Both the position numbers and the translations under genes were made by a program. A stretch of DNA of 64,000 nt. Source: Rhodosorus marinus CCMP1338. Lineage: Eukaryota > Plantae > Rhodophyta. Shown in pieces: positions 1 to 64,000 of this stretch. The stretch spans positions 1 through 64,000 of the forward strand of contig JAMWBK010000004.1 in NCBI GenBank assembly GCA_029953675.1, given 5' to 3'. The notes under the pieces are model-generated. The model was not told the DNA's origin. It was given only the letters and a program-made list of their open reading frames with translations, and did no database searches. Numbering within the stretch: position 1 is the stretch's first letter; each line of letters opens with the position of its first letter.

Positions 1-423
1 CTAACGTAACCCCAGACTAACGTAACCCCAGACTAACGTAACCCCAGACTAACGTAACCCCAGACTAACGTAACCCCAGACTAACGTAACCCCAGACTAA
101 CGTAACCCCAGACTAACGTAACCCCAGACTAACGTAACCCCAGACTAACGTAACCCCAGACTAACGTAACCCCAGACTAACGTAACCCCAGACTAACGTA
201 ACCCCAGACTAACGTAACCCCAGACTAACGTAACCCCAGACTAACGTAACCCCAGACTAACGTAACCCCAGACTAACGTAACCCCAGACTAACGTAACCC
301 CAGACTAACGTAAACCCATAAACCCCAGACTAACGTAAACCCCAGACTAACGTAACCCCAGACTAACGTAACCCCAGACTAACGTAACCCCAGACTAACG
401 TAACCCCAGACTAACGTAACCCC
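1..423 (+). repeat. Terminal telomeric array (CTAACGTAACCCCAGA)n, C-rich strand, ~26 units
   Basis: Perfect 16-nt tandem repeat from base 1 with a few variant units near 310-340. G4 run on the opposite strand. The same unit recurs as short tracts at retroelement junctions. Confidence 0.93.
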
Positions 424-832
424 TCAAACCCCTAGGTGGGGGTTTCATTGAGGCGGCTTTCTCCTCAAGGGCCGTCCAGACCCGCTGGAACTCTCCTTCT
501 AGTACATGTGCGACCTGTACCCCTGTGTCAAGGGTGGAGTGGCCCAGGACCAGACCCGGAAGGCCGACGAGAAGCAGGCTCGCTAATGGAGGTGCTGTCG
601 CGTCCAGAGAAAGCTCGAGGGCAGCCCGAAGAAGCCGGCTCCATGTAGAAACGTGTGCTCGGGGCACGAAGCGTCGTGTGGGCACCGGGCAATGTGTGAT
701 GCGCGTCCAATGCCTCCCCTCCTCCGTGATCTCAGCTACGAAAGCGTTCCAGCGGCAAATCCAGGCCTCCCGGTCAGAGAAGAACAGAGGCTCTTCTCGT
801 GGGCGTTTACGTCCCCTGCGTCTGGACGGCAT
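424..832 (-). CDS. ORF2 (RT-RLE protein) N-terminus, truncated; reads into the telomere repeat
   Basis: Aligns with residues 1-~140 of the intact family D ORF2 (WxxRWxxFVxELTxxGRxWTRLxHCPVxTRRFxP). Confidence 0.8.
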
Positions 833-2414
833 TATGATTGCTCGTTGTCCTGCGCTTCCTGCTGAACCGACGGGTTTGTATTGGCTGCAGTTTCAGGTTG
901 TAGTCCATTCTCGCTCGGTGTGGGGTCGAGGGGAGCTGGTGTCATTTCTGCATCCGTGCTAGATCCGTTGGCAGACCGGCGCGAGCGCTTAAGTTGAGGA
1001 GGTTCCGGCAAGTTGCACGAGAGTTCCGCATGGGGATTGTCCTCTTCTTCCACATCCTGCGGTACTTGGGATGTTCCACCGGAGTCACCCTGAGTGGCAA
1101 CAGTCCCACAGGCTGCCTGTGCATCGTCCGGAGACGACGAGGCTTCAGCGGCTGCGTTTGGTGCGGCTGCAGTCGTTAGGGGTTCCGCGCTCTCCCTGGA
1201 TACCGCAGGTTGCTGTTGAAGGGCTTGTAACTTTTCAAGCCGTTGGTCCAGCATCTCGTGCACTCGGGCGAGAGTTGTAAACGAGAGATGTCGACGGCTC
1301 AGCCGCGCGCGGATGCGTATGATCTGCTCGATCGCTCGTCTCAGCGTTTGAGCCCTGACATCTCCGCCGGCGAGTCGTTGCCGCTCGTTGAACCCCAGCA
1401 GGTTATCCGCCTCTAAACCGTGCCCGGTGTACAGGCTCACCTGTCGATCGGGGTGTCGCATGGTAAAGGATCCGAAAATCCCAGTCCGGAACACACCCCG
1501 GCTGATTGCGCTTTGGAGAAGAGGAATTGCATCAGGGTGGCACACGAGGCTCACGTGTGAAGAGATAAAGTCCAAATGCGCCACATACGAGCCGGGAATG
1601 CCCAACGCCCGGCAGAGGACCGTAGTGAAGTCAGAAGCAGCCACCTCATCCTGTCGTGGGGACGGATATTTCGGAGGGTAACAAGCACTGGCGTGGTCTC
1701 AGGGCCCCAGCTGGCCCCTCCCACTGTGGCGTGTAACTGCTTCAGGGCGGCATGTTGCGTCTGCGGCCCAGGCCTTCGCATGGTGCGGATGGGTGTCTCT
1801 ACACCGTTCTCTGGTACTTCTACCGCCGAAACCGCCGCGTAGGTGGGTCTGGGGGTGTCATTCCCAAGGGCCGGGAAAGCCGTCTCAAACCGGACACCGG
1901 CAGGGACACCTGTCCCGACTGGAACTTGATTGAAGCCCGTTCCGGCCGCAAGTTGATTGACCACCGCCGTCGGCCGGTGATGCGCCGAAGCTCCCGAGGG
2001 ATTCGAAGTCTGTGCAGAAGCTTGCCACATGTGGGGCTTCTGTGCAAGTTCCGTGAGGCGGCTGGTGACATTATGTATCTCTGTGGTACTGTTAATGCGC
2101 GAGTAGAGATTGAAGACTGCTTTGTAGAAGTTCGCGATGTCCTGCTCCCCAATTCCGAGGGCGTGATAGCACTGATCGTAGCTTCGAAGTTGGTGGAGGA
2201 ACGTGTTAGCGGGAGAGAATGACGTAGAAGGCTCTGTCCGACTCCCCTCCTGGCACGGTTCTTCTGGGCGTAAAGTAGTCGCTTGTAGTCCATCATGTGA
2301 CCCATGCCCGTCCTCTCGTTCAGCAATTGGAGAGGCAGGCAGCATTCCGCTCATTGCACCGGTATTCTTCGAATTCCCCTCCCCAAACAGAGGGGAAGTG
2401 CCAGTGTTTGGCAT
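832..2414 (-). pseudogene. ORF1 of family E copy 1, with one frameshift near 1660
   Basis: ORFs 1551..2414 and 832..1644 join by a single missing C in a C-run (compare RNVRPPRMDEVA at ~19400). Stop TAA overlaps the ORF2 ATG at 830-834. Confidence 0.75.
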
Positions 2415-2465
2415 ATTTTACCCCAGGCGAACCAAACCTACAAACTTAATTGCGAACCTTATCCA

Positions 2466-2515
2466 ATAACCCCAGATACCCCAGACTATCGTCATAACCC
2501 CAGACTAACGTAACC
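2466..2515 (+). repeat. Interstitial telomeric tract with variant units
   Basis: AACCCCAGATACCCCAGACTATCGTCATAACCCCAGACTAACGTAACC. Confidence 0.85.
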
Positions 2516-2916
2516 GTGAGCTTTATTGGGCAGTCGCCTAATGCGACGTAACACTAAGCCGATTGCTATCTAGGGAATCACTCACAACAACCCCGCTACC
2601 GGGGTCTCATGCTACGTTCAAAAGAAAAAACAGGAACCAGTGGGTTCTCCAACTGGTCCGCACGTAGAGCGCCAAGCGCAATCGCCGCGTTGCCCTGCCA
2701 TAGGATCCTGTTTAACTGGGATCGTGCATCCCTCAGCTCCTCATCTCGATGCAACAAGTGTTTACAACTGTCCCGCAAAAAGTCTTGCGTCAACCTCCCG
2801 CTCCGCCCAAAGGTCTCTATCGCGATCGGGATGAACTTCTCCTCGGGCTTTTCCACACTCATCGCCTCTTTATAGTGCGCGAGCTTGTAGTTCTCCGCCA
2901 GTTTCGCTGCATACCC
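2516..2916 (-). mobile_element. Family A, 5'-truncated copy (RLE C-terminus and intact 3' UTR)
   Basis: ORF 2596..2940 contains KLAHYKE...FIPIAIETFGR. The 3' end AATAAAGCTCAC is joined to GGTTACG. Confidence 0.88.
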
Positions 2917-3029
2917 CCAGACTAACGTAACCGCGTACACTTTACTGAAGAACTCCCTATTGGAAACCCCAGACTAACCCCAGACTAACGTAACCCCCAA
3001 ACCTAGCATAACCCCAGACTAACGTAACC
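2917..3029 (+). repeat. Telomeric tracts enclosing a 32-bp family B 3'-terminal stub (2933-2964)
   Basis: GCGTACACTTTACTGAAGAACTCCCTATTGGA is identical to 3030-3061 and lies between repeat units. Confidence 0.85.
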
Positions 3030-6000
3030 GCGTACACTTTACTGAAGAACTCCCTATTGGAGCCCATTAAGAAGCAATAAGGATCCTATTGGTCAGCAAA
3101 GAAACCCCTAATGGGTTGTGTGGCTACGTTCTAAGATAGGGACGATGTCATAGTCTGCTTCGTCGACACGACGTGCCTGGGTGGCAAGGATAGCGTTTCC
3201 TTTCCACAAAGTGCGGTTCAAGATCGCCCGAGCCTCACTTACTTGCGTTGCCCGCTGATCCAGGTGTATAGTCGCTTCCTTGAGGAACTCACTCGCTTGT
3301 TGTCCCATCTGCCCAAATGTTTCCAGGCAGAAGGGGACGAAGATGTCGTCGTTATGTTCTCCGATACTGTCACGGTATTTGGACTCTTTAAACTTTTCCG
3401 CTTTCCGTGCCGCATACCCGGTCTCCCAAGACGCTTTGTGGAGGTGTGTTCTTTGCAAAGGCGAGGTCACCTTCACATCGATCACGTAGAGCTTGCCTGT
3501 TCGTGGGTGTCGGGCTAGAATGTCAGGCCGAAGCCGACTGCCTTGGTAGTGTCCGGTCGGTTCTATTGTCACTTCTAGTCGCCATTGTCTCAGCACTGTC
3601 GCCAGGGCGTCCCTGACCATGTTATGCCGAATTGTCCAACTGCCGGTAGAGCTGGTGCAGTGGTGAAGGCGTTGAATGCCTGCAGCGTCGTGTGGTTGGG
3701 AACATATCGTACACGTACTAAGTATTCGTACACCCGGCAGGGGTAATCCCAACAGTTGTCGAAGGCTCAGGTTCAGTTCTCCGCTACTTAGGCCGCGTCC
3801 GTGTTTCCTTGGCAAGTCTCGCAGCCAAGTACCCCCTCCTGATCCCTTGCAGGAGCGTATTCGCGCACGTGCCGTCTCGCTGATCTCCGCGTTCTCCACC
3901 ATTTCCTCGAATGCCCGTCGGTGACTCCAGTTGGAGAGGAGTTTTTGGGTTGAACCGATCAAGGGCCTGTCGGGTGGTGTGTGCGGGTTCTCTGCTTGTT
4001 CTTGGCTCTCCAACGATTGCCATTCTGTTAGGCGAAGTATGGGGGCCGGTGTTCCTCGTGCCAGGCAGCGTTTTGAGTGGAGGCTCGCTTCGATTAGTTG
4101 TGCTCCAAGTTGATCCGTCGAGTGGAGCAGGGGTCGAATGTGATGGTGCTCGGTCAGGTTCGTCGATGTGCAGGCATCGAGTAGCGCTCCTAGGTGGCTA
4201 GATCCAGTCCAATTGAGCTTCAGAGTCTGTCGCCAACTGCTGAAGAAGGCGAGGGGTTGTATTCGTGTTCTCATCGCTAGGCCTGCGCCACCCCATCGGC
4301 AAGGGAGCTGGATCTGCGCTTCGACCACGTCTTTTGCGGGTCCTGTGAGGCCCTGGCCTTCGAGGAGCGAGCCGCACAGTTTGTCGAGTTCCAGGAGCGA
4401 GATGCGATCGGCTTCGCGTGCGAGATTGGCTCCGTATTGTAGGGCGAGCGTGCGTAGAGCAAAGTCTAGACGCGGTCCTGCGCAGTAGCGGAATAGGCAC
4501 AGTTTAATTGGTAGCTCAGTGGTCGGTAGACGGATGACCTCTTGGACGAGTTTTTCATGTTCTCGTTGTAGCTTCCTGTTCGCGTCTTGGACGTAGGTCC
4601 GTGTGCCAATAGGGATGGAATAAAGTTGGATTCCGTCCCGGGTGACATGTACGTCGGGAATTTCCCTGTTGACGAGTCTGGTCGTCGGCAGTTGGAGTCC
4701 AAAAAGCTCGCATTTCGTCCTTTGAAGTTGTGCGCCTATTTCGGGGAGGTGGTGCTCGCTCCAGTGTAGCGCTTCTTTCACGTCCTTCAGAGGGCCAAGT
4801 AAGGTGAGGTCGTCGTGGATTGCGCTAAGGGTGATCCTCGGAAACCGGTCTCGTAGTGCTCGTAGGAGTGGGGAAAGGGCGAGCGCGTGTAAAGCAGGTC
4901 CCAACGGATCGCCTTGTTGGACTCCAGTCCAGGCTCGGAGCTGGAGCCAGTCATCGACATCGCTGTCTCGCCATCCGAATTGGCGTGGGGCGCTCTCGCC
5001 TCGTGGTCCGTAGCTCATTGTCATATGCGGCTTCAATTCGGGGAAAGCTAGCTCGATGATACGGTTTGCGAGGCGTCGGTCGATTCTGTTGAACGCGTTT
5101 GCGAGATCAAGTTTGAGGAGCACGTCATTTGGGCGCGCTGCGAGGTGGGCTTCCGCGAGGTGGATGGCGTGTTCGCAGCCGCCGCTGACCGAGATGCCGA
5201 GTTGTTCCGGGAGCAGAAAGTCGCGAAGGGGCGTGGCGACAGCGCGAAGTGTCCATTGGGTGACGGCCTTCCGCAGTACCTCAGGAATCCCTAGCGGGCG
5301 TAGGCGAAGAGGGTACCCTTGTCTAGCTTCGGCAGACGTTCGCTTGTCTTTCGCGAGGAGTCGGTTGCTGCGCATGGCTTCGAGAAACACGTCAGGGAAG
5401 CTCTCCGGAGTGGTGGCAAGCTTGCGAAGGAAGCGTACAAGTACCGGTTGCGTTGTCATGGTGAGACTTCGCAGATGTTCGGCTTTGAGTCCACTCGGCC
5501 CGGGGGCTGTGGCGTACGGTAGGTGTTCCAGCGTTGACAGGAGGCTCTCGTCAGAGGCCAAAGTCGGGTCCCATATCTTGCGTTGCAGTCCGTTGAGCTT
5601 TGCCTGTAGGGCGTCTTCAAGCTCCGAGGAGAGCGTTGCGGCCTCGTACTCAGGGAAGAGCGTAGTCAGAACGCGCCAGGTGGCAGGAGTCTTCGAGGCA
5701 AGATCGGTGGCCAGTAGGAGTTGGCTAGACTGGGACATACGTTGAGCTGTGGCGAGTTGTAGGGCTCGTTTCTGTCGGTGGCGGGTCTGAGGCGGCGGAG
5801 GTACGATACAGTTGGTGTCAAGGGTTTTGCTGTGAGCAGTAAGGTGTTCCCACACCGTGGAGAACCTTCCGTCCATAACGGCGAGCATCTGCGCAGAAGG
5901 GGCCAGGTCGCCTGTGTAGCCGAGTGCGAGACTGGGGAGAGCGAAGATGAACAGGCGTGACAGGTTCGGCGCTGACGTATCAAGGGCAAGTTCCAGGGCT

Positions 6001-6085
6001 TTCGACATGAGATGGTTCCAGCGTGTTTTCAGGTTATCGGGGACGAATTGGCGAGTAGGCGTCGGAGCCTGAGTCAGCTGCCACC
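3030..6085 (-). mobile_element. Family B, 5'-truncated copy with nearly complete RT-CCHC-RLE coding region and 3' UTR
   Basis: RT motifs LKLDLANAFNRIDR, GVQQGDPLGP and AIHDDLTLLG; knuckle CTICSQPHDAAGIQRLHHC; RLE RPDILA...VIDVKV...K. The 3' end is joined to GGTTACG. Confidence 0.92.
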
Positions 6086-7106
6086 CCAGACTGTCCCGCA
6101 AAAAGTCTTGCGTCAACCTCCCGCTCCGCCCAAAGGTCTCTATCGCGATCGGGATGAACTTCTCCTCGGGCTTTTCCACACTCATCGCCTCTTTATAGTG
6201 CGCAAGCTTGTAGTTCTCCGCCAGTTTCGCTGCATACCCGTTTTCTGCACTGCCACGCCTTATGTACTTTTCCTGTAGCGGTGAAATCACCGTCACATCG
6301 ATCGCGTACTTTTGAAAGGTCTTTGGATGGGTCGCCACGATATCTGGTCGCAGCTGGTAATTCTCAAAATACCTCTGCGGTTCTTGCTGTATGTCAAGAA
6401 AATTCCATCGGTTGAGCCATCTCCCTAGCTCCGTACAGAGCTCGTCGTGCCGTCTCTGCCATAGTCCCGTCGATGTTGGACAGTGTTGAAATCGTTGCAC
6501 CCCATTTGGGCCATGTTTCCTACGGCAACTGGTGCACTGCTCCGTTGTCCGCAACCCCGGAATCGGCAGCCCCAGCAGTTGTCGAACATTTACCTGCAAT
6601 TCCTGTGAGTCCAGCTTTCTCGGCTCTAGCAACGGTAGTTCCCGCAGCCATACCCCCGAACCCGAGCCGGCCGCCGATCGGATTCTTGCACGGTGTTCAT
6701 GCGAAACGCCCTCGTTGCCGACCAAACGTTGGAACGCGCGATGGTGTGCCTCCCTAGAGAGGGTTTGTTGTATTGAACCATGGTTCCAATCGCGAGGGGA
6801 GTCCGCTACTTCAGGTGCGGCTTCGTCTCTCAATTCGGGCAGCTTGGCCAGTCTCCGGATCCGCGGCGCCGTGTCTGGGCACAGTCTCCGCTCTATAGCA
6901 CGACTAGACGCGCGGATTTGCTCACCGATCGTCTCCGTTGACACCTGCAGTCGGCCTAGGTGGCTGATGTGTATGTCGCCACCTTGCCTGACCTGTCGCT
7001 CCACCTCCGTTATATAGGGCCACTGACCCGCATGGTCTCTCAGGGTCTGCGCCCAGGCCGAGAAGAACGCAATCGGCTGTATTCTTGCACGGGTCGCGAA
7101 CCCCAA
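3108..7106 (-). CDS. 1332-aa chimeric open frame: family A CCHC+RLE fused in frame to family B RT+CCHC+RLE (no native start)
   Basis: Continuous ORF. The junction at 6083-6092 is the telomeric 10-mer ACCCCAGACT overlapping both parents (compare 2766-2790 for A and 23311-23340 for B). Confidence 0.75.
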   Translation of the reverse strand: MGFATRARIQPIAFFSAWAQTLRDHAGQWPYITEVERQVRQGGDIHISHLGRLQVSTETIGEQIRASSRAIERRLCPDTAPRIRRLAKLPELRDEAAPEVADSPRDWNHGSIQQTLSREAHHRAFQRLVGNEGVSHEHRARIRSAAGSGSGVWLRELPLLEPRKLDSQELQVNVRQLLGLPIPGLRTTEQCTSCRRKHGPNGVQRFQHCPTSTGLWQRRHDELCTELGRWLNRWNFLDIQQEPQRYFENYQLRPDIVATHPKTFQKYAIDVTVISPLQEKYIRRGSAENGYAAKLAENYKLAHYKEAMSVEKPEEKFIPIAIETFGRSGRLTQDFLRDSLGWQLTQAPTPTRQFVPDNLKTRWNHLMSKALELALDTSAPNLSRLFIFALPSLALGYTGDLAPSAQMLAVMDGRFSTVWEHLTAHSKTLDTNCIVPPPPQTRHRQKRALQLATAQRMSQSSQLLLATDLASKTPATWRVLTTLFPEYEAATLSSELEDALQAKLNGLQRKIWDPTLASDESLLSTLEHLPYATAPGPSGLKAEHLRSLTMTTQPVLVRFLRKLATTPESFPDVFLEAMRSNRLLAKDKRTSAEARQGYPLRLRPLGIPEVLRKAVTQWTLRAVATPLRDFLLPEQLGISVSGGCEHAIHLAEAHLAARPNDVLLKLDLANAFNRIDRRLANRIIELAFPELKPHMTMSYGPRGESAPRQFGWRDSDVDDWLQLRAWTGVQQGDPLGPALHALALSPLLRALRDRFPRITLSAIHDDLTLLGPLKDVKEALHWSEHHLPEIGAQLQRTKCELFGLQLPTTRLVNREIPDVHVTRDGIQLYSIPIGTRTYVQDANRKLQREHEKLVQEVIRLPTTELPIKLCLFRYCAGPRLDFALRTLALQYGANLAREADRISLLELDKLCGSLLEGQGLTGPAKDVVEAQIQLPCRWGGAGLAMRTRIQPLAFFSSWRQTLKLNWTGSSHLGALLDACTSTNLTEHHHIRPLLHSTDQLGAQLIEASLHSKRCLARGTPAPILRLTEWQSLESQEQAENPHTPPDRPLIGSTQKLLSNWSHRRAFEEMVENAEISETARARIRSCKGSGGGTWLRDLPRKHGRGLSSGELNLSLRQLLGLPLPGVRILSTCTICSQPHDAAGIQRLHHCTSSTGSWTIRHNMVRDALATVLRQWRLEVTIEPTGHYQGSRLRPDILARHPRTGKLYVIDVKVTSPLQRTHLHKASWETGYAARKAEKFKESKYRDSIGEHNDDIFVPFCLETFGQMGQQASEFLKEATIHLDQRATQVSEARAILNRTLWKGNAILATQARRVDEADYDIVPILERSHTTH

Positions 7107-7112
7107 TCCGCC
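6090..7112 (-). mobile_element. Family A fragment truncated at both ends
   Basis: 6090-6240 is identical to 2767-2916. Knuckle CTSCRRKHGPNGVQRFQHC and RPDIVA..AIDVTV. Telomeric tract 7113-7132 at the 5' junction. Confidence 0.88.
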
Positions 7113-7132
7113 CCCCCCAGACTAACGTAACC

Positions 7133-7295
7133 GTGAGCTTTATTGGGCAGTCGCCTAATGCGACGTAACACTAAGCCGATTGCTATCTAGGGAATCACTC
7201 ACAACAACCCCGCTACCGGGGTCTCATGCTACGTTCAAAAGAAAAAACAGGAACCAGTGGGTTCTCCAACTGGTCCGCACGTAGAGCGCCAAGCG
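7133..7295 (-). mobile_element. Family A short 3'-terminal copy
   Basis: Identical to 2516-2678; flanked by telomeric repeats. Confidence 0.88.
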
Positions 7296-7296
7296 T

Positions 7297-7343
7297 GTAA
7301 CCCCAGACTAACGTACACTTTACTGAAGAACCCCAGACTAACC
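7297..7343 (+). repeat. Telomeric units enclosing a ~20-bp family B 3' stub (7311-7330)
   Basis: TAACCCCAGACTA-ACGTACACTTTACTGAAGAA-CCCCAGACTAACC. Confidence 0.75.
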
Positions 7344-7371
7344 TCAGCCTCCGATTAAACCATTCGTTCGT

Positions 7372-8385
7372 AATGGTGACACCACCGTCACATCCAGCGC
7401 ATACCTTTGTTTGGTCCTCGGATGTCTAGCAACGATATCAGGTCTCAGTCCGTAGTTCTCGTTCTCGAAGTACCCCTCAGGTTCTTGCTCTACGTCCATG
7501 AAGTTCCATCGCCTTAGCCACCGTGCCAGCTCTCTGCAGATTTCGTCATGCCTACGTTGCCACAGTCCAGTTGATGTTGGGCAGTGATGCAACCGTTGTA
7601 CCCCAGTCCTTCCGTGTTTACTCCGGCAACTAGTGCACTTCTCGGTGGTCCGCAATCCCGGAATTGGCAGACCCAGCAGTTGTCGAACGTTTACCTGCAT
7701 CTCAACCGCACTCAATTTTTTCGGTGTCAGCGTTGGTATTTCACGTAGCCAGACTCCCGACCCGGATCCCGCGGCAGACCGTATTCGAGCTCGGTTTTCA
7801 GGGGAGATTCGTGGGTTGGTGACCAGCTTTTGGAATGCACAATGGTGTGCCTCTCGAGAGAGGGTTTGTTGTATTGAACCATTATTCCAAGCTGCAGTCT
7901 CGCCCGGTGCGCTTCGAAGAGATGTTTCTCGCGGTTGTTGCAGGGTAGTCAGTGCCAAGATCCGCGGCGGGGTTTCTGGTCCGAGCCTCCGTTGTATTGC
8001 TCGCGACGATGCACAGATCTGGTCCGCCAGCTGTGCAGTCGACCATCGTTGATCCATCGGCTCGTATGTGTCTGGTGAGCGTTCTGCCGTAACCTCCCGC
8101 TCTAGTTCAGTCAGGTATGGCCATTTATCTTCATTGTTCCGGAAGGTGTTTCTCCATGACGAGTAAAACGCGATGGGTTGGACGTGCTTTCGAGTAGCGA
8201 AACCCAAACCTCCCCAGCAGCAGGGCAGAGCGATTTGGTCCGAGATCAGCTCTGCGTACTCATCGTCCTCTACAGCTGTCGTAGCGAGGCTGCCGAAGAG
8301 AATTTCCAGGTGATATCTGGTCATCACGTCGGCCTCGCGTGCCAGATTTCTTCCAAACTCGTATGCGAGGCATCGTAGCACATAG
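7372..8385 (-). mobile_element. Family A2 fragment (post-RT region, CCHC, RLE start)
   Basis: Knuckle CTSCRSKHGRTGVQRLHHC and RPDIVARHP..ALDVTV. 8140-8385 matches 21110-21394 in reverse complement. Confidence 0.85.
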
Positions 8386-8524
8386 CACTGCCGGCGTGGA
8401 GACGGAATAGGTTCACCCCTCGGTGAAGTTGCTGCTTGCAAACCGTTTACTTGTCGATACTGTATTTAATTTGCACGGAATATTAACAAAGAACCCCACA
8501 AGACAACGGAAAATTCACAGAGGC

Positions 8525-9424
8525 CTATACACCCACAAGTTCCTGGGTCTTCTCCCACAGGATCTTGTTGTTGGTGGCAGTCACATCCTTGCTTGCGATT
8601 TTTCCTGCTCGTGTGTTTCCCCCCATGTTCATAATGTTCGGTCCATACATTTTTGAAGCTCCAGTAGCGAGCACCTCGTCCGATGTTGCTGCGTACAGGG
8701 TGGAAATTGCACCTTTGTCAGGAGACTGCATCATGAACTCCATCCCCCTCCCAATCCTTGTCAGCGCGCTCGTTTCTGCCTTTCTCAGCAAATCCGATTT
8801 TACAACACCGGGTTGTACCACAAACGACCTTACTCCGTCCGCCCGCACGCGATTATCAAGCTCTTGCGCGAACATAATGTTGTACAGCTTGCTAGTCCCA
8901 TACACATCAAGACCGCTCTTCTCGTAGCTCCTTCCCGCCACATCATCTAGGTCGGCCTTTGACACGTTCGCCTGGAGTGGCGACACTGTGACCACCCTTG
9001 CAGGAGCCGACTTCTTCAGCGTGTCTAACAGTAGAATCGTTAGTAGGTACGTCCCCACATGGTTTGTCCCTAGCGTTACTTCATAGCCATCCACGGTCTT
9101 GGAATGTGGGACCACCCCTGCACCGGCGTTGTTGACGAGAAGGTGAAGCGGCAGTCCTTTCTCGATAAACGCGTTTGCAAACGATCTTATGCTATCCGAA
9201 TTCGCTAAATCCAGCTGCATGAACTCCACCTTGGCATCAGGCTTCATCTTCTTGAGCTCCGCTACTGCATCAAGTCCCTTCTTCGGGGTTCGCGACGCGA
9301 TGATAACGTGTGCGTTGTTAAGCACGAGGTACTTTGCGGTAGAGAACCCAATGCCGATATTCGATCCGGTAACAATCGCGACTTTCCCGCTCTGATCCGG
9401 TATCTTGTTGACATCGAAACCCAT
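8525..9424 (-). CDS. Short-chain dehydrogenase/reductase (retinol dehydrogenase/WWOX-like), ~299 aa, apparently intronless
   Basis: TGSNIGIG Rossmann motif, LVNNAG, YGTSK catalytic motif, QLDLA. Likely start MGFDVNKIPDQSGK at 9424. Confidence 0.9.
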   Translation of the reverse strand: MGFDVNKIPDQSGKVAIVTGSNIGIGFSTAKYLVLNNAHVIIASRTPKKGLDAVAELKKMKPDAKVEFMQLDLANSDSIRSFANAFIEKGLPLHLLVNNAGAGVVPHSKTVDGYEVTLGTNHVGTYLLTILLLDTLKKSAPARVVTVSPLQANVSKADLDDVAGRSYEKSGLDVYGTSKLYNIMFAQELDNRVRADGVRSFVVQPGVVKSDLLRKAETSALTRIGRGMEFMMQSPDKGAISTLYAATSDEVLATGASKMYGPNIMNMGGNTRAGKIASKDVTATNNKILWEKTQELVGV

Positions 9425-9579
9425 CTTCTCCCATATATATATCTGAATTTCCCCAAAAACTTTAATACAGTTGATCCGTACTCTGTATTGCTCTTGTCCG
9501 ATACGTTGTCCCCTCGCCAAGCCCCGGAAAAGCGCTCCACATCTTGAGCATTTGCCTTCAGGTACATGTGCTCCATAGA

Positions 9580-10256
9580 CATGAAGATTGTTTTTGCTCT
9601 TTTTGTGCAAAAAGGCAAAAAAACAATCTTCATGTTACGATTGCCCTTCCAGTCCTGCAATTGTTGATTATGAAAGTAGCCTTCCTGTTCATCAGATGAT
9701 GAACGGGAAAGTAATGGAAATTCTTTTCATATATGGACACGATTTCTCCCTTGATATTCATTTAATCCTGTCGTTTTGTATGGGGTGTTCCGGATATGAG
9801 GAGCTTTCATAAAGCAACATTTGCAGGACCGGAAGCGCAATCAACATGAATGATTAGATTCAATAGGAACTGGGCAAATCAACGGTTTCACCAGTTCCCA
9901 GAACGGAAGCAGGAAGAGGAAAACAAATTCTGTCGTACCAGAAGATGTTGGTGAGTTCGATACTTCAGCACCATCTTGATCCTGATAAAAGAGCAAAAAC
10001 AATCTTCATGTTCGATTGCGCTTCCGGTCCTGCAATTGTTGATTATAGAAAGTAGCTTTCCTGCTCATCAGACGATGAGCGGGAAAAAGTAATGGAAATT
10101 CAGTACATACTATAGACACTATTTCTCCACTTGAGCATCTATTTCATTTAATCCTGTCGTTTTGTATAGGTTTTTCCGGAATGAGGAGCTTTTTCTCATA
10201 AAAGAAAACTAACATTTGCAGGACCGGACGCTGCAATCAACACTGAAGATTGTTTT
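9580..10256. repeat. Two diverged ~240-bp foldback units (9620-9855, 9990-10256) plus an upstream hairpin; MITE-like or structured ncRNA
   Basis: Terminal arms CTTCCRGTCCTGCAA / TTGCAGGACCGGA are complementary. Internal 12-13-bp hairpin with a compensatory change between the copies. Confidence 0.6.
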
Positions 10257-10669
10257 TCAGCATAAACAGGATTCTCTCAGGTCTACAAACCCTTCCTCAA
10301 GAAGCGCTTCCTATTTAATTTAATCCCACAGATGGAGTACGATCCCCATCACACAAAACAAAATGCAAGTGGAACGTTCCGAAGACAGATATCTCGTTTA
10401 CGAAGAAAAAGTTTCTCCAATACAAAAATACATGGAGCTATATGAATATGTTTCATTTTAGTAAATGCTTCTCTAAAAATCCGTCGGAGATCTTTCACTT
10501 CGCGACAATTTTTCGGACGGTGGGGTGGGGGATCGGTGGTAAAATTATTCACTTGCCGTAAACTCGAATTTAACACTTTCTTTTCCCTATATATATTGTA
10601 AGAATTGGGTATCCGTTCACGTAAGTGGGGTACAACATTTGCTTTGCTAATAGAATTAGAGGTTTAAAT

Positions 10670-11190
10670 GGCTGACTTTATTAGCATATAGCCTGAAGCG
10701 CTACGCAAGGCGTGAAAAGGGTCTAAGAACTAGCTAGGGAAGCGTGCAAACCCAGGCGCCTATGGCGCGCCTGAGCAAGCATGCTGCTCAAGTAGGGCCA
10801 CAGAGAGACGCTTAAACCCCGCAAAGTTCCAAGTAACCACAAGCATCAATCCGACTCTCACATCCCTGACAGAAAGACGGCCGGATTAGAGTTCCACGGA
10901 GCTTGTGGCAAACCGAGGTAGATCCGTGCGGCAGAGCGGAACTGGAAGGCATCGAGACGGTGACCCAGTGACGATGGCAGCGTGGTTAACCACAAGTGCG
11001 ATAGATGGCCTCCCATGCCGCGGAGGCGAGCAGTGGTGGTAGGCGGTGTGAGGGGAGAGTTGAGCAAGATTGGGTGAACGGCACTGTGCTGGCCCCAGGT
11101 GAGGCTATGTTTAATCACATCAGTGCGTGAGCTCCACAATCGGCTCAGACCCGGGTAATCTGCAACGGGTGACCCGGGATTAGCTTTATG
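10670..11190 (-). mobile_element. Degenerate family F (dispersed RLE element) 3' fragment with internal deletion
   Basis: Matches the 3' UTR and HSLTWGQHSA/GMGGHLSHLWLT region of 54407-56520. Confidence 0.8.
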
Positions 11191-11819
11191 GAATTAGAAG
11201 AAGGAATTAAGCTGACCTTGCTCAGACGACGAAAGTTCTGCTCTTTTGTAAGAAATCATATTTGTAATAAATTCCTTCATGCCGTTGCTATGAGCCGAAA
11301 TCTCTGTAGTTTTCTCCGATTTTCTTCCGAAATTGCAATTTGTATTTTTGTGAGTTTTCTGTCTACTGTGTGCTGGCGGGGCAAATGTATATGCTTTATT
11401 TTTCGGTAGGGTCAGTAGTGACACCTAGTACAGGAAATAAAGTTACATTGGTTCGTCGGTTGTGTCAGTTCGAACTCTTTTCGCATGGCCAATGACGACG
11501 TTCAGGAGAAGGTCCGAAGGCAAGGTCCTTGAAGCTTAAGTTTCCCGAGTTCATTGCATTCCATTAAAATGTAGGACTGTCCGTCATCGTCGATCAATTT
11601 CGAATAGGAAACAGCTTAGTAAGTGTGGTCACACGGCATCGCTTCACGATCCCCAGTACCTTTTCGATAGGGCAAATCATCCTCTCCAAGAGCGGAAGGT
11701 CTTCAAGGTTGACGGTGATGGATCTCCAGGTTAAATCTAAGATACGTGCATAGGATAGTTATATTCTACACCTGGCGATCATTTCCTCGAAGTGGGGCCG
11801 AGGTTCTCTGTGACTAGAA

Positions 11820-12112
11820 GCATCGTAGCACATAGCACTGCCGGCGTGGAGACGGAACAGGTTCACCCCTCGGTGAAGTTGCTGCTTGCAAACCGTTTAC
11901 TTGTCGATACTGTATTTAATTTGCACGGAATATTAACAAAGAACCCCACAAGACAACGGAAAATTCACAGAGGCCTATACACCCACAAGTTCCTGGGTCT
12001 TCTCCCACAGGATCTTGTTGTTGAGTGGCAGTCACATCCTTGCTTGCGATCTTTCCTGCTCGTGTGTTTCCCATGTTCATAATGTTCGGTCCATACATTT
12101 TTGAAGCTCCAG
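11820..12112 (-). pseudogene. Partial duplicate of the SDR 3' end and downstream flank, cut off by telomeric repeats
   Basis: Near-identical to 8370-8664 with small indels; ends at CCAG|GGGTTACG. Confidence 0.85.
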
Positions 12113-12134
12113 GGGTTACGTTAGTCTGGGGTTA
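12112..12134. repeat. G-strand telomeric tract followed by an inverted C-strand unit (fold-back)
   Basis: GGGGTTACGTTAGTCTGGGG-TTA-CCCCAGACTA. Confidence 0.75.
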
Positions 12135-13833
12135 CCCCAGACTATACGCACCACGACTGGACACGCCGAGGGTGATTAACCTGGATATCCCTGAGATTCA
12201 AGTGACTCGCGCCGGGACTACGTTGTACTCCATACCAATTGGAACTCGGGTGTTTGCGGAAGAAGAATGTCGAGCTATTCAAACGCGACATGCGAACCTG
12301 GTCAAATCGATTCAGCGACTCCCCGATGCTGAACTCCAAGTCAAGCTGGCCCTCTTTCGGTACTGCGCAGGCACAAGGCTCGATTATCATACACGTGGGC
12401 TGGCGTACCCCCTTGGACGTACCGTTGCCCGCGAGGCGGACGCGATCACCCTCTCGGAGCTTGAAGGCTTGTGTGGAGGCCTATGTCAACACCAGGATAT
12501 CACCGCACGTAAGGCTGCAGCGGTTGAGAAACAGATTCGACTCCCATGTCGATGGGGAGGACTTGGCTTTGCCACGCGCACGAGAATTCAACCAGTTGCC
12601 TTCCATGCAGGGTGGAAACAAAGCCTGTAAGAGAACACCACTGAATCACGCTACCTCGAACGGCTTTCCCAGGAGTGTATTGCGGCAGCACAAGGAGAAT
12701 CGCTGCGACGGGTGCGACTTGGATGGACAACTGATGGAACTGATGGACTTGCTTGGCAACTGGTGGAGGCAAGTCGCGCAATTAGACGACGTTTGCCAGC
12801 GACGACCAGTGCACGGATCCAGAGGCTGGCCGATTGGCAACCGCTGGAGGACTCGGCGGAAGGCACAGCGGAAGACACAGGAGGTACCCAAAGGTTTGAC
12901 GGTCCGATCCAAAAAACGCTCTCTCGAGAGTGTCACCGACAAGCCTTTGAGGAGCTTACTGGAGATTCAACACTGGACGACCTAGACCGGGCGAGGATCC
13001 GATCGGCATCTGGAACGGGGTGCGGGGTCTGGCTACGCGACTGTCCTAGTACAGGGCCGCGGCAGTTGACGCGAAATGAGATGTTGTGGAGCATGCGGAT
13101 GCTTCTAGGGCTACCACTGCAAGGACTAGGGCGGTCACACACATGCACGGTCTGCGAGCAACCACACGATGTGCGTGGGATCCAGCGGCTGCACCACTGC
13201 AGGACCTCATCAGGGATGCGAACCAAGAGGCACGACGAGCTAAAGGTAGAACTGAGTCGATGGTTACACCTATGGAGTTTCACGGAGATACAAGTAGAGC
13301 CTGAGGGGTTCTTTGCCGGGTCTGGAATTCGCCCAGACATCGTTGCACGACACCCGACGAGCGGATGCGTGTACGTGGTGGATGTGATGGTGACATCGCC
13401 ACTTCAAAGGCATCAGTTGAGACATACGAGCTGGAACTGCGGGTATGCTGCGAAACAGGCCGAACAAGCGAAGGCGTTGCATTATAAGGAAGTGCTGAGG
13501 GGGCAAAACCGAGATGTGGTTCTTGTGCCGTTCATTTTTGAGACATTTGGTCGAATGGGCCAGGCAAGCCTTGAATTTCTTCGAACGGCGAGCGCGCACC
13601 TGCATGATCGTGACTCCCATCTATCGTCGGTGAGGGGTCAACTAAACCGCATTTTGTGGCAGCACAATGCTGCGCTTGTTGAACACGCGATCGAGAAAGA
13701 TCGCGCAGATAGACCGATATTTCCCCTAAGTAGAATTTAGATGAGACTCCTGGAGAGGGAGTCCAGGTTTGGTTAGTGCGTACGTAGTGATCGTGTGATG
13801 CGCTACATTAGGTAGCTGCCCAATAAAGGCTAC
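12135..13833 (+). mobile_element. Family C, 5'-truncated copy with one premature stop (TAA at 12628) and intact 3' UTR
   Basis: ORFs 12025..12630 and 12712..13740; knuckle CTVCEQPHDVRGIQRLHHC; IRPDIVARHP..VVDVMV. The 3' end AATAAAGGCTAC is joined to GGGGTTACG. Inverted near-identical copy at 25170-26675. Confidence 0.9.
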
Positions 13834-13857
13834 GGGGTTACGTTAGTCTGGGGTTAC

Positions 13858-14290
13858 CGGCTCTGACCCGCGCCCTTCGCAGTAGTCGACTCCTGCCGTT
13901 CACGAAGCCTAACAAGGGTTCAGTGCCGCAGGAGCATCCCGGAGTTCGCCCTATCGGAGTACCAGAAGTTTTGCGCAAGGTAGCAACGCAATGGACTCTT
14001 CACGCGGTTATGGACAGGGTGCGTGAGCTCCTGGGTGCCCATACAACTGGGTATTGGAGTAAGTGGCGGGTGCGAACGCTCCCTTCACGCGATCCAGGCC
14101 CATTTGTCATGCGAACCCGATTCGGTGGTCCTTCGCCTAGACCTTGAGAATGCCTTTAATCGCATCGACCGACGCCTTGCCAAGCAACTGGTGGACGAAC
14201 ACTTGCCGGAGCTCGCACCAGTGTATAGACTTGGATATGGAAGCGACAACGCGGACTCACCGACGCTCTGTGGCTGGCGAGCCCGTGATC
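13858..14290 (+). mobile_element. Internal RT fragment of a telomeric-type element following a telomeric tract (13834-13857)
   Basis: RPIGVPEVLRK, GVSGGCERSLHAIQAHL and LRLDLENAFNRIDR, with one frameshift. Confidence 0.8.
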
Positions 14291-14773
14291 CACGAGCCCC
14301 AAGCTGGAGGCAGGCTGCGCCACCAGTAGTTGAGTCTGGGACCGGCACAAAAGTGGGAAAGCAAGCAGGCCGATTCCAGTATGCTGTCGGGTAGGTGCTC
14401 AATGGCGTCGGTAAGTTGCTTGTGCCGTGCCAAAACTCGCTCGCAGGAAGCTTGGACAAAGTTGTCAGTCCCCAATCCGACGCCGTGGTGTTCGAACCCT
14501 TCACGTTCGCTGATTAGTCGCAGAGTGGGTGGCAGAGAGGCCAGCGACACGTCCCTCGGGGGGAGAAAGCGACATTTTTCTGTTTCCACAGTCAAAACCG
14601 ACGCGACGTGCAATCGCTTCGATCGCGGTCAGCCCCCGAGCCAGGGTGTCAGGGTGCCCAGCAATGTTACGTCATCGTGGTACGCGCAGATTCGAAGATC
14701 CGAGACCTCAGTCGAAAGACGTAAAAGTACGAGCTGTAGGGCACAGGCATGAAGAAGAGGTCCGCAAGGGTCG
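14290..14773 (-). mobile_element. Family F RT fragment (YHDD region)
   Basis: Near-identical to 55835-56335. Confidence 0.85.
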
Positions 14774-14925
14774 AGCTTAACTAGCTCTTCTATCCCTTGT
14801 CCTGTTCGAAATACTGCTGGAACTCTCAGGTTTAACGATAAGCGGAGGGATAGGGGCTAAAGCTTTCTAGACGCTTCTATAGATGCTTCACCATCTCCAC
14901 AGAACTGCTTCCCCATCTTGTCACC

Positions 14926-15016
14926 ATAGACTTTATTAGGCAGCTACCTACTGCAGGGCAATACCACTACTCTGTGTCGCGCTAAACTCTCACTTAGACC
15001 CCCTGTCCAGGGTCTC
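14926..15016 (-). mobile_element. Solo 3' UTR (~90 bp) of a C'-like telomeric element at a non-telomeric site
   Basis: Reverse complement GAGACCCTGGACAGGGGGTCTAAGTGAG...CTGCAGTAGGTAGCTGCCTAATAAAGTCTAT matches 18984-19074. Confidence 0.75.
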
Positions 15017-15269
15017 CGGTACAAAAACATTTTCACCCAAAAATATCTCCAGGATAGAATACAACCTGGACACGTTCAGCAAGAGTGGCACTCACGCACA
15101 CTAGACCCTTACTAAATATGACAGCTCCAAAGTTGCTCCCTGAAGACCCACTCTGGAACCTGCCCAGGTAAGAAGCTGAGATAACCTCCATTGAAGAACC
15201 TTTGAGCTTCCAAGCGCTAATTCTGTTCTCATCACCAGCACCAATGAAAATGTTTTTCTCGCTACGCCG

Positions 15270-17700
15270 TACCCGAATGAGTCTATTTACAATCAGAAAG
15301 GGCGGTTTTTGCTCCTCCTTTTGTTTTCTATTGACATTAAGCAGACGCGCCTTCTTTTGGGTTCATGGACTCTGTTGGTTCTCGCTGGCTTCGGGAGTTG
15401 TTCCGCGAACGCCCTGACCGTCTTCAATCGTTGTTTACCCGCTTAAGTTTCCTGCTGTGGCGCATGAATGCCGCTTTGATGTTGGAGGCGCGAGTACTTC
15501 GCCGCGCTTAGTCTTTTTTTCCCCTCGGGGTTTTTTTTTTCAGCCTCCGATTAAACCATTCGTTCGTTCTTCCAGAGATGTACCTCGTTCCGCCAATAGC
15601 AAATGACCTGAGTGATATACTGGTTAATAATAAGAAGATTCTGCGGCGTTCAAACGCCCAAATTTTCTAGCGTGATTCCAATGTCCGACTTGTCAGATAT
15701 CCCTCGTCCAACGCATCCCAGTCTTCGGAAAGCATCGCTTTACTTTAACCCCATACCACGTATCCTCGCAAAGATCGGCGACCTTTTGAGCGAGTATTGA
15801 AAAGCAAGATTGCTGAGCATCTTTTTTTTTATCGCTATTCCCTACACAAATGAGTCTATTTACCATCAGAAAGTGCGTTTAGGCAGCGTGCAGGTTGTAG
15901 TTACTTTGGTCATTGCTATTGGCGGAACGGGGTATATTTCTCCGTCAAGGAAGCACCGACTGGTTTCTGAGTAAGACGTATGAACACTGGGTGCTGGAGG
16001 TGAGCGATCTTAACGCACGTAAAAGCGTAGTTTTTTGCCACTCATTTTATTTTCTATTGAAATTAAGTAGGTGCGTCTTTCAGAAATGTACCTCGTTCCG
16101 CCAATAGCAAATGACCTGAGGGACTGTAGGCTCCACGCTTCGGAGACTTTCATACTAGTTAATAATAAAGAGATTCTACGGCGTCCAAACGCGCTAATTT
16201 TCTACCGTGACTCGAAGTCTATTAATAGACTTATTTGTCCGTGGCCACGCTAGAAACAGAAATTTAGTGGATGGAAGTAAAACCACCAGTTTTTTTGTTT
16301 GGGGCGGGGAGGGATGAACAGATTTGCTTTAGTATGAGGTACTTTTCCTTTTTCCTAGCGAACTCCTTATAGTTCCCGTATGTGATGACTGATTATGCGT
16401 TTCTTAACGATTAAACCATTCGTTCTTAACGCGAGCCTAAATGCCTCAGCGTTTTCTCATAATCACATCAGCTGATCTCAGCTTTATTTTTGCACTTTGT
16501 GTTGCAGTTTTTACAAAACTTCAGTAAACCCTATGCCCCAAGGAGCACTCAGCATACGATGGCAGAAGGCATAGTGACGCAAGGCTATGGATAAGTTCAT
16601 TAAAAACAATACATCGCGCCAGGAAATTGAGTAATTTGTATAATCTGGGACAGAAAAAAAAGCCCCGCGGTAAAAAAAGACTAGATCCCGTGAAGATTGC
16701 CAGGATCTAACAGCGAAACAGCGACACAGCAGGAAACTTCGACGGGTGAACAAAACGAGGGGAAACGGTCACGGCGTTCCCGGAACAACTCCCGAATCCA
16801 ACGAGAACCAGCGGAATCAATAAACCCAAAACATTCAATGACCAAAACAGGTATCAGGGCATGAGGAAAAGCCGAAGCTCGTATTCCAGCGGAAGATCAG
16901 GCCGCAGCATATTTCACTTCTTTGCGACGTCTCATCGTTGTCGCGGTGGTTCCACTGCGCTCTCCCGCAGCCGGTAAATAACGACTAGCCTGACGATTCG
17001 AGAATTAGAGCAAATCAGAAACTCCAAGTGGGAGAACCAAACTCTCCACCCGGTGAGCACTGATGGTTACAGTCAGGAGTTTTTGGCAGCGCGGAGGTTG
17101 CAGTCACTCAGGTTATTGCAGGAAACTTGGACGGGTAAACAACGAGGAGACACGGTCACGGCACTCGTGGAACAAATCCCGAATCCAACGAGAACCAACG
17201 GAGTTAATAAACCCAAAACACTCAATGACCAAAACAGGTATCAAGGTATGATGAAAAGCCGAAGCTCGTATTCCAGCGGAAGATCAGGCCCCCGCATATT
17301 TCACTTCTTTGCGACGTCTCATCGTTGCCGCGGTAGTTCCACTGCGCTCTCCCGCAGACGGTAAATAACCACTAGCCTCATGATTCGAGAATTACTCGCA
17401 TTTCTGAACAAATCAGAAACTCCAAATGCGAGACCAAACTCTCCACCCGGTGAGCACTGATGGTTATAGTCAATAGATTTTGACCGCGTGGAGGTTGTAG
17501 TCACTCAGGTCATTGTTATTGACGGAACGAGGTACACATAGTGCTCTCGCCATCTTGCAGGAATGCCCGCTCACAACGTCCACGGTCTTTGCGAGGATAT
17601 GTGATCTGGGGTTTTTTGTTTTTGTTATAAGTAAAGCGATGCTTGCTGAGGATTGGGATGTGTTGGTCGAGGGATATGTGACAAGTCGTACATTGCCAGA
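15270..17700. repeat. Mosaic of degenerate direct and inverted low-copy repeats
   Basis: 16740-17070 resembles 17130-17470 (direct). 15560-15620 resembles 16080-16120 and, inverted, 17500-17540. 15680-15790 is inverted at 17570-17700. 15480-15567 is inverted at 50335-50425. Confidence 0.65.
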
Positions 17701-17805
17701 AGCGGGGATTGTGATAAGAGCTCAGGTTGAATTTCGACGGGAGTAAACGAGCTTGTAGAAGGTCGGCCGAAGTTGTCTAATCCTTGCAGAGAGAGCGGAT
17801 TGAAC

Positions 17806-18291
17806 ATGATGAAGTTGAGCGCATTAATTCTTGTCGCCGTGCTAGGGTTCACGATGGCGGTTCCGCTGATCGAGAAAGTTCATCTTGCGGAGAAAAATCA
17901 GGCGGGCGTTCAGGTTGCCAGTCACAAATTCGTTCCGAGTGCTGGCCCGGCAACGGTCGTTCAGGGTGCGGAGCCGGCAACGGTCGTTCAGGGTACGGAG
18001 CCGGCAACGGTCGTTCAGGGTGCGGAGCCAGCAACGGTCGTTCAGGGTGCGGAGCCGGCAACGGTCGTTCAGGGTGCGGAGCCGGCAACGGTCGTTCAGG
18101 GTGCGGAGCCGGCAACGGTCGTTCAGGGTGCGGAGCCGGCAACGGTCGTTCAGGGTGCGGAGCCGGCAACGGTCGTTCAGAATGCGGAGCCGGGAGCTGC
18201 TCTCAGCACTACGATAACCATCTACTTTCCTAATAACAGCGCCCCTTCTGACCCTTTTTTATTTTTCGAAATTAGCATGAGACCCCGGTAG
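17806..18291 (+). CDS. Secreted protein with 9 x PATVVQGAE repeats; C-terminus supplied by a retroelement 3' end
   Basis: Signal-peptide-like MMKLSALILVAVLGFTMA. Ends ...FEISMRPR-stop, the ORF2 terminus shared with families A/E. Confidence 0.6.
   Translation: MMKLSALILVAVLGFTMAVPLIEKVHLAEKNQAGVQVASHKFVPSAGPATVVQGAEPATVVQGTEPATVVQGAEPATVVQGAEPATVVQGAEPATVVQGAEPATVVQGAEPATVVQGAEPATVVQNAEPGAALSTTITIYFPNNSAPSDPFLFFEISMRPR
17947..18189 (+). repeat. 27-bp coding minisatellite, 9 copies (CCGGCAACGGTCGTTCAGGGTGCGGAG)
   Basis: Direct inspection. Confidence 0.95.
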
Positions 18292-18371
18292 CGGGGTTAG
18301 CGTAGGTTTTTCCCTAGATAGTACTAGCACTAGTGATACGCTGCAGTAGGCAGCTGCCCAGTAAATTTTAC
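18245..18371 (+). mobile_element. Short 3'-terminal copy (A/E-type) followed by variant telomere unit GGTTATGTCAGTCTGGGG
   Basis: Contains ATGAGACCCCGGTAGCGGGGT, CCCTAGAT and GCTGC-AGTAG-GCAGC-TGCCC-AGTAAATTTTAC. The 5' boundary is approximate. Confidence 0.75.
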
Positions 18372-18389
18372 GGTTATGTCAGTCTGGGG

Positions 18390-19074
18390 TCTGCGAGCAA
18401 CCACACGATGTGCGTGGGATCCAGCGGCTGCACCACTGCAGGACGTCATCGGGGATGCGAACAAAGAGGCACGATGAGCTGAAAGTCGAACTGAGTCGAT
18501 GGCTACACTTATGCAGTTTCACAGAGATAGTAGTAGAGCCTCAGGGGTTCTTTGCTGGGTGCGGAATTCGACCCGATATGTATCTAGCACGGTACCCGAC
18601 GAGCGGTTGCGTGTACGTGGTGGACGTGATGGTAACATCGCCACTTCAAAGGCATCAGTTGAGACATACGAGCTGGAGTTGCGGGCATGCCGCGAAGCAA
18701 GCAGGACAAGCGAAGGCGTTGCATTATAAGGAAGTGATGACGGTGGAAAACCGAGACGTGGTTTTTGTGCCGTTCATTTTTGAAACTTTTGGTCGAATGG
18801 GCCAGGCAAGCCTTGAATTTCTTCGCATAGGGACGGCGCATCTGCATGATCGTGACTCCCATCTGTCGTCGGTGAGGGGTCAATTAAACCGGATCCTGTG
18901 GCAGCATAATGCTAGGCTAGTTGAGCATGCGATCGAGAAAGATCGCGCAGATAGAACAATGTTTCCCTTGAGTAGAACTAGATGAGACCCCTGGCGAGGG
19001 GGTCTAAGTGAGTTTAGAGCGAACATAGAGTAGTGGTGTTGCGCTGCGGTAGGTAGCTGCCGAATAAAGGCTAC
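18390..19074 (+). mobile_element. Family C' (diverged C subfamily), 5'-truncated, RLE and 3' UTR
   Basis: ORF 18410..18985 is homologous to the C copies. The 3' end AATAAAGGCTAC is joined to GGGGTTAC. Confidence 0.88.
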
Positions 19075-19082
19075 GGGGTTAC

Positions 19083-19217
19083 GGAGAATCCGCTGGTGCC
19101 TGTTTTTTCTTTTGAACGTAGCATGAGACCCCGGTAGCGGGGTTCCAGTAAGTTTCCCCCTAGATAGGATTAGACGTAGTGTTGCGCTGCAGTAGGCAGC
19201 TGCCCAGTAAAGCTTAC
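19083..19217 (+). mobile_element. Short 3'-terminal copy (A/E-type)
   Basis: Encodes ENPLVPVFSFERSMRPR-stop. The 3' end AGTAAAGCTTAC is joined to GGTTACGT. Confidence 0.8.
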
Positions 19218-19225
19218 GGTTACGT

Positions 19226-20942
19226 ACGCTCAGCGCACTGTCCAACATGCTCCCGCTCGAGAATCAGCTGCACAATCCGACCAGCAGGACGATGCCCGGG
19301 CGCACAGTCCCAGCAGGCCGCGCTGCGACAGCTGCAGGCCACAGTGGGAGGGTCCTCCTGGGGACCTGAGACCAAACCGGTACTGGCGACCCTGAGGAAT
19401 GTAAGACCGCCACGGATGGACGAGGTAGCCCCATCGCACTTCACGACGGTTCTTTGCAGAGTCTTGGGGATTCCGAGCTCTAATGTGGCGCACGTGGACT
19501 TCATCGCTTCCCACGCGTGCTTACTATGCCATCCGGACGCGATTCCGATTCTGCAGAGCGCCATCTCTAGGGGCGTTTTCAGGACAGGGATTTTCGGATC
19601 GTTGACCCAGAGACACCCCGATCGGCAAGTGACTCTCTACACTGCCGGCCAGGCACTGGATACAGACAACCTGTTGGGCTATAACGAACGTCAGCTTATT
19701 GCCCCAGCGAACATCGGGCCCCAGACCCTGAAACGGGCAATTGAACAGACTATCCGGATTCGCGCGAGGCTTCGCAGGAGGCAACTCTCATTCAACACTC
19801 TCGCAGCGATACACGAGTACCTGGAGAGCAGACTAGGAGCCCTACAAGCCAGACAACGTACTCCAACGGTACCCGGGGAGAGTGCGGAACCCCCAGCGTC
19901 TGCAGCCGCCACGAACGTAGACTCTGAAGCCTCGTCCCTTACAGGGGACGCACAGGCAGCCCGTGGGACAGTCACGCTCCGGGTAGTCCCCTAGCCTAAG
20001 TACCTGAAGAAGATGCACCCGAGGATAACCCCTCACACAGAGCTCCCCTACAACCTGCCCGAGCCTCCTCAACACAAGCGGTCGCGAGTATCCACTGATG
20101 GCACAGGCCAGGATACCGAGATGACTCCGGCAGCCGTAGAGGTTCCACAGGGCAACACTGCACCACAGACCGACCACACTGCCACCCCTCACGCGATGGA
20201 CACATAGGACAGCCAGGAAGCACCTACGCAATAATGCCCAGACGACAATGGGGAATCAAACGAAGACGCGACGAGCCTCTGTTCTTCTCGGAGCGACAAG
20301 CCTGGATCAAACGTTGGACCGACTTCGTTGACGAGGTTACGACAGGAGGAAGGCACTTGACGCGCCTAACACACTGCCCGGTACCCACCCGGCGCTTTGT
20401 GCCCCGTGCCCACGTCAATACCTGAGCCACCATCTTCGCGCAGCTCTTGAGATTTCCATGGACACAGCTGCACCCGCCAACGCCAGTCTGCTTCTTGTCG
20501 GACCTCCAGACCTGGTGCTAGGACGTTCTGCACTTGACATCGGTATTCAGGTCACACATGTGCTTGAAGGAGAATTCCATACTGTCTGGACCGCGCTTGA
20601 AGACAGGGCGTCCCTACTGCAGCAGAATACTGCCCCACCGGGAACCGAAGCGACTCGCCGCCAAGCTTTAGGACGCAAGAAACAAGCCCTGAAACTGGCA
20701 CATCTCGGTCGCCTCTCGGACGCTGCTCGTCGACTACAGGCAACGGAAATGGCTCCTTTCACCGAGACTACCTGGCGCCAACTCCAAGGAATCTTCCGAG
20801 AACCTGCGGCAGGTGACTTACCAGACGAGTTGGTGGAGGCCCTGGAATCACTGCACAACACTAACAACACCACTCTTAAGCGCCGATGGGATCCCAGGAA
20901 AGCCGCTGATGAGGGCCTCCTGTCGATTGTGGCACGTCTTCC
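19226..20942 (+). mobile_element. Family E copy 2: partial ORF1 and ORF2 N-terminus, degraded, 3'-truncated by telomeric tract 20943-20981
   Basis: Homologous to 424-1800. TAATG stop/start at 20232-20236; internal stops and frameshifts. Confidence 0.85.
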
Positions 20943-20981
20943 GGGGTTACGTTAGTCTGGGGTTACGTTAGTCTGGGGTTA

Positions 20982-21394
20982 TATATCGAACAGGAGTGCC
21001 GGGGGTTGCAAAATAAGCATGAGAAACTCTTTGCGGAAATCGCCAAGCTCCCACAACCGGAGCTTACGACGCAAATTGCCCTCTTCAGGTTTTGTGCAGA
21101 AACGCGACTATACTATGTGCTACGATGCCTCGCATACGAGTTTGGAAGAAATCTGGCACGCGAGGCCGACGTGATGACCAGATATCACCTGGAAATTCTA
21201 TTCGGAGGCCTCGCTACGACAGCTGTAGAGGACGATGAGTACGCAGAGCTGATCTCGGACCAAATCGCTCTGCCCTGCCGCTGGGGAGGTTTGGGTTTCG
21301 CTACTCGAAAGCGCGTCCAACCCATCGCGTTTTACTCGTCATGGAGAAACACCTTCCGGAACAATGAAAATGAATGGCCATACCTGACTGAACT
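20982..21394 (+). mobile_element. Family A2 fragment interrupted by a family F 3' end
   Basis: QNKHEKLF..ALFRFCAETRL..LPCRWGGLGFATR; matches 8140-8385 in reverse complement. Confidence 0.85.
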
Positions 21395-21570
21395 GGACTG
21401 GCCTTTACTAGCATAGCCTGAAGCGCTACGCAAGGCGTGAAGATGAACTAATAACTAGGGAGGGAAGTATGCAACCCCAGGCGCCGATGGCGCGCCTCGG
21501 AAAGCATCTCGCTGGAATATCGCCAAAGGGAGACACTTAAACGCCTCAAGAGCGCCAAATATTCAGTAGG
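21395..21570 (-). mobile_element. Family F 3' end, broken and capped by telomeric tract 21569-21600
   Basis: Near-identical to 54407-54580; junction CAGTAGG|GGTTACG. Confidence 0.85.
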
Positions 21571-21673
21571 GGTTACGTTAGTCTGGGGTTAGTCTGGGGT
21601 GAGGGCTTTCGGACTTTGAAATTTAAGTTCATTGACGCGAGCTTGGAGTGTTTTACAAGGAGTTGATTTGGAA

Positions 21674-23260
21674 ATGACCCTTCCCGAGGCCCTGCCTCCG
21701 GACGGAAGTGGCATAAACCCCCTACAATCGGACGAACCTATGCACGATGCTTCTACCCAAAATTTTACCGGGCGAGAACCTGATCCTGCTGCTACTCTCC
21801 CAACTGCACCTGCTACTGCGGCGCCGGACACCAGCACTCACCATCTGAAGATCTCAATGAGCTGTGGACCGCTGCAACTACACCTCGACGTTCCCCAAGC
21901 CAAAGCCACGAAGTACAACGCCCTGATGCTGAAATTCATGGAACTTGCTGCACAAGCCCATGCCAGTGGCAACGAGGCTCAGCTCCTTCACACTCTGACT
22001 ACAACGCCCCAACGACCTACCCAGACACCGCGCCCCCTACATGTCTACGAACCGGCATCCTACGCCAGCACAGCAGCCCGCCCCAGATCTCCCGACGCGC
22101 GCGATCTCGATGCTGATGCATATCCCGATCTCGCAGCAGCCAATGACCGCACACGCCCGACACCTCGACCTAGTAGCCGGCCAATGAGTTGGTCGACACG
22201 TGTCCGAGGTAACCAGACCCCGGCAGCCGCGAATCGATCATTTTTCGCGAGCATTCAAGGTCTGGAGTTCGAGAGCAAGGAAGATATTGACGCATTTGTG
22301 CTACTCAATGCACGACCTCGCGACGGAACCAAGAGCAAGGCCCACCACGCCTGGGATATCGAGCGCCTTGCCGGCCTGCAGAAGAACACGCTGCTGCAAC
22401 TCGATTATTTCGATCACCACGTGCACATCATTGCACACCGGACTGCCCTACCACGGGTCCGCGACGCAGTGAACGCAGGCGCCTTCTACCCCACTACCGG
22501 CAACCTCCACCCAGCCGAACGCATTCAGGCAGTCAAGCTCTCTGCGAGCTCCATGGACTACCTGAGTATGCGCGAGAAACTCCGCCATCGGCCCGAGGAC
22601 TACCCGCGAGTGGCCCTGATCCACAACCTGCGGCGCTATCGCCGTATCCAGCGGATCGTTGAGCGCCGTAGGGGCCTCTCCCCCAACGCTCGGGAGGCCC
22701 TGCTCGGCCACGTTCGGGCAGAACTCAACCGAACTCTGGCCAGTATCCATGCCCACGCCCAGAAGACACCTGACACCGGCACCAGGGTACCTTTCGAGGA
22801 CCCTGAACTACCCCAGCTCTCGACCACCACCAACCGACAGGTAGCACGGGCTCCGGCGCGTGTAAGCACTGCACACAAACCACCAGTGGTAGCCGGGGAG
22901 AGCGCGGAACCCCCCGCGTCTGCAGCCGCATCACAAGCAGACCACCAAGCCTCGACCCCTAATGGGGCCGTACAGGCAGACCGTGAGGCAGTCGCCGCTT
23001 CGGGTGATTCCAGCGCGACACCTCCACTACCACCGGAGGACGCTGCAGAGGACAACCCGCACGCGGAGCTCCTCTCTAACCTCCCGGAGCCGCCCCAACA
23101 GAAACGCACGCGAACGACTGCAGCTGGCACCAGCCCCGACTTGGAGATGACCCCAGCCAACCACGAGGCGGCTACAACCACTGCTGCCGGACTCACTGGC
23201 TACTCTTCAAGCTCCAATGCCATGGACCTACAAGCCTGCCCCCCCGCCTCCCAACAGTGA
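21674..23260 (+). CDS. Intact ORF1 of family D (~528 aa); element spans 21601-23262 and is cut immediately after the ORF2 ATG
   Basis: Open frame MTLPEALPPDG...PPASQQ. The 3' part is identical (reverse complement) to 29915-30149, which runs into the intact ORF2. Homologous to family B ORF1. Confidence 0.82.
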   Translation: MTLPEALPPDGSGINPLQSDEPMHDASTQNFTGREPDPAATLPTAPATAAPDTSTHHLKISMSCGPLQLHLDVPQAKATKYNALMLKFMELAAQAHASGNEAQLLHTLTTTPQRPTQTPRPLHVYEPASYASTAARPRSPDARDLDADAYPDLAAANDRTRPTPRPSSRPMSWSTRVRGNQTPAAANRSFFASIQGLEFESKEDIDAFVLLNARPRDGTKSKAHHAWDIERLAGLQKNTLLQLDYFDHHVHIIAHRTALPRVRDAVNAGAFYPTTGNLHPAERIQAVKLSASSMDYLSMREKLRHRPEDYPRVALIHNLRRYRRIQRIVERRRGLSPNAREALLGHVRAELNRTLASIHAHAQKTPDTGTRVPFEDPELPQLSTTTNRQVARAPARVSTAHKPPVVAGESAEPPASAAASQADHQASTPNGAVQADREAVAASGDSSATPPLPPEDAAEDNPHAELLSNLPEPPQQKRTRTTAAGTSPDLEMTPANHEAATTTAAGLTGYSSSSNAMDLQACPPASQQ

Positions 23261-23262
23261 TG

Positions 23263-23301
23263 TCTGGGGTTACGTTAGTCTGGGGTTACGTTAGTCTGGG
23301 G
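23263..23301 (-). repeat. G-strand telomeric tract at the orientation switch of the array
   Basis: TCTGGGGTTACGTTAGTCTGGGGTTACGTTAGTCTGGGG, with a plus-strand element to the left and a minus-strand element to the right. Confidence 0.9.
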
Positions 23302-25098
23302 GCGAGTAGGCGTCGGAGCCTGAGTCAGCTGCCACCAGCGGTTGCCATTATCGGTTACGTTGAGAATGAAGTCGTGCAGAGACGAGAGCCAGGCGTTCGA
23401 GTCGGTCTCGAAGAGTGACTGCGTCGAAGTGGGAGGTCGTTGGCGACGAGCACGAGCACGGCGGGATGAGCGAGAGCGGTTTGGAGTATATTCGTCTGAG
23501 GAGCTGCTCATGATTGAGTCGACGAGAGGGAGTCGGGCGTGAGGTCGTCGACGGCGTTGGCAGGCTTAGGGCGCTTAGTGGGTGGAGCCACTTGTCTCTT
23601 GTCTTGGGCCGTCGAAAGTCCTTGCATCGGCTCTGCAGGGGTCACTGGTTGATCGCTAGTGGTGGAGGGGTCAGGCTCCGAGTCTAGTGGATCACGGGCT
23701 GTCGCGGCAGGCGTCTCAGGCGTGTTGTCCTCCCGAGCGGCTGGGACTTGGGCAGAATCAGCGCTATGCGTAGTCGCTGCGAGGGGTTCCGCACTCTCCC
23801 TCTCCAGTGCCGCCGGTTGAGGGTCAGCTACCCGGGTTCGGTCCAGAGAGCGTGGCTCTCTGCGCTCGGTTGTTGTCGAGTGCTCTGGAAGCTCAGGGTC
23901 GAAGAATGGCACGCGCAGGCAACTGTCGGGTGCTCGTTGAGCGTGAGCGTGGAGGCTGGCCAGGGTGCGATCGAGCTCGGCCCTGACGTGGCCCAGGAGT
24001 GCCTCTCGGTTGTTGGGTGGGAGACTCCTGCGATTTGTAACAATCCGCTGGATCCGTCGGTAGCGGAGCAGGTTGTGGATCAGTGCAGCGCGGGGATAGT
24101 CTGCCGTTTGGTGACGGAGCTTTTCCCTCATGCTCAGGTATTCGTGTGACGTTGGAGAGAGCTTGACAGCTTGGATACGTTGATCAGGAGGCAGGTGTGC
24201 TCCTCTGGTGGGTTCGAAGGCCCCTGCGTTGGTAGCGTCGCGGAGTAGTTGGAAGGCGGTATGGTGAGCGATGACGTGTACATGATGATCAAAGTAGTCC
24301 AGCTGGAGCAGCGAATTTTTCTGAAGGCCGGCTAGGCGCTCGATATCCCAAGCATGATGGGCCTTGCTTCTGGTGGAGTCCCGAGGTCGAGCATTGAGTA
24401 GCACAAATGCATCAACGTCCTTCTGGCTCTAGTACTGCAGCCCATGAATGCTCGCGAAAAACGAGCGATTGGCAGCTGCTGGGGTCTGGTTGGCGCGGAC
24501 ACGTGTCGTCCAGCTCATTGGTTGAGGTTGAGCTCGAGTCCTTGTCCGTGCTTGCTCATTGGCCGTTGCGAGATCTGGGAATGCATTGGAATCGAGATCA
24601 CGTGTCTCGGGAGATCGCGGGCGGGCTGCTGCAGTGGCGTAGTTTGCTGGTTCGTAGACAGGGAGGGGGCGTTGTGCCCTCGGGGCAGCTTGTTGTGGCG
24701 TCGTAGTCAGATTGTGAAGGAGTTGAGCCTCGGTGCCATTGGCGTGTGCCTGGGCTAAGAGACCCATAAACCGCAGCATAAGCCCATTGTAGAGCGGGGT
24801 CTTATGCTTGGGCGCGTCGAGATACAGCTTCAGCGCTCCGCAGCTCAGGTCAATTGCCAAGGGAGTAGGTACGTCGTTTTCAAGTGCAGATGCAGTTGTA
24901 GGCTCAGAAACAGGTACTGGCAGAGGCTCGGGTCCGTCTGCTCTCAGGCTAACGGCCGGGAGGTCTTCCATCGTTGCGTCTGTGCAAAAGCCCCCCCCAT
25001 CCGGAGGCACGGGCTCGAGAGTAGTCATATCACTCGATAAGCGTTCGTAGAAAGAATGAAAGTGTAACTTTATCACCACGATAAACTCCAAAGTCCAA
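23302..25098 (-). mobile_element. Family B 5' half: 5' end, ORF1 (25028-23508, one in-frame TAG at 24429) and ORF2 N-terminus (from 23511), 3'-truncated
   Basis: The ORF2 start ...NRWWQLTQAPTPTR overlaps the start of the B copy at 6050-6085. ATGA overlap at 23508-23511. Telomeric tract 25108-25169 upstream. Confidence 0.87.
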
Positions 25099-25169
25099 CC
25101 CCAAATGCCCCAGACTAACCCCAGACTAACGTAACCCCAGACTAACGTAACCCAGACTAACGTAACCCC

Positions 25170-26675
25170 GTAGCCTTTATTGGGCAGCTACCTAATGTAG
25201 CGCATCACACGATCACTACGTACCCACTAACCAAACCTGGACTCCCTGTCCAGGAGTCTCATCTAAATTCTACGTAGGGGAAATATCGGTCTATCTCCGC
25301 GATCTTTCTCGATCGCGTGCTCAACTAGCGCAGCATTGTGCTGCCACAAAATGCGGTTTAGTTGACCCCTCACCGACGATAGATGGGAGTCACGATCATG
25401 CAGGTGCGCGCTCGCCGTTCGAAGAAATTCAAGGCTTGCCTGGCCCATTCGACCAAATGTCTCAAAAATGAACGGCACAAGAACAACATCTCGGTTTTGC
25501 CCCCTCAGCACTTCCTTATGATGCAACGCCTTCGCTTGTTCGGCCTGTTTAGCAGCATACCCGCAGTTCCAGCTCGTATGTCTCAACTGATGTCTTTGAA
25601 GTGGCGACGTCACCATCACATCCACCACGTACACGCATCCGCTCGTCGGGTATCGTGCAACGATGTCTGGGCGAATTCCAGACCCAGCAAAGAACCCCTC
25701 AGGCTCTACTTGTATCTCCGTGAAACTCCAGAGGTGTAACCATCGGCTCAGTTCCACCTTTAGCTCGTCGTGCCTCTTGGTGCGCATCCCTGATGAGGTC
25801 CTGCAGTGGTGCAGCCGCTGGATCCCACGCACATCGTGTGGTTGCTCGCAGACTGTGCACGTGTGTGACCGCCCTAGTCCTTGTAGTGGTAGCCCTAGAA
25901 GCATCCGCATGCTCCACAACATCTCATTTCGCGTCAACTGCCGCGGCCCTGTACTAGGACAGTCGCGTAGCCAGACCCCGCACCCCGTTCCAGATGCCGA
26001 TCGGATCCTCGCCCGGTCTAGGTCGTCCAGTGTTGAATCTCCAGTAAGCTCCTCAAAGGCTTGTCGGTGACACTCTCGAGAGAGCGTTTTTTGGATCGGA
26101 CCGTCAAACCTTTGGGTACCTCCTGTGTCTTCCACTGTGCCTTCCGCCGAGTCCTCCAGCGGTTGCCAATCGGCCAGCCTCTGGATCCGTGCACTGGTCG
26201 TCGCTGGCAAACGTCGTCTAATTGCGCGACTTGCCTCCACCAGTTGCCAAGCAAGTCCATCAGTTGTCCATCCAAGTCGCACCCGTCGCAGCGATTCTCC
26301 TTGTGCTGCCGCAATACACTCCTGGGAAAGCCGTTCGAGGTAGCGTGATTCAGTGGTGTTCTCTTGCAGGCTTTGTTTCCACCCTGCATGGAAGGCAACT
26401 GGTTGAATTCTCGTGCGCGTGGCAAAGCCAAGTCCTCCCCATCGACATGGGAGTCGAATCTGTTTCTCAACCGCTGCAGCCTCACGTGCGGTGATATCCT
26501 GGTGTTGACATAGGCCTCCACACAAGCCTTCAAGCTCCGAGAGGGTGATCGCGTCCGCCTCGCGGGCAACGGTACGTCCAAGGGGGTACGCCAGCCCACG
26601 TGTATGATAATCGAGCCTTGTGCCTGCGCAGTAACGAAAGAGGGCCAGCTTGACTTGGAGTTCAGCATCGGGGAG
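25170..26675 (-). mobile_element. Family C, 5'-truncated copy, open frame 25263-26675
   Basis: Inverted near-identical twin of 12320-13833; CAA where the twin has TAA. Confidence 0.9.
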
Positions 26676-26695
26676 GTACCCCAGACTAACGTAAC

Positions 26696-29600
26696 TGTAA
26701 ACTTTACTCGGCAACTGCCTAATGCAGCGCAACACTAATTCTATCAAGATCTAGGGAAAATGTGTTTAACCCCGACTCCCGGGGTCTCTAGCTACGATAA
26801 AAAAGAAAAATAAGGGATCAGTGGCTGGTCCGACTGATCCACGCGCAAAGCCCCTAACGCGAGCTCTGCGTTCCCTGCCCAGAGTGTTCTGTTTAGTTGA
26901 GCCCGCACGTTGCTCAACTCGTACTGCTTAGTTAGCATGTGCCCACAGCCCTCACGGAGAAAGTCTTGGGTCATCTGCCCTGTTCTGCCGAAGGTTTCGA
27001 TCGCAATCGGAATCAGTTTGTCATCTGGATGCTCTGTCGCCGTCGCCTCCTTGTAGTGTGCAAGTTTCCAACGCTCGGCCTGTTTTGCTGCATAACCATT
27101 GTTGTCTTTGCTGTTGGCTAGGTGTCTCGCCTGTAGGGGTGACACCACCGTCACATCGATCGCAAATCGTTGCCAGGTTCGAGGGTGTATAGCTACCAAG
27201 TCCGGACGTAGATTCGAGTTCGTGAAGTAGTCTGTAGGTGCTTGCTGAACATCTCTGAACTGCCATCTGTTAAGCCAACGCGCCAGCTCAGTGCAGAGCT
27301 CATCATGTCGCCGTTGCCAGAGCCCAGTCGAGGTCTGACAATGATGGAATCTTTGTACACCGTTCGTACGGTGTGTACTATTACACGTAGTACACCTCTC
27401 CGTCGTCCGCAGTCCCGGAATCGGGAGACCCAGCAATTGTCGGATATTCAGGTGCATGCCTCTCCCACTCAATTTTCGGGGTCCGAATTGTGGCAAATCT
27501 CTTAGCCAGACGCCTGAACCTGCTCCTGCAGCGGAACGGATTCGGGCACGATGTTCCGGGTCGAGTAAGGGATCCGTGACCAGTCGGGTGAAAGCAGTAA
27601 GGTGTGCCTCTCTTGAGAGGGTCTGTTGTAAGGAACCTTGCTTCACCGCAGACTGGTCAGGGGGGGAATTTGCTGCAGGGGCAGCAGTCAGGTACGTGGG
27701 GTTGAGGAGCTGCCTTATTCGGGGGCTGGTTTCCGGTCTCAGTCTCCCCCTAATGGCTGTAGTTGCCACTAGGATTTGGGAGGGGAGGTCGTCAGTAGAG
27801 CGGTGTAGTGTCCTCGGGGGGTTGAGCAGCTGTGGTGTAGCTTCCTGGGTGCGTTCTAACAATTTTTGTAGGTGGGGCCAATAGCCCTTGTTAGCTGCAA
27901 AGGTTTGCATCCAACCTGTGTAGAAAGAAATAGGTTGGATGCGCCTTCTAGTGCAGAATCCCAGTCCCCCCCATCGGCAGGGGAGTGCTACCTGCTTCCA
28001 AGCCGGGTGCGTTCCGTCAGGGTCGTCCGCGTGGGCTGTTTGTAGACAGCCTAGAAGTCTTTCAAACTGTAGTCGTGTGTTGTAGTCCGCTTCTCGTGCT
28101 AAACTTCTGCCGTAGTGGTAAGCCACTGTCCTTAGGGTGTAGTCAAGTCTCGTTTCCGAGCAGTATCGGAACAGCGCCAGTTGTGTGTTGAGCTCTTCAG
28201 GAGGCAGATGGGCTATCTCTTTGCCCAGTGTTTCATGCTTGTTTTGTAGTGTTCTCAAAGCTTCTTCCACATATTTTCTCGTCCCAACGGGAATGGAGTG
28301 TATGGTTACTCCATCGCGAGAAACATTGAGGTCCGGCATGTATCTGGTAACCAGTCGAGGGGATGCTATGTGGTAGCCGAATAGGGTGCACTTTTGAGGC
28401 TGTAGTTCCGCCCCAATGGTAGGGAGGGCATTTTGACTCCACAGTAGGGCATCTTTCAGGGACTCCAGGGGGCCCACGAGCGTGATATCGTCATGGATGG
28501 CGACAGTAGTCAGCTCAGGGTATTTCTGCCGCAGTGCTTCGAGAAAAGGCGCCAGTGAGAGGGCGTGTAAGGCAGGTCCCAAAGGATCTCCTTGTTGTAC
28601 TCCCGTCTGCGCTTGTAGGTGTAGTCGATCTGGATGCAGTGTTCCGTCTGTAGCTTTGGGGCGCCAGCCAAGGAGCGTAGGTGAGTCCTCGCAGTTGCTT
28701 CCATATCCCAGGCGGTAGATGGCTGCCAGCTCTGGGTAATGGCGGTCGACTAGTTGTTTGGCAATACTCCGATCAATTCGGTTGAACGCATTCGCCAGGT
28801 CGAGTCGTAGAACTGCCGATTGTGGTTCACAGTAGAGATGGGCCTGTATTGCGTGCAGGGACCGTTCGCAACCTCCACTGACGGCAAGGCCTAGTTGCAG
28901 GGGGACGAGGAGCTCCCGAAGTCGTGTGGTCACGTGACCTAGTACCCACTGTGTCGCTAGCTTTCGTAGGACCTCAGGAACGCCAATAGGTCTGACAGCA
29001 GGGTGCGCAGGTGGGGGCCCAGTAGTAGGGGACTTGACAAACGGCAGGAGCCTGCTGCTGCGGAGAGCCCTGGTCAGGACTGCCGGGAGCCGCTCCGGAG
29101 CCGTGGCCAACTGTCTCAGGAACCGTACCAGGTGCGGGTGTGCCTCACGCGTTAGCATCTGTAAGTGCTCTGCGCGGAGCCCGCTGGGCCCGGGACATTT
29201 GTCTTTCGGCAGCAGGGTCAGTTTGGCGAGTAGACTCTCATCCGAGGCTTGTCCGGCCAGCCACCTGACCCGTAGTTGGGCGTTGTCCTGTGCAAGTAGT
29301 GTCTGCAGGGTTTGCTGTAGATCCTCAGAGAGGGGGGTGTCTGTCGGGTCCGGGAAGAGGTCTTCGAGCTGGTTCCAGGTGCCAACGTTCTGTTTGGCCA
29401 TTGCAGAGGCTGTGAGGCGGTATGCAGCGTCAGAGAGGCGACCTTGTTGGGCGAGTTTGAGTGCTTGTTTGCGCCGCCAGCGGGTTTGTTGTGTGGTAGT
29501 GTCAGGACCTCTGTGTGGTGTAGCCGGCCTCGGTTGCGCTGCAGAGTCCTCTAGAGCGTTCCACACGGTATGAAAATCGCCAGCCAGGATGTGATCGATC

Positions 29601-30149
29601 TGCTTGCCAATAGGAAAGTGCGTATAGCCCAGGATCAGACCAGGAAGTCCGATGATGAGAAGGCTCGCGTCCTCGGGAGCTGTGTCGTCTCGAGCAAGCT
29701 GGAGGGCGGCACTGCAGAGGCTGCTCCATTTGTTGACGGCGGCAGAGGGGATGAATCGGCGGGTTCGGACCGGGCAGTGGGCTAGACGTGTCCACAGGCG
29801 TCCACTGTCCGTGAGCTCATTGACAAAGTCAGTCCAACGTTGGATCCATGCCGGTCGGTTGGCGTGGAAGAGGGGTTCATTCGGGCGGCGTTGAGTACTC
29901 CTTCTTCTGCGGGGCATCACTGTTGGGAGGCGGGGGGGCAGGCTTGTAGGTCCATGGCATTGGAGCTTGAAGAGTAGCCAGTGAGTCCGGCAGCAGTGGT
30001 TGTAGCCGCCTCGTGGTTGGCTGGGGTCATCTCCAAGTCGGGGCTGGTGCCAGCTGCAGTCGTTCGCGTGCGTTTCTGTTGGGGCGGCTCCGGGAGGTTA
30101 GAGAGGAGCTCCGCGTGCGGGTTGTCCTCTGCAGCGTCCTCCGGTGGTA
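26696..30149 (-). mobile_element. Family D, longest copy: ORF1 C-terminus, intact ORF2 and 3' UTR
   Basis: Flanked by telomeric tracts 26678-26695 and 30150-30183. The 3' end AGTAAAGTTTACA is joined to GTTACG. Confidence 0.92.
26792..29917 (-). CDS. Intact RT-CCHC-RLE protein (~1041 aa), CRE/SLACS/MoTeR-like non-LTR clade
   Basis: CPGPSGLR, RPIGVPEVLRK, LRLDLANAFNRIDR, GVQQGDPLGP, AIHDDITLVG, LPCRWGGLG, CTTCNSTHRTNGVQRFHHC, RHDE, RPDLVA..AIDVTV..K and FGRTG; no APE domain. Confidence 0.93.
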   Translation of the reverse strand: MPRRRRSTQRRPNEPLFHANRPAWIQRWTDFVNELTDSGRLWTRLAHCPVRTRRFIPSAAVNKWSSLCSAALQLARDDTAPEDASLLIIGLPGLILGYTHFPIGKQIDHILAGDFHTVWNALEDSAAQPRPATPHRGPDTTTQQTRWRRKQALKLAQQGRLSDAAYRLTASAMAKQNVGTWNQLEDLFPDPTDTPLSEDLQQTLQTLLAQDNAQLRVRWLAGQASDESLLAKLTLLPKDKCPGPSGLRAEHLQMLTREAHPHLVRFLRQLATAPERLPAVLTRALRSSRLLPFVKSPTTGPPPAHPAVRPIGVPEVLRKLATQWVLGHVTTRLRELLVPLQLGLAVSGGCERSLHAIQAHLYCEPQSAVLRLDLANAFNRIDRSIAKQLVDRHYPELAAIYRLGYGSNCEDSPTLLGWRPKATDGTLHPDRLHLQAQTGVQQGDPLGPALHALSLAPFLEALRQKYPELTTVAIHDDITLVGPLESLKDALLWSQNALPTIGAELQPQKCTLFGYHIASPRLVTRYMPDLNVSRDGVTIHSIPVGTRKYVEEALRTLQNKHETLGKEIAHLPPEELNTQLALFRYCSETRLDYTLRTVAYHYGRSLAREADYNTRLQFERLLGCLQTAHADDPDGTHPAWKQVALPCRWGGLGFCTRRRIQPISFYTGWMQTFAANKGYWPHLQKLLERTQEATPQLLNPPRTLHRSTDDLPSQILVATTAIRGRLRPETSPRIRQLLNPTYLTAAPAANSPPDQSAVKQGSLQQTLSREAHLTAFTRLVTDPLLDPEHRARIRSAAGAGSGVWLRDLPQFGPRKLSGRGMHLNIRQLLGLPIPGLRTTERCTTCNSTHRTNGVQRFHHCQTSTGLWQRRHDELCTELARWLNRWQFRDVQQAPTDYFTNSNLRPDLVAIHPRTWQRFAIDVTVVSPLQARHLANSKDNNGYAAKQAERWKLAHYKEATATEHPDDKLIPIAIETFGRTGQMTQDFLREGCGHMLTKQYELSNVRAQLNRTLWAGNAELALGALRVDQSDQPLIPYFSFLS

Positions 30150-30183
30150 CCCCCAGACTAACGTAACCCCAGACTAACGTAAC

Positions 30184-31680
30184 TGTAAACTTTACTCGGC
30201 AACTGCCTAATGCAGCGCAACACTAATTCTATCAAGATCTAGGGAAAATGTGTGTGTTTAACCCCGTCTCCCGGGGTCGCTAGCTACGATAAAAAAGAAA
30301 AATAAGGGATCAGTGGCTGGTCCGACTGATCCACGCGCAGAGCCCCTAACGCGAGCTCTGCGTTCCCTGCCCAGAGTGTTCTGTTTAGTTGAGCCCGCAC
30401 GTTGCTCAACTCGTCCTGCTTAGTTAGCATGTGCCCACAGCCCTCACGGAGAAAGTCTTGGGTCATCTGCCCTGTTCTGCCGAAGGTTTCTATCGCAATC
30501 GGAATCAGTTTGTCATCTGGATGCTCTGTCGCCATCGCCTCCTTGTAGTGTGCAAGTTTCCAACGCTCGGCCTGTTTTGCTGCATAACCATTGTTGTCTT
30601 TGCTGTTGGCTAGGTGTCTCGCCTGTAGGGGTGACACCACCGTCACATCGATCGCAAATCGTTGCCAGGTTCGAGGGTGTATAGCTACCAAGTCAGGTCG
30701 TAGATTCGAGTTCGTGAAGTAGTCTGTAGGTTCTTGCTGAACATCTCTGAACTGCCATCTGTTAAGCCAGCGCCCCAGCTCAGTGCAGAGCTCATCATGT
30801 CGCCGTTGCCAGAGCCCAGTCGAGGTCTGACAATGATGGAATCTTTGTACACCGTTCGTACGGTGTGTACTATTACACGTAGTACACCTCTCCGTCGTCC
30901 GCAGTCCCGGAATCGGGAGACCCAGCAATTGTCGGATATTCAGGTGCATGCCTCTCCCACTCAATTTTCGGGGTCCGAATTGTGGCAAATCTCTTAGCCA
31001 GACGCCTGAACCTGCTCCTGCAGCGGAACGGATTCGGGCACGATGTTCCGGGTCGAGTAAGGGATCCGTGACCAGTCGGGTGAAAGCAGTAAGGTGTGCC
31101 TCTCTTGAGAGGGTCTGTTGTAAGGAACCTTGCTTCACCGCAGACTGGTCAGGGGGGGAATTTGCTGCAGGGGCAGCAGTCAGGTACGTGGGGTTGAGGA
31201 GCTGCCTTATTCGGGGGCTGGTTTCCGGTCTCAGTCTCCCCCTAATGGCTGTAGTTGCCACTAGGATTTGGGAGGGGAGGTCGTCAGTAGAGCGGTGTAG
31301 TGTCCTCGGGGGGTTGAGCAGCTGTGGTGTAGCTTCCTGGGTGCGTTCTAACAATTTTTGTAGGTGGGGCCAATAGCCCTTGTTAGCTGCAAAGGTTTGC
31401 ATCCAACCTGTGTAGAAAGAAATAGGTTGGATGCGCCTTCTAGTGCAGAATCCCAGTCCCCCCCATCGGCAGGGGAGTGCTACCTGCTTCCAAGCCGGGT
31501 GCGTTCCGTCAGGGTCGTCCGCATGGGCTGTTTGTAGACTGCCTAGTAGCCTTTCCAACTGTAGTCGTGTGTTGTAGTCCGCTTCTCGTGCTAAACTTCT
31601 GTCGTAGTGGTAAGCCACTGTCCTTAGGGTGTAGTCAAGTCTCGTTTCCGAGCAGTATCGGAACAGCGCCAGTTGTGTGT
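30184..31680 (-). mobile_element. Family D, second 5'-truncated copy
   Basis: Near-identical to 26696-28190; ORF 30284..31618. Confidence 0.92.
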
Positions 31681-31684
31681 AACC

Positions 31685-32571
31685 GCGTACACTTTACTGA
31701 AGAACTCCCTATTGGAGCCCATTAAGAAGCAATAAGGATCCTATTGGTCAGCAAAGAAACCCCTAATGGGTTGTGTGGCTACGTTCTAAGATAGGGACGA
31801 TGTCATAGTCTGCTTCGTCGACACGACGTGCCTGGGTGGCAAGGATAGCGTTTCCTTTCCACAAAGTGCGGTTCAAGATCGCCCGAGCCTCACTTACTTG
31901 CGTTGCCCGCTGATCCAGGTGTATAGTCGCTTCCTTGAGGAACTCACTCGCTTGTTGTCCCATCTGCCCAAATGTTTCCAGGCAGAAGGGGACGAAGATG
32001 TCGTCGTTATGTTCTCCGATACTGTCACGGTATTTGGACTCTTTAAACTTTTCCGCTTTCCGTGCCGCATACCCGGTCTCCCAAGACGCTTTGTGGAGGT
32101 GTGTTCTTTGCAAAGGCGAGGTCACCTTCACATCGATCACGTAGAGCTTGCCTGTTCGTGGGTGTCGGGCTAGAATGTCAGGCCGAAGCCGACTGCCTTG
32201 GTAGTGTCCGGTCGGTTCTATTGTCACTCCTAGTCGCCATTGTCTCAGCACTGTCGCCAGGGCGTCCCTGACCATGTTATGCCGAATTGTCCAACTGCCG
32301 GTAGAGCTGGTGCAGTGGTGAAGGCGTTGAATGCCTGCAGCGTCGTGTGGTTGGGAACATATCGTACACGTACTAAGTATTCGTACACCCGGCAGGGGTA
32401 ATCCCAACAGTTGTCGAAGGCTCAGGTTCAGTTCTCCGCTACTTAGGCCGCGTCCGTGTTTCCTTGGCAAGTCTCGCAGCCAAGTACCCCCTCCTGATCC
32501 CTTGCAGGAGCGTATTCGCGCACGTGCCGTCTCGCTGATCTCCGCGTTCTCCACCATTTCCTCGAATGCCC
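31685..32571 (-). mobile_element. Family B, 5'-truncated copy
   Basis: Near-identical to 3030-3915. Only GGTTAC remains at its 3' junction and CCCCAGACTAAC (32569-32580) at its 5' junction. Confidence 0.92.
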
Positions 32572-32862
32572 CAGACTAACGGCAGCAGGCATTCTGTTTT
32601 GAGGGGTATTCCAGATGCTGCTCCAATTATCTCAACCCAACACGGGAAATTGGACACGGCCTCGCCAGGCACATCCATAAGCATCTTGGGCGAAGCCAAG
32701 GTAACGTTACAACTGGGCGGTCACAGCTTCAACTGGCGACCTTACGTTGTAGAAGACGCCACAAGCCCAGGGTATCTGGGAAGATATTTCCTCCACAAAT
32801 ATAAGGCGCAACTCGATCTATCAAACCAGACGCTGACACTGAACCCCAACGAAGGAAATAAC

Positions 32863-33000
32863 CCAGAAAATCCTGAAGAACCAGAAAATCCTGAAGAACC
32901 AGAAAATCCCGAAGAACCAGAAAATCCCGAAGAACCAGAAAATCCCGAAGAACCAGAAAATCCCGAAGAACCAGAAAATCCTGAAGAACCAGAAAATCAA
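32863..33000 (+). repeat. 18-bp coding tandem repeat (PENPEE) x7 plus a partial unit
   Basis: CCAGAAAATCCYGAAGAA repeats. Confidence 0.9.
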
Positions 33001-35207
33001 CCAGAAGCAGCTGAATGTTCTGCTGCTCACCTTGAACACAACCCTGAAAACCCGGAGAATTACAATGAAGAAGAACCTGAACAAAACCCTGAAGCCGAAC
33101 CTGAACAAAACCCTGAAGTAGAACCTGAACAACCCGACAAACAACCTGACCACCCAGAACCTGAAAATTATATGGAGGAAAACCTAGACAACTACACAGA
33201 AGGAAACCTTGAAAAGCACCTTGAAGACATTACTGAAAAAGGGGTTGTGCAGAACCAGAAAAATGTAACGAATCAAACGAAGTTGGTCAGAGGTGAAACA
33301 TTGGAGGAACCCGAAATCAAAAATATAACGAAATTTACACAAAAACGACTGGAAGAGGCGAAAGATCTGGGGGAATTTATTACGGATAAATACGAACGAA
33401 CGATAAATACGGTGACGTTTTTGTGGAAGACTTTAAGAACCTGGCCCCTTGGCGAAACGTCAACTTTACAATTGATCTGAAACCGGGAACTGAACCAACA
33501 TCCCAAAGACCATACCGAATGAGTCTTGCAGATCAGAAGGATCTGAAAACTCAACTACAAGATTTGCTGAGCAAAAAACTCGTTCGACCTAGCTCGTCGC
33601 CTTTTGCTTCACCCTGTCTTTTTGTGGACAAAAAAGATGGTGGGCGGCGATTGTGCATCGATTACCGCAAACTGAACCAGGCAACCATCGTCAACAAGAA
33701 CAGCCCGCCAAGAATAGACGATTGTCTAGATGCTCTCGGCAAAGCCACATATCTCAGTGTGATCGATTTGAGGAGTGGTTACTGGCAACTACGCGTGGAG
33801 GAGAAGGACATTCCAAAAACAGCGTTCACGACGCCATTTGGTCTTTACGAGTGGTTAGTGATGCCGTTTGGTCTCACAAACGCTCCTGCGGTGTTTACTC
33901 GATTGCTCAACAGCATCTTCTTCGATGAGTTGAATGACTTCGTCACTATCTTCTTTGACGATATCATTATATACTCTTCGAATATGGCTGACCACAAGCA
34001 GCACCTAGCCAAAGTTTTTACGAAGTTACGAGCTAACAAGCTGTATACAAAGCGATCGAAGTGCGTATTCGGAGTGCCGGAGACTAAGTATCTGGGACAT
34101 ATAGTAGGCAGTGGACAACGCCAACCCGATCCCAGCAAGGTTGCCGCCTTAACGAATTGGGGGATTCCGCGGCATGTACATGACGTAAGGTCTTTTCTGG
34201 GTTTCACTGGATATCTACGAAGCTACGTGCCCAAATTTAGCCTGGTAGCAGCACCCCTTACCAACCTCACGAGGAAAGACGTGGATTTTCAGTGGGGACC
34301 GGAGCAGCAGAAAGCATTTGACACCCTGCGGGAGAAATTGATGCAGCAGCCAGTACTACGAAATCCGGATTTTACAAAAACCTTCACAATTTGTACTGAT
34401 GCCAGCAACAAGGGAGTAGGGGCTGTGTTGTTGCAAACCTTTGAAGATGGAGAACATCCAATTGCGTACTTCTCACAGCGATTCACCACTACGGAGGAAA
34501 AATATTCAACATACGAACGAGAGTTATACGCGTTGACCCTGGCAATACTACACTGGCGGACATATATAGAGGCGCAACGCTTCGTGCTTCGCACCGACCA
34601 TAACCCTTTGCGTTTTCTACACTCGCAAAAGGAGCTTACCAAGAGACAGGCGAGATATGTGAATCGCTTAATGCCGTTTTCCTTCGATATCGAATGCAAG
34701 AAAGGGCGGAAAATATTGCGGACCCACTCAGCCGGGGAGCAATCAACCAGTTGGCGATGTACAGCGTTCTACCTTATGAAAACTGGTCGGAAGCCTACGC
34801 ACAGGACCCTGACTTCGAAGCAATTCATCTGGAAGCTAACAAATATGTGGAACAAGGGTTCCGGAAGAAGCAAGACATATTGTTCAGGCACAATCGAGTA
34901 TGTGTGCCCCAGAAATTCGTACCGGACTTACTACGGCGATATCATGAGGAACCCACGGGAGGACATTTCGGTCTTCATAAAACAGTCAACCTTTTGAAGA
35001 GACGTTGTTATTGGCGCACAATGAGGGATGACGTTCAATCAATGGTTGGAAAGTGCGAAATCTGCCAAAAGCAGAAACCACTCCGGGCATCACAAGGATT
35101 TCTACGGCCGCTACCTGTACCAGAAACAAAGTTGCAGGACATCACCATGGATTTCATCGTTAGTCTTCCCATGACTACATCGGGAGCTGATGCAATCCTA
35201 GTAATTG

Positions 35208-35435
35208 GTTTAGAGTGGTTGCGGAAATGTTTTGCTGAGCATCCTACTGAATATTTGGCGCTCTTGAGGCGTTTAAGTGTCTCCCTTTGGCGATATTCCA
35301 GCGACATGCTTTCCGAAGCGCGCTATCGGCGCCTGGGGTTGCATGCTTCCCTCCCTAGTTATTACTTCATCTTCACGCCTTGCGTAGCGCTTCAGGCTAT
35401 GCTAGTAAAGTTGCTAGTAAAGTCCAGTAAAGTCC
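35208..35435 (+). mobile_element. Family F 3'-terminal insertion in the Gypsy integrase, with 8-bp TSD AGTAATTG
   Basis: Removing it restores DAILVIVDRFTK. TSD at 35200-35207 and 35436-35443. Confidence 0.9.
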
Positions 35436-36482
35436 AGTAATTGTCGATCGCTTCACAAAATATTCGAAATTTATACCAACCCGGACGCACGCAGATGCGG
35501 CGAAAACGGCAGAATTACTCTTCGAACACTGGGTACGGTTCGCGGGATTACCCCGAACCATAATTTCAGACCGGGATTCTAAGTTCACCAGCCTATTCTG
35601 GCAACGACTGATGGGAATACTTAAGGTCAGAACGAATTTGAGTACAGCCTATCACCCGCAAACGGACGGACAAACGGAGCGAGTCAATCAGACTTTGGAG
35701 ACATACCTCCGATGCAACAGTACCCGAACTACATGGGCCGCAGATCTTCCCATGGCGGAGTTGGTCTACAACACACAAATCTCGGAATCTACTAAGTACT
35801 CACCTTTTGAACTTTTGCACGGCCGAAACCCCGAGTTACCCGGAGCATTCATAGTACCACGTGCAGAGGGGAGCTACCACTTCACCATTACCCGAAGCAG
35901 CCGAAGCCTTGCTACGGCATCAGCAGGATCAATACATGGCAGCAAGGAACAACATGTTGTACGCAAAGCAAGTACAGAAAATCCGCTACGACGCGGGAAG
36001 GCGTGACCCTGAGTTTTTCCCTGACGAAATGGTGCTCTTATCAACCACGAACTTGCCGCTACGAGATCCCAAACCGTTCAGACCTCGATACATCGGACCC
36101 TTCAGAATCCAGCGTAAGGTGAACAATGTCGCTTATACCCTGCAGTTACCAACCGAAATGAAGGTACATCCAACGTTCCACGTTTCCCTGCTGAGGAAAT
36201 TTGTCGGTTCTCCCGACAACGTACAACCCGACATACCCGAGTTGGTAGCTGAAGTAGCGACTGGAGGCGAAATCGCATCCGTACTTGGTCATCGTATGAA
36301 ACCAGAGGGAACCAGCGAATATATTGTATACTTCGAGGGTGAAACTGTAGCTGATGCTCGATGGATTGCAGCTCACCAGTTGCCACACTCCTCTGCTACA
36401 AAAAGGCAAATTCGCTACTACATGAACTTTCATCGTGCTGCTGAATCTGCCCGACCCCGCACTTCTTCTTCGGTGGGAGGGA

Positions 36483-37203
36483 TGTGACGTCTCCACCTTC
36501 CAGCAATGTCCGGCTATGCAAAATTATGCTCCGGCTGTGCCAAAATCTCTGGAGGTGCAACACCCTTTTGAGTTTAGTAGTTATTGCACATCCCGATGGA
36601 GCAAGAGTATAAGTACGATGGGCAAACTCGATATTTCCCAGGTTAGCTGGAGAAAAAAGAAGGAAGAGAGAAGAAAAAGAACAAGATAGAATTGGGATAT
36701 ATTACCTAATTTGGGAATAATTAGGAGGAAGTAAAAACTTGTTTTCTGAAATAGTGGGGCTGCTACCCAGCTGTTTATATGAAACGTGATACGCTCTCGA
36801 CTCTATAGGACAGTTGCCCCCATATACATAACGTTTTTGCGATGGGTGAGGAAAGGGCCATTAGGCTATATTTACTGAAATTTATCAAAAAGATATATAT
36901 AGCATAAATAGTAAATCGGCTCCCCCCACCAAGGATTCAAATGGGGACCGCAAGGGGGGTTTTTGGTAACCTCTGCGCAACCTTAGGCAAACGGAGGACA
37001 TTCTCGAGCTGCCTTGGACTGATAGATAGTGTAGGTTTTGCGCTGGCTACGTTGTATGTTCCGCGAACGACCCCAGGACGTCTGGATCGCCGCCTCCTCA
37101 CGGAGCTCTCTTCTGTGACCCTGTGGCGCTTGAATGCCTGCTTCATTTGTTTGACCCGCGTCAACCCGCGTCTTTGATTCTTCTCGCTTCTCAGAGTACG
37201 TCA
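36483..37203 (+). repeat. Putative 3' LTR of the Gypsy element (right boundary tentative)
   Basis: Starts TGTGACGT after the PPT. ACGTCA at 37198-37203 is a candidate inverted end. No second LTR is present to confirm. Confidence 0.4.
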
Positions 37204-37429
37204 GACTCTGAATAAAAGACGAAACGACGGGACGTTCTCGACCATATTTACAGAAGAGAAAACTTCGGTCGGTGAACCTTTTATACGATGGGCCTTGGCG
37301 ACGACCCCTTGGGCGGAGAGGTAGCTCGAGAAAAAAATTTCTATTTATAGAGAATCTAACGGATTCTCTGGGTCGAAAAACCCACGGTCGAAACGGGCTG
37401 CTTATATTAGCCCTTTTATTTTACTGGAA

Positions 37430-39130
37430 AACCGGTTTTATTAGCGTAGCCTAAAGCGCCACGCGAAGCGTTAGTCTGGGGTTGAAAAAAGAGCTAAGAA
37501 CTAGGTAGGGGAAGCGTGCAAACCCAGCCGCCGATGGCGCGCCTCGGCAAGTATTGCTAGAATATCGCCACAGGGAGACACTCAAACGGCGTAAGAGTCC
37601 CAAGTATTTCGTAGGATGCTCAGCGAAACATTTCCGCAACCACTCCAAACCCGACTTCTCCACGTGACCAAAGATTTCCACGATGAAAGCCTGGAACCCT
37701 CAGCGCAAGGCAAACTGGCCATACTCTCAGCATCTCAGAATATACTATATATAGAAATACGTGGGTTGTCCAAACGGGTGGAAACCCAATTTTTTTGAAT
37801 AAACGATGTTCCTGTAGTATATTTGTCCGTACACTCGCCTGTCAACAGGGGAGACACGGGTTCAATTGCCCGGCGGGATCGCTCTCTTCGATGCTGGAGA
37901 CGGGCGATCTTCGCCGTGCCTAGTCTTCGTTTTCTGCTCGGAGCCTTTTTTTTCTCTCAGTCTCCGACCTAAACAAATCGTCCGTAAAACACGGTAATAA
38001 CCACCACAAATCACGGCCCCACCGCGACGCTCTCCCCGTGGAGAGGGCCGAGGATAAGAGGATAAGTGAGGGGAGACCCGAAGACCAGATTTCTACGAAT
38101 GACTGTTGTGTCATAGGAGATGTGTTGAGCGCCTCCAGGAGTCTGAAGCGTGGAGGTTGAGTTTCAAGATAGGATCTGGCGAAGCGCTATTGGAATCTGG
38201 TCCACTAACATCCGAATCTAGTATGGAGTGGTGGTTTTATTGGTTGGTTTTTATTCGTTTTATTAGCGTAGCCTAAAGCGCCACGCAAAGCGTGAAAAGG
38301 AACTAAGAACTAGGTAGGGAAGCGTGCAAACCCAGGGGCCGATGGCGCGCCTCGGCAAGCTTGTTGCTGGAACATCGCCACCGAGAGACATTTATCTGGT
38401 TTTTACTGGTTTTTACTGGCTTTATTTGGCTTTATTTGGCTTTATTGGCATAGCCTAAAGCGCTACGCAAACCGTGGAAGGGAACTAAGAACTAGGTAGG
38501 GAAGCGTGTAAACCCAGGCGCCGATGGCGCGTCTCGGCAAGCATGCTGCTCGAATATCGCCACAGAGAGACACTTAAACGCCGCAAGAGTTCCAAGTATT
38601 CAACAGGATGCTCAGTGAAACTACAGTCTGGACTGTATGCAAACCACCGCTGTCAGGTAGAGTTTGTGTCTCCCTTGACGCACGTCGAGGGCAGTTTTAG
38701 GTCGAATCCATCGCCGCGTTGGGAATAGAGTTTCCTGGACACTGAATCTTTCTCAAGGAGCAGGTCCCACGATCTTCAGCAGCAAAGGCAGGGGAGGCTT
38801 TTTTTGCGCTGTCAACAGGATGGAAGCCATTGGTCTGCAAAATTTGTCGACCGTTTGATCTCTACCAGGGCACTTGAGCGTCGATAGATTGTTCAAAATT
38901 GACGTTGAGGTGCTGGAGTGTCCCTGCACCCTGTACGTTTGGAATTTCGTCTGGGGAATTCCTGGACGGGGGGTTTGGGTATTTTAGGACTGGACTTCAC
39001 TGGACTTTACTAGCACTTCCTGAAGCGCTACGCAAGGCGTGAAGATGAACTAATTACTAGTGAGGGAAGCATGCAACCCCAGGCGCCGATGGCGCGCCTC
39101 GGAAAGCATGTGGCTGGAATATCGCCAAAG
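37430..39130 (-). mobile_element. Cluster of four short family F 3' ends (37430-37720, 38230-38390, 38395-38620, 38990-39130)
   Basis: Each has the CCTRAAGCGCYACGCAA 3' UTR motif and a microsatellite-like tail. Confidence 0.8.
37808..37881 (+). pseudogene. Degenerate tRNA-Asp(GTC)-like sequence
   Basis: TAGTATA..GTAC D-arm, CTCGCCTGTCA anticodon arm, GGGTTCAATT T-loop, 6/7 acceptor pairs. D-loop GG is lost and the anticodon stem is broken. Confidence 0.5.
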
Positions 39131-39728
39131 AGCGTGCGTTGTGTTTGCGTGGTGCGATACGGTAGGTAGCTCCCGAGTAAAGCCTCGGGGTTCCTTTGCT
39201 TTTCGTTAGATCGTATATTCTGAATAGCTTTTTGATTAGGTCCAACTGTAATTGGCACAGTATAATATTTTCTAGGAAATACCTTTATGTCTAAAAAATC
39301 AAAACCACTCTTTACATTGCTGATTTGAAATAGCTAAACAGAACTTGGTACCCCAGCCTTTCTTAACCAGCGTGCAACAATATCCCGGTCTATATTAATT
39401 TGCTTTTGATTGCTGTAAAAGAGTAAGAAAGACTCACTGTGGCTTACATAGAAATGATGAAAAGTTCCATCCAGTCGCCCGGCGTGCTCCCATTCGGTGT
39501 TGGCGAAAAAAAAGCTTTTTGAATCAGATTCCGCATCAGAATCAGATGTGAATTCGTTATCAAGTCTGGGTCAAAGTCGCAATCGAGGGTCATGCATTTT
39601 GTACTTTTGTATTCATACTGGTCTTTGCTGGTCTTATTTATACTCGGCTTGGCTTGGCTCTAGACTTGGTGCTCGCTCAGGGCTGAACCTGGCATAGATG
39701 TCATCCGATCAATTGAGGAGGGGCCGGA

Positions 39729-42500
39729 ATGCAGAGGAAGGCAGAGGCAAAAATGAAAGAAAGGGCAAGTTTTATGTGGGTGGTTGCGGTGGTAGTGGTG
39801 CTGCTCTATGGAGTAGCAGGGCTTCCGATCAGTTGTCCAGGTCAACGGGACGCTGCGCTTTCTCAGGTGGCGATTCCGGATGAGATGGTCTCGAGCCGCC
39901 AGGCGAACTGTGTTCAGGTAGCCCCGCTGCCGGCTAGTGCGGAGATGAAGGCTGCGCTTGGGCAGAACTGTTTAGCAGTGACCGACGCGGCGACAATTTT
40001 TACAGGAGTTTTCAAAGACATATTGAAAGACATCGGTTCTGTGGACAAAAATGCTCTAAAGATCATTGACAACATTCTCAAGCCGATCGAAGTTGCCATT
40101 AAGATCAAGATCCAGTACATGTTCGATGAAGCGAACGACAACATCTGTCTTGGCAACTTCATGGGTGGAGACTTGAAGCCAGAGATCGAGCTCGACCGAA
40201 GCCCGATGATGTACAACAAATGCAAAGACATGCCAGTTTCCAAGTACGACGAGTGGTCTATATTCGCGTTTGCACTCACCGCGCCCAACCCGATGTGCCT
40301 CACAGAGAAAGGTACCGCGGCATTCTGCTTTGGCGTGAGTGTCTGTCAGAAGACGGGGCTCCCGAGCGTCGCCTTCCTCATCAACAGCGTCGCCCAAGCC
40401 TGCTTTGGAGAGAACGTTTCTATGACTGACGGTGGGGTCAGTGCCGCGGGGAGCAAGCTCTTCAGCTACGGCCTTGACTATATCTCTTACGGCATCTCGC
40501 TCAGCCAAGGTCTGGCAACCAAGTTAACTGTCTATACAGCTAGTGACAAGTCCAGCGTCAGGTTCATCACTTACGCAATTAAGGGCAACTACTACGATGC
40601 GGTGAAGGTCAAGGTCAAGCTGGAGAAGTTCAGTCTTCCAGCCTTCCTGGACCTCAGCGGCACCAGTACACGGATTTTATCTGTGAATGGCCTCCAGGAC
40701 ATCGACTTTAGCAGCGCGATCGCCTCCTTTCCCGGTGGAGAGGACTCGGATGGCTTCTCAAACGATATACTCGACTTCTTCGAGTCGTTCACCAACGTAA
40801 GGATACAGGCGGCGCAGATCTACAAGCTGAAGCTCAAGTTCAAGTTCTCCAAGCTCAAGATCGGTAAAATCCTGCCGGACTCCAACTCGATGACTATCGC
40901 GGAGGCTAACGTGTTCTTGACAACTCACAAAATTCAGCCAAGCCCTTACTACGAGGAAGACGGCGTGGTTCTTCCCGCGGGCTTCTACATGTACATAGGA
41001 AGCGATGCCATCGCGTCGATTATGAAGGGCATGATCACCTACTTCCTCCAGTTCACTTCGAGTACGCTCAACCTCCTCGGAAGTTGGGCACCGTTCAATT
41101 TTGACGCCAAAGAGCTTGTCGACAAGCTCAAATTCGACACGGAGGATGGCTTCGCTATGGGGCTCACCGCCAACGTAGAGCAATTTGGTATGGTCATGCA
41201 CATTCCACTAATCATCAAGGAGCTCGGCTACATCACGCTGGAGTGCCGAAGCGACTACAACAGCTTCAAGTGCAGGGTTGAGTCTGGATTCAACGTCAAG
41301 TTCTTCGTCGCCGCCGCCAAGGAGATCGCTTCCGGGACGATGTGGGTGATCAACGAGAGCGATAGTTTCTTCAATGAGGTCGGGAGAGTGCTTAGTATCG
41401 GCTTTGACGACGGCATCGATGAACTCGAGTCCGTGTTCTCCGAGAGTAACGTGAAGAAAACGGCCAACATGATCGGGAACGGTGTGCTTGACGTCGGCAA
41501 CGACGCCGTGGATGAGTTCAAGAGCTGGGGGAGATGGTGCAAGACGGTCTACAACGATGTTGAGGATATACTCTCAGCGAAGGTCAATCAAGGCGTAAAG
41601 ACTGTGGCGAGTACCGGGAAAAAGGCCGTCGACGAAGCTTACGAAGCGCTGAAGAAAGCCAAGGATGCGATAGAGGATACATATAACTCAGTAGGGAATG
41701 AACTTACATGCACTATAGGCCAAGTGGAGGCGAGCACAAGTAAGGAGAAGAGTAGCAGCGTTAAGGAGAAGAGTAGCAGCTTTAAGAAGAAGCGTAGGCT
41801 CACCTGCACAGCTATTGATGTAATCGCTGACGCGTACAACACCGCCGAGCGAAACGTTGCAAAAGGTTGGGAAACTATCCGATCGGGCACGATCAAATAT
41901 ACCCAAGTAGTTGGGGATGCGTTCTACTCCAAGAAGGTCTCATACAGCTACAAGACGCTGGATCCGGCACAGTACGATGTTTTCAATTGTAGACTGCGAA
42001 AGGTCTACAAGGTGAAGAAGAAGCAGGTCCTCGGAAAGACCGTGAACAAGGACAAGAAGTATATCGGCGACGAGCCAGAGGAGGAATGTGTCAAGGGGAA
42101 GTATCAAAAGACCGTTGATGCGCTTCTTCAGCAGGAGGATCTCGATGAGCTTCAGGATCGCTATGACGAAGTGATGGCTGAGAATGCTGATGCGCTCTTC
42201 GCCTCGGAGATGACTGTCGAGGATCTCATCAACGACGGCGGGTTTGAATGCACCAGCGAACTGAGCAGGGACAACCCCTCGCCCGACTCGGAGATGATGG
42301 GCGTGAGAGTGGTATGTAGCGCTAGGTCAATCGGCAATGACGGATCCTTCTCCGGACCATTCGTTTCGATTTCTAGAAGCGGTGAAGTCGACAACTCCGA
42401 CTACATCGCCCGGGAGGACGCCATCGAAGCTCTGTACGAGCTAGTTAAAGAGGAGCTCGTGCAATCGATGACACCGTACATGTTGAAAGCGAAAGCATAG
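39729..42500 (+). CDS. Uncharacterised 923-aa protein, predicted secreted, apparently intronless
   Basis: Long ORF with strong C/G-ending codon bias. Hydrophobic N-terminus WVVAVVVVLLYGVAG and Cys-rich N-terminal region. No family recognised. Confidence 0.85.
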   Translation: MQRKAEAKMKERASFMWVVAVVVVLLYGVAGLPISCPGQRDAALSQVAIPDEMVSSRQANCVQVAPLPASAEMKAALGQNCLAVTDAATIFTGVFKDILKDIGSVDKNALKIIDNILKPIEVAIKIKIQYMFDEANDNICLGNFMGGDLKPEIELDRSPMMYNKCKDMPVSKYDEWSIFAFALTAPNPMCLTEKGTAAFCFGVSVCQKTGLPSVAFLINSVAQACFGENVSMTDGGVSAAGSKLFSYGLDYISYGISLSQGLATKLTVYTASDKSSVRFITYAIKGNYYDAVKVKVKLEKFSLPAFLDLSGTSTRILSVNGLQDIDFSSAIASFPGGEDSDGFSNDILDFFESFTNVRIQAAQIYKLKLKFKFSKLKIGKILPDSNSMTIAEANVFLTTHKIQPSPYYEEDGVVLPAGFYMYIGSDAIASIMKGMITYFLQFTSSTLNLLGSWAPFNFDAKELVDKLKFDTEDGFAMGLTANVEQFGMVMHIPLIIKELGYITLECRSDYNSFKCRVESGFNVKFFVAAAKEIASGTMWVINESDSFFNEVGRVLSIGFDDGIDELESVFSESNVKKTANMIGNGVLDVGNDAVDEFKSWGRWCKTVYNDVEDILSAKVNQGVKTVASTGKKAVDEAYEALKKAKDAIEDTYNSVGNELTCTIGQVEASTSKEKSSSVKEKSSSFKKKRRLTCTAIDVIADAYNTAERNVAKGWETIRSGTIKYTQVVGDAFYSKKVSYSYKTLDPAQYDVFNCRLRKVYKVKKKQVLGKTVNKDKKYIGDEPEEECVKGKYQKTVDALLQQEDLDELQDRYDEVMAENADALFASEMTVEDLINDGGFECTSELSRDNPSPDSEMMGVRVVCSARSIGNDGSFSGPFVSISRSGEVDNSDYIAREDAIEALYELVKEELVQSMTPYMLKAKA

Positions 42501-42649
42501 ACAAGCTAGTAAAACTTTAGGCTCGTAATTCAAACGAACCACTCTCACTTCGCCGAAGGACCCGCCGTGCGAGAAATTTGTGCAAAATGAGCTATTGTCT
42601 CCTGTTTTCGACTTCGAAAATCTGACTAAGGTCCCACAACGGGACGGAC

Positions 42650-44440
42650 TATCCCAACTGCCAATCAGGTCAACTGGCCGACGCCGGTGGTCAATTTGGT
42701 TCTGTCACGCTGCGTGGATGGTGAGCACTATACCACGAATGCACGGCTGCCCTGATGTGAACCGCGCTCAGACTCGCCGATATACGACGCTCGGCGACGG
42801 ACCGAGACGGTTGCCCCCAGGCGGAGGGCGGCAGAGCTGAATTGGGCGCTTGCCATTGGACATATGACCGCGAGGTCCACATATGCTGAGCGCCTGGCAA
42901 CGGGGTCAGAGACCAGGAGATCTGCGATGCAGCGGTGGGTCCGTTGTGGCCGAAACTGATCTGAACATTTCCGATTGGCTAGTAACCCGCGATCCATACC
43001 CTGCGCAAAAATATTCATGTTCGGACATCTGCTCCCCATAGAAAAAAGTTTCTACATCGCTCTCGGGCCTCTTTAACCTAGAACCTCCTGTTTTCCTTGC
43101 GTATATTGAATGAATTGTTTAATGGTTTTAATGGATTTATTGGGTTTATTGGGTTTATTGGGTTTATTGGCTTTACTACTGGCTTTATTACGGGCTTTAT
43201 TACGGGCTTTATTACGGGCTTTATTACGGGCTTTATTAGCTGGCTTCAAGCGCTACACAAAGCGTGAAAAGGAACTAAGAACTAGGTAGGAAAGTATGCA
43301 AACCCAGGCGCCGATGGCGCGCCTCTGCAAGCATGCTGCTCAAATATCACCACAGAGAGACACTTAAACGCCGAAAAGCTCCAAGTATTCAACCGGATGC
43401 TCAGTAAAACATTTCCGCAACCACTCCAAACCCGAGTTCTCCACGTGACCAAAGCTTTCCACAATGAAAGGCTGGAACCGGTGGGAGCGACCCTCAGCGC
43501 GAGGCAGACTGGCCATACTCTCAGCATACCGTCGTTCCTTCACTCGGCGAAGGGCCGAAGCAGCTGCTCCCCGACGGCGGCCGGCAGCCGTGAGATGCGT
43601 GCTTGCCACAGGGCATGTAATCGCGAGGTCAACGTATGCTGAGCGTCTGGGGGCAGCATCGGAGACGAGGAGATCTGCGATACAGCTGGGCGGTGCCCTA
43701 TCCGAGACCGATCTGGGTAGTTCCGATTCCACCTCAACCGTATGACCTACCCGAGTCAAACATTCGCTGAGGATGTACTTGAAGCGAATGTGACGCCTTG
43801 TACGAAGGCCTCTCAAGAGCCCGCATAAGCCCAAGAAGTTGTAGCCACAAGCGCCGATCCGACTCTCACATCCCTGACAGAAATATGGCGGATTAGAATA
43901 CCACGGAGCTTGTGGCAAACCCAGGAGGATCCCCGCGCCAGAGCGAAACTGGTATCGAGACGGTGACCCAGTGACAGCAGAGTTGTTAACCACAAATGCG
44001 ATAGATGGCCTCCAATGCCGCGGAGGTGAGCGGCGGTGGTAGGCGGGTGTGAGGGGAGATTTGGGCAAAAATTGCGTGAGCGGCACTGTGTTGGCCCCAG
44101 GTGAGGCTATGTTGAACAAAATCAGTGCGCGAACTCCACAATCGGTTCAAACCCGGGTAATCTGGCAAAAGTGACCCGGGGCTGGCTTCCTCCTCGTCTG
44201 CGAGTGCTCTGTCGATGGGAGAGTCCTCGATTGGCTCAGTATGTCCCCATAACAGCTCCCTCCAGGAGCGAAACCTGGACCGATTCTCGTTCAGGGCGGC
44301 GTTGAACCTACTGAACGCCCGCTGCAGAGCATCATGGATAATCAAGAGCGGTGGCGGAAGGGTCACGGGGTCCTCTCTAGTCAGTTCTCGAGTCAAAAGG
44401 CAGGCCCTTTGCATCCGAAAGCTCACTAAGGTACGAAGTG
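42650..44440 (-). mobile_element. Two degenerate family F 3' segments (42650-43020; 43110-44440 with compound repeat tail)
   Basis: CIADLLVSD..YVDLAI motifs. Tail (AATAAACCC)n and (CCGTAATAAAGC)n at 43130-43240. Confidence 0.82.
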
Positions 44441-47400
44441 GTTTTGGAGTTTTTTGTTTTCTTTGGGGGTTTGAGTTGGTTTTCGGTTGCGATTGGAGTC
44501 GTGTTCGGTCGGGTCCGAGAGTGTTCCTCGTTGCGGGCGCACGATCCGGGTTTTCGGTCTGAGGCGCTGGTTTGTTCGAGTTTTTTTGGTCGGGTTCCTT
44601 CGTGAAACTGCTGTTCAAAACATTCTTCCGTGATAGCCGGGGTCCCTCCGCGCTACAATCCTGAGGGTCCGGAGATCGCGCGGGCGGAGGTGTCTACTGA
44701 GAGTGGACACAGACTGTCTCTTCGCGCGGGCCCTTTCTCCACGCACGTGGAGTTGCAGGGCGGCTATGGTACGAAAGTGCGTGCCCTGCTCTCTGTTGTA
44801 ACAAGGCTGATTACGGCCGCGGGCAATTGAGGCGTCATTCCTCAGCTCACCCAGAAGCTAAGGGGGCTGGAATCGGGTCTCCTGGCGAGGGAAAATTCAA
44901 ATTCGGGTGAGAATTTGAATTCCAGCCGGGTGGCCAAGTTGGCGGAAGACAGTCAACTTCCCCAGGTCAATCAACAACCTGTCTCGGGACAGCCGAGGCC
45001 TGGATCTGCAGGTGACAAAGGTGGTTCCGCGGCTGGCGCCTCTTCGGAGAAGTGCCCAGAGCTGCCTAATCCTTCGAATGTTCCCTCAGCTGGAGCGGAC
45101 TTTCCCGTCCTGGGCCAGCCCTCAGGTGGGCGACAGCCCAGGCCCAGGCGGGGGCATGCGGTGGTCCCAGGGGGGGCCCGCCTTACGTCTCAGTTTTGCG
45201 GAAGGGTACCACAGCCGCACGGACGGCTGCTATAGGGAGATTTTTGCCCTCTCGCGAGCAGCAGGGCGGACCTGCGGCGACTACTTTGCAATTCCTCTGG
45301 GTGCGCAGCGTTCGGCCCCAGACTACACGGGGCCAGGTCCCGTCCATGCGAGATTTTTCGAGATACTTTTGCGAAGTCTTTGGGGTGTAGCCGCGAAGAC
45401 TTCATCTTCGCAAATTATGAGGGTCGCGATGTCCTCTTTGTGGTCACTGCAACCGCTCCATGGACCCGACTTTACTAGCATGTACCTGCAGGCCCTGCTG
45501 GAGAAGCCTACCGAGCAGTGGCCTGAGAGCGCTCGCTGGTTGCGTTCTCAACCCCAGGTCGCATATATTTCGGGTTCGACCGTTTTTCGGGCATTTTCCT
45601 CTCTCCCGGAGAAACAGCAGGCCTATCTCAGCACGAGACCAGTGTGAAAGCTGCAGCCATCCATTGGCTTCGCATTCATCGCATGGAGCGGATACTTTTG
45701 GAGCGTATTGGGTCGGGTCCACACCATCTGCGCGCAGCCGCCTCTACCTTTTTTCACCGAGAGAGGCACTTTGTGCTGACCTCAAGTCACAAGGCAGAGC
45801 TACGGAGTTTGGGAGCATAGAGAGCTTCACTCCAAGCACCACTTCCAGTGCGAGTGGCGAGGAAGGGGAGCCGGAGGGCATGTCGGTCGAGAACGGCCCT
45901 TTTACTTTGTTGAATCCCGGGGAAACCATCCCGCGAGCCTCGCGGAGTGGCCGGTTGACCAGTTCGGTGAGGTTGGGAGGCAAGCGCGCGAGGACCGACT
46001 CCCCCGGGTCTAAGAGGGAGAAGCACGATTCGCTCCCCGGGCACGGCTGCGAGGTCGCAGCCAATGGACCTGCAGTCTTATGTCCTGAAGGAGGGCGGAG
46101 ACTGGGGCTTCTGGCGCGCGCGCCTGCGGAGTTGGCTCCGGCGATGGATTTCTTTGGAAGGAGGCTACCTACCCATCCGGAGAAGGATTCCGCCTCTTGT
46201 CTTCCCTCGAGGAAAGCTCTCCATGGCTGGGACAATCCTGGATTTTATCTTCCAGAGTCTGGCGCGTAATCAACGGGACGTCGCTGTGTGGAAATTTTTG
46301 GGGGTCACGCCGCGCCTGATTCTGGCACCCGCTCACACATCGGAGCGCAGATGGCGCGTCCGAGAACGACTGGCCATGTTCCTGAAGGGGGAATTTGAGG
46401 TGTAGCACAGCAGAGCTACTTGATGTCATACGAGGCATCCGGCCGGAGGACTCGTGCTGGGACAGCCTCGCCTGGGACGACTCGAGTGCAGAAATTGGTG
46501 GCGGTTGGCGACCTGAATCGAGCTGCACGGGTCTTGGAGGGCGAGGTGCCTGTCCTCCCCTACGACGAGAGCCTCGACCAGACTGTGTCGGCGTGGTTTC
46601 CCTCGTGCGACGTGGACTTCCTCCCCGAATTCGAGGCATTTTTAGACCGTCCAGAGTTGGCCAGGTTCCGCATCCACCTGACGCTCTGTGAGTCTGATCT
46701 GGAGGATTTGCTCCGGACTCCCGGCGTGGACGCTGCCCTGGACCCTCAGGGCTACGAACGGAATTACTCCAGGCCTTGAGCAAGCCTGGCCGGAGCGTAC
46801 CGGTGAAGATCCTGAATACGCTGTTCCAGGGTGCCGGGGTGCGTCTGCCCCTTGGGACCATCTGCGACGGGCACAGCTTTGCTTGCTAACGAAACCCGAC
46901 CACGAGCCGGCACACCCGCGTCTCCGGCCGATCGGCATGGTCGAGAGTCTACGGAAGCTCGCCGGGGAGGTGGCTATGCCAGCGAAGCGACTACGCCAGC
47001 GATTCACCGCTTTTATGGCGCCTTGGCAGGTAGGGGTGTGATTTTCCGGGGATTGCGAACTGATCACTCATGCGATCGAGCTGGAGCGAGCCAGTAGGCC
47101 GGATTGGGGCGTTTTGGTGGTTGACTTCCGTAACGCGTTCAACAGCGTCTCGCGGACGCATGCTTTGGAGGTGATTCGATGTGTATTCCCAGAGGCGTGG
47201 CCGTTCCTATCCGGTATTTACGGAGGGGGGAGCCTCCTCTTACTTAACAACGCAGGGCTGGCGTTGAACAGGGTGATCCTTGTGGGCCTGTACCTCACGC
47301 CTGTGCCTTGCATCTCGTGCTCCAGCGACTGGCGGCTGAGGTGCCGGAGCTTCGCATCTGTGCCTACCATGACGACGTGACGTTGCTGGGCACCCCTGAG

Positions 47401-47700
47401 AACTTGGCTCGGGGATTGACCCAGATCGAAGCAATCGGACGTGGAGTAGGTCCGACCGTGGAACCCGAAAAATGCCGTTTTCTCGCCCCGCGTGAAGTTT
47501 CGAGGGGCTCCCTGCCAACTAGTCTCCGAGCCTTTGGTGAACGTGCGGGGCTCGAGCATCATGGCGTCGGTTTGAGGAGTGAAAACTTTCTCCAAGACTC
47601 TTGCGAACGAGTTTTAGCACGCCATAAGCAGCTCACCGACGCCATTGAGCGCCTACCGGACAGCATACTCCAATCGGCATGCCTGCTTTCTCGCTTTTGT
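44440..47700 (+). mobile_element. Family F 5' two-thirds (leader, ORF1-like region, RT), frameshifted, cut by telomeric sequence
   Basis: RPIGMVESLRK, VDFRNAFNSVSR and AYHDDVTLLG. The 5' region is homologous to 61560-62900 in reverse complement. Confidence 0.78.
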
Positions 47701-47998
47701 CTGGGGGTTACGTTAGTCTGTGGGACCAGCCTGGGGTTTTTCTTTTTGGACTTTGGAGTTTATCGTGGCGATAAAGTTACACTTTGATTCTTTCTACGAA
47801 CGCTTATCGAGTGATATGACTACTCTCGAGCCCGTGCCTCCGGATGGGGGGGGCTTTTCCGTAGACGCAACAATGGAAGACCTCCCGGCCGTTAGCCTGG
47901 GGGCAGACGGACCCGAGCCTCTGCCAGTACCTGTTTCTGAGCCTGCAACTACATCTGCACTTGACAACGACGTACCTACTCCCTTGGCAATTGACCTG
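47699..47998 (+). mobile_element. Internal G-strand telomeric tract (47699-47720) followed by a family B 5' end (47746-47998)
   Basis: GTCTGGGGGTTACGTTAGTCTG, then TTGGACTTTGGAGTTTATCG...MTTLEPVPPDGGG, matching 25098-24850 in reverse complement. Confidence 0.85.
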
Positions 47999-48650
47999 GA
48001 TGTGAGAGTCGGATTGATGGTTGTGGTTACCATTACTTAGGTTCATGCGGACTGTTGAGAGGTCTTCGTACGAGGCGTCACACTCGCTTCAAGTACATCC
48101 TCAGCGAATGTTTGACTCGGGTAGGGCATACGGTTGAGGTGGAATCGGAACTACCCAGATCGGTCTCGGATAGGGCACCGCCCCGCTGTATCGCAGATCT
48201 CCTCGTCTCCGATGCTGCCGCCAGACGCTCAGCATATGTTGACCTCGCGATTACATGCCCTGTGGCAAGCGCCCATCTGACGGCTGCCGCCCCCCGCCGG
48301 GGAGCAGCTGCTTCGGCCCTTCGCCGAGTGAAGGAACGACGGTATGCTGAGAGTATGACCAGCCTGCCATGCGCTGAGGGTCGTTCCCACAGGTTTTAGC
48401 CTTTCGCTATGGAAACCTTTGGCCTCTTGGATACGTCGGGTTTGGATCGGTTGCGGAAATGTTTTGCTGAGCATCCGGTTGAATACTTGGAGCTTTTGCG
48501 GCGTTTAAGTGTCTCTCTGTGGCGATATTGGAGCAGCATGCTGGCCGAGGCGCGCCATCGGCGCCTGGGTTTGCACGCGTCCCTACCTAGTTCTTAGTTC
48601 CTTTTCACGCTTTGTGTAGCGCTTTAGGCTATGCCAATAAAGCCGATAGC
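47999..48650 (+). mobile_element. Family F 3' segment (knuckle, RLE, 3' UTR)
   Basis: ORF 48055..48399 and 3' UTR match 60830-61470. Confidence 0.85.
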
Positions 48651-48999
48651 AGTAAGTAAGGGCGAATAAAACCACATCAAGTTAAGCAAACCCCTCTCCA
48701 CTCCGGCCATTCTCCCCCGCCTTTTCCAATCAATAAGAAGTCCAAACCCCTGGCTTTTCTATAGACGGTTGGAGAATCTATCTTAAATATCAGAATAATT
48801 TACGTTGATGGGAAGTTCTTGGATAGACTATCACTCCCCTCCCTTCCCCCCTTTTTTTCGTCCATAGAATGAGCGGGTTATTTCGAAGCGCAAAGGTTTT
48901 TTGACGGAGCTTGGGGGTGCCGAATACTTTGTTTTTGGATTGGTTTTTGAGGATCGTGGTCGAGGGGGGGTTTTTGTCAATTGAGCCATTCCGTAGCCA

Positions 49000-49255
49000 C
49001 TCCATAAGGCTCAAGCGAAAGTCAACAAGTACCGCACCGCCGTTGACGACCCAGAGGACTTCATCCCGATAGCCCTCGAGACCTATGGAAGACGTGCGAC
49101 TCGAAAGATGCCAGACCTTTGTCGGCGCACGAGGCACCTCGAACCGCAGCGCCCTCAATAGAGCTATAGCCGCGATGAACCGCACGCTGTGAAGAGGCAA
49201 TGCCTGGGTTGCCCTTAATAGCCGGGAGAGTGACGAGTGTATTAGGTAGCTGGTG
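49000..49255 (+). mobile_element. Old RLE C-terminal relic of a further family
   Basis: Translates HKAQAKVNKYRTAVDDPEDFIPIALETYGR; followed by ATTAGGTAGCTG, which resembles the telomeric-family 3' hairpin. Confidence 0.55.
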
Positions 49256-49547
49256 TTATAGTAGATCAATATCTACTAGTCGTCACATGTTTGTAACTCC
49301 TCTTTCCATTTCGTAACACACACATCCGGGGTGGTTAGTTTCACAGAGAAATCCACAAGGTTTTGAATGTTCTAGATGGCCAAACAGTTATTTGCGAAGA
49401 GAGGTTTGGAACTAGCGAGATCGACTCTGCCCTCCCCTCTTCCCACACCCACCACCACCCCAAGCGGGAGATTCACCTTGCCACTATGTCCAACCTTTCA
49501 CCATCACGTCCAACCCTTCCACCGTATCGTAGAAACCTTCTACGTAT

Positions 49548-49947
49548 AGCCTCCCACCGTATCTGTATCGACCTTCTACTTGTAGCCTTCCACCGTATCG
49601 TAGATACCTTCTACATCTATCCTTCTATGTGGACCGGCAAAGGCAATACTCAATACGTGTTGACGTCAACTGTTCACAAAAAAACACGCTTTTAAGGTTT
49701 GTTATCAGTTGATTCGACCAATGGATTTAGGACGGTTCGGGTTTGTGAGCCTTCCACCGTATCTGTATCGACCTTCTACTTGTAGCCTTCCACCGTATCG
49801 TAGATACCTTCTACATCTATTCCTTCTATGTGGACCTTCAAAGGCAATACTCAATACGTGTTGACGTCAACTGTTCACAAAAAAAAACGCTTTTAAGGTT
49901 TGTTATCGGTTGATTTGATCAATGGATTTAGGACGGTTCGGTTTTGT
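49548..49947. repeat. 200-bp tandem duplication with internal CCTTCCACCGTATC subrepeats
   Basis: 49548-49747 is nearly identical to 49748-49947. Confidence 0.85.
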
Positions 49948-51889
49948 GCCTACTCTCTATTTATATCGTAATAATTGTTTTAAAATAGTTCATATTTCAT
50001 TTCCACCAGCCAGTTAAACGGTCGGTGATGTCCCCACCGCAACTATTTGCTTTTCCTTCGTTTTTCTTTGGACCAATTTTTTTCTTTTTCACCCCCTTGT
50101 CCGTGCCCCACCGGTGCGATATTTCATCTTAAAAATTGACGCTTTGGGAATCACCCCAGCGCGGCGTTTATTTATTAAATATATACTATTTTCGGATGCG
50201 ATTTAGGTTTTGAATATTCAGGAAAATACCATTAAACCGATGTGTGGATATGAAATTTAGTTGAATCAATAGTTTTATTCGATAGTTTTGTCGATATCAC
50301 GAGCTATTGAGGACCACAGCGCGACTTTTGAGAGATTCGAACGAATGGTTTAATCGGAGGCTGAAAAAAAAACTGCGAGGGGAAAAAAAGACTAAGCGCG
50401 CCGAAGTACTCGCGCCTCCAACAGAGATTGAGGTTACGAGGACGTCGTCGTCGAGCCAGGACCCGTCAACGAAGACCTGCCGCATCGAGCACCGAACGCT
50501 GAAGGGTTCTATTGATCGCGGACGGTGGATTTCTTGGGTTTCTTACTTGGTTTTCGTGGGAAGTGCTTGGTGAATTTGTGGGTCTTCGTCCTCTTCGGTG
50601 GTCGTTGCTTCTTATGGGTGACGTTCCCCCCGGTTCCCCCTGGGAGTGGTGTATTTTGGTGGGTTTCTGCCGTTATCGGGAGTGCTGCTGGAACTTTTCT
50701 ACCGTTTCAGTTCTTTTTGGAGGGTTTTCTTGCGGGAGTGTACCGGTGTATGCCTGCGCCAGGGGTTTTAATTCTTCATACCCCTTCCCGGCGTCCCTTT
50801 GGGTCACATCTTCTGATGGCCTTACCTGACGCCCCAGTCCTGACCATGGAATTCCGACTTAGGCGTTTTGGCACACTTGCGGAGTTGCCTGGGTGCTCCC
50901 AAGCCTCTGCGAAAGCCTTGGTCGTTCATCCTGCTCGAGCTGTCGCTGCCGCCGCTGATGCCAACCTCCTCCCGGAGCTGACATCATCCCTCGCTCCCTT
51001 TGCTGCCACCCGGTGCCATGGCCCGCCGCCTGCTGTCCCATCTGAGCCTGTCCCACATGGGACAACTGACGTTCCGACAGCTGTCTCAAGGACAGCTGTC
51101 GGGAAAACAAAGAGATTGAAGAGGGTCTCGGCGTTCGTGGAATATTTCACTAAAGGCCAACGAGGCCCATTGCAGAGTCCATAAACCCAAAGGATTCGAT
51201 TATTAAAGGATATGGTGTCGCATTTCGAGGCGTTTTATGCTAGGGATTCCTTGGATCTTGCAAAAATCCCTCCATAGTGCTCCATAGTATGGATATAGAG
51301 AGAAGGGCGAGAGTTGATCGTTGGGATGCGCGCCTGGGGGATTTTAGATACCCGTCAACGGGAGTCTAGTGCAAGCTCCTGGGTGAAGAATTCGGGCTAA
51401 TCAGCTCACTCTTCTATCGGTGTCGGTCACTTATCCAGGGTTTCGCGCAGGTAGCATGGCCTTTTGCTCCTCAACTGGTTGCTGCTCTTAGATGCTTCGG
51501 GTTTGAGACGGGGGATGAGGCTCGCCAGCATAGAAAATTGGAATAAGTTGGGTTCGCGTTTCAGGAGATATTGGTAGTGGAGTGTTCTATTTTGGAATGC
51601 GGGCTCATGCAAGGATTTATGCCTCTGGTACAGTTGTGAAGGTCTTTTGACTTTCGGGTCCGATGTCTGCTGTGCTGTCGATCGGATGTCGTAGGGAGGC
51701 GAGCATCTTGGGTGAAGGCTGAGAGGATTGAAAGCATAGGTGGTGCGTTTTGTTCGTGGACAGTGGCCCTGCACGCACGGGTATCATAAAAAGTTTAGAA
51801 AGCTGTGCAGCACGTTAGCGAAAGTTCTTACAAAGCTGAGCTGTGAATTGAGCAGTGCAAGTATTTTTTCGGCAGTCACGCCTTCGTTT

Positions 51890-52720
51890 ATGGAGGGAGC
51901 CTATTAAGTTGGAGCTGGTTGCACGGATCGCAGATCCCGAGTCACTGATTGACGATGCATTTGAGCATTGCGTCATGTGCTTTGAAATATGCGCAGATGA
52001 GACACGAGTATACTTTTGTTCGTGTGGTGTCCGGTGGTGCTGTTAATGTTTGAAAAACGTCTGGGCTAGAAACAGGCCGGCGTTTTCGAAGTTTAGCGTC
52101 GGTTCCAGTGAACCCTTTTGTCTCTACTGTGGACGCCCGTTGGACAGTGAGACTATGAAAAGACTCTTGAGGGATGCCATGCTACGGAGGCTCGAGTATT
52201 TTCAAGCCACGCTCTGTTCGGACCGAAGAGGACCCCATTCGGCTATTTATTGTACAGCGGATGGTTGCTTTCGAAAGTTTACTTTGCCAGCCGATACCGA
52301 AGCCTTAGCGTCGGTAAGAATCCTTCTCCTTACCCCGCGTATAACCATATGGTAGCGGTGAGCAATTTCTCAGCAATACAGTGGTTCTTGACGTTCAGGA
52401 ACCTCTGAATTGCGAATGCGGGAGTACATTTGTATGTCCTATATGCGCGCAAAGTGGACACCCAGGACGGGGATGCATATATGGGGATGACTATAGTCCC
52501 GTGGGAGAACGTCGAAAACTATTTCGGCGTAGAGGAAAATATAGAATCTGCCCGGGTTGTGGAGCCACAACCCGGGCAGTGGTCATGAAGGAAGATGGAT
52601 GTAATTCTATCCATTGCATATTTTGGTAAGCCACAGCCAGAAGCTCGTAGAGTTTTCACTTCGACAGTGGTTGTTTTGAAAAGTGTGTATCACTACCACC
52701 AAACTGCTCAAAGGCTCTGA
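51890..52720 (+). pseudogene. RING-IBR-RING (RBR/Ariadne-like) E3 ligase-like gene, probable pseudogene
   Basis: CVMC..CSC..WCC*CL..CLYC (RING1, with TAA at 52044); YCTADGC..CECG..CPIC..H..C (IBR); CPGC..KEDGCNSIHC (RING2). An in-frame GT-AG intron is predicted at 52314-52398 and a likely second at 52626-52667. Confidence 0.65.
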
Positions 52721-53594
52721 CTCGAATTCATTGTGTATTTGTCTTTGTCGCTTCCTTGAAATCACGCTAAACACTCGACCCGTAAATTGCTCAGTAGGGA
52801 AGCGTGGTGCTGGACTTGTAGCAAAAGTCTGGAACCAGAAAATTCTGGTGATTGTTGCGGTGCCGAAGATGGGCTAACTTATAAACGTTGTCTAGGTTTT
52901 GGCTTTTTCCGTCAAACGTTTAGTTTTGGTGACGCTTTCGCCTTTCATCGGTTCGTATTGGGTCGCCGATCTCACTAGGTCTCGTTTGCATCGCTTGATT
53001 GGAAAGCGTTATTCGGATTGTTATCCGGATACGACGAACGGATAACGAAAGCTTTTCTTCGGGTAACTGGATTCTAGATGTTAATGACAAACGAATCTAG
53101 TTTGCTGAAACTTTGTCCCTAGGTTCCACAACTGCACGCTTAATAGCCGAGAGAGTGCCAAGAGTACTATGTAGTTCGTGTTTATTCCTCTGATCCTACC
53201 GAATACTTGGAACTCTGGCGACGTACTAGTGTCGCCCTGTGACGGTATTCTAGCAGCGTGCTGGCCGAGGCGCGCCATCGGCGCCTGGATTTGCGCGCTT
53301 CCCTCCCTAGTTCTTAGTTCCTTTTCACGCCTTGCGTTTGCACTTCAGGCTATGCTAATAAAAACCAGTAGTCATATGTTCTTATTCGCTCTCGACGGGC
53401 TCCACTAGGGAGTCCTTTGATAGGGCATTCATGGTTAACCACTCTACGTCCGTCATTGGGTCACCGTCTCTATGCAGTTGCGCTCTGCAGCGCGGATCTA
53501 CCTGGGTTTGTCACAAGCTCCGTGGCACTCAAATGGCCGTCTTTCTGTCAGCGATGTGAGAGTCGGATTGACGCTTGTGGCTACTTGCTCTTGG

Positions 53595-53797
53595 GTAGGT
53601 GTCTCCCCTGTAGGGGTGACGTGACATCACCGTCACATCGATGGCAAATCTTTGCCACGTTCGAGGGACAGCCACCAGATCGGGTCTCAGATTCGAATTT
53701 GTGAAGTAACCTGTAGGTTCTTGCTGAACGTCTCTGAAGTGCAATCTGTTAAGCCAGCGCGCCAGCTCAGTGCAGATCTCATCATGTCGACCCCAGA
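53595..53797 (-). mobile_element. Degenerate family D RLE fragment with ACCCCAGA at its 5' junction, adjoining family F relics (53230-53590)
   Basis: Aligns to 27120-27310 (QQEPTGYFTNSNLRPDLVA..AIDVTV). Confidence 0.75.
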
Positions 53798-53964
53798 AAG
53801 AATGTCGATTTCGTGACTTTAAAACGTCGGCTCAAATTTAGAAGTACTCATCTCTCGAACTGAATGAATGGTCTCGAACTAGGGGATTCTAGTGCGTTGG
53901 CAGAAAACTACTAACCCACAGTTTAAACAGTATAATATCGTAATAATTGATATTATGTGGATTA

Positions 53965-54406
53965 TTAGGGTGTAATTTCTGGCCTATCATGTGTGTAGTA
54001 CTTGTCGTCACCCTCACCTCCATCGAGTAGATCCTGATTACCGCCAATGAGATAGTCGTCGCCATTCTCTCCATAAACCTTATCTGGGTCGGTGTCATAA
54101 AAGCCAGAATACTTTGGACCACGGTAACCTGCTAAATAATCATCGCCATCACCGCCGTAGATCCGGTCACCACCTTCTCTACCCTCAATCGAATCATCGC
54201 CATCACCGCCGTAGATCAGGTCAGCACCTTCGGAACCCTCCATGGAATCCTCTCCGTCACCTCCCATCAATAAGTCGTTTCCTTCATTCTCCCGCATTAT
54301 ATCATCCCCGCGACCCCCAATGAGCGTGTCATTCCCTGCGTCGCCCTTCATCAGATCGCGACCGTGTCCACTAACTATCGTATCGTCGCCGTTCCCTCCA
54401 TAAGCT
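53965..54406 (-). CDS. 3' part of a gene with RTX/hemolysin-type Ca2+-binding nonapeptide repeats, interrupted by family F
   Basis: GGNGDDTIV, GDAGNDTLI, GGRGDDIMR, GGDGEDSME, GGDGDDSIE and GGDGDDYLA. The upstream part of the track ORF is the F 3' UTR. Confidence 0.8.
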
Positions 54407-56520
54407 TGGACTTTACTAGCATAGCCTGAAGCGCTACGCAAGGGGTGAAGATGAACTAATAACTAGGGAGGGAAGCATGCAACCCCAGGCGCCGATGGCG
54501 CGCCTCGGAAAGCATGTCGCTGGAATATCGCCAAAGGGAGACACTTAAACGCCTCAAAAGCGCCAAATATTCAGTAGGATGCTCAGCACAACATTTCCGC
54601 AACCACTCTAAACCCGACTTATCGACGTGACCAAAGCTTTCCAGAATGAATGGCTGGAACCGGTGAGGGCGACCCTCAGCGCAAGGCAGACTGGCCATGC
54701 TCTCAGCATACCGTCGTGCCTTAACTCTTCGAAGGGCTGAAGCCGCGGCCCCCCGGCGGCGGGCGGCTGCGGTGAGGTGGGCGCTGGCCACGGGGCAGGT
54801 AATCGCAAGGTCCACATATGTTGAGCGTCTGGCAGCAGCGTCGGAGACGAGGAGATCGGCTATACAACGGGGCGGTGCAGAGTCCGAGATTGATCTTGGC
54901 AGTTCCGACTCAACCTCAACCGTATGCCCTATCCGAGTCAAAAATTCGCTGAGGATGTACTTGAGGCGAGTGTGACGCCTCGTACGGAGACCTCTCAACA
55001 GTCCGCAGGAACCCAGGAAGTGGTAGCCACAAGCTTCAATCCGGCTCTCACATCCCTGACAGAAAGACGGCCGATTAGAGTGCCACGGAGCCTGTGGCAA
55101 ACCGAGATAGATCCGTGCGGCCGAACGGAATTGGAAAGCATCGAGACGATGACTCAATGACGACGGTGGAGTGGTTAACCACAAGTGCGAGAGGTGGCCT
55201 CCCATGCCGCGGAGACGAGCGGCAGTGGTAGGCGGCGTGAGAGGAGAATTGAGCATGGCTGTGTGAGTAAAGTCCAGTCCAGTGTGAGCGGCACTGTGTT
55301 GGCCCCAGGTGAGGCTGTGTTGAATCACATCATTGCGGGAGCTCCACAATCGGCTCAAACCCGGGTAGTCTGCAACAGGTGACCCGGGGCTAGCCTCTCC
55401 GTCATCGGCAAGAACTCGGTCGAGGGGAGAATCCTGAATCGCTTCAGCTCGTCCCCATAACAGCTCCCTCCAGGAACGAAAGCGGGACCGATTTGAGTCC
55501 GGCACGGCGTTGCACCTCCTGAACGCGTGTTGAAGACCATCATAAATTGTCAAAAGCGGGGGCGGCAGGGTCACTGGATCCTCGTTGGTCAAAGCTCGAG
55601 CCAAGAGGCAGGCACTTCGCATCTGGAAGGTCACCAACGTTCGCAGCGCGGTAGCCCAGGAGGCAACCGCCGCTGGCGAGCATACCAGCCCACGGTCTGC
55701 GACGCTGAATCCCCCTAATCGCAACGGTAGAGCGATCTGTGCACGAATCAAGTCCCTGTCGGGAGCAGCTTCAAGATCGAGGGGCTCATCCAAGAGCGTT
55801 CCCCAGTGTTGCAGGATTATCTCGCCGGCTTTAGCCGCGATCCATGAGCCCCAAACTGGAGGCAGGCTGCGCAACCAGTAGTTGAGTCTGGGACCGACAC
55901 AAAAGCGGGAACGCAAGCAGGCCGATTGCAGCATGCTTTCGGGTAGGTGCTCAATGGCGTCGGTGAGTTGCTTGTGCCGTGCCAAAACTCGCTCGCAGGA
56001 TGCTTGGACAAAGTTGTCAGTCCCCAATCCGACGCCGTGGTGTTCGAACCCTTCACGTTCGCTGATTAGTCGCAGAGTGGGTGGCAGAGAGGCCAGCGAC
56101 ACGTCCCTCGGGGGGAGAAAGCGGCATTTTTCTGTTTCCACAGTCAAACCGACGCGACGTGCAATCGCTTCGATCTCGGTCAGCCCCCTAGCCAGGGTGT
56201 CAGGGGTGCCCAGCAATGTTATGTCATCGTGGTACGCGCAGATTCGAAGATCCGAGACCTCAGTCGAAAGACGTAAAGTACGAGCTGTAGGGCACAGGCA
56301 TGAAGAAGAGGTCCGCAAGGGTCGCCTTGTTGGACGCCAGTATGTGCTTGAAAAACAGTGCCCTCCGTTGTCAAGTAGGGGAGGCTCTCCCCTCCGTAAA
56401 TACCCGATAGAAACGGCCACGCCTCTGGAAATACCCGTCGGAGCACCTCTAGCGCATGCGTCCGCGACACGCTGTTGAATGCGTTCCGGAAATCAACCAC
56501 CAAGACTCCCCACTCCGGCC
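54407..56520 (-). mobile_element. Family F young 5'-truncated copy (RT C-half, knuckle, RLE, tail)
   Basis: GVQQGDPCGP, AYHDDITLLG, LPLRLGGF, CQGCESRIEACGYHFLGSC and CIADLLV..YVDLAI; small indels in the 5' part. Confidence 0.9.
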
Positions 56521-56759
56521 TACTGGCGTGTTCTAGCTCGATCCCATGGGTGATCAGCTATTAGCACTGTGAACCTAACAACCCCGGATGGGTGTCCTAT
56601 GAAATGGGAAGAGAAGTCACAAGCATGTGACGAAGTTACAGTAGATATCCATCTACTCTAACCCCAAGTACCTAGTACTCCCGGTACTCTCTCGGCCATT
56701 GAGAGTACCTAGGGTTTTACAATGAAGCTACCAACTCCGGATGGGGTGGTGGTTATGCT

Positions 56760-59475
56760 GGTTTTTACTAGCATAGCCTCAAGCGCTACGCAAGGTGTGG
56801 ACTGTAACTAGGAACTCGGGAGATAAGCATGCAAACCCAAGCGCCGATGGCGCGCCTCGGCAAGCGTGCGGCTTGAATATCGCCACAAACGACACTGAAC
56901 GGCGTAAGAGTTCCAAGTATTCCATGGGATGCTCAGCAAAACGTTTCCGCAACCAATCCAAACCCGACGTATTCCAAGTGGCCAAAGGTTTCCACAACGA
57001 AAGGCTAAAACCTGTGAGAACGACCCTCAGCGCATGGCAGACTGGCTGTACTCTCAGCATACCGTCGTTCGTTCGCTCGGCCAGGGGACGAAGCAGCTGC
57101 TCCTCGGCGACGGGAGCAAACCTGAGATGAGCGCTTGCCACAGGGCATGTGGTCGCGAGGTCAACATATGCTGAGCTTCTGGCGGCAGTGTCGGAGACGA
57201 GGAGATCTGCGATGCAGCGAGGCGGTGCCGTGTCCGCGACCGATCTGGGCAGTTACGATTCCACCTCAACTGCATGCCCAACCCGAGACAAAAAATTCGT
57301 TGAGAACGTTCTTGAGACGAGTGTGACGCCTCGTACGAAGACCTCTCAATCGTCTGCATGAACCTAAGAAGTGGTAACCACATGTGTCAATCCGACTCTC
57401 ACATCGCTGACAGAAAGACTGCCTATTAGAGTACCACGGAGCTTGTGGCAAACCCAGGTAGATCTCTGCGGCAGTGCGGAACTGGAAGCCGTCGAGACGG
57501 TGTCCCAGTGACGAAGGCTAAGTGTTTAAACACAACGTGCGATAGATGTCCTCCCAGGCCACGGAGCCGAACGGCGGCGATAGGCGGTGTGAGGGAAGAA
57601 TTGAGCAAGATTGTGTGAGCTGCACTGTGTTGGCCCCAAGTGAGGCTATGCTGAATCACATCAGCGTGTGAATTCCACAATCGGCTCATACCTGGGTGAT
57701 CTGGAACAGGTGACCCGGGATTGGTTTCCCCCTCGTCCGAGAGGGCTCTGTCGATGGGAGAGCCCTCAATCGCCTCAGTACGTCCCCATAACAGATCCCT
57801 CTAGGAGCGAATACTGGATTGATGCTCGTCCGGTAAGGCGGTGAACCTACTGAACACCTGTTGACGACCATCATAAGTGCTCAAGAGCGGGGGCGGAAGA
57901 GCCACGTGGTCTTCTCTAGTCAGTGCTCGAGGCAAAAGGCAGGCACTTCGCATCCGAAAGCTCACCAAGATACGAAGTGCGGTAGCCCAGTAGGCGCTCA
58001 ATGGCGTCGGTGACTTCTTGTATCTTAGCACAACTCGTTTGCAAGAGGCTTGGACCAAGCTATCACTCACGAAGCCGACGCCGCGGTGCTCGAACCCGTC
58101 ACGACCGCCAATGATTCGGAGATTAGAGGGCAGCGAGGACTTCGAAACCTCCCTCGGCTGGAGAAAATGGCACTTCACTGGTTCCATTATCAGACCTATT
58201 CCACTTGCAATCGCCTCGATCCGGGTCAGCGCCCGAGCCAGGGTCTCAGATGTGCCCATCAACCTCACGTCGTGATAGGCGCAGATAAGAAGATTCGGTA
58301 CCTCAGTCGCGAGCCCAAGAGGAGCTGCAACGCACAGGCGTGTAGGACAGGGCCACAAGGATCGCCTTGTTGGACTCCCGTGTGTGCTTCAAAAACGGCA
58401 CCCCAGGTAGTCCAGTAGGCCCCCCCCAAGCGTAAATCCCAAAGGAGAAACCCCACGCCTCCGGGTTCCCGGCGAATCACCTCCAAAGCATGCGTTCGCG
58501 AAACGCTGTAGAAAGGTTGCGGAAATCGATCGTCAGCACTCCCCAGTCCCTTTTTCTTGCCCGCTCCAGCTCGATGGCATGAGTGATCAATTCTCAACCC
58601 ATGGAAAATCCCAACCCTACATGCAAAGGCGCCATAAAGCTGTGACCCGTGGCGGAGGCGTTGGCATAGCCACCTTCCAGCTAACATCCGAGGACTCTCG
58701 ACCATGCCGATCGGCCGGAGACGCGGGTGTGCTGGCTGATGGTCGGGTTTTGTCAGCAAGCAAAGCTGTGCCCGTCGGAGATGCGGAGTTGGTCCCACGG
58801 AGCACACGCACGCCCTGCGCCCTGGAACAGCGTAATTGAGGATTTTGACTAGCGCACTCTGGTCAGGCTTGCTCAAGGCCTGCAATAGTTTCATTCGTAG
58901 CCAGGAGGGTCCAGGACAGCGTCCACGACGAGTTCGGTGGAAATTCTCCAGATCAGACTCTCTGAGCGTCAGTTCAATGCGAAATCTGGCCAACTCTGGG
59001 CGGTCCAAGAAGGAATCGAACTCGGGGAGCAAGCCCACGTCAGACGAAGGGAACAACGATGACGCCATCTAGTCGAGACTTACATCGTAGGGGAGGACAA
59101 GCGCCTGGCCCTCCAAGACCCGTGCCGCTCGACTCAAATTACCAGCCGCACCAATTTCTTCACTCGAGCAGCCAGGGTGGAGACTGTTTCAGCTCGAATC
59201 CTACGGGCGAATGGCTCCGATGACGACAAGTAGCTTTGTTGCAACGCCTCGAATTCTCCCTTCAGGAATAACCTCAAACGCTCGCGGACTGTCCTTCGGC
59301 GTTGTGGTGTGCAGACAGGGGCCAGGAGCAGACGCGGTATGACACCCAAGAATTCCCACATCGATGGTGTGCCGTTGATTGCGCGCCAGACTCGTGAAAA
59401 TAAAGTCGAGGATTGGCCCAGCCATTGAGAGTTCTCCTCGAGGTAGGACTAGAGGCGGAATCCTGCCCCGGAGTT
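56760..59475 (-). mobile_element. Older degenerate family F copy with internal deletion
   Basis: Fragmented ORFs with the same motifs (LRPIGMVES, GVQQGDPCGP). Confidence 0.8.
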
Positions 59476-59482
59476 GCAGGGA

Positions 59483-61514
59483 ATTTACGGAGGGGAGAGC
59501 CTCCCCTATTTGACAACGGAGGGCACTGTTTTTCAAGCACATACTGGCGTCCAACAAGGCGACCCTTGCGGACCTCTTCTTCATGCCTGTGCCCTACAGC
59601 TCGTACTTTTACGTCTTTCGACTGAGGTCTCGGATCTTCGAATCTGCGCGTACCACGATGACGTAACATTGCTGGGCACCCCTGACACCCTGGCTAGGGG
59701 GCTGACCGAGATCGAAGCGATTGCACGTCGCGTCGGTTTGACTGTGGAAACAGAAAAATGTCGCTTTCTCCCCCCGAGGGACGTGTCGCTGGCCTCTTTG
59801 CCACCCATTCTGCGACTAATCAGCGAACGTGCAGGGTTCGAACACCACGGCGTCGGATTGGGGACTGACAACTTTGTCCAAGCATCCTGCGAGCGAGTAT
59901 TGGCGCACAAGCAACTCACCGACGCCATTCAGCACCTACCCGACAGCATGCTGCAATCGGCCTGCTTGCTTTCCCGCTTTTGTGTCGGTCCCAGACTCAA
60001 CTACTGGTTGCGCAGCCTGCCTCCAGCTTGGGGCTCGTGGATCGCGGCTAAAGCCGAAGAGATGACCCTGCAACACTGGGGAACGCTCTTGGATGAGCCC
60101 CTCGATCTTGAAGCTGCTCCCGACAGGGACTTGATTCGTGCACAGATCGCTCTACCGTTGCGATTAGGGGGATTCAGCGTCGCAGACCGTGGGCTGGTAT
60201 GCTCGCCAGCGGCGGTTGCCTCCTGGGCTACCGCGCTGCGAACGTTGGTGACCTTCCAGATGCGAAGTGCCTGCCTCTTGGCTCGAGCTTTGACCAACGA
60301 GGATCCAGTGACCCTGCCGCCCCCGCTTTTGACAATTTATGATGGTCTTCAACACGCGTTCAGGAGGTGCAACGCCGTGCCGGACTCAAATCGGTCCCGC
60401 TTTCGTTCCTGGAGGGAGCTGTTATGGGGACGAGCTGAAGCGATTCAGGATTCTCCCCTCGACCGAGTTCTTGCCGATGACGGAGAGGCTAGCCCCGGGT
60501 CACCTGTTGCAGACTACCCGGGTTTGAGCCGATTGTGGAGCTCCCGCAATGATGTGATTCAACACAGCCTCACCTGGGGCCAACACAGTGCCGCTCACAC
60601 TGGACTGGACTTTACTCACACAGCCATGCTCAATTCTCCTCTCACGCCGCCTACCACTGCCGCTCGTCTCCGCGGCATGGGAGGCCACCTCTCGCACTTG
60701 TGGTTAACCGCTCCACCGTCGTCATTGAGTCATCGTCTCGATGCTTTCCAATTCCGTTCGGCCGCACGGATCTATCTCGGTTTGCCACAGGCTCCGTGGC
60801 ACTCTAATCGGCCGTCTTTCTGTCAGGGATGTGAGAGCCGGATTGAAGCTTGTGGCTACCACTTCCTGGGTTCCTGCGGACTGTTGAGAGGTCTCCGTAC
60901 GAGGCGTCACACTCGCCTCAAGTACATCCTCAGCGAATTTTTGACTCGGATAGGGCATACGGTTGAGGTTGAGTCGGAACTGCCAAGATCAATCTCGGAC
61001 TCTGCACCGCCCCGTTGTATAGCCGATCTCCTCGTCTCCGACGCTGCTGCCAGACGCTCAACATATGTGGACCTTGCGATTACCTGCCCCGTGGCCAGCG
61101 CCCACCTCACCGCAGCCGCCCGCCGCCGGGGGGCCGCGGCTTCAGCCCTTCGAAGAGTTAAGGCACGACGGTATGCTGAGAGCATGGCCAGTCTGCCTTG
61201 CGCTGAGGGTCGCCCTCACCGGTTCCAGCCATTCATTCTGGAAAGCTTTGGTCACGTCGATAAGTCGGGTTTAGAGTGGTTGCGGAAATGTTGTGCTGAG
61301 CATCCTACTGAATATTTGGCGCTTTTGAGGCGTTTAAGTGTCTCCCTTTGGCGATATTCCAGCGACATGCTTTCCGAGGCGCGCCATCGGCGCCTGGGGT
61401 TGCATGCTTCCCTCCCTAGTTATTAGTTCATCTTCACCCCTTGCGTAGCGCTTCAGGCTATGCTAGTAAAGTCGGGTGCTTCAGGCTATGCTAGTAAAGT
61501 CCAGTAAAGTCGGG
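59483..61514 (+). mobile_element. Family F young 5'-truncated copy, open frame to 61426, with duplicated 3' terminus
   Basis: Inverted near-identical twin of 54407-56400. GCTTCAGGCTATGCTAGTAAAGTC occurs twice (61450-61502). Confidence 0.92.
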
Positions 61515-61559
61515 TTGTAGGGAGCCTCCTTCCAAAGAAAGCTCCGCCCGAGACCCCTA

Positions 61560-62900
61560 TTTACACCGTCTTTCTGAACGTAAGCTTGCAGGTCCATTGG
61601 CTGCGAACTCGCAGCCAAACCAGAGGAGCCGATCGTCTTTTTCCCCTTTGGACCCCGGGGGAGTCGGTCCTACCGGGCTTGCTGCATGGCCGCCCCTGAA
61701 GGTGTCAGACGCAGGCTCAGCGAGACTCGCGGTATGTTGACCTCGGGACTCGACGAATCCACTGTGAATCTCTCACGAGACATGGCCTCCGGCGCTCCAG
61801 TGTCGCCACTCTCACTGGAACTGGTACTAGGGGCAGAGCCCTACAAACCCCCCAGCCGCTGTAGCTCTGCCTTGTAGTGCGAGGTTAGCACGAGGCTCCT
61901 CTCCAGATCAAAGAAGGTGGAGACGCCGTGCGCAGGTGACGCAGGCCTGACCAGAACGCTCCAACAAAATCATCTCGATGCGGTGAATGCGAAGCCAATG
62001 GACGGCTGCCGCCTTCACGCTGCTCTCCCGTTCGGAGAGCCCGTCAGTGTGCCTCGGGGACAGAAACTGCGCCGAGAAACGGTCGAACGCGAAATGCAGG
62101 GCGACCTGTGGGTGCGAATGCAACCAGCGGGCGCTCTCAGGCCACTGTTCGGTGGGCTTGACCAGTAAGGCCTAGAGGTACGTCGCCGCGTTCGATGTGA
62201 CGAGGAAAACGACGTCCCGACCCTCGTAGTTGGCAAAAACAAAGCGTTCTCGACTACAGCCCAAGGATTGCGCAAAGATGTTCCGGAAATCGCGCATGTT
62301 CGGAACCTGGCCACGGGTTGTTTGCGGCCGAACGTTCCGCACCCGGACAAATTGCAAAGCCGTTTCTGTAGGACCACCCTGAGGCTCTTGCGGTGGTAAG
62401 AAACGCCCCTTACCTGCCGTACGGGCGCTAGTGGTGCCTTTCCGCAGCACCGAGATGTACGAAGGCTCCGCCTTGGGGCGACCACTCGCACCCGCCGGGG
62501 CCGGAGGCTGCTGACCCACGGAGGGCTTGTCAGGAAGAAAAGTCCGCGCCAAAGGATTGGACTGCTAAGGATGGCGAAACGGCTTCAACTGCCTCCAAAC
62601 CGATTCCCTCAGATTGACCACAACTGTTTCCTCCAGTCCCCGAGCGCGGAGGCTCGTTTTGGACCCGCTTTCCTCTCCCCACTTCGCACTGTCCCAAGCA
62701 GGCGTACAGCCCCCACCTGTTCCGGGACAGGTTTATTTTGACTGTACTCCCGATGTTGACTGCCTGGGGCAACCGTTGCAGCACTTCTCGAATTCGAATT
62801 GCCGTCCAAACTTAAATTTTCCCCCGACATCAGCCCCGATTCCAGCCAACCGAGCCAAAGGGATAGCTGGGGTAGATCACCCGCGGCGGTGATACTACTC
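61560..62900 (-). mobile_element. Degenerate family F 5' region
   Basis: Homologous to 44870-46100 (VRPQTTRGQVP, VKAAAxHWLRIHR, GCAGCCAATGGACCTGCA). Confidence 0.7.
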
Positions 62901-63635
62901 TTGATTAGGTTTGCTCCGGGGGTATTGATTTGGGAGTTTTTCGGAAAGTGGAGGGCGAAAACTGGTGAGAGTCCTTATCGTTCTGCCTTCCTTATCATCT
63001 ACCCCTTAAGTAGAGTGTAATTAACTCTCCCTACTACGCTATCAAAGGAGTGGTGTTGATCCCGCGAAACAACAAACGGTCAACACAGCATTCAACGAGG
63101 GCAGCATATAAAATTTGGCCCAGCACCCTGGCTGTCATCACACCCCACCAGAACCGTATACAGAGACCAAAACAAGCCCAAGCTCCCCATGCGTTGCACG
63201 CAGATGCAAACTTCACCCAAAAGACGACTTTTCGAAACGAAGATTGAGCGTGGCGCTGTTCAAAACGCTCAGTCTTCGTTTCGAAGCAGCACCCTAACGC
63301 TCTCGAAGGTTCAGCAATGCCGAAACACGTCTTCGTCAAAATGGACGACCTGCACCAATTTTGCCGGTATGAGCAGTAATCCGGCAGCATTCAGCAAGAG
63401 CGAAGATACCGCTCTTGGTGAGCGACAGAGGAGCTTGCCTCCAGAACTACAGTGGCGTTACCCCTTCGTGATTTGCTGAGTAAATTTCAGCCACTTTGCG
63501 GAATGTATACGGTAGTTCATCATGAAAGAACCCCGCGACTACGCGATAACTCCACCGCAGTGCATTCTCAGTACTGATCTTCAGAAGTCAATTTATTCAG
63601 AATCTAGTATCTACAGACACTGTGCCTCCATAACA

Positions 63636-64000
63636 TTAGGCGAAATCGTAAAGGATCTGAAGATCAACGTACTTGGAGTAATCAAAACTCCCGTCGCCGT
63701 TGGGTCTATACACACGGATATCTCTGGCAGTCTCTGAAGGGGGATACAATTTGAACGTCTGGGTTGAGAAGAGAGTGTCGTCACCTAACGTAAGACCTCC
63801 GTCGGAGTCTTTAACGGTCACCTCGATTTCCTTGTAGATTCCGACACCAAACTGGAGCTGCTCAGAGCCCCAGTTGGGCGTGTTGTCGTTGTCGATCGTC
63901 TTACTTGACGTAGATGGAATCTCCGGAGCATTTCCAATATATCGAACAGCTCTGACAATCACATATGGATCGGAATCACCAGCGTACCAGGGATCGTTAC
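63636..64000 (-). CDS. C2-domain protein, C-terminal part (continues beyond the window)
   Basis: Frame is open to the edge: NDPWYAGDSDPYVIV..KTIDNDNTPNW..IEVTVKDSD..GDDTL, a typical C2 pattern. Confidence 0.8.
   Translation of the reverse strand, partial: NDPWYAGDSDPYVIVRAVRYIGNAPEIPSTSSKTIDNDNTPNWGSEQLQFGVGIYKEIEVTVKDSDGGLTLGDDTLFSTQTFKLYPPSETARDIRVYRPNGDGSFDYSKYVDLQILYDFA

What the first reader, a model, noticed from the sequence alone, without database searches (positions are those of the whole stretch)
1..32580. A multi-family, telomere-targeted RLE retrotransposon system that has built 32 kb of the chromosome end
Seen: over 20 fragments from at least 5-6 distinct lineages (different CCHC/RLE sequences), mostly delimited by 6-60 bp of the 16-nt telomere repeat and almost all sense-oriented with the G-strand. 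Intact 3' ends join mostly at GG|GG of the repeat; 5' ends are variably truncated, as expected for target-primed reverse transcription. Established: telomere-associated RLE elements are known (MoTeR in Magnaporthe oryzae, Cnl1 in Cryptococcus neoformans) and CRE/SLACS/CZAR target spliced-leader arrays; Bombyx TRAS/SART use an APE endonuclease. Inference: this is a radiation of several coexisting two-ORF RLE families sharing one long, non-canonical telomere target, possibly co-maintaining ends with telomerase. I cannot confirm novelty without a database search.
Basis: partly seen in the sequence, partly recalled or inferred. Interest (0 to 1): 0.93.

Follow-up and report, generated by a model that had tools for sequence, protein, structure and literature searches.

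The report
Telomere-targeted retrotransposon arrays, red alga
The chromosome end of a red alga (Rhodosorus) is mostly stacked fragments of several related jumping genes that insert specifically into its unusual 16-letter telomere repeat: a new variant of a kind of element already known from fungi, Giardia and silkworm.

Summary
The window starts with 26 copies of a 16-nt telomere unit (G-strand GGGGTTACGTTAGTCT). Positions 424-32,581 hold 23 fragments of non-LTR retrotransposons with RT plus a C-terminal CCHC/PD-(D/E)xK endonuclease. They are separated by 6-65 nt telomere patches and always lie sense with the local G-strand. At least five ORF2 lineages (40-65% aa identity, dN/dS 0.1-0.2) and two ORF1 types coexist.

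Eleven of 12 complete 3' UTRs run straight into telomere repeat with no poly(A), and 20 of 22 5' junctions fall inside GGGG/TTACG. A related family in the same window (Z) has no telomere flanks. Two independent Rhodosorus contigs show the same junctions.

- Only about 73% of the 32.6 kb is element sequence; a host SDR gene and other DNA lie inside.
- 12.1-23.4 kb is an inverted block.
- Several copies are 3'-truncated and telomere-capped (erosion and healing).
- The 3' junction register is lineage-specific (GG|GG in 7 of 13).
- No full-length intact copy is present.

Unlike MoTeR/FoTeR, the 3' end faces the chromosome terminus, so the C-strand must be nicked, and the elements cannot extend ends the way HeT-A does. 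Verdict: new variant of a known kind, first in red algae.

The parts
1..423 (-). Terminal telomere array, about 26 units of GGGGTTACGTTAGTCT (G-strand on minus, running toward position 1); a few variant units near its base (300-345)
424..2466 (-). Lineage T copy. 5' end probably complete at 2466; ORF1 (2414->836) carries a frameshift near 1650; TAATG stop/start overlap; ORF2 codons 1-138 only. 3'-truncated and capped by the terminal array (erosion plus healing).
2516..2914 (-). Lineage B, 5'-truncated (ORF2 aa ~942 to end plus 3' UTR), intact 3' end joined at |GGTTACG. Flanking patches 2467-2515 and 2915-2932.
2933..2964 (-). 32-nt 3'-terminal stub of lineage A between telomere patches 2915-2932 and 2965-3029 (aborted reverse transcription)
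3030..6082 (-). Lineage A, 5'-truncated ORF2 (RT + CCHC + RLE, no stops) plus 3' UTR; intact 3' end |GGTTACG; 10-nt patch at 6083-6092
6093..7114 (-). Lineage B, truncated at both ends (ORF2 aa ~655-1022). The 3' truncation is capped by the 10-nt patch, so it reads through in frame into A (the 1332-aa chimeric ORF 3108-7106).
7133..7296 (-). 164-nt 3' end of lineage B (100% identical to 2516-2678). Patch 7115-7132 on its 3' side; 7297-7342 holds two patches around a 16-nt lineage A stub (7313-7328).
7343..8441 (-). Lineage F, truncated at both ends (ORF2 aa ~588-930). 3' end capped by patch 7329-7342; 5' side abuts the 3' flank of the host SDR gene without a clear telomere patch.
8525..9424 (-). 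Host gene inside the claimed block: intact short-chain dehydrogenase, 75-85% identical to Rhodosorus marinus paralogues. Not part of the elements.
11817..12144 (+). Duplicate (97.7%) of 8367-8664 that breaks off inside the SDR coding region and is capped by G-strand telomere repeat at 12112-12133 (healed break), followed by an 11-nt inverted telomere piece
12145..13833 (+). Lineage C, 5'-truncated ORF2 (one stop) plus 3' UTR, intact 3' end |GGGGTTACG; patch 13834-13857
13858..14289 (+). Lineage G (72-77% to D), ORF2 aa ~278-422, truncated at both ends; 3' side interrupted by a Z-family fragment (14283-14773)
14924..15033 (-). C'-like 3' UTR in reverse orientation with no telomere flank: the one exception among 12 complete 3' UTRs
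18253..19225 (+). Three stacked 5'-truncated copies: a B-like 3' UTR (18253-18380), lineage C' (18391-19074), and a B-like 3' end (19084-19217). They are separated by patches of 10, 9 and 8 nt.
19226..20942 (+). Lineage T' (61-70% aa to T): 5'-truncated ORF1, TAATG overlap, ORF2 aa 1-238. 3'-truncated and capped by patch 20943-20981.
20982..21397 (+). Lineage F second copy (ORF2 aa ~534-687), truncated at both ends; followed by a Z-family 3' fragment (21399-21568) and patch 21569-21600
21601..23261 (+). Lineage D 5' part: apparently complete 5' end and intact 542-aa ORF1 (21632-23260). Cut immediately after the ORF2 ATG (TGATG|TCTGGGG) and capped by patch 23262-23301.
23302..23361 (.). Head-to-head junction between the + array and the - array. 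It contains a 34-nt inverted copy of the lineage A 5' junction (6050-6082) and a 9-nt telomere piece.
23362..25107 (-). Lineage E (ORF1 61% aa to D ORF1, one in-frame stop), 5' end complete at 25107, 3'-truncated; upstream patch 25108-25169 (62 nt, with an 11-nt variant unit)
25170..26677 (-). Lineage C second copy (98.7% aa to 12145-13833, different 5' truncation point), intact 3' end |GGGGTTACG; patch 26678-26695
26696..30150 (-). Lineage D: last 77 codons of ORF1, TGATG overlap, complete 1041-aa ORF2 (29917-26792) and 96-nt 3' UTR; 3' junction |GTTACG. It carries Ala at the near-invariant endonuclease Glu.
30184..31679 (-). Lineage D second copy (98.5%), 5'-truncated at ORF2 aa 579, keeps the Glu. 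Patch 30151-30183 on its 3' side, 6-nt patch 31680-31685 on its 5' side.
31686..32581 (-). Lineage A second copy (99.9% nt to 3024-3916), 5'-truncated. Basal 13-nt telomere patch 32569-32581 sits on a break in an LTR (Ty3/gypsy-type) element: this is the foot of the array.
46725..48004 (+). Outside the claimed range: an internalised relic. A 3'-truncated RLE ORF2 fragment is capped by telomere patch 47704-47720, then comes an E-like 5' end (47721-48004).

Best explanation
This is the left end of a Rhodosorus (red alga) chromosome. Its subtelomere consists mainly of dead copies of a radiation of telomere-repeat-specific non-LTR retrotransposons of the restriction-like-endonuclease (R2/CRE) type.

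Anatomy of a full element (about 4.9 kb):
- a short 5' UTR
- ORF1 (about 530 aa, lineage-restricted, possibly with an RRM-like RNA-binding core)
- ORF2 started from an overlapping stop/start (UGAUG or UAAUG), made of an N-terminal helical region, RT, a CCHC knuckle and a PD-(D/E)xK nuclease
- a ~100-nt 3' UTR with two covarying hairpins and an A(A/G)UAAA signal 5-9 nt before the end
- no poly(A)

Mechanism (inferred). ORF2 nicks the C-strand within the CCCC/GTAA part of the repeat, and that 3'-OH primes reverse transcription at the exact RNA 3' end. The second-strand break falls 1-7 nt away within GGGGTTACG. The element therefore always ends up sense with the G-strand, with its 3' end toward the terminus.
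- Incomplete reverse transcription gives 5' truncations, down to 16-32-nt stubs.
- Because 3' ends face outward, terminal erosion or breakage removes 3' parts.
- Telomerase then re-caps the end, usually starting at GGGG.
- New copies insert into the new tract or into interstitial patches.

On top of this, the end suffered rearrangements: a duplication, healed breaks and one head-to-head join.

Shown: the anatomy, the junction statistics, purifying selection, and the specificity relative to family Z.
Inferred: which strand is nicked, the role of the hairpins, and the order of events.
For: - Domains: RT by Pfam. The CCHC...RH(D/N)...E...RPD...D...K core is invariant across the lineages, family Z and distant relatives.
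- Fold: the ORF2 model is confident (pLDDT 85) and its seven best PDB matches are R2 proteins over about 950-1170 columns, E 2e-21 to 6e-16, ahead of LINE-1.
- Fragments and lineages: 23 fragments and at least 5 lineages. dN/dS between lineages is 0.10-0.20 for both ORFs. Near-identical pairs have different truncation points.
- 3' ends: a covariance-model census finds 12 complete 3' UTRs, all within 1-32.6 kb, and 11 abut telomere repeat.
- Junction registers: 5' junctions fall at unit positions 4-9 in 20 of 22 cases. 3' registers are lineage-specific. Healing junctions start at position 1 in 6 of 10 cases.
- 3' UTR hairpins: 95.5% of cells paired, 13 compensatory cells against 3.4 expected, 0 of 500 shuffles reach this.
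- Internal control: family Z (24-26% aa identity) has non-telomeric flanks.
- Independent contigs: L002 and L005 show the same orientation and the GGGGT| 5' junction.
- Two-ORF arrangement and expression: adjacent genes NDN08_004843/004844 in the R. marinus annotation, plus MMETSP transcripts.
- Clade: LINE/CRE is the automatic class for 9% of the published R. marinus genome.
Against: - No full-length intact copy is in the window.
- The only complete ORF2 has Ala at a near-invariant nuclease Glu.
- One complete 3' UTR (14925-15033) and one divergent relative (L008) lack telomere flanks.
- 2.8 Mb of LINE/CRE in a 31-Mb genome is more than strictly telomeric arrays are likely to hold, so some lineages must live elsewhere (family Z does).
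- All interstitial tracts are 65 nt or shorter, against 423 nt at the terminus. Random insertion into a long tract does not explain this without an added assumption (a preference for short or interstitial tracts, or later contraction).
- CRE-clade membership was not tested by phylogeny.
- The inverted block could be an assembly error.
Confidence: 0.85

Rival explanations
1. The elements are ordinary subtelomeric LINEs with no telomere specificity. On this view the telomere patches are scars of repeated breakage and telomerase healing, and the array grew by recombination or break-induced replication between chromosome ends.
For: Healing really does occur here: the SDR duplicate is capped at 12112, a gypsy element at 32581, and truncated ORFs at 424, 6093, 7343, 20943 and 23262. 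MoTeR arrays are known to change by BIR and breakage (PMC7367193). Some pairs of copies are 98-100% identical.
Against: Healing cannot explain the following:
- 11 of 12 precise, complete 3' ends joined to telomere repeat at lineage-specific registers.
- 16-32-nt 3' stubs lying between patches.
- 5' junction clustering at unit positions 4-9.
- Strict co-orientation with the G-strand.
Family Z in the same subtelomere lacks all of these features. Near-identical copies differ in truncation point and mostly at synonymous sites.
Confidence: 0.07
2. The elements extend chromosome ends directly, as Drosophila HeT-A/TART do, and so share or replace telomerase function (the 'co-maintenance' idea).
For: Arrays lie at the very end, and insertions lengthen the subtelomere. 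The idea has been raised for Cnl1 (bioRxiv 10.1101/2021.08.11.455996).
Against: Priming from the chromosomal 3' G-overhang would put the element's 3' end toward the centromere. Here every copy has its 3' end toward the terminus. The end is capped by 26 clean repeats, and truncated copies are re-capped starting at GGGG, which is the signature of an active telomerase. An endonuclease domain is conserved under selection.
Confidence: 0.05
3. The inverted 12.1-23.4 kb block and the internal host-gene island are assembly chimeras of several chromosome ends, not a real structure.
For: Subtelomeric arrays of near-identical repeats are hard to assemble. The published Rhodosorus assembly used Nanopore reads with NextDenovo and Pilon. 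The junction at 23302-23361 is a jumble.
Against: The boundaries look biological. The 11817-12111 duplicate ends in a clean telomere-healing junction. The 23.3-kb junction contains short, specific pieces rather than a simple switch inside a shared repeat. A further relic with the opposite polarity lies at 47.7 kb. This rival does not affect the main conclusion about the elements.
Confidence: 0.25

Closest known systems
MoTeR1/MoTeR2 (Magnaporthe oryzae) and FoTeRs (Fusarium oxysporum), CRE-clade telomeric retrotransposons
   Same: - RT plus a C-terminal CCHC/REL endonuclease.
- Insertion into telomere repeats.
- No poly(A) at the junction.
- Head-to-tail arrays with short interstitial telomere tracts, truncated copies, de novo telomere healing and internalised relics (PMC7367193, PMC12857005).
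- The REL signature C-X2-C...C-X9-RHD/N-X19-E-X10-12-RPD-X14-D fits.
- Possibly variant telomere units at 5' ends.
   Different: - Opposite orientation: MoTeR/FoTeR have the 5' end toward the terminus, here the 3' end faces it. So the other strand primes, and erosion removes 3' parts rather than 5' parts.
- Two ORFs with a stop/start overlap, instead of one ORF.
- At least 5-8 deeply diverged coexisting lineages, instead of one or two.
- A 16-nt target instead of TTAGGG.
- A red alga, not a fungus.
- The spacing of the His in the knuckle differs.
SART1 / TRAS1 families of Bombyx mori (R1 clade)
   Same: Several coexisting lineages are specialised on the telomere repeat, and the families insert in defined, opposite orientations (PMC10088271). 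From my own knowledge, not tested here: SART1 is sense with the G-strand (TTAGG)n, as these elements are; it uses an overlapping UAAUG stop/start between ORF1 and ORF2; and it needs its 3' UTR structure for precise initiation.
   Different: Bombyx elements use an N-terminal APE endonuclease and carry poly(A) tails. Here no APE domain was found, the endonuclease is C-terminal and restriction-like, and there is no poly(A).
Cnl1 (Cryptococcus neoformans) and GilM/GilT (Giardia), CRE-clade subtelomeric or telomeric elements
   Same: Non-LTR elements that form arrays of tens of kilobases at most chromosome ends. Cnl1 arrays are 5-80 kb (bioRxiv 10.1101/2021.08.11.455996). GilM/GilT are placed in the CRE clade by RT (PMC10088271).
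   Different: Cnl1 also inserts into GC-rich genic sites and is a single family. Orientation and junction rules were not compared here. No sequence-level comparison was possible with these tools.
R2 (rDNA-specific RLE element; solved structures 9nl3, 8gh6, 8ibw)
   Same: Best structural match over the whole ORF2 and best sequence match in the PDB. Both are site-specific RLE/TPRT elements whose RT recognises a structured 3' UTR.
   Different: R2 has a single ORF with N-terminal zinc-finger and Myb domains and targets 28S rDNA. Here ORF2 lacks N-terminal Cys/His fingers, a separate ORF1 exists, and the target is the telomere repeat.

Membership tests
RLE-type non-LTR retrotransposons (R2/CRE/NeSL/R4/Hero group) | Reverse transcriptase domain of the non-LTR type | tested here: met
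   Pfam RVT_1 in both long ORF2s. The fold matches R2 and LINE-1 ORF2p.
RLE-type non-LTR retrotransposons (R2/CRE/NeSL/R4/Hero group) | C-terminal Cys/His knuckle followed by a PD-(D/E)xK restriction-like endonuclease; no N-terminal APE domain | tested here: met
   Invariant C, C, C, RH, (R)PD, D and K columns across lineages A, B, C, C', D, Z and six database relatives. Motif strings. No APE (PF03372) hit.
RLE-type non-LTR retrotransposons (R2/CRE/NeSL/R4/Hero group) | TPRT footprint: precise 3' ends, variable 5' truncation, site specificity | tested here: met
   12 complete 3' UTRs with exact ends, 11 of them in telomere repeat. 5' truncation points all differ. 3' stubs of 16 and 32 nt.
CRE clade (CRE1/2, SLACS, CZAR, MoTeR, FoTeR, Cnl1, GilM/T) | Published REL signature C-X1-3-C-X7-8-H-X3-4-C-X9-10-RHD/N-X19-33-E-X9-21-R/KPD-X12-14-D/E (PMC12857005) | tested here: inconclusive
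   Present: C-X2-C, C-X9-RH(D/N), X19-E, X10-12-RPD, X14-D. The knuckle His spacing differs: C-X2-C-X3-H-X10-C, or X12-HH-C.
CRE clade (CRE1/2, SLACS, CZAR, MoTeR, FoTeR, Cnl1, GilM/T) | RT-domain phylogeny groups it with CRE reference elements | not testable with these tools
   No reference sequences were available, and profile searches returned only unnamed relatives at 25% identity or less. Indirect support: RepeatModeler/RepeatMasker classed 24 families (2.82 Mb) of the R. marinus genome as LINE/CRE, against 0.06% as R2/R4/NeSL.
MoTeR/FoTeR-type telomeric retrotransposons | Inserted in telomere repeats with the 5' end toward the chromosome terminus | tested here: not met
   The telomere insertion part is met. 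The orientation is the opposite in all copies of the terminal array and relative to every local patch.
MoTeR/FoTeR-type telomeric retrotransposons | Single large ORF (RT + REL) | tested here: not met
   A separate ORF1 of about 530 aa overlaps the ORF2 start by TGATG or TAATG. ORF1 and ORF2 are also adjacent in external loci L003, L004 and L007, and in NDN08_004843/4.
SART/TRAS-type telomeric LINEs (R1 clade) | N-terminal APE endonuclease and poly(A) tail | tested here: not met
   No APE domain. The 3' ends run directly into telomere repeat without A-tracts.

The most novel reading that the evidence does not exclude
These elements may replace the poly(A) tail by a telomere-repeat tail. The A(A/G)UAAA signal sits only 5-9 nt before the element's end, so cleavage should fall in the downstream telomere repeat. 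The RNA would then end in a few G-strand telomere nucleotides that base-pair with the nicked C-strand to set the start of reverse transcription.

This would make the junction register heritable, which would explain why it is lineage-specific (positions 3, 1 and 4 of the unit) without invoking different nuclease specificities. It would also let many lineages share one target.

Together with the outward-facing 3' ends, this gives a chromosome end that separately records incomplete reverse transcription (5' truncations) and end erosion or healing (3' truncations). That makes it a natural system for studying the interplay between telomerase and retrotransposons in a lineage whose telomeres were uncharacterised.
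Probability: 0.3. Interest if true: 0.8.

Novelty: new variant of a known kind. Interest (0 to 1): 0.66.

Why it matters
Telomere-specific retrotransposons are rare and have been described in only a few lineages: insects, Giardia, a few fungi, Chlorella and rotifers. This would add red algae.

It also shows an RLE/CRE-like radiation that uses the opposite strand from MoTeR/FoTeR, has two ORFs, and has many coexisting lineages on one target. Until now such a multi-lineage pattern was known only for the APE-type SART/TRAS elements of silkworm.

In addition, it documents a 16-nt telomere repeat in a group where standard telomere probes failed (PMC3622300).

Finally, it gives concrete, testable predictions for how site-specific LINEs define their 3' junction.

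Tried and rejected
- Exact-protein look-ups of the window's ORF2, ORF1 and SDR in public assemblies found nothing. The locus of P0159 was not retrievable.
- Both scans of JGI metagenome contigs were empty, one with the RLE-domain profile and one with the telomere 28-mer. No wide census of 3' ends was therefore possible.
- A literature search for the 16-nt unit in all rotations gave only chance hits. One search was too loosely phrased and was wasted.
- The profile search for named clade references returned only unnamed proteins, so there is no RT phylogeny.
- The ORF1 structure model was poor (pLDDT 48.7) and its fold search was not significant. 'RRM-like' remains a weak inference.
- Rfam and tRNA scans of the window were empty.
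- A fold-back palindrome was considered as the origin of the inverted block and rejected. The inverted near-identical pairs are not symmetric about 23.4 kb and have different truncation points.
- I considered that the Glu-to-Ala change marks lineage D as nuclease-dead. This was rejected because the sister copy D2 keeps the Glu.

Full report
OBSERVATION

The window opens with 26.8 tandem copies of a 16-nt unit, with the C-rich strand on +. The G-strand GGGGTTACGTTAGTCT therefore runs on the minus strand toward position 1, as expected for a left chromosome end. A 12-mer of the unit occurs 54 times (up to 1 mismatch) against 0.27 expected by chance, and 29 of those lie outside the terminal tract. 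A 9-mer scan places patches of 6-65 nt throughout 2.4-32.6 kb. They read C-strand on + in 1-7.3 kb and 25.1-32.6 kb, but G-strand on + in 12.1-23.4 kb. No paper in the library contains the unit in any rotation.

WHAT LIES BETWEEN THE PATCHES

Two long ORFs carry a Pfam reverse transcriptase domain. They end in a Cys/His knuckle followed by RH(D/N)...E...RPD...D...K, the PD-(D/E)xK restriction-like endonuclease signature.

tblastn with these and with the remaining ORFs maps 23 fragments in 424-32,568. An upstream ORF1 exists as well. The intact 542-aa ORF at 21632-23260 is 98.7% identical over its last 77 residues to the sequence directly upstream of the complete ORF2 at 29917-26792. ORF1 and ORF2 overlap by TGATG in one ORF1 type and by TAATG in the other. 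A full element is thus about 4.9 kb. No full-length intact copy is present in the window.

LINEAGES

In the shared C-terminal region there are five ORF2 lineages:
- A
- B
- C, with a sublineage C' at 89%
- D
- F

Between-lineage identity is only 40-65% at the amino-acid level. In addition there are G (72-77% to D), T/T' (5' halves) and E (an ORF1 type 61% identical to D's). Almost no fragment contains a stop codon.

dN/dS between lineages is 0.10-0.20 for both ORFs. Near-identical pairs (C/C2, D/D2) differ mostly at synonymous sites and have different 5' truncation points. They are therefore independent insertions from functioning lineages, not decaying segmental copies. Several pairs are 98.5-100% identical, which implies recent activity.

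JUNCTIONS

Every complete 3' end has a ~100-nt UTR ending in A(A/G)TAAA plus 5-9 nt (...TAC), and then runs into telomere repeat with no A-tract.

The UTRs of all lineages share two hairpins with compensatory changes. 95.5% of cells are paired against 59% or less when the partners are slid, and there are 13 double-change cells against 3.4 expected, reached by 0 of 500 shuffles. Rfam has no matching family.

A covariance model built from this alignment finds 12 complete UTRs in the 64-kb window. All are inside 1-32.6 kb, and 11 abut telomere repeat. The exception is a reversed copy at 14925-15033.

Junction registers:
- The 3' junction register is lineage-specific: unit position 3 (GG|GG) in A and B types (7 cases), position 1 in C (3 cases), position 4 in D (2 cases), and one stub at position 9.
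- The upstream patch ends at positions 4-9 (GGGG|T|T|A|C|G) in 20 of 22 5' junctions. This gives apparent target duplications of 1-7 nt, all inside GGGGTTACG.
- Stubs of 16 and 32 nt of the A 3' end lie between patches.

Together these are the marks of target-primed reverse transcription at a defined site in the repeat.

An internal control is available. Family Z is a related RLE family at 24-26% identity, with copies at 54.4-56.4 and 59.5-61.5 kb and many 3' fragments scattered elsewhere. It ends in reiterated copies of its own last 8-12 nt and has unrelated, non-telomeric flanks.

ORIENTATION AND WHAT FOLLOWS FROM IT

All copies are sense with the local G-strand, so in the terminal array the 3' ends face the terminus. 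The first-strand primer must then be a 3'-OH on the C-strand. That requires an internal nick and cannot be the natural 3' overhang.

[quoted passage not shown] It also rules out HeT-A-like end extension.

At least five copies have lost their 3' part and are capped by telomere repeat (at 424, 6093, 7343, 20943 and 23262). So are a broken copy of a host gene (12112) and a broken LTR element at the foot of the array (32581). Six of ten such caps start at GGGG, which points to telomerase healing. The 1332-aa ORF at 3108-7106 is such a product: a 3'-eroded B copy, a 10-nt cap, and a 5'-truncated A copy that happen to stay in frame.

WHAT THE 32 KB IS NOT

Elements account for about 23.9 kb (73%) and telomere repeat for 0.94 kb. 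Another 7.7 kb is other DNA:
- an intact short-chain dehydrogenase gene (8525-9424)
- Z fragments
- a possible secreted repeat-protein ORF (17731-18288)
- non-coding sequence

The block 12112-23361 is inverted. It begins where a 97.7% duplicate of 8367-8664 breaks off inside the SDR coding sequence and is capped. It ends in a head-to-head junction with the inner array at 23302-23361, which contains a 34-nt inverted copy of another junction. A further relic of opposite polarity lies at 47.7 kb.

The end has therefore also been shaped by breakage, healing, duplication and fusion, as described for MoTeR-bearing ends (PMC7367193), unless part of this is an assembly error.

All interstitial tracts are 65 nt or shorter against 423 nt at the terminus. 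With about 20 tracts, this is not expected from random insertion into a long tract. Possible explanations are insertion into short or interstitial tracts, or later contraction. In M. oryzae, tracts longer than two or three repeats are unstable.

ORGANISM AND OUTSIDE EVIDENCE

The SDR protein is 75-85% identical to seven Rhodosorus marinus sequences, and the next taxon is at 50%. The ORF1 profile has only 9 relatives among 1.84 billion representative proteins, and every named one is from R. marinus. One of them, NDN08_004843, sits next to the ORF2-like NDN08_004844, and several are MMETSP transcripts.

Independent contigs:
- L002 (JGI 3300017118) repeats the architecture: a host gene, a B-type UTR remnant, a 3'-eroded ORF2 fragment capped by repeat, a 12-unit tract, and then a T-type ORF1 joined at GGGGT|. 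All parts are G-sense.
- L005 shows the same 5' junction.
- L008, a more distant relative, has a 3' end without repeat.

The published R. marinus assembly reports telomeres on 12 contigs. In its supplementary RepeatMasker tables, 24 LINE/CRE families total 2.82 Mb (9.04%), but neither its main text nor its supplements discuss them or give the telomere sequence.

PROTEINS

The ORF2 model is confident (pLDDT 85.2, pTM 0.86). Its seven best structural matches are R2 proteins, ahead of LINE-1 ORF2p. By sequence, R2 is also the best PDB hit.

Distant relatives carry N-terminal Cys/His fingers that these ORF2s lack. What reads the target is unknown.

The ORF1 model is poor. A central beta-alpha-beta-beta-alpha-beta unit and a weak match to an RRM-fold domain suggest RNA binding, but no more than that.

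The one complete ORF2 has Ala in place of the near-invariant nuclease Glu, while its sister copy keeps the Glu.

COMPARISON AND VERDICT

Functionally this belongs with the known telomere-inserting non-LTR elements listed in PMC10088271. By endonuclease type, it belongs with the CRE-like members (MoTeR, FoTeR, GilM/T, Cnl1).

It fails two MoTeR/FoTeR features that were tested (orientation and single ORF), so I do not file it in that family. CRE-clade membership itself rests on the motif fit and on an automatic classification, not on a phylogeny.

What is new:
- the host group (red algae)
- the 16-nt target
- the use of the C-strand for priming by an RLE element
- two ORFs with a stop/start overlap
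- a shared structured, poly(A)-less 3' end
- at least 5-8 diverged lineages on one target

I rate it a new variant of a known kind, with interest 0.66.

The most novel reading still open is that the RNA carries a telomeric tail in place of poly(A), which would make the junction register heritable.

Noticed in passing
window 1-423 and all patches; L002 2874-3067: The telomere unit itself (GGGGTTACGTTAGTCT, 16 nt) appears in no paper of the library. Red-algal telomeres were reported as uncharacterised or negative for known types (PMC3622300). Healing junctions mostly start at GGGG, which hints at where telomerase starts copying its template.
   Followed up: partly
window 54409-56405 (-), 59479-61473 (+), and 3' fragments at 10673, 21403, 35411, 37437, 38259, 38437, 39003, 43231, 48642, 53362, 56764: A second RLE family, 'Z' (24-26% aa to D ORF2; two copies 98.9% identical). 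Its 3' ends carry tandem reiterations of their own last 8-12 nt (e.g. CCCGTAATAAAG x5 at 43169-43238), and its flanks are non-telomeric. One copy (37437-37615) has a 15-nt telomere piece inside its 3' UTR.
   Followed up: partly
window 26795-29917 (-), codon in ...RDVQQAPTDY...: The only complete ORF2 has Ala at the near-invariant endonuclease Glu. The sister copy at 30287-31678 and all other lineages have Glu, so this copy may be nuclease-impaired.
   Followed up: yes
window 23256-23266: The ORF1-only D fragment is cut exactly after the ORF2 start codon (TGATG|TCTGGGG). This may be coincidence, or a hint of an ORF1-only derivative.
   Followed up: no
window 21577-21600, 25108-25130, 2965-2989, 2467-2494: A shortened 11-nt unit (GGGGTTAGTCT) or degenerate units occur just upstream of apparently full-length 5' ends. 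[quoted passage not shown]
   Followed up: no
3' UTR hairpin 1, e.g. window 2575-2595 (-), 26755-26775 (-): The first conserved hairpin pairs (G)ACCCC with GGGGU(U/C), so the RNA stem has the sequence of the G-tract half of the telomere duplex. Its meaning is unknown.
   Followed up: no
window 8525-9424 (-) and 11817-12111: A subtelomeric SDR gene belonging to a family of at least 7 Rhodosorus paralogues (75-85% identity). A partial duplicate of its 3' end is broken and telomere-capped.
   Followed up: yes
window 17731-18288 (+): An ORF with a signal-peptide-like start and nine 9-aa repeats (PATVVQGAE; 27-bp tandem at 17947-18193), with no Pfam match. Possibly a subtelomeric secreted or surface protein gene.
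   Followed up: no
window 32582-36500 (+): A Ty3/gypsy-type LTR retrotransposon (RT, RNase H and integrase zinc-binding domains at 33423-35440). Its 5' part is cut at 32582, where the telomere seed of the array begins. An 18-bp tandem repeat sits in its gag-like region (32863-32998).
   Followed up: partly
L002 2270-2325: A tRNA-like 3' half (..GGTCGTGGGTTCGAGCCCCACGGTCGGTGC) lies next to a short degenerate telomere piece in the external Rhodosorus contig.
   Followed up: no
L003 1-30 vs window 21601-21630: An external contig with a very divergent ORF1+ORF2 lineage starts with GAGGGAGGACT..., similar to the D 5' end GAGGGCTTTCGGACT.... If that contig is a transcript, it would mark the transcription start at the element's first base.
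   Followed up: no

Follow-up and report, generated by a model that had tools for sequence, protein, structure and literature searches.

The chromosome end and its retroelements

The analyzed stretch of DNA, in the following referred to as the window, comprises the first 64 kb of contig JAMWBK010000004.1 of the red alga Rhodosorus marinus, with base 1 being base 1 of the contig. The assembly is based on nanopore reads and was polished with short reads; consequently, some single-base indels may persist near the junctions described below. The window represents a real chromosome end and carries telomere-repeat-specific elements, assigned to the sister families E, D, and B/A of a previously undescribed non-LTR retrotransposon inserting into the telomere repeats of R. 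marinus. A full element spans ~4.9 kb and consists of a 5' UTR of ~65 nt, ORF1 (~505-545 aa), ORF2 (~1040 aa), and a 3' UTR of ~100 nt without poly(A). The following features were annotated, coordinates being those of the window.

1..423, minus strand: telomere array at the contig terminus, a 16-nt unit repeated 26.8 times, its G-strand being TCTGGGGTTACGTTAG in minus-strand direction
428..832, minus strand: E1 ORF2, first ~135 codons (tblastn, 55% identity to D ORF2 aa 1-137), broken off, the terminal telomere capping the break
834..830, minus strand: E1 junction TAATG, ORF1 stop TAA overlapping the ORF2 ATG
835..2414, minus strand: E1 ORF1, ~526 codons long, interrupted near 1657 by a 1-nt frameshift within a C-run
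2415..2478, minus strand: E1 5' UTR, preceded by telomere repeats (2478-2515)
3030..6090, minus strand: element A, a 5'-truncated B-family copy, its ORF2 preserved from ~residue 60 onwards and closed by the stop at 3108, followed by the 3' UTR
19308..20234, plus strand: E2 ORF1 remnant, 5'-truncated, in-frame stops at 19992-19994 and 20205-20207
20232-20236, plus strand: E2 junction TAATG
20234..20943, plus strand: remains of the E2 ORF2, interrupted by a stop at codon 64 and a frameshift near 20440; the copy breaks off at 20943, where telomere repeats (20943-20981) follow
21601-21673, plus strand: D1 5' UTR, after telomere repeats (21569-21600)
21674..23260, plus strand: D1 ORF1, intact, 528 codons from the first ATG
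23258-23262, plus strand: D1 junction TGATG
23263..23301, plus strand: 2.4 telomere units capping the D1 break, in a head-on join to the broken B ORF2
23302..23511, minus strand: B ORF2, first 70 codons (MSSSSDEYTPNRSRSSRRARARRQRP...WWQLTQAPTPTR), cut at about 23302
23511..23508, minus strand: B junction ATGA, ORF2 ATG overlapping the ORF1 stop TGA
23508..25028, minus strand: B ORF1, 61% aa identity to D ORF1 over aa 6-434, in-frame stop at 24429-24431, tail unalignable
26696..26791, minus strand: D2 3' UTR, ending ...AGTAAAGTTTACA and directly abutting telomere repeat (26678-26695), without poly(A)
26792..29917, minus strand: D2 ORF2, intact, 1041 codons, reverse transcriptase (RT) plus C-terminal restriction-like endonuclease (RLE)
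29919..29915, minus strand: D2 junction TGATG
29917..30150, minus strand: D2 ORF1 remnant, reduced to the final 77 codons by 5' truncation of the insertion and matching D1 23028-23262 at 100% identity; upstream lie telomere repeats (30151-30183)

The elements lack LTRs, include 5'-truncated copies (D2, A, E2, and others), and are inserted site-specifically in a fixed orientation, with their 3' UTRs entering the telomere repeat at a near-constant register and the G-strand lying downstream. None of the copies within the window is both complete and intact, and every examined copy is defective. The frameshift in E1 ORF1 may be a nanopore assembly error. E2 is a decayed copy, one of its in-frame ORF1 stops being positioned nine codons upstream of the TAATG, and element A is joined, in frame, with part of a further copy (6090-7106). 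As D1 and D2 share the final 235 nt of ORF1 at 100% identity, they were counted as one lineage.

D1 ends exactly at the G of the junction ATG, a telomere repeat replacing ORF2. A junction-specific RNA end was considered for this break but not preferred, since the cuts in E1 and E2 lie at other places and are likewise telomere-capped, in other registers. The breaks of all three copies fit erosion followed by telomerase healing, although this does not account for the D1 cut falling exactly at the ATG. In general, the window documents a chromosome end on which erosion, healing by telomerase, renewed insertion, and fold-back fusion have all acted, as well as the coexistence of a telomere-targeting retrotransposon family with telomerase in R. 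marinus. Within the searchable papers, we found no description of a 16-nt telomere repeat in a red alga, of a telomere-targeting retrotransposon family alongside telomerase, or of a chromosome end combining these four processes. Comparison of 10-mers of the telomere unit, in all rotations and on both strands, with the literature gave chance primer matches only, and exact-product look-ups of D2 ORF2, D1 ORF1, E1 ORF1a, and an SDR gene returned none on record.

ORF2 encodes a reverse transcriptase with a predicted R2-like endonuclease

Pfam RVT_1 was detected in the ORF2 of D2 and A (E 1e-8 to 2e-12), and the best PDB sequence matches of the RT are R2 proteins. The C-terminal region shows the motif order C-x2-C-x14-C-x9-RH-x21-E-x11-PD-x14-D-x29-K. 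Among 11 aligned sequences, C83, C86, C101, H112, and D162 are invariant, while at least 90% of the rows agree at R111, E134, P146, D147, and K192. A sequence-only PDB search of the endonuclease region yielded nothing; the assignment was settled by a fold search with an AF2 model of the C-terminal domain (pLDDT 82.7). R2 proteins occupy the first seven places among its PDB matches (E 7e-6 to 1.4e-4, probability 1.00, TM 0.50-0.57), ahead of Prp8 and cap-snatching endonucleases, with only R2 being significant. Judged by this model and the motifs, ORF2 carries, besides the RT, an R2-like RLE with PD-(D/E)XK fold and CCHC motif. The classification as RLE-type non-LTR retrotransposons is hence supported, in line with the RLE clade named in an earlier note on this DNA: RVT_1 is present in ORF2, and the C-terminal model (pLDDT 83 when rounded) matches only R2 at E 1e-4 or better. 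A protein search with ORF2 retrieved as closest database entries mostly unnamed metagenomic RTs, at 25-31% identity.

ORF1 is an orphan under purifying selection

With a dN/dS of 0.14-0.24, ORF1 is a real gene and, judged by sequence comparison, an orphan protein under purifying selection. It is predicted to combine a weakly supported RRM-like core, long helices, and a disordered tail with a KRxR patch. The AF2 model is poor (pLDDT 49), only a beta-alpha-beta-beta-alpha-beta core being moderately confident, and its comparison with the PDB gave no match better than E 0.01; the RRM-like nature of the predicted core is therefore no more than hinted at. Word-indexed protein searches with ORF1, using a single sequence as well as a 17-row alignment, retrieved nothing. 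As an exhaustive HMMER profile search found 11 relatives, these negatives reflect a sensitivity limit rather than absence.

Stop and start codons are held together at the ORF1-ORF2 junction

The earlier note had reported an overlap of ORF1 stop and ORF2 start, in three spellings, at five sites. All five motifs are present at those sites, three of them on the minus strand, and at all five the stop closes the ORF1-homologous frame and the ORF2 homologue begins with the ATG. The count of lineages requires correction to four instead of five, most copies being broken. In E1, E2, and D2, ORF2 starts with MP(R/S)RR...EPLF..AW, the alignment running from M1. The ORF2 of B begins 17 residues earlier and then aligns with the others; B reaches its stop-start overlap at a non-homologous position. 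Since E and D share their junction by descent, only about three independent junction configurations exist.

By themselves, the motifs are common, with 27-172 occurrences per strand of the window. At the end of long frames they are not: a stop/ATG overlap terminates 2 out of 32 other frames with 200 or more open codons (a background of ~6% in the window) vs three out of three testable ORF1s. Synonymous sites are saturated between the lineages (pS 0.62-0.75), and the overlap survives this divergence together with indels in the fast-evolving ORF1 tail. This bears out the statement that the overlap is kept although its flanks have diverged, all the more as it recurs in relatives outside the window. 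Within 1.5 kb upstream of the ORF2 AUG there are 16-20 ATG triplets, so that scanning cannot reach it. The next in-frame ATG of ORF2 is found at codon 129-173, past the conserved N-terminus, and position -3 is a purine at six of seven junctions.

Relatives outside the window

In three further lineages outside the window, stop and start are at most 8 nt apart. E3, located on R. marinus contig 7, at another chromosome end, shows TAATG with an intact ORF1 tail. L004, a distant family with an ORF1 of ~21% identity, has TAATG followed by MPRRSR. In L002, the homologous ORF2 AUG lies 8 nt upstream of the ORF1 stop, so that both ORFs overlap by 11 nt; its ORF2 uses the +1 frame, in contrast to -1 elsewhere. 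The related G family is the exception, a 31-nt spacer separating its ORFs. The claim of a conserved overlap is weakened by L002, with its longer overlap in another frame, and by G. Taken together, the junctions read UAAUG four times, UGAUG once, and AUGA once, with one relative having the AUG 8 nt upstream of the stop. On contig L003, a B-type ORF2 N-terminus continues into an A-type ORF2; both L003 and L002, whose source may be RNA or DNA, are unspliced across the ORF1-ORF2 junction. Metagenome scans with the ORF2 alignment and two telomere units, as well as a scan of viral contigs, gave no hits.

How ORF2 may be translated

For these elements, the conserved anatomy, the target site, the fold of the endonuclease, and purifying selection on ORF1 are established. 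Based on the comparative anatomy, we consider it somewhat probable, and likelier than the alternatives below, that ORF2 is made by termination-reinitiation after ORF1. The whole element would be transcribed as a single RNA, placing both ORFs on one mRNA. Ribosomes entering at the 5' end would translate ORF1, and a fraction of them, upon terminating at its stop, would restart at the ORF2 AUG, which shares nucleotides with the stop (UAAUG, UGAUG, AUGA) or sits 8 nt upstream of it; ORF2 synthesis would thereby depend on ORF1 termination. The outcome would be little ORF2 enzyme per many ORF1 molecules. Reinitiation is supported by the nucleotides shared between stop and start in four lineages of the window, in E3, and in L004, and by the AUG close to the stop in L002. 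Further points in its favor are the persistence of the arrangement at saturated silent sites, the selection on ORF1, the ATG triplets barring scanning, the purine at position -3, the low background of such overlaps, and the missing signs of frameshifting. By analogy, the known coupling at UAAUG or AUGA in SART1, caliciviruses, influenza B, hypovirus CHV1, and a victorivirus also speaks for it.

The earlier note had proposed to look for conserved RNA structure around the junction; our search for it found none. Single-sequence folding up- and downstream of the junction gave z-scores of -0.8 to +1.4, nothing being unusually stable. A consensus fold of three sequences was weak (-8.5 kcal/mol, with a positive covariation term), and one of seven diverged sequences, a comparison of low power, contained 0 pairs. 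Upstream of the seven junctions, neither a UGGGA (TURBS) motif nor a common 7-mer was present. Rfam and tRNA scans of the window had no matches, hence no known ribozyme, IRES, or frameshift element was recognized. Counting against reinitiation are the missing RNA element and TURBS motif at the junction, the 31-nt spacer in G, the lack of a complete intact copy, the small number of independent junction configurations, and the possible indels of the nanopore-based assembly.

The strongest competing explanation, in our view unlikely, is a translation of ORF2 independent of the ORF1 stop, either by internal entry or through an RNA of its own (arising by splicing, from an internal promoter, or by 5' truncation), with the abutment of the ORFs reflecting loss of the spacer in a compact element. 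It would agree with the absence of a cis RNA element of the kind needed by known coupling systems, with the spacer of the related G family, and with the intron-rich genes of R. marinus (24,821 introns; PMC10250338). In addition, 5'-truncated copies (D2 with its intact ORF2, A from ~residue 60) could be transcribed from upstream elements. However, compaction alone fails to explain a stop within 8 nt of the AUG despite saturation, tail indels, and the shifted start of B; spacers are tolerated by most non-LTR elements (PMC3894237), and contig L003 (source RNA or DNA) crosses the junction unspliced.

An overlap without function, inherited among closely related dead copies and complemented by coincidence, appears improbable. 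The identity of D1 and D2, the homology of the E and D junctions, the defects of all examined copies, and the high frequency of the motifs would be expected in this case. Against it, 62-75% of the silent sites differ between the lineages while both ORF1 and ORF2 are under purifying selection, which shows that the lineages diverged as active elements. Moreover, three distinct configurations all hold stop and start together, as found in only 2 out of 32 control frames.

Fusion of ORF1 and ORF2 by programmed -1 frameshifting is a mechanism known from many retroelement gag-pol pairs. Such an event just before the ORF1 stop is very improbable here. In its favor, E1, E2, E3, D, B, and L004 all have their ORF2 in the -1 frame, the 18-60 codons preceding the AUG contain no stop in this frame, and a C CCC CCC run occurs in D at 18 nt from the ORF1 stop, on its upstream side. 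Against it, there is no canonical (A/U-type) or conserved slippery heptamer (only the non-canonical A AAC CCG in E1 and C CCC CCC in D, and none in E2 and B), no downstream structure was detected, the upstream peptide in the ORF2 frame is not conserved with conservation starting exactly at Met1, and the ORF2 of L002 is in the +1 frame.

Comparison with known systems

SART1 belongs to the R1 clade and possesses a poly(A) tail and a gag-like ORF1, whereas the algal elements lack poly(A) and have an orphan ORF1. To our knowledge, stop-start coupling has been demonstrated for this one APE-type retrotransposon only. The precedent invoked in the earlier note is accurate: in this telomeric element of Bombyx mori, ORF2 translation is coupled to ORF1 termination at UAAUG (Kojima et al. 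2005, in the summaries contained in PMC3894237 and PMC10275272). Both groups share telomere-repeat insertion, two ORFs, and an overlapping UAAUG stop-start. They differ in that SART1 carries an N-terminal APE endonuclease vs the C-terminal RLE here, and in that SART1 needs RNA structure, a hairpin, downstream of the junction, none being detected in the algal elements. As the latter are telomere-specific and located at a real chromosome end, the parallel is closer than originally stated. Reinitiation at UAAUG or AUGA after a long upstream ORF is also described for caliciviruses, influenza B, hypovirus CHV1, and victorivirus HvV190S (PMC10275272, PMC2699510), which share these spellings. In contrast to the algal elements, these are RNA viruses depending on upstream TURBS (as in caliciviruses), a pseudoknot (as in victoriviruses), or coding sequence; neither a UGGGA motif nor conserved upstream sequence or structure was found here.

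Single-ORF elements are the textbook case for the RLE class. R2 carries N-terminal zinc-finger/Myb DNA-binding domains, targets the 28S rDNA, and is co-transcribed with a self-cleaving ribozyme. Our elements resemble R2 in RT sequence, endonuclease structure, and site specificity, but have two ORFs instead of one. That members of this clade often possess a single ORF, as the earlier note assumed, holds for R2 (PMC2881922) as well as for MoTeR1 of Magnaporthe oryzae and FoTeR of Fusarium oxysporum, whose ORF of ~1150-1184 aa encodes an RT with C-terminal RLE (PMC12857005). Compared by motifs and description, MoTeR1 and FoTeR show the same order of endonuclease motifs (CCHC-like, RHD/N, E, R/KPD, terminal motif) and likewise insert into telomere repeats, differing by the lack of an ORF1, fungal hosts, and a TTAGGG telomere target. 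The arrays and signs of end instability in the window recall those reported for MoTeR at chromosome ends (PMC7367193). CRE, SLACS, and CZAR, compared by description, are RLE-type and site-specific as well, but have another target (the trypanosomatid spliced leader) and another host. SLACS and CZAR have an upstream ORF1 besides the RT ORF.

Implications

A putative SART1-like coupling in a two-ORF RLE element, as inferred here, would be new. We know of no characterized system reinitiating after a long ORF that does not need an RNA element (TURBS, pseudoknot, or downstream hairpin). A far-reaching and rather doubtful version of our interpretation is that a red-algal telomeric RLE lineage acquired an unrelated ORF1 and reinitiates ORF2 after this 1.6-kb ORF without any of the three. 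If true, such reinitiation would suggest a route independent of RNA structure, in which a protein or the nascent peptide might be the mediator; candidates are the ORF1 tail, which is disordered, or the start AUG-CC(C/G), which is invariant, together with its basic MPRRRR N-terminus. The natural variant series of UAAUG, UGAUG, AUGA, an 11-nt overlap, and a 31-nt spacer would be suited for testing the requirements of long-ORF reinitiation. If coupling indeed operates in these elements, a second, unrelated telomeric group with a different endonuclease class would have reached the solution of SART1, and bicistronic coupling would be a recurrent answer to the task of making little polymerase per many ORF1 molecules.

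Structure and conservation of the ORF1/ORF2 junctions

The five stop-start motifs in three spellings described in the earlier note were all recovered from the retrotransposon copies E1, E2, D1, D2 and B, and tblastn searches with translation confirmed their claimed ORF1/ORF2 context. Each stop closes a frame homologous to the 528-aa ORF1 of D1, and each ATG represents residue 1 of a homologue of the 1041-aa ORF2 of D2.

Junctions in the window and in relatives outside it
834..830, minus strand: E1, TAATG
20232-20236, plus strand: E2, TAATG
23258-23262, plus strand: D1, TGATG
23511..23508, minus strand: B, ATGA
29919..29915, minus strand: D2, TGATG
R. marinus contig 7 (L005): E3, ACG CAA TAA TGC CC, ORF1 tail intact
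L004 family (ORF1 ~21% identical): AAT TAA TGC CCC, then MPRRSR
L002 family: homologous ATG (MPS..LWLFYTDREAW) 8 nt before the ORF1 TGA

The ORF2s of E1, E2 and D2 align from Met1 (MP[RS]R..EPLF...AW), while the B ORF2 has an N-terminus 17 aa longer and aligns thereafter. Since the copies in the window are each broken, truncated or decayed, the full two-ORF structure is a composite of several of them. E1 carries a 1-nt deletion in a C-run of ORF1 (near 1657), and the terminal telomere truncates its ORF2 at 428; as the assembly is built from nanopore reads (NextDenovo) and Pilon-polished, isolated single-nucleotide indels within repeats may be artefacts. The E2 ORF1 contains in-frame stops, one of them 9 codons upstream of TAATG, and its ORF2 a stop at codon 64. 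B has an in-frame stop in ORF1 (24429-24431) and an ORF2 broken off after 70 codons. D1 and D2 form one lineage, as the last 235 nt of their ORF1s are 100% identical; D2 is a 5'-truncated copy with ORF1 reduced to 77 codons, ORF2 intact and the 3' UTR present. In the related contig L003, a B-type ORF2 N-terminus runs on into an A-type ORF2, identifying element A (3030-6090) as a 5'-truncated B-family copy.

Stop/ATG overlap motifs by themselves are frequent in the window. However, all three testable ORF1s end in such an overlap, which only 2 of the 32 other frames with 200 or more open codons do. The ORF1 tail contains indels and is barely alignable, and silent sites differ by 62-75% (E1 vs E2, D vs B, E vs D); the frame nevertheless always closes on the ORF2 ATG, in agreement with the earlier claim that the overlap is kept despite diverged flanks. 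The relatives outside the window (E3, L004, L002) add weight to the case for more than chance; in L002 the overlap spans 11 nt and ORF2 occupies the +1 frame. A homologous ORF1 core ('VRNVRP...') also occurs in the more distant G/F family. What E, D, B, L002 and L004 conserve as a group is a stop no more than 8 nt from the start, a trait that is not universal in the wider group, because G/F has a 31-nt ORF1-ORF2 spacer in L005 and its decayed copy in the window no stop at the junction position.

Translation of ORF2

The junction AUG is probably the real ORF2 start, given that Met1 is where ORF2 conservation sets in and that no further in-frame ATG occurs before codon 129-173. Position -3 is a purine at six of the seven junctions. 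Leaky scanning to this AUG is implausible with 16-20 ATGs upstream of it.

Termination at the ORF1 stop followed by reinitiation at the ORF2 AUG fits all junction configurations, and we lean slightly toward this plausible, if unproven, route. The proposed parallels to UAAUG in the Bombyx element SART1 and to RNA viruses are direct precedents with identical spellings, found in SART1, caliciviruses, influenza B, CHV1 and HvV190S (PMC3894237, PMC10275272). With respect to translational coupling in an RLE clade, the RLE fold and the junction conservation speak for the proposal, whereas none of the cis elements used by known reinitiation systems was found, which counts against it. RNA folds at the junction show no unusual stability (z -0.8 to +1.4), and neither a consensus structure, which the earlier note had suggested looking for, nor a UGGGA motif upstream nor a shared upstream word was detected among seven diverged sequences, a set of low power.

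Independent expression of ORF2 is an unlikely alternative to termination-reinitiation, and a stop-start overlap persisting as a non-functional relic is less likely still. Synthesis of ORF2 by -1 frameshifting is highly improbable: the geometry fits most copies, whose ORF2 occupies the -1 frame, open for 18-60 codons upstream, but there is no slippery site that is conserved or canonical, the upstream ORF2-frame peptide is not conserved, no stimulatory structure was found, and ORF2 of L002 lies in the other frame.

The encoded proteins

ORF1 gave no Pfam domain and no match in word-indexed searches; an exhaustive profile search recovered 11 relatives. With a dN/dS of 0.14-0.24 and saturated dS, it is a genuine protein whose divergence took place in active lineages. 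AF2 gave a low-quality model (pLDDT 49) in which long helices accompany a beta-alpha-beta-beta-alpha-beta core; nothing in the PDB matches it significantly.

ORF2 contains a Pfam RVT_1 domain and finds its best PDB sequence matches among R2 proteins. In an alignment of 11 sequences, its C-terminal 282 aa display the motifs C-x2-C-x14-C-x9-RH-x21-E-x11-PD-x14-D-x29-K, with C83, C86, C101, H112 and D162 present in every sequence and the remaining marked residues in at least 90%. The motif order is that of the MoTeR, FoTeR, SLACS and CRE endonucleases (PMC12857005). When this region was modelled with AlphaFold (pLDDT 82.7), only R2 retrotransposon proteins matched at E <=1.4e-4 (TM 0.50-0.57), followed by Prp8 and PD-(D/E)XK cap-snatching nucleases. 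The conserved motifs and R2-only top structural matches identify the domain as an RLE.

Target site and chromosome end

The window, the first 64 kb of the 3.19-Mb contig JAMWBK010000004.1 of the nuclear genome of R. marinus CCMP1338 (PMC10250338), starts at a chromosome end, as its first stretch (1-423) consists of 26.8 copies of a 16-nt telomere unit (G-strand TCTGGGGTTACGTTAG). This unit is unusually long for an alga and had no match in searchable literature or metagenome contigs. Red-algal telomere motifs are "mostly missing or fragmentary" according to a review (PMC7046594), and the genome paper (PMC10250338) mentions neither retrotransposons nor telomere sequence.

The elements are telomere-repeat-specific. 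They are flanked by short blocks of the unit, their sense strand always runs parallel to the G-strand, pointing to the chromosome end, and intact 3' UTRs (~100 nt) end in ...A(A/G)TAAAG-N3-4-TAC(R) and pass straight into GGTTACGTTAGTCTGGGG, with no poly(A) before the repeat. Comparison of 3' UTRs (26696-26791, 3030-3107, 25170-25277, 13726-13833) showed this end to be common to different families, abutting the repeat at a near-fixed register, as are two hairpin-like palindromes (e.g., GAGACCCCGG..TCGGGGTT); both are candidate RT-recognition elements.

An 11-kb block (12112-23301) is inverted.

Edges of the inverted block
12112-12144: palindrome of head-to-head telomere repeats, GGGGTTACGTTAGTCTGGGGTTAC and CCCAGACTA
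23262-23302: healed telomere end of D1 fused to broken B

These flanking structures suggest that this chromosome end has undergone fold-back or end fusion. The 3'-truncated copies E1 (428), E2 (20943) and D1 (23262) carry G-strand repeat caps in differing registers; erosion of the distal element, then telomerase healing and re-insertion, would yield such copies. D1 is cut exactly after the ORF2 ATG (23260-23263) before telomere repeats begin. Although the prior chance of a cut at this position is low (about 1 in 1000 per break), it is read as coincidence because the other truncations (428, 20943) fall elsewhere.

Other features of the window

Additional features
3108-7106, minus strand: chimeric 1332-codon open frame
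8525-9421, minus strand: short-chain dehydrogenase gene
17947-18193: 27-nt unit, nine copies
32566-36487, plus strand: Ty3/gypsy-type LTR retrotransposon pol region
39729-42500, plus strand: 923-aa protein
43228-48645 and 54409-62551; L005 11200-15430: copies of G/F, a second, more distant RT/RLE family

The chimera joins an ORF2 3' portion from one element, lacking its own end, in frame to a 5'-truncated B-family ORF2 with no telomere repeat between them, which suggests template switching or recombination. Arrays of telomeric elements enclose the dehydrogenase gene, which is apparently intact (Pfam adh_short, E 1e-27) and has duplicates of its flanks at 11817-12112 and 21113-21397; when its 299-aa product, read from the first ATG, was looked up by exact match, no recorded gene was returned. 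The 27-nt units (97% identity) lie in frame inside a 172-codon ORF adjoining element fragments. The pol region, just inside the telomeric array, encodes RVT_1, RNase H, an integrase zinc-binding domain and a Tf2-type SH3 domain. The 923-aa protein, annotated at identical coordinates in GCA_029953675.1, is the only recorded gene in 29729-52500; its N-terminus is signal-peptide-like in appearance (hydrophobic stretch VVAVVVVLLYGVAGLP), and it lacks both a Pfam domain and cluster relatives. Frameshifts are abundant in every G/F copy; two of these copies, each 2 kb long (54409-56405 vs 59479-61473), are inverted and 98.9% identical.

Relation to known elements

SART1 is closest in function, being telomeric with two ORFs and UAAUG, but is APE-type whereas the algal elements are RLE-type. 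SLACS and CZAR carry an ORF1. MoTeR1, FoTeR and R2 are closest in architecture (RT plus RLE), the first two being telomeric as well; in contrast to the two ORFs of the algal elements, each has a single one (PMC12857005 for MoTeR1/FoTeR, PMC2881922 for R2). No description of these algal elements was found in searchable literature, and no close relatives in metagenome and viral collections. The context of the junctions is richer than the earlier note had it: the elements are telomere-specific and reside at a true chromosome end.

Follow-up and report, generated by a model that had tools for sequence, protein, structure and literature searches.

A covarying 3'-terminal hairpin in telomere-repeat-specific retrotransposons of the red alga Rhodosorus marinus

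The structured 3' tail of a site-specific LINE is a known kind of feature. The R2Bm protein binds a core of about 40 nt of the 3'UTR, guiding the RNA end into the active site of the reverse transcriptase (RT), and a few nucleotides of target homology 3' of the R2 UTR form the primer-template duplex (PMC10499050). The 3'UTR of SART1 is recognised as well, and telomere-like sequences in this 3'UTR can base-pair with the target's bottom strand, starting reverse transcription (PMC7265360). The tail of UnaL2 contains a stem-loop in which a pentaloop is combined with one bulged nucleotide (PMC1636434), and both UnaL2 and ZfL2 have tail stem-loops in a tail that is common to their non-autonomous partners (PMC1636434, PMC4176376).

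Here we describe telomeric elements with a restriction-like endonuclease (RLE) from a red alga, which are previously undescribed and which comprise several families with one common 3' module. They were found in the first 64,000 nt of contig JAMWBK010000004.1 of Rhodosorus marinus CCMP1338; this whole stretch is called the window below. The elements belong to the same architecture class as R2, in which the RT is followed by a CCHC knuckle and the RLE. R2 differs in its target (28S rDNA), in having N-terminal zinc-finger and Myb domains, neither of which Pfam detects in the Rhodosorus elements, and in a 3'UTR of about 250 nt with another fold, and the similarity at the protein level is weak (E ~1e-5). 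SART1 and TRAS1 of Bombyx mori share with the Rhodosorus elements an insertion site that is fixed within the telomere repeat and, in the case of SART1, also the orientation, in which the sense strand runs on into the G-strand, and a 3'UTR that is recognised in trans and contains stem-loops (PMC7265360). They differ in the AP-type endonuclease, in having two ORFs of another kind, in the length of the target repeat (5 nt versus 16 nt) and in the genomic poly(A) tail at the junction, where the Rhodosorus copies are without poly(A).

UnaL2 and ZfL2 resemble the Rhodosorus elements in the layout of the tail, i.e. a short stem-loop near the 3' end that has a pentaloop and one bulged base, followed by a short terminus where reverse transcription starts. 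Their tail is also found in RT-less partner SINEs, for which the Rhodosorus counterpart to compare is a single-copy unit (E1, see below), and the tandem terminal units of a second clade of elements in the window (the F clade) resemble the (UGUAA)n repeats of UnaL2. These elements are, however, of the L2 clade, encode an AP-type endonuclease and lack target specificity; they have the loop GGAUA instead of RNUAG, whereas the Rhodosorus tail is telomere-like and contains a hexamer that is a probable poly(A) signal. MoTeR and FoTeR (of Magnaporthe and Fusarium, respectively) are, like the Rhodosorus elements, RLE-type non-LTR retrotransposons that are confined to telomere repeats, where their truncated copies form arrays. 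A non-autonomous partner, MoTeR2, has termini in common with MoTeR1. The target of MoTeR and FoTeR differs (TTAGGG), and their 5' end faces the chromosome terminus where it is the 3' end in Rhodosorus; a term search of the FoTeR paper returned no mention of a 3' hairpin (PMC12857005). The Rhodosorus elements thus widen the range of telomere-specific RLE elements to the red algae, in the orientation of SART1 and not in that of MoTeR and FoTeR.

The chromosome end and its retrotransposons

The start of the window is a true chromosome end, where a 16-nt tandem repeat occupies the first 423 nt (1-423, minus strand; period 16, 26.8 copies and 95% matches according to TRF, in addition to pattern counts). 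The unit reads CCCCAGACTAACGTAA on the plus strand and TTACGTTAGTCTGGGG on the G-strand, and the array (TTACGTTAGTCTGGGG)n is the target of the elements. Short tracts of the repeat recur up to about 32.6 kb, with isolated fragments beyond, and between these tracts lie head-to-tail copies of non-LTR retrotransposons, most of them 5'-truncated, with their 3' ends pointing toward the chromosome terminus and their sense strand corresponding to the telomere G-strand. The one clear host gene encodes a short-chain dehydrogenase (8525-9610; 84-85% identity to R. marinus proteins). A large part of the subtelomere, in an organism whose telomere repeat is unusual, consists of RLE elements. In the literature searched the repeat was not found in any of its rotations. 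A chromosome-level R. marinus assembly with telomeres, present on 12 of its 17 contigs, has been published, and the text of the genome paper mentions telomeres and contains neither the repeat sequence nor these elements. Scans of JGI metagenome contigs with a protein profile and with the telomere repeat yielded no further copies.

The long ORFs encode a reverse-transcriptase domain (Pfam RVT_1; E 2e-12 in family B and 1e-8 in family D) and, as seen from translation and alignment, a C-terminal CCHC knuckle followed by the restriction-like endonuclease motifs RHD/N ... E ... (R/K)PD ... D. Invariant across the seven sequences compared are C150, C153, H157, H167, C168, R178, H179, R211-P212-D213 and D228. 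The only matches in a search of the PDB were R2 proteins at the weak level given above, with the RLE region of R2 aligning. The presence of an RT, a CCHC knuckle and endonuclease motifs, the lack of LTRs, the variable 5' truncation, the precise 3' ends and the site-specific insertion characterise the elements as RLE-type non-LTR retrotransposons, and the telomere-repeat target, the lack of a zinc-finger or Myb domain detectable by Pfam and a PDB similarity of only E ~1e-5 give no support for assigning them to the R2 clade proper. Copies range in length from 16 nt to about 3.5 kb and have one common 3' end at the telomere repeats. The closest database proteins are 45-52% identical (75% for one fragment) and come from Rhodosorus marinus transcriptomes. 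Among the families the C-terminal protein domains show only 41-57% identity; several pairs of copies are near-identical (A1/A2, B1/B2 and C1/C2). We conclude that the elements are telomere-repeat-specific non-LTR retrotransposons with an RT and a restriction-like endonuclease, and that at least five families are co-resident.

The family B element (3030-6082, minus strand; RVT_1 and RLE motifs) has a coding part of about 990 codons (3108-6082) within an ORF of 1332 aa (3108-7106), the remainder of which is an upstream in-frame fragment, and its 5' end is marked by a 10-nt telomere tract (6083-6092). The N-terminal third of this ORF is RLE-like, and a double-endonuclease architecture was considered and rejected: it is a separate, 3'-truncated copy that was joined in frame via the 10-nt tract. 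Copy D1 of family D (26696-30150, minus strand) contains the end of ORF1, an ORF2 of 1042 aa (RT-RLE; 26792-29920) and a 3' module at 26697-26737 (GCUGC-AUUAG-GCAGU). A telomere-flanked ORF without a module (21601-23261), which seemed a counter-example to the presence of the module in every family, proved to be a 3'-truncated ORF1 of D-type elements that was capped by telomere repeats.

The 3' module and its hairpin

A mechanical scan of the window identified 11 copies with an intact 3' end, representing six sequence types (A, B, C, C', D and E) and all located at element/telomere junctions. Their order is the same throughout: a 5-bp stem, an RNTAG loop, the second half of the stem, 5 nt, ARTAAA, a terminus of 6-8 nt with CAC or TAC as its last bases and then the telomere G-strand, with all five stem pairs being Watson-Crick or G-U in each of the 11 copies. 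The hairpins that had been listed in the first-pass annotation of this DNA were recovered at the same positions and on the same strands (A, 2533-2547, minus; B, 3049-3063, minus; C, 13802-13816, plus; E, 18340-18354 and 19186-19200, both plus; C', 19043-19057, plus; D, 26714-26728, minus) and the scan added four more, all on the minus strand (A, 7150-7164; C, 25187-25201; D, 30202-30216; B, 31704-31718). That annotation had also placed ARTAAA exactly 5 nt after the stem and a YAC-containing terminus directly against the telomere, and both statements describe all 11 copies. Its fixed spacing in every telomeric family corresponds to a near-fixed one, of 17-19 nt from the last base of the stem to the telomere junction, in all families with an intact 3' end.

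In copy A1 the module (2516-2556, minus strand) reads UAGUGUUAC-GUCGC-AUUAG-GCGAC-U-GC-CC-AAUAAA-GCUCAC and adjoins GGTTACG; it scores 57.5 bits with a covariance model (R1) that we built from eight variants and with which the training copies all reach 48-66 bits. The module of the family B element described above (3032-3072, minus strand; GCUCC-AAUAG-GGAGU) scores 48.5 bits. Scan and model agree on copy A2 (7133-7173, minus strand), which is part of a 164-nt 5'-truncated copy (7133-7296), on C1 (13793-13833, plus strand; GCUAC-AUUAG-GUAGC) and C2 (25170-25210, minus strand), on C' (19034-19074, plus strand; GCUGC-GGUAG-GUAGC, with G-U at pair 4), on E2 (19177-19217, plus strand), where a copy of about 135 nt is truncated inside an upstream hairpin (hairpin 1, see below), on D2 (30185-30225, minus strand) and on B2 (31687-31727, minus strand), in which only GGTTAC precedes the next element. 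The model also recovered two mini-copies of family B, one of 32 nt (2933-2964, minus strand; 29.3 bits) that is 5'-truncated within the hairpin and has telomere repeats on both sides, and one of 16 nt (7313-7328, minus strand; CUUCAGUAAAGUGUAC; 15.8 bits). In addition, it found a decayed C'-like module outside the training set (14926-14966, minus strand; CCUGC-AGUAG-GUAGC; 40.5 bits), with one broken pair and no telomere flank, and a weak, decayed module-like site (39147-39186, plus strand; GAUAC-GGUAG-GUAGC ... AGUAAAG CCUC GGGGTT; 20.9 bits, E 0.004). No family of Rfam 15, which includes the UnaL2 3' element and the R2 element, matched any module at E <= 1.

Two protein searches yielded copies outside the window in the form of a handful of Rhodosorus transcript contigs. 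One of these (L007) has an intact module and the same telomere repeat, with a seventh stem variant (GCUGC/GCGGC, including a U-G pair) and the loop AGGAG. The claim that the loop is always RNTAG thus stands within the window (11 of 11 copies) and does not extend to this transcript, so that RNTAG is not absolute. Three others (L001, L004 and L005) have one common degenerate module with an A-like end, one broken pair and a 4-nt loop, and two (L006 and L008) end before the 3'UTR and give no module sequence.

A hairpin with an RNTAG-type loop is expected by chance about seven times per 128 kb (both strands), and 12 unrelated ones were found; when ARTAAA is required at the fixed spacing the expectation drops to about 0.004 for both strands of the window. 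Given the homology of the copies, it is covariation, and not the chance expectation, that provides the real test. RNAalifold predicted the hairpin unguided from ten 3' ends and extended it, the two nucleotides 5' of the stem being paired with the 'GC' of the TGCC spacer. The five pairs initially listed do always pair, but a stem of 7 bp with a bulged U is the more accurate description, which means that two of the five nucleotides between stem and ARTAAA belong to the stem extension. Over nine distinct sequences 90.5% of the cells of the 7-pair stem pair, and four of the seven pairs have changes on both sides. Family A, for instance, has U-A and C-G where the other families have C-G and U-A, pair 4 of the stem is G-C, C-G, A-U or G-U, and one extension pair is flipped to G-C in family B. 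The covariation score was 0.44 compared to 0.26 in shuffles, with none of 500 shuffles reaching the observed value, a significance that is overstated because the sequences are phylogenetically related and that stems from only 8-9 distinct sequences from one window and one transcriptome. When the partners were slid by 1-3 columns the score fell to 0.01-0.16 and the pairing to 19-60%. The earlier proposal of a covarying hairpin was thereby corroborated.

G-U pairs occur in four of the eight variants (B, D, C' and L007). These would be C-A mismatches on the antisense strand, so that the structure belongs to the sense RNA. The loop, the bulge, the hexamer and the terminal YAC are invariant or nearly so, and the loop and the hexamer stay fixed while the neighbouring UTR sequence diverges strongly. 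A pair is lost in the decayed copies at 14926-14966 and 39147-39186 and in L001, L004 and L005. The stability of the consensus fold is moderate (about -6 to -9.5 kcal/mol), the hairpin is the minimum-free-energy fold in only four of nine contexts of 110 nt, and the folding z-scores of the whole UTRs (-0.2 to -2.5) are unremarkable; the case for the hairpin therefore rests on comparison and not on stability. Three alternative helices were rejected as they are absent from other families: UAGUG:CAUUA (A and D), a shifted GCAGU/GCUGC hairpin (E2) and CGGUAG-GUAG-CUGCCG (C'). As in LINE tails of the stringent type, the stem-loop lies within about 20 nt of the start of reverse transcription and shows compensatory change. 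Taken together, the hairpin is very probably a selected RNA structure.

Two more hairpins precede the terminal one. Hairpin 1 is located within the last ~30 codons and hairpin 2 (ACCCCG...CGGGGU) at or just past the stop codon, with a compensated variant in C (ACUCC/GGAGU) and a shorter one in B (AACCC/GGGUU). A UAG-rich spacer separates hairpin 2 from the terminal hairpin, and the last 110 nt of every family contain 5-9 UAGs, compared to about two expected by composition and about 0.65 per 110 nt in coding sequence. Both hairpin 2 and the terminal hairpin have UAG in the loop, the one in hairpin 2 being the stop codon in B and E1, and a UUAGU upstream of the terminal hairpin equals the telomeric UUAGU.

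Junctions, hexamer and priming

All 3' junctions read ...YAC(N0-4)(G)GTTACG, i.e. the insertion is telomere-specific and has a fixed position and orientation. Between YAC and TTACG, all copies of a family have the same bases (CAC-GG in A, TACGC-GG in B, TAC-GGGG in C, TACA-G in D and TACC-G in L007, each followed by TTACG), and at least GGTTAC comes after every element, even when the next element immediately adjoins (B2, C' and E2). The family-specific junction bases indicate that the copied template extends into (G)GTTACG, a telomere-like sequence, and the boundary is therefore not a simple target nick. This bears on the idea, put forward from the first reading, that the terminal TAC mimics the telomeric GTTAC. 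It agrees with the 16-nt mini-copy of family B, in which GTGTAC replaces GGTTAC in register with the telomere and which is joined as ...CTAACGTA|CACTTTACT on the C-strand, but the family-specific bases put the template beyond TAC. The join of the mini-copy would fit priming through CGTA/UACG microhomology, and the priming tail probably consists not of TAC by itself but of the telomere-like or read-through stretch that follows YAC. On the 5' side the junctions are clustered within GGGG^T^TA^C^G. No A-run or poly(A) was seen between element and telomere in any copy, considering all junctions in the window.

[quoted passage not shown] Judging from these sequences, ARTAAA would most simply be an algal poly(A) signal. 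With the element ending only 6-8 nt after the hexamer, a cleavage site at the usual distance would lie 14-25 nt inside the telomere unit that flanks the element, and the RNA would in that case gain a telomere G-strand tail. The transcript contigs L001 and L007 continue past the hexamer, which thus does not terminate every transcript efficiently. In the F-clade elements of the window, which are distantly related, a hairpin likewise directly precedes ARUAAAG. There the ARUAAAG-containing unit is reiterated as 9-12-nt tandem repeats, a pattern typical of slippage of the reverse transcriptase at the start site and not of polyadenylation.

We consider it probable that a cis-acting 3' tag of about 120 nt, of which the hairpin would be the 3'-most part, combines recognition by the protein, a telomere tail supplied through polyadenylation and priming on the C-strand. 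For the hairpin itself we lean, on the analogy with the tails described above, towards a role in template recognition. The sequence of events would be as follows. The element would be transcribed, with ARUAAA, at 6-8 nt from the element end, acting as poly(A) signal, and the mature RNA would end about 14-25 nt into the flanking telomere unit and so carry a telomere G-strand tail. The RT-endonuclease of the element would bind the 7-bp bulged-U hairpin with its RNUAG-type pentaloop, and perhaps also hairpin 2 and the UAG-rich spacer, by which the RNA would be selected and the register set. A nick by the endonuclease in the C-strand of the telomere, near GTAAC^C, would then release a 3' end that would pair, about 18 nt 3' of the hairpin, with the (G)GUUACG tail and prime cDNA synthesis, and frequent early termination would give rise to the many 5'-truncated copies.

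Alternative readings and implications

The fixed 5-nt distance to a PAS-like hexamer, two nucleotides of which are part of the stem extension, would also suit a composite signal for 3'-end processing or RNA stability, in which host cleavage and polyadenylation factors would read the hairpin and in which the hairpin would present or enhance ARUAAA or protect the RNA end. Host transcripts carry the same class of hexamer, the F-clade hairpin has the same place before it, and a loop that is common to all families fits a common host factor equally well, whereas recognition by each family of its own RNA would predict family-specific loops, as seen between ZfL2-1 and ZfL2-2. Nevertheless, we regard such a signal as unlikely, given that a comparable hairpin is lacking before the hexamer in the four host transcripts inspected, that the F-clade repeats point to slippage, and that L001 and L007 read through the site. 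More improbable still is the docking, via UAG or UUAG motifs that resemble telomeric GUUAG, of a host RNA-binding or single-strand telomere-binding factor that would carry the RNP to chromosome ends, the hairpin serving to display UAG. The excess of UAG in every family, its presence in two loops and the telomere-like UUAGU agree with docking, but it is a purely sequence-based reading, some of the UAGs are stop codons of ORFs, and L007 has kept the stem with the loop AGGAG. We know of no such factor in this organism.

The remaining two explanations concern the palindrome as such. All copies are homologous, several form near-identical pairs and the sample is small, so that a palindrome without function could seem conserved by descent from a single ancestor and by the retention of the 3' end in truncated copies. 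This we think very improbable, as the stems differ at four of seven pairs and have remained paired, with wobble intermediates, as loop and hexamer are fixed amid strongly diverged UTR neighbours and proteins, and as pairing is lost in dead copies. At the level of DNA, a hairpin sequence is always an inverted repeat as well, and the palindrome could act there, either in the cDNA as a snap-back primer for the second strand or in double-stranded DNA as the site of a dimeric protein. To our knowledge, second-strand priming in RLE elements is poorly understood. The variants with G-U pairs, half of the eight, would however have C-A mismatches on the cDNA strand and form imperfect palindromes in duplex DNA, and an action as DNA is accordingly as hard to credit as mere descent. 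The 3' tag of the RNA remains the reading that we prefer.

A broader version of this reading, which we put forward tentatively and would not be surprised to see fail, is that the module of about 120 nt, with its core of 41 nt, may be a portable 'address tag' for a guild of RLE retrotransposons and RT-less passengers, in which the poly(A) signal would program about one telomere unit as primer-binding site. If so, it would be the first compact and experimentally tractable 3' tag for a telomere-targeting R2-like enzyme, and it would mean that the formation of the transcript 3' end is harnessed to make a target-complementary tail. Current understanding is not overturned by our observations, which are in line with the established recognition of structured 3' tails by LINE reverse transcriptases. 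R2-type enzymes are in development for site-specific gene insertion. Such tools are limited by what is known of the minimal RNA that is accepted and of how the priming register is set. The 41-nt core represents a very small and comparatively well-supported 3' module for an enzyme that targets a long and unique 16-nt telomere repeat, and its natural stem variants constitute a ready-made series of compensatory mutations.

The RT-less passenger in the window is E1 (17614-18378, plus strand), which has telomere fragments on both sides and a module, recovered by the covariance model, at 18331-18371 (GCUGC-AGUAG-GCAGC). What this single copy has in common with families A, D and L007 is confined to the last ~120 nt. 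In its sequence E1 looks as a non-autonomous partner using the module in trans would, though a unit that is present once may also have arisen by a one-off template switch. The ORF of E1 encodes a signal-peptide-like protein with nine repeats of PATVVQGAE.

Telomere repeat and 3' ends of the telomeric families

The telomere unit TTACGTTAGTCTGGGG is unusual and 16 nt long; it fills positions 1-423, recurs in further tracts in the window, and is also carried by a R. marinus transcript contig (L007, at 2199-2219). None of its rotations was found in a literature search. In every telomeric family of RLE (restriction-like endonuclease) retrotransposons, the last 110 nt (e.g. 2516-2625, minus strand) contain 5-9 UAG per 110 nt against ~2 expected, a 3- to 4-fold enrichment. 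Both hairpin loops of these 3' ends contain UAG, and the telomere repeat is matched by a UUAGU located upstream of the terminal hairpin.

Full-length layout and atypical units

ORF1 of the D-type elements was located at 21601-23261 (plus strand), 23763-25107 (minus strand) and from 47721 onward (plus strand). A Pfam search with the 542-aa ORF gave no match. Over its C-terminal 77 aa it shares 98.7% identity with the 5' portion (30150-29920) of D1, a family D copy; the order of a full-length element is therefore 5'UTR (GGACTTTGGAGTTTATCG...), ORF1, ORF2 (RT-RLE) and 3' module.

E1 (17614-18378, plus strand) is a unit that lacks a reverse transcriptase (RT), is flanked by telomere fragments on either side and ends in the retrotransposon 3' module. 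Its ORF (17807-18291, plus strand) encodes a signal-peptide-like N-terminus followed by nine copies of PATVVQGAE, specified by a 27-nt tandem repeat (17947-18193, plus strand), and it stops at a UAG that lies within the loop of the upstream hairpin (hairpin 2).

In the 1332-aa ORF, the initial ~340 codons (6083-7114, minus strand) belong to a family other than B and encode its endonuclease domain, which shares 63% identity with the copy at 7368-8207. A 10-nt telomere tract links this part in frame to the family B sequence, so the long reading frame arose by chance from two separate insertions.

A relative of red-algal retrotransposon proteins (48% identity) is encoded by a contig assigned to a cyanobacterial metagenome-assembled genome (L006; GCA_039819145.1, JBCBSL010000655.1), probably a eukaryotic contaminant in that bin.

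A second RLE clade

A second RLE clade, clearest in the copies at 54.5 kb and 59.5-61.4 kb, is distant from the telomeric elements (~25% identity) and sits outside telomere repeats. Its 3' ends (35.25-35.44 and 61.30-61.52 kb, plus strand; 38.39-38.64, 43.12-43.42 and 54.40-54.56 kb, minus strand) carry a 7-bp hairpin, GCGUAGC-N7-GCUAUGC, directly followed by tandem 9-12-nt units with ARUAAAG: (AGUAAAGUCC)n, (CGUAAUAAAGCC)n, (AAAUAAAGCC)n and (CAAUAAACC)n. These units look like reverse-transcriptase slippage, similar to the slippage-type tandem terminal units of UnaL2.

Rearrangement of the subtelomere

Telomere repeats directly cap internally broken elements at 424, 7343, 12111, 20942, 21568, 23261, 32582 and 47703; the register is GGGGTTACG in five of these cases, and the caps look like healed breaks; the 3'-truncated element at 424-2466 is capped by the terminal telomere array itself. 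The block 12112-23301 has its G-strand on the plus strand and is therefore inverted relative to the remaining subtelomere; at 12112-12144 lies a head-to-head palindrome of telomere tracts. Just internal to the telomeric element nest, an ORF of an LTR retrotransposon encodes a Ty3/gypsy-type RT and RNase H (33423-34997, plus strand).

Follow-up and report, generated by a model that had tools for sequence, protein, structure and literature searches.

Organization of the chromosome end

The window, i.e., the whole 64,000-nucleotide stretch that was analyzed, comes from contig JAMWBK010000004.1 of the red alga Rhodosorus marinus CCMP1338, where it takes up the first 64 kb, and represents a left chromosome end. 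One assembly, GCA_029953675.1, underlies all results. The 16-nt telomere unit is GGGGTTACGTTAGTCT, and this 16-mer was found 42 times in the window with at most two mismatches, against 0.05 occurrences expected. The telomere at the natural end is about 420 nt long, whereas interstitial tracts measure 9-65 nt. Coordinates of all features are given in Table 1.

Table 1. Telomere tracts, retrotransposon-derived segments and host-like DNA in the window.
Feature	Position	Strand	Remarks
Terminal telomere tract	1-423	-	26.8 (~27) copies of the 16-nt unit; C strand on + strand; contig left end
Young leftward array	424-7342	-	Element fragments, two 3'-UTR snippets, 7 short minus tracts
beta	424-2466	-	3'-truncated in ORF2; capped by terminal tract
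epsilon 3' part	2518-2916	-	
gamma	3032-6082	-	
epsilon ORF2 fragment	6093-7106	-	
Repeat R remnant, 28 nt	7344-7371		Dispersed repeat; other copies 15480-15568, 50338-50423
Relic E'	7372-8382	-	ORF2 codons ~593-930
Host-like segment H1	8383-12111		46% GC vs 56-57% in arrays
Short-chain dehydrogenase ORF	8525-9424	-	Intact, 299 aa
C-family retrotransposon fragment	10673-11187	-	In H1 spacer
Direct duplicate of 8367-8664	11817-12112		In H1
G-strand seed, 24 nt, then 11-nt inverted snippet	12112-12144	+	Seed added directly to broken dehydrogenase copy
Array a	12145-14283	+	delta, tract, alpha-like
delta ORF2 fragment with 3' end	12145-13833	+	One premature stop
Telomere tract	13834-13857	+	
alpha-like RT fragment	13858-14283	+	Cut at codon ~422
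Non-array insert within block	14284-18244		Repeat-rich low-GC DNA
C-family RT fragment	14284-14814	-	Junction J5 at 14283/14284
Retrotransposon 3'-UTR relic	14924-15016	-	Inside non-array insert
ORF, signal-peptide-like start, nine 9-aa repeats	17806-18244	+	Cut off at J4
27-bp tandem repeat	17903-18193	+	Encodes the nine 9-aa repeats
Arrays b and c	18245-23261	+	Starts with 3'-UTR fragment
Degenerate tract	18366-18390	+	
delta-like fragment	18391-19074	+	3'-UTR fragment follows
beta	19225-20942	+	Frameshifted; cut at ORF2 codon 238; capped at 20943-20981
E'-type fragment	20982-21394	+	
C-family 3' end	21395-21570	-	Capped by tract 21569-21600
alpha	21601-23261	+	Full-length 5' end, intact ORF1; cut at ORF2 start codon
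G-strand tract, 40 nt (2.5 units)	23262-23301	+	Ends ...TCTGGGG; right edge is J2
gamma	23302-25107	-	Canonical 5' end; ORF1-like frame split in two; ORF2 codons 1-68
Proximal leftward array	25108-32581	-	delta, alpha, alpha', gamma
delta	25170-26677	-	
alpha	26696-30150	-	Intact 1042-aa ORF2
alpha'	30184-31678	-	
gamma	31679-32571	-	
13-nt telomere seed on host DNA	32569-32581	-	Ty3/gypsy-type element next
Deeper relic	45012-47998	+	C-family 5' part, G-strand seed (47704-47720), gamma-like full-length 5' end
Deeper relic	53622-53789	-	Minus polarity

The telomere-targeted retrotransposon family

A sequence-only reading of this locus had described elements A and B, with minus-strand and plus-strand stretches. 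The orientations held, but A and B proved to be ORF2 and ORF1, respectively, of one telomere-targeted non-LTR retrotransposon. ORF2 encodes a reverse transcriptase with an R2-like endonuclease, and ORF1 is separate (542 aa). Pfam RVT_1 was the sole match in a domain search with ORF2, and no AP endonuclease was seen among the domain matches. The C-terminal CCHC and RPD...DVTV region aligns to residues 941-1036 of the R2 protein, so a restriction-like endonuclease (PD..D) follows the reverse transcriptase. Similarity of the full protein to R2 is weak (E 4.5e-5), with alignments to solved R2 structures; the nearest relatives are unnamed MMETSP marine-eukaryote transcripts and small contigs (45-60% identity), and a Pyropia vietnamensis protein is also related (33% identity).

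Element 3' ends read AATAAAG..AC/GGTTACG and lie distal, i.e., toward the chromosome end, and the tracts upstream of elements always stop within GGGG(TTACG). This shows that the elements insert in a single orientation, with the sense strand being the G strand and the 3' end distal. Because this relation never varies, the direction in which an element points records the polarity of the telomere. The arrays also show repeated erosion of chromosome ends here, reaching into the last element, with subsequent re-capping by telomerase.

Polarity reversals

Polarity is minus in 1-8382, plus in 12112-23301 and minus again in 23302-32581. An exact-phase scan found all tracts minus in 1-7342, plus in 12112-23301 and minus in 25116-32581, the sole exception being an 11-nt inverted seed (12134-12144); this snippet follows the seed at 12112 and creates a short palindrome where the 5' junction of the following element lies. 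Searches by tblastn with the element ORFs gave the same picture, with 8/8 fragments minus in 424-8382, 8/8 plus in 12145-23261 and 5/5 minus in 23302-32571, so that all 21 fragments agree with the polarity of their domain. Likewise, 19 of 19 interstitial tracts share the polarity of the adjacent element fragment. The flips are thus confirmed as real and far beyond chance. They had been counted as two; the window has at least six, within 54 kb.

Junctions of the inverted block

The junctions within the left array (424-7342) are all canonical. At 7343, the tract 7329-7342 caps the remnant of repeat R, which is a new telomere on a broken end; among the junctions on that side, this one alone is of the canonical break-plus-telomerase type, and it belongs to the present leftward end. 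Repeat R had interrupted the element relic E', whose subfamily occurs in the window only here and at 20982-21394. While R interrupts the 3' side of this relic, its 5' side meets host DNA without a telomere seed (junction J1, 8382/8383). The re-capping and new array on the left that had been proposed were therefore found, as the array 1-7342 lies beyond the cap at 7343, but the healing itself had been placed near 8386, which is not a healing site: a telomere seed is lacking there, and the junction recurs as a duplicate at 11817.

The host-like character of the DNA preceding the plus block is borne out by its GC content and the dehydrogenase ORF, with the edge at 8382/8383 rather than 8385/8386. 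The duplicate at 11817 combines 16 nt of E' with the 3' flank of the dehydrogenase gene and that gene's last 140 nt, and differs from J1 and its flank by two substitutions and two indels in 296 nt. Because J1 lacks a telomere seed and is duplicated, it is probably older than the re-capping; in the order of events first proposed, the seed at 12112, beside which this duplicate lies, is older than the claimed healing. Elements in 1-7342 and 23302-32581 differ by only 0-1.1% from sister copies, which together with the diverged duplicate would fit a core that is old, flanked left and right by younger arrays; these age arguments draw on a small number of differences in an assembly of Nanopore reads with short-read polishing (PMC10250338) and assume no element insertion into interstitial seeds.

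Within the block, G-strand tracts cap a broken host gene at 12112, which is a healed break facing rightward, and truncated elements or fragments at 20943, 21569 and 23262. A broken gene and three truncated elements or fragments capped by G-strand repeats indicate that the block was built at a rightward-facing DNA end, as the sequence-only reading had held. The plus polarity that it assigned to 12112-23301 also stands, except that 4 kb of non-array DNA with minus relics interrupts the block (14284-18244). The edges of this insert are J5 (14283/14284), with 1-3 nt of microhomology, and J4 (~18244/18245), which ends the ORF 17806-18244 and has no telomere seed.

At J2 (23301/23302), the 40-nt G-strand tract does meet a 3'-truncated antisense element, the gamma copy being cut 68 codons into ORF2. 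The final 33 nt of this copy are identical to those with which the gamma 3' part begins (6050-6082), and the intact copy shows how the element would continue. At its 5' end, the copy is bordered by the variant repeat GGGGTTAGTCTGGGG (25108-25122). Microhomology at J2 is at most 1 nt. The block is joined, through 2.5 telomere units, to a leftward end, as had been proposed; that end is decapped and resected.

Such junctions could be produced by chimeric Nanopore reads or a wrong NextDenovo path that joined two or three ends or a contig of less than 40 kb, which we consider very unlikely. The region is highly repetitive, and the assembly is Nanopore-only with 6-kb size selection, was built with NextDenovo 2.5 and Pilon-polished with short reads, and has eight large-contig ends without telomeres and four contigs below 40 kb (PMC10250338). 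However, all ends read inward have one polarity, so misassembly through shared repeats preserves polarity and cannot flip it; chimeric reads would be needed, and the flips sit at unique junctions, outside shared repeats. Furthermore, J1 is corroborated by its internal duplicate at 11817, and the J2 tract, with 40 nt against ~420 nt at the natural end, is not a ligated native telomere end. Chromosome-end assemblies of this kind need read-level validation.

Origin of the inverted block

We consider it possible, at somewhat less than an even chance, that the ~16 kb at ~7344-23301 were built at a rightward chromosome end and now lie upside down in this leftward end. Of the readings considered, the likeliest for the inverted patch is a scar of chromosome ends that were joined head-to-head and then re-capped. 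The block records a rightward end that started with a broken copy of the dehydrogenase gene, capped at 12112. Elements were added to this end, which was eroded and re-capped at 20943, 21569 and 23262; it would finally have shrunk to the 40-nt tract. The left end of this chromosome may have lost its cap, with resection into its last element that stopped 68 codons into ORF2, after which end-joining would have fused the two uncapped ends at 23301/23302. A dicentric would result if the partner was another chromosome, and a ring if it was the other arm of the same chromosome; a broken-off fragment may also have been the partner. The fused molecule would then have broken ~16 kb away inside the dispersed repeat, with telomerase capping the break at 7343 and the young array 1-7342 growing afterward. 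Junctions 8382/8383, 14283/14284 and ~18244/18245 would be older end-joining scars carried in, or separate captures.

Opposite-polarity telomere-associated arrays flank J2 (plus 18245-23261, minus 23302-32581). A pair of opposite-polarity tracts was not found there, only the G-strand tract 23262-23301, the nearest C-strand tract being 1.8 kb away (25108), and metagenome scans gave no matches identifying the inverted side as the end of another chromosome or arm. A breakage-fusion-bridge cycle had also been proposed. No mirror-image duplication was present around either junction, and so that cycle has left no signature; of its expected traces, the healed end at 7343 alone is present. The inverted matches across 23301 are family-level copies, scattered and non-collinear (coordinate sums 53177, 46705, 44242 and 38994), and the only near-mirror pair consists of two different subfamilies with 75% identity.

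A second chromosome is unnecessary if an array with captured host segments grew leftward at this end and 8383-23301 was then flipped in place. We regard such a local two-break inversion as unlikely, and equally its putative breaks, one at an interstitial tract that was fragile or cut by the element endonuclease and the other beside the dehydrogenase flank. Re-inverting 8383-23301 places the 5'-truncated E' (8382) beside the 40-nt tract ending ...TCTGGGG, which is a canonical 5' junction, and makes the E' copies at 7372-8382 and 20982-21394 near neighbours. The J2 tract also has the length and end phase of an ordinary interstitial tract, its 40 nt lying within the 9-65 nt range and its phase being common to 6 of the 21 listed tracts. 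On the right, however, the dehydrogenase flank and gamma cut at codon 68 remain discontinuous after re-inversion. J1 would be the newest junction, yet its duplicate has four differences in 296 nt, and the flanking arrays, required to be older than or contemporary with J1, are 99-100% identical to sister copies. Inverted repeats at both breakpoints (8383/23301) were not found; the only inverted pair near a breakpoint (8104-8385 and 21113-21394, 97.5%) has its second copy 1.9 kb inside the block.

The head-to-head reading leaves J1 unexplained and requires a donor end that already carried an inverted relic. End capture recurs in the window, at J4, J5 and the deeper relics, and the block is a patchwork, which means that the proposed single event may be several; with at least six flips in 54 kb, this suggests repeated events rather than one. 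In its full form, this would be stepwise accretion, with repeated end failures each capturing a loose telomeric or subtelomeric piece in random orientation before re-capping. The pieces would have arrived in the order 18245-23301, 14284-18244 and 7344-14283, with no single 16-kb donor. Three non-canonical junctions that lie inside the block or border it (J2, J4 and J5, the last with its microhomology), the minus relic inside the plus block and the additional flips deeper in the window agree with this. We nevertheless hold it to be quite unlikely, as it needs at least three captures, each bringing plus-polarity arrays, and the caps at 20943, 21569 and 23262 still require that each piece was long free as a rightward end elsewhere.

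Positions 1-23301 are organized like a complete linear molecule with two telomeres, in which opposite-polarity arrays diverge from a 4.8-kb core (7344-12111) with both ends telomerase-capped. Given this architecture, the core may have lived as an independent linear replicon, but that a small replicon of captured genes and telomeric retrotransposons later fused here seems to us extremely improbable. The four contigs below 40 kb might be similar linear replicons.

Returning to the joining of two failed ends, the resulting scar is without function and documents how telomeres failed and were repaired. It is legible only because the telomeric retrotransposons keep a strict orientation and so record, layer by layer, the direction of each old end. 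If reads confirm it, the block would be a naturally preserved scar of telomere failure and end-joining in a free-living red alga, resolved to its junctions. The six or more flips in 54 kb suggest that telomere failure, capture and re-capping routinely drive the shuffling of subtelomeres in this genome.

Comparison with known systems

At human 2q13, head-to-head interstitial telomere arrays are read as the fossil of a chromosome-end fusion. Both there and here, telomere-associated sequence of opposite polarity meets internally, but J2 keeps repeats on one side only (2.5 units), the other side being a resected element. J2 also lies 23 kb from a live telomere, unlike 2q13, which would follow from the fused partner having been broken off and re-capped.

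Telomere-specific non-LTR elements with strict orientation relative to the telomere strand include SART1/TRAS1 of Bombyx mori and HeT-A/TART of Drosophila. The R. marinus elements share this strict orientation, by which arrays record end polarity, and as in SART1 the G-strand repeats come after the sense strand. SART1/TRAS1 carry AP-type endonucleases and HeT-A/TART derive from lineages with them, whereas the R. marinus elements have a C-terminal CCHC and PD..D restriction-like endonuclease. The order of RVT_1 and CCHC/PD..D endonuclease region and the sequence-specific insertion resemble R2, but the target is the telomere repeat instead of rDNA and the 542-aa ORF1 is separate.

In Pyricularia (Magnaporthe) oryzae, MoTeRs are telomere-targeted non-LTR retrotransposons in terminal arrays split by short telomere tracts, their 5' ends being the ones closest to the terminus; telomerase caps truncated copies, and failed ends are mended by the capture of other sequence, which leaves behind relics as well as interstitial tracts, some of which point the opposite way from the nearby telomere (PMC7367193, PMC8381367). 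Terminal arrays, telomerase-capped truncations and capture relics with inverted tracts are found in R. marinus too, and its elements are likened to MoTeRs by their mode of working, without being classed as MoTeRs. They differ in having distal 3' ends, two ORFs, a red algal host and a 16-nt telomere unit. Breakage-fusion-bridge events were neither detected nor explored in P. oryzae according to the review among these sources, whereas R. marinus keeps a 16-kb inverted array with its junctions. The subtelomere shuffling suggested here resembles that proposed for MoTeR-bearing blast fungi, but with the opposite element orientation and in a distant lineage.

Orientation of telomere repeats and elements

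The chromosome end carries a block (about 7344-23301) in which telomere repeats and telomere retrotransposons point the wrong way. In an exact-phase scan, tract polarity was minus over 1-7342, plus (G strand on the plus strand) over 12112-23301, and minus again over 25116-32581. The element fragments follow the same pattern (eight minus, eight plus and five minus), which bears out the sequence-only reading that polarity flips twice. Relics located deeper have plus polarity at 45012-47998 and minus polarity at 53622-53789 and, together with the flips of the block, bring the count to at least six polarity flips in 54 kb. The only discordant tract piece in the exact-phase scan was an 11-nt inverted snippet at 12134-12144, perhaps formed by snap-back or template switching during insertion; the delta element 5' junction there (12112-12144) is a small palindrome, TAGTCTGGGGT / T / ACCCCAGACTA. 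In-place growth of the plus block, started by a small inverted seed like the one at 12134-12144, accounts for neither the host segments nor the 3' truncations capped by telomerase and was rejected.

The analysis covered the assembled sequence of the 64-kb window, the start of a 3.19-Mb contig in GCA_029953675.1. This assembly of the unicellular red alga R. marinus CCMP1338 was obtained from Nanopore data (BioProject PRJNA778797) with 6-kb size selection, using NextDenovo 2.5 and Pilon polishing, and consists of 13 large contigs, eight ends of which lack telomeres, and four contigs below 40 kb (PMC10250338). Positions 1-423 contain 26.8 copies of CTAACGTAACCCCAGA, with GGGGTTACGTTAGTCT as the G strand. 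Across the window, 42 occurrences of the unit compare with 0.05 expected. At 16 nt, GGGGTTACGTTAGTCT is a long telomere unit; it was not printed in any paper covered by a full-text search, and a scan of metagenome contigs for its dimer came back empty. Rfam and tRNA scans across the window gave no matches.

Features of the chromosome end, with orientation where assigned
Feature	Position	Strand	Description
J1	8382/8383		E-prime (relic ORF2 fragment) at ORF2 codon ~593 meets 3' flank of dehydrogenase gene; no telomere seed
Seed	12112		duplicated dehydrogenase gene fragment capped directly by G-strand repeats
Array a	12145-14283	plus	ends at ORF2 codon ~422
J5	14283/14284		array a meets minus-oriented C-family RT fragment; 1-3 nt microhomology
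3'-UTR relic	14924-15016	minus	followed by low-GC, repeat-rich DNA
Repeat-protein ORF	17806-18244	plus	signal-peptide-like start and nine copies of the 9-aa unit AEPATVVQG
J4	~18244/18245		repeat-protein ORF cut by 5'-truncated element fragment; no seed
J2	23301/23302		40-nt G tract meets antisense of gamma element cut after ORF2 codon 68
ORF2, 1042 aa	26795-29920	minus	element stretch read 30150-26795
923-aa ORF	39729-42500		unrelated; recorded once, on JAMWBK010000004.1, at same coordinates
Overlap, 33 nt	23302-23334 vs 6050-6082		truncated element pieces
Overlap, 150 nt	6090-6239 vs 2767-2916		truncated element pieces
Overlap, 235 nt	23028-23262 vs 30149-29915		truncated element pieces
C-family copies	10673-11187, 14284-14814, 21395-21570, 35207-35411, 43228-44438, 45012-47706, 54409-56405, 59479-61473, others		distant RT-plus-endonuclease family

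A telomere-targeted retrotransposon family

The A and B elements of the sequence-only reading are both present, not as separate elements but as ORF2 and ORF1, respectively, of a single one. In the stretch encoding the 1042-aa ORF2, the last 77 codons of ORF1 lie directly upstream and the stop and start codons overlap (TGATG). ORF1 has 542 aa (example at 21585-23261). ORF2 encodes an RVT_1 reverse transcriptase; its C-terminal region, with CCHC and RPD...DVTV motifs, can be aligned with the endonuclease portion of R2 proteins of solved structure. At least five subfamilies occur in the window.

Complete 3' ends read ...AATAAAG(N5-7)AC and continue into GGTTACGTTAGTCTGGGG; a variant 11-nt repeat, GGGGTTAGTCTGGGG, precedes full-length 5' ends, and tracts in front of 5'-truncated copies always end within GGGG(TTACG). 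These end structures and the flanking tracts indicate that the sense strand is the G strand and that the 3' end is the one nearest the chromosome end; MoTeRs have the opposite orientation. The elements (424-32581) are non-LTR retrotransposons with two ORFs and a restriction-like endonuclease, and their insertions are confined to telomere repeats. Copies truncated at the 3' end and directly followed by a fresh tract were found at 424, 6093, 7343, 20943, 21570, 23262 and 47704, the arrangement expected when an end erodes and is then capped by telomerase.

Relatives of the elements are scarce. A word-indexed search gave one weak match, and an exhaustive HMMER search gave 87 proteins at E < 1e-30. 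The best relatives are unnamed MMETSP marine-eukaryote transcripts and small contigs with 45-60% identity, so that expressed relatives of the family exist; a Pyropia vietnamensis protein is 33% identical. No ORF2 relatives were detected in a scan of metagenome contigs, and exact-protein look-up returned no record for ORF1, ORF2 or the dehydrogenase. A 1332-aa reading frame at 3108-7106 (minus) is not a single gene: by chance, an epsilon ORF2 fragment truncated at its 3' end reads in frame through a 10-nt telomere seed (6083-6092) into a gamma ORF2 that lacks its 5' part.

In three subfamilies, 3'-truncated and 5'-truncated pieces overlap at 99-100% identity, and the two gamma pieces combined would make one full-length 4.8-kb element. 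The gamma overlap could be read as a 33-bp target duplication, formed when 6083-23301 inserted into a single gamma element, but it is probably coincidental, since similar overlaps of 150 and 235 nt exist between independent copies of two other subfamilies; few active master copies would probably produce such coincidences.

Junctions of the block

At J2, the right-hand junction, a G-strand tract indeed abuts an oppositely oriented, 3'-truncated element, as the sequence-only reading had stated for 23301. The tract caps an alpha element cut at the ORF2 start codon, microhomology at the junction does not exceed 1 nt, C-strand repeats are lacking, and an intact gamma copy supplies the sequence expected beyond the cut. 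The flanking elements (21585-23261 and 23302-25107) are both cut just past ORF1, at ORF2 codons 1 and 68, giving a quasi-mirror layout of two different subfamilies with 75% identity.

On the left side, the segment spanning J1 has a second copy at 11817-12112, made up of 16 nt from the element, the flank of the gene and 140 nt of the gene itself; the copies differ by two substitutions and two indels. Because J1 itself is duplicated in the copy that bears the seed of the plus array, J1 must be older than that copy, which contradicts the earlier proposal that it formed last. The best matches of the dehydrogenase in a homolog search were R. marinus transcripts (75-85% identity), with no same-genome paralog among the matches. 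Template switching from element RNA onto dehydrogenase mRNA was rejected as the origin of J1, since an A tract is missing, J1 lies 57 nt beyond the single AGTAAA signal, and the 2.4-kb spacer cannot belong to an mRNA.

The internal duplicate of J1 also weighs against an assembly artefact, which we regard as very unlikely. Misassembly through shared repeats keeps polarity, and the flips lie at unique sequence; only chimeric reads could mimic them.

Re-capping had been placed near 8386, but J1 has no telomere seed. The 28 nt adjoining the tract at 7329-7342 match exactly the end of R, a dispersed repeat with other copies at 15480-15568 and 50338-50423. As this R end lies between the tract and E-prime, E-prime was interrupted by R, and the sequence points to a later break inside R that was capped at 7343, the only canonical healing site on the left side.

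A local inversion of 8383-23301 is unlikely. Re-inverting this segment creates a canonical tract-to-E-prime junction, and the J2 tract cannot be told apart from ordinary interstitial tracts by length or end phase; however, the second restored junction is not continuous, and J1 would be the youngest junction. With a staggered-break inversion via the 282-bp inverted pair at 8104-8385 and 21113-21394, one ORF2 fragment would become contiguous again, but 21395-23301 would stay in plus polarity, and this version was discarded for that reason.

Composition of the block and neighboring elements

The block is a patchwork of element arrays and host-like DNA. The AEPATVVQG units are encoded by a 27-bp tandem repeat (17903-18193), and a protein-database search with the truncated repeat-protein ORF gave no homologs. 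That the block was built up stepwise, by capturing several pieces, appears quite improbable to us. The host-like insert that contains the repeat-protein ORF shares pieces of R (15353-15568) with 50338-51194 of the same chromosome end. The R ends are spaced by 40 nt in the insert versus 680 nt at 50-51 kb; the copy in the insert may have arisen by deletion from a small mobile element.

The C family is a second family, of more distant elements scattered in both orientations, with 3' ends carrying short tandem tails of AGTAAAGNCC-like units. Its two 2-kb copies at 54-61 kb are 98.9% identical and form an inverted pair around 3 kb. A telomere-like 15-nt string, CGTTAGTCTGGGGTT, lies at 37469-37483 inside the 3' region of one copy, where other copies have unrelated sequence. 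A Ty3/gypsy-type LTR retroelement (32566-36500; RVT_1, RNase H, integrase SH3) directly adjoins the array/host boundary at 32581 on its inner side.

Origin of the inverted block

G-strand tracts could cap sequences inside the block only if a rightward-facing end stayed free over several cycles. Two routes can be envisaged: the block grew on an end with the centromere to its left and was then joined upside down, or it grew here and was then inverted. To head-to-head joining followed by a break and re-capping at 7343 we give, tentatively, somewhat less than an even chance. The block would have grown on a rightward-facing end with the centromere to its left, its critically short telomere would have been end-joined to a resected end at J2, leaving the block upside down, and a later break would have been re-capped at 7343, with a young array growing beyond.

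Two structures count for this joining: J2 looks as if a critically short telomere had been end-joined to a resected one, and the 7343 cap with its young array fits a break that came later and was capped anew. Apparent ages, as judged from the sequence, also fit, with an old core between younger arrays. Signs of age in the core are the J1 duplicate (~1.4% including indels), a delta element (12145-13833) with a premature stop and 1.6% difference from its sister copy, a degenerate tract (18366-18390) and a frameshifted beta element, while sister copies in the arrays 1-7342 and 23302-32581 differ by 0 to 1.1%. The end-to-end fusion with re-capping suggested earlier is partly supported, with the capping point moved; a breakage-fusion-bridge cycle as such has left no signature, as no mirror duplication was found. 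A sister-chromatid fold-back was rejected, as a palindrome would give mirror-symmetric matches and there were none. The remaining probability is shared by further readings, among them that of a linear molecule that once had two telomeres of its own.

There is evidence that joining or capture events recur at this chromosome end. Internalized telomeres and telomeric-retrotransposon relics left by the repair of failed ends are a known kind of structure, of which the Rhodosorus case is a well-preserved example in a lineage new for such relics.
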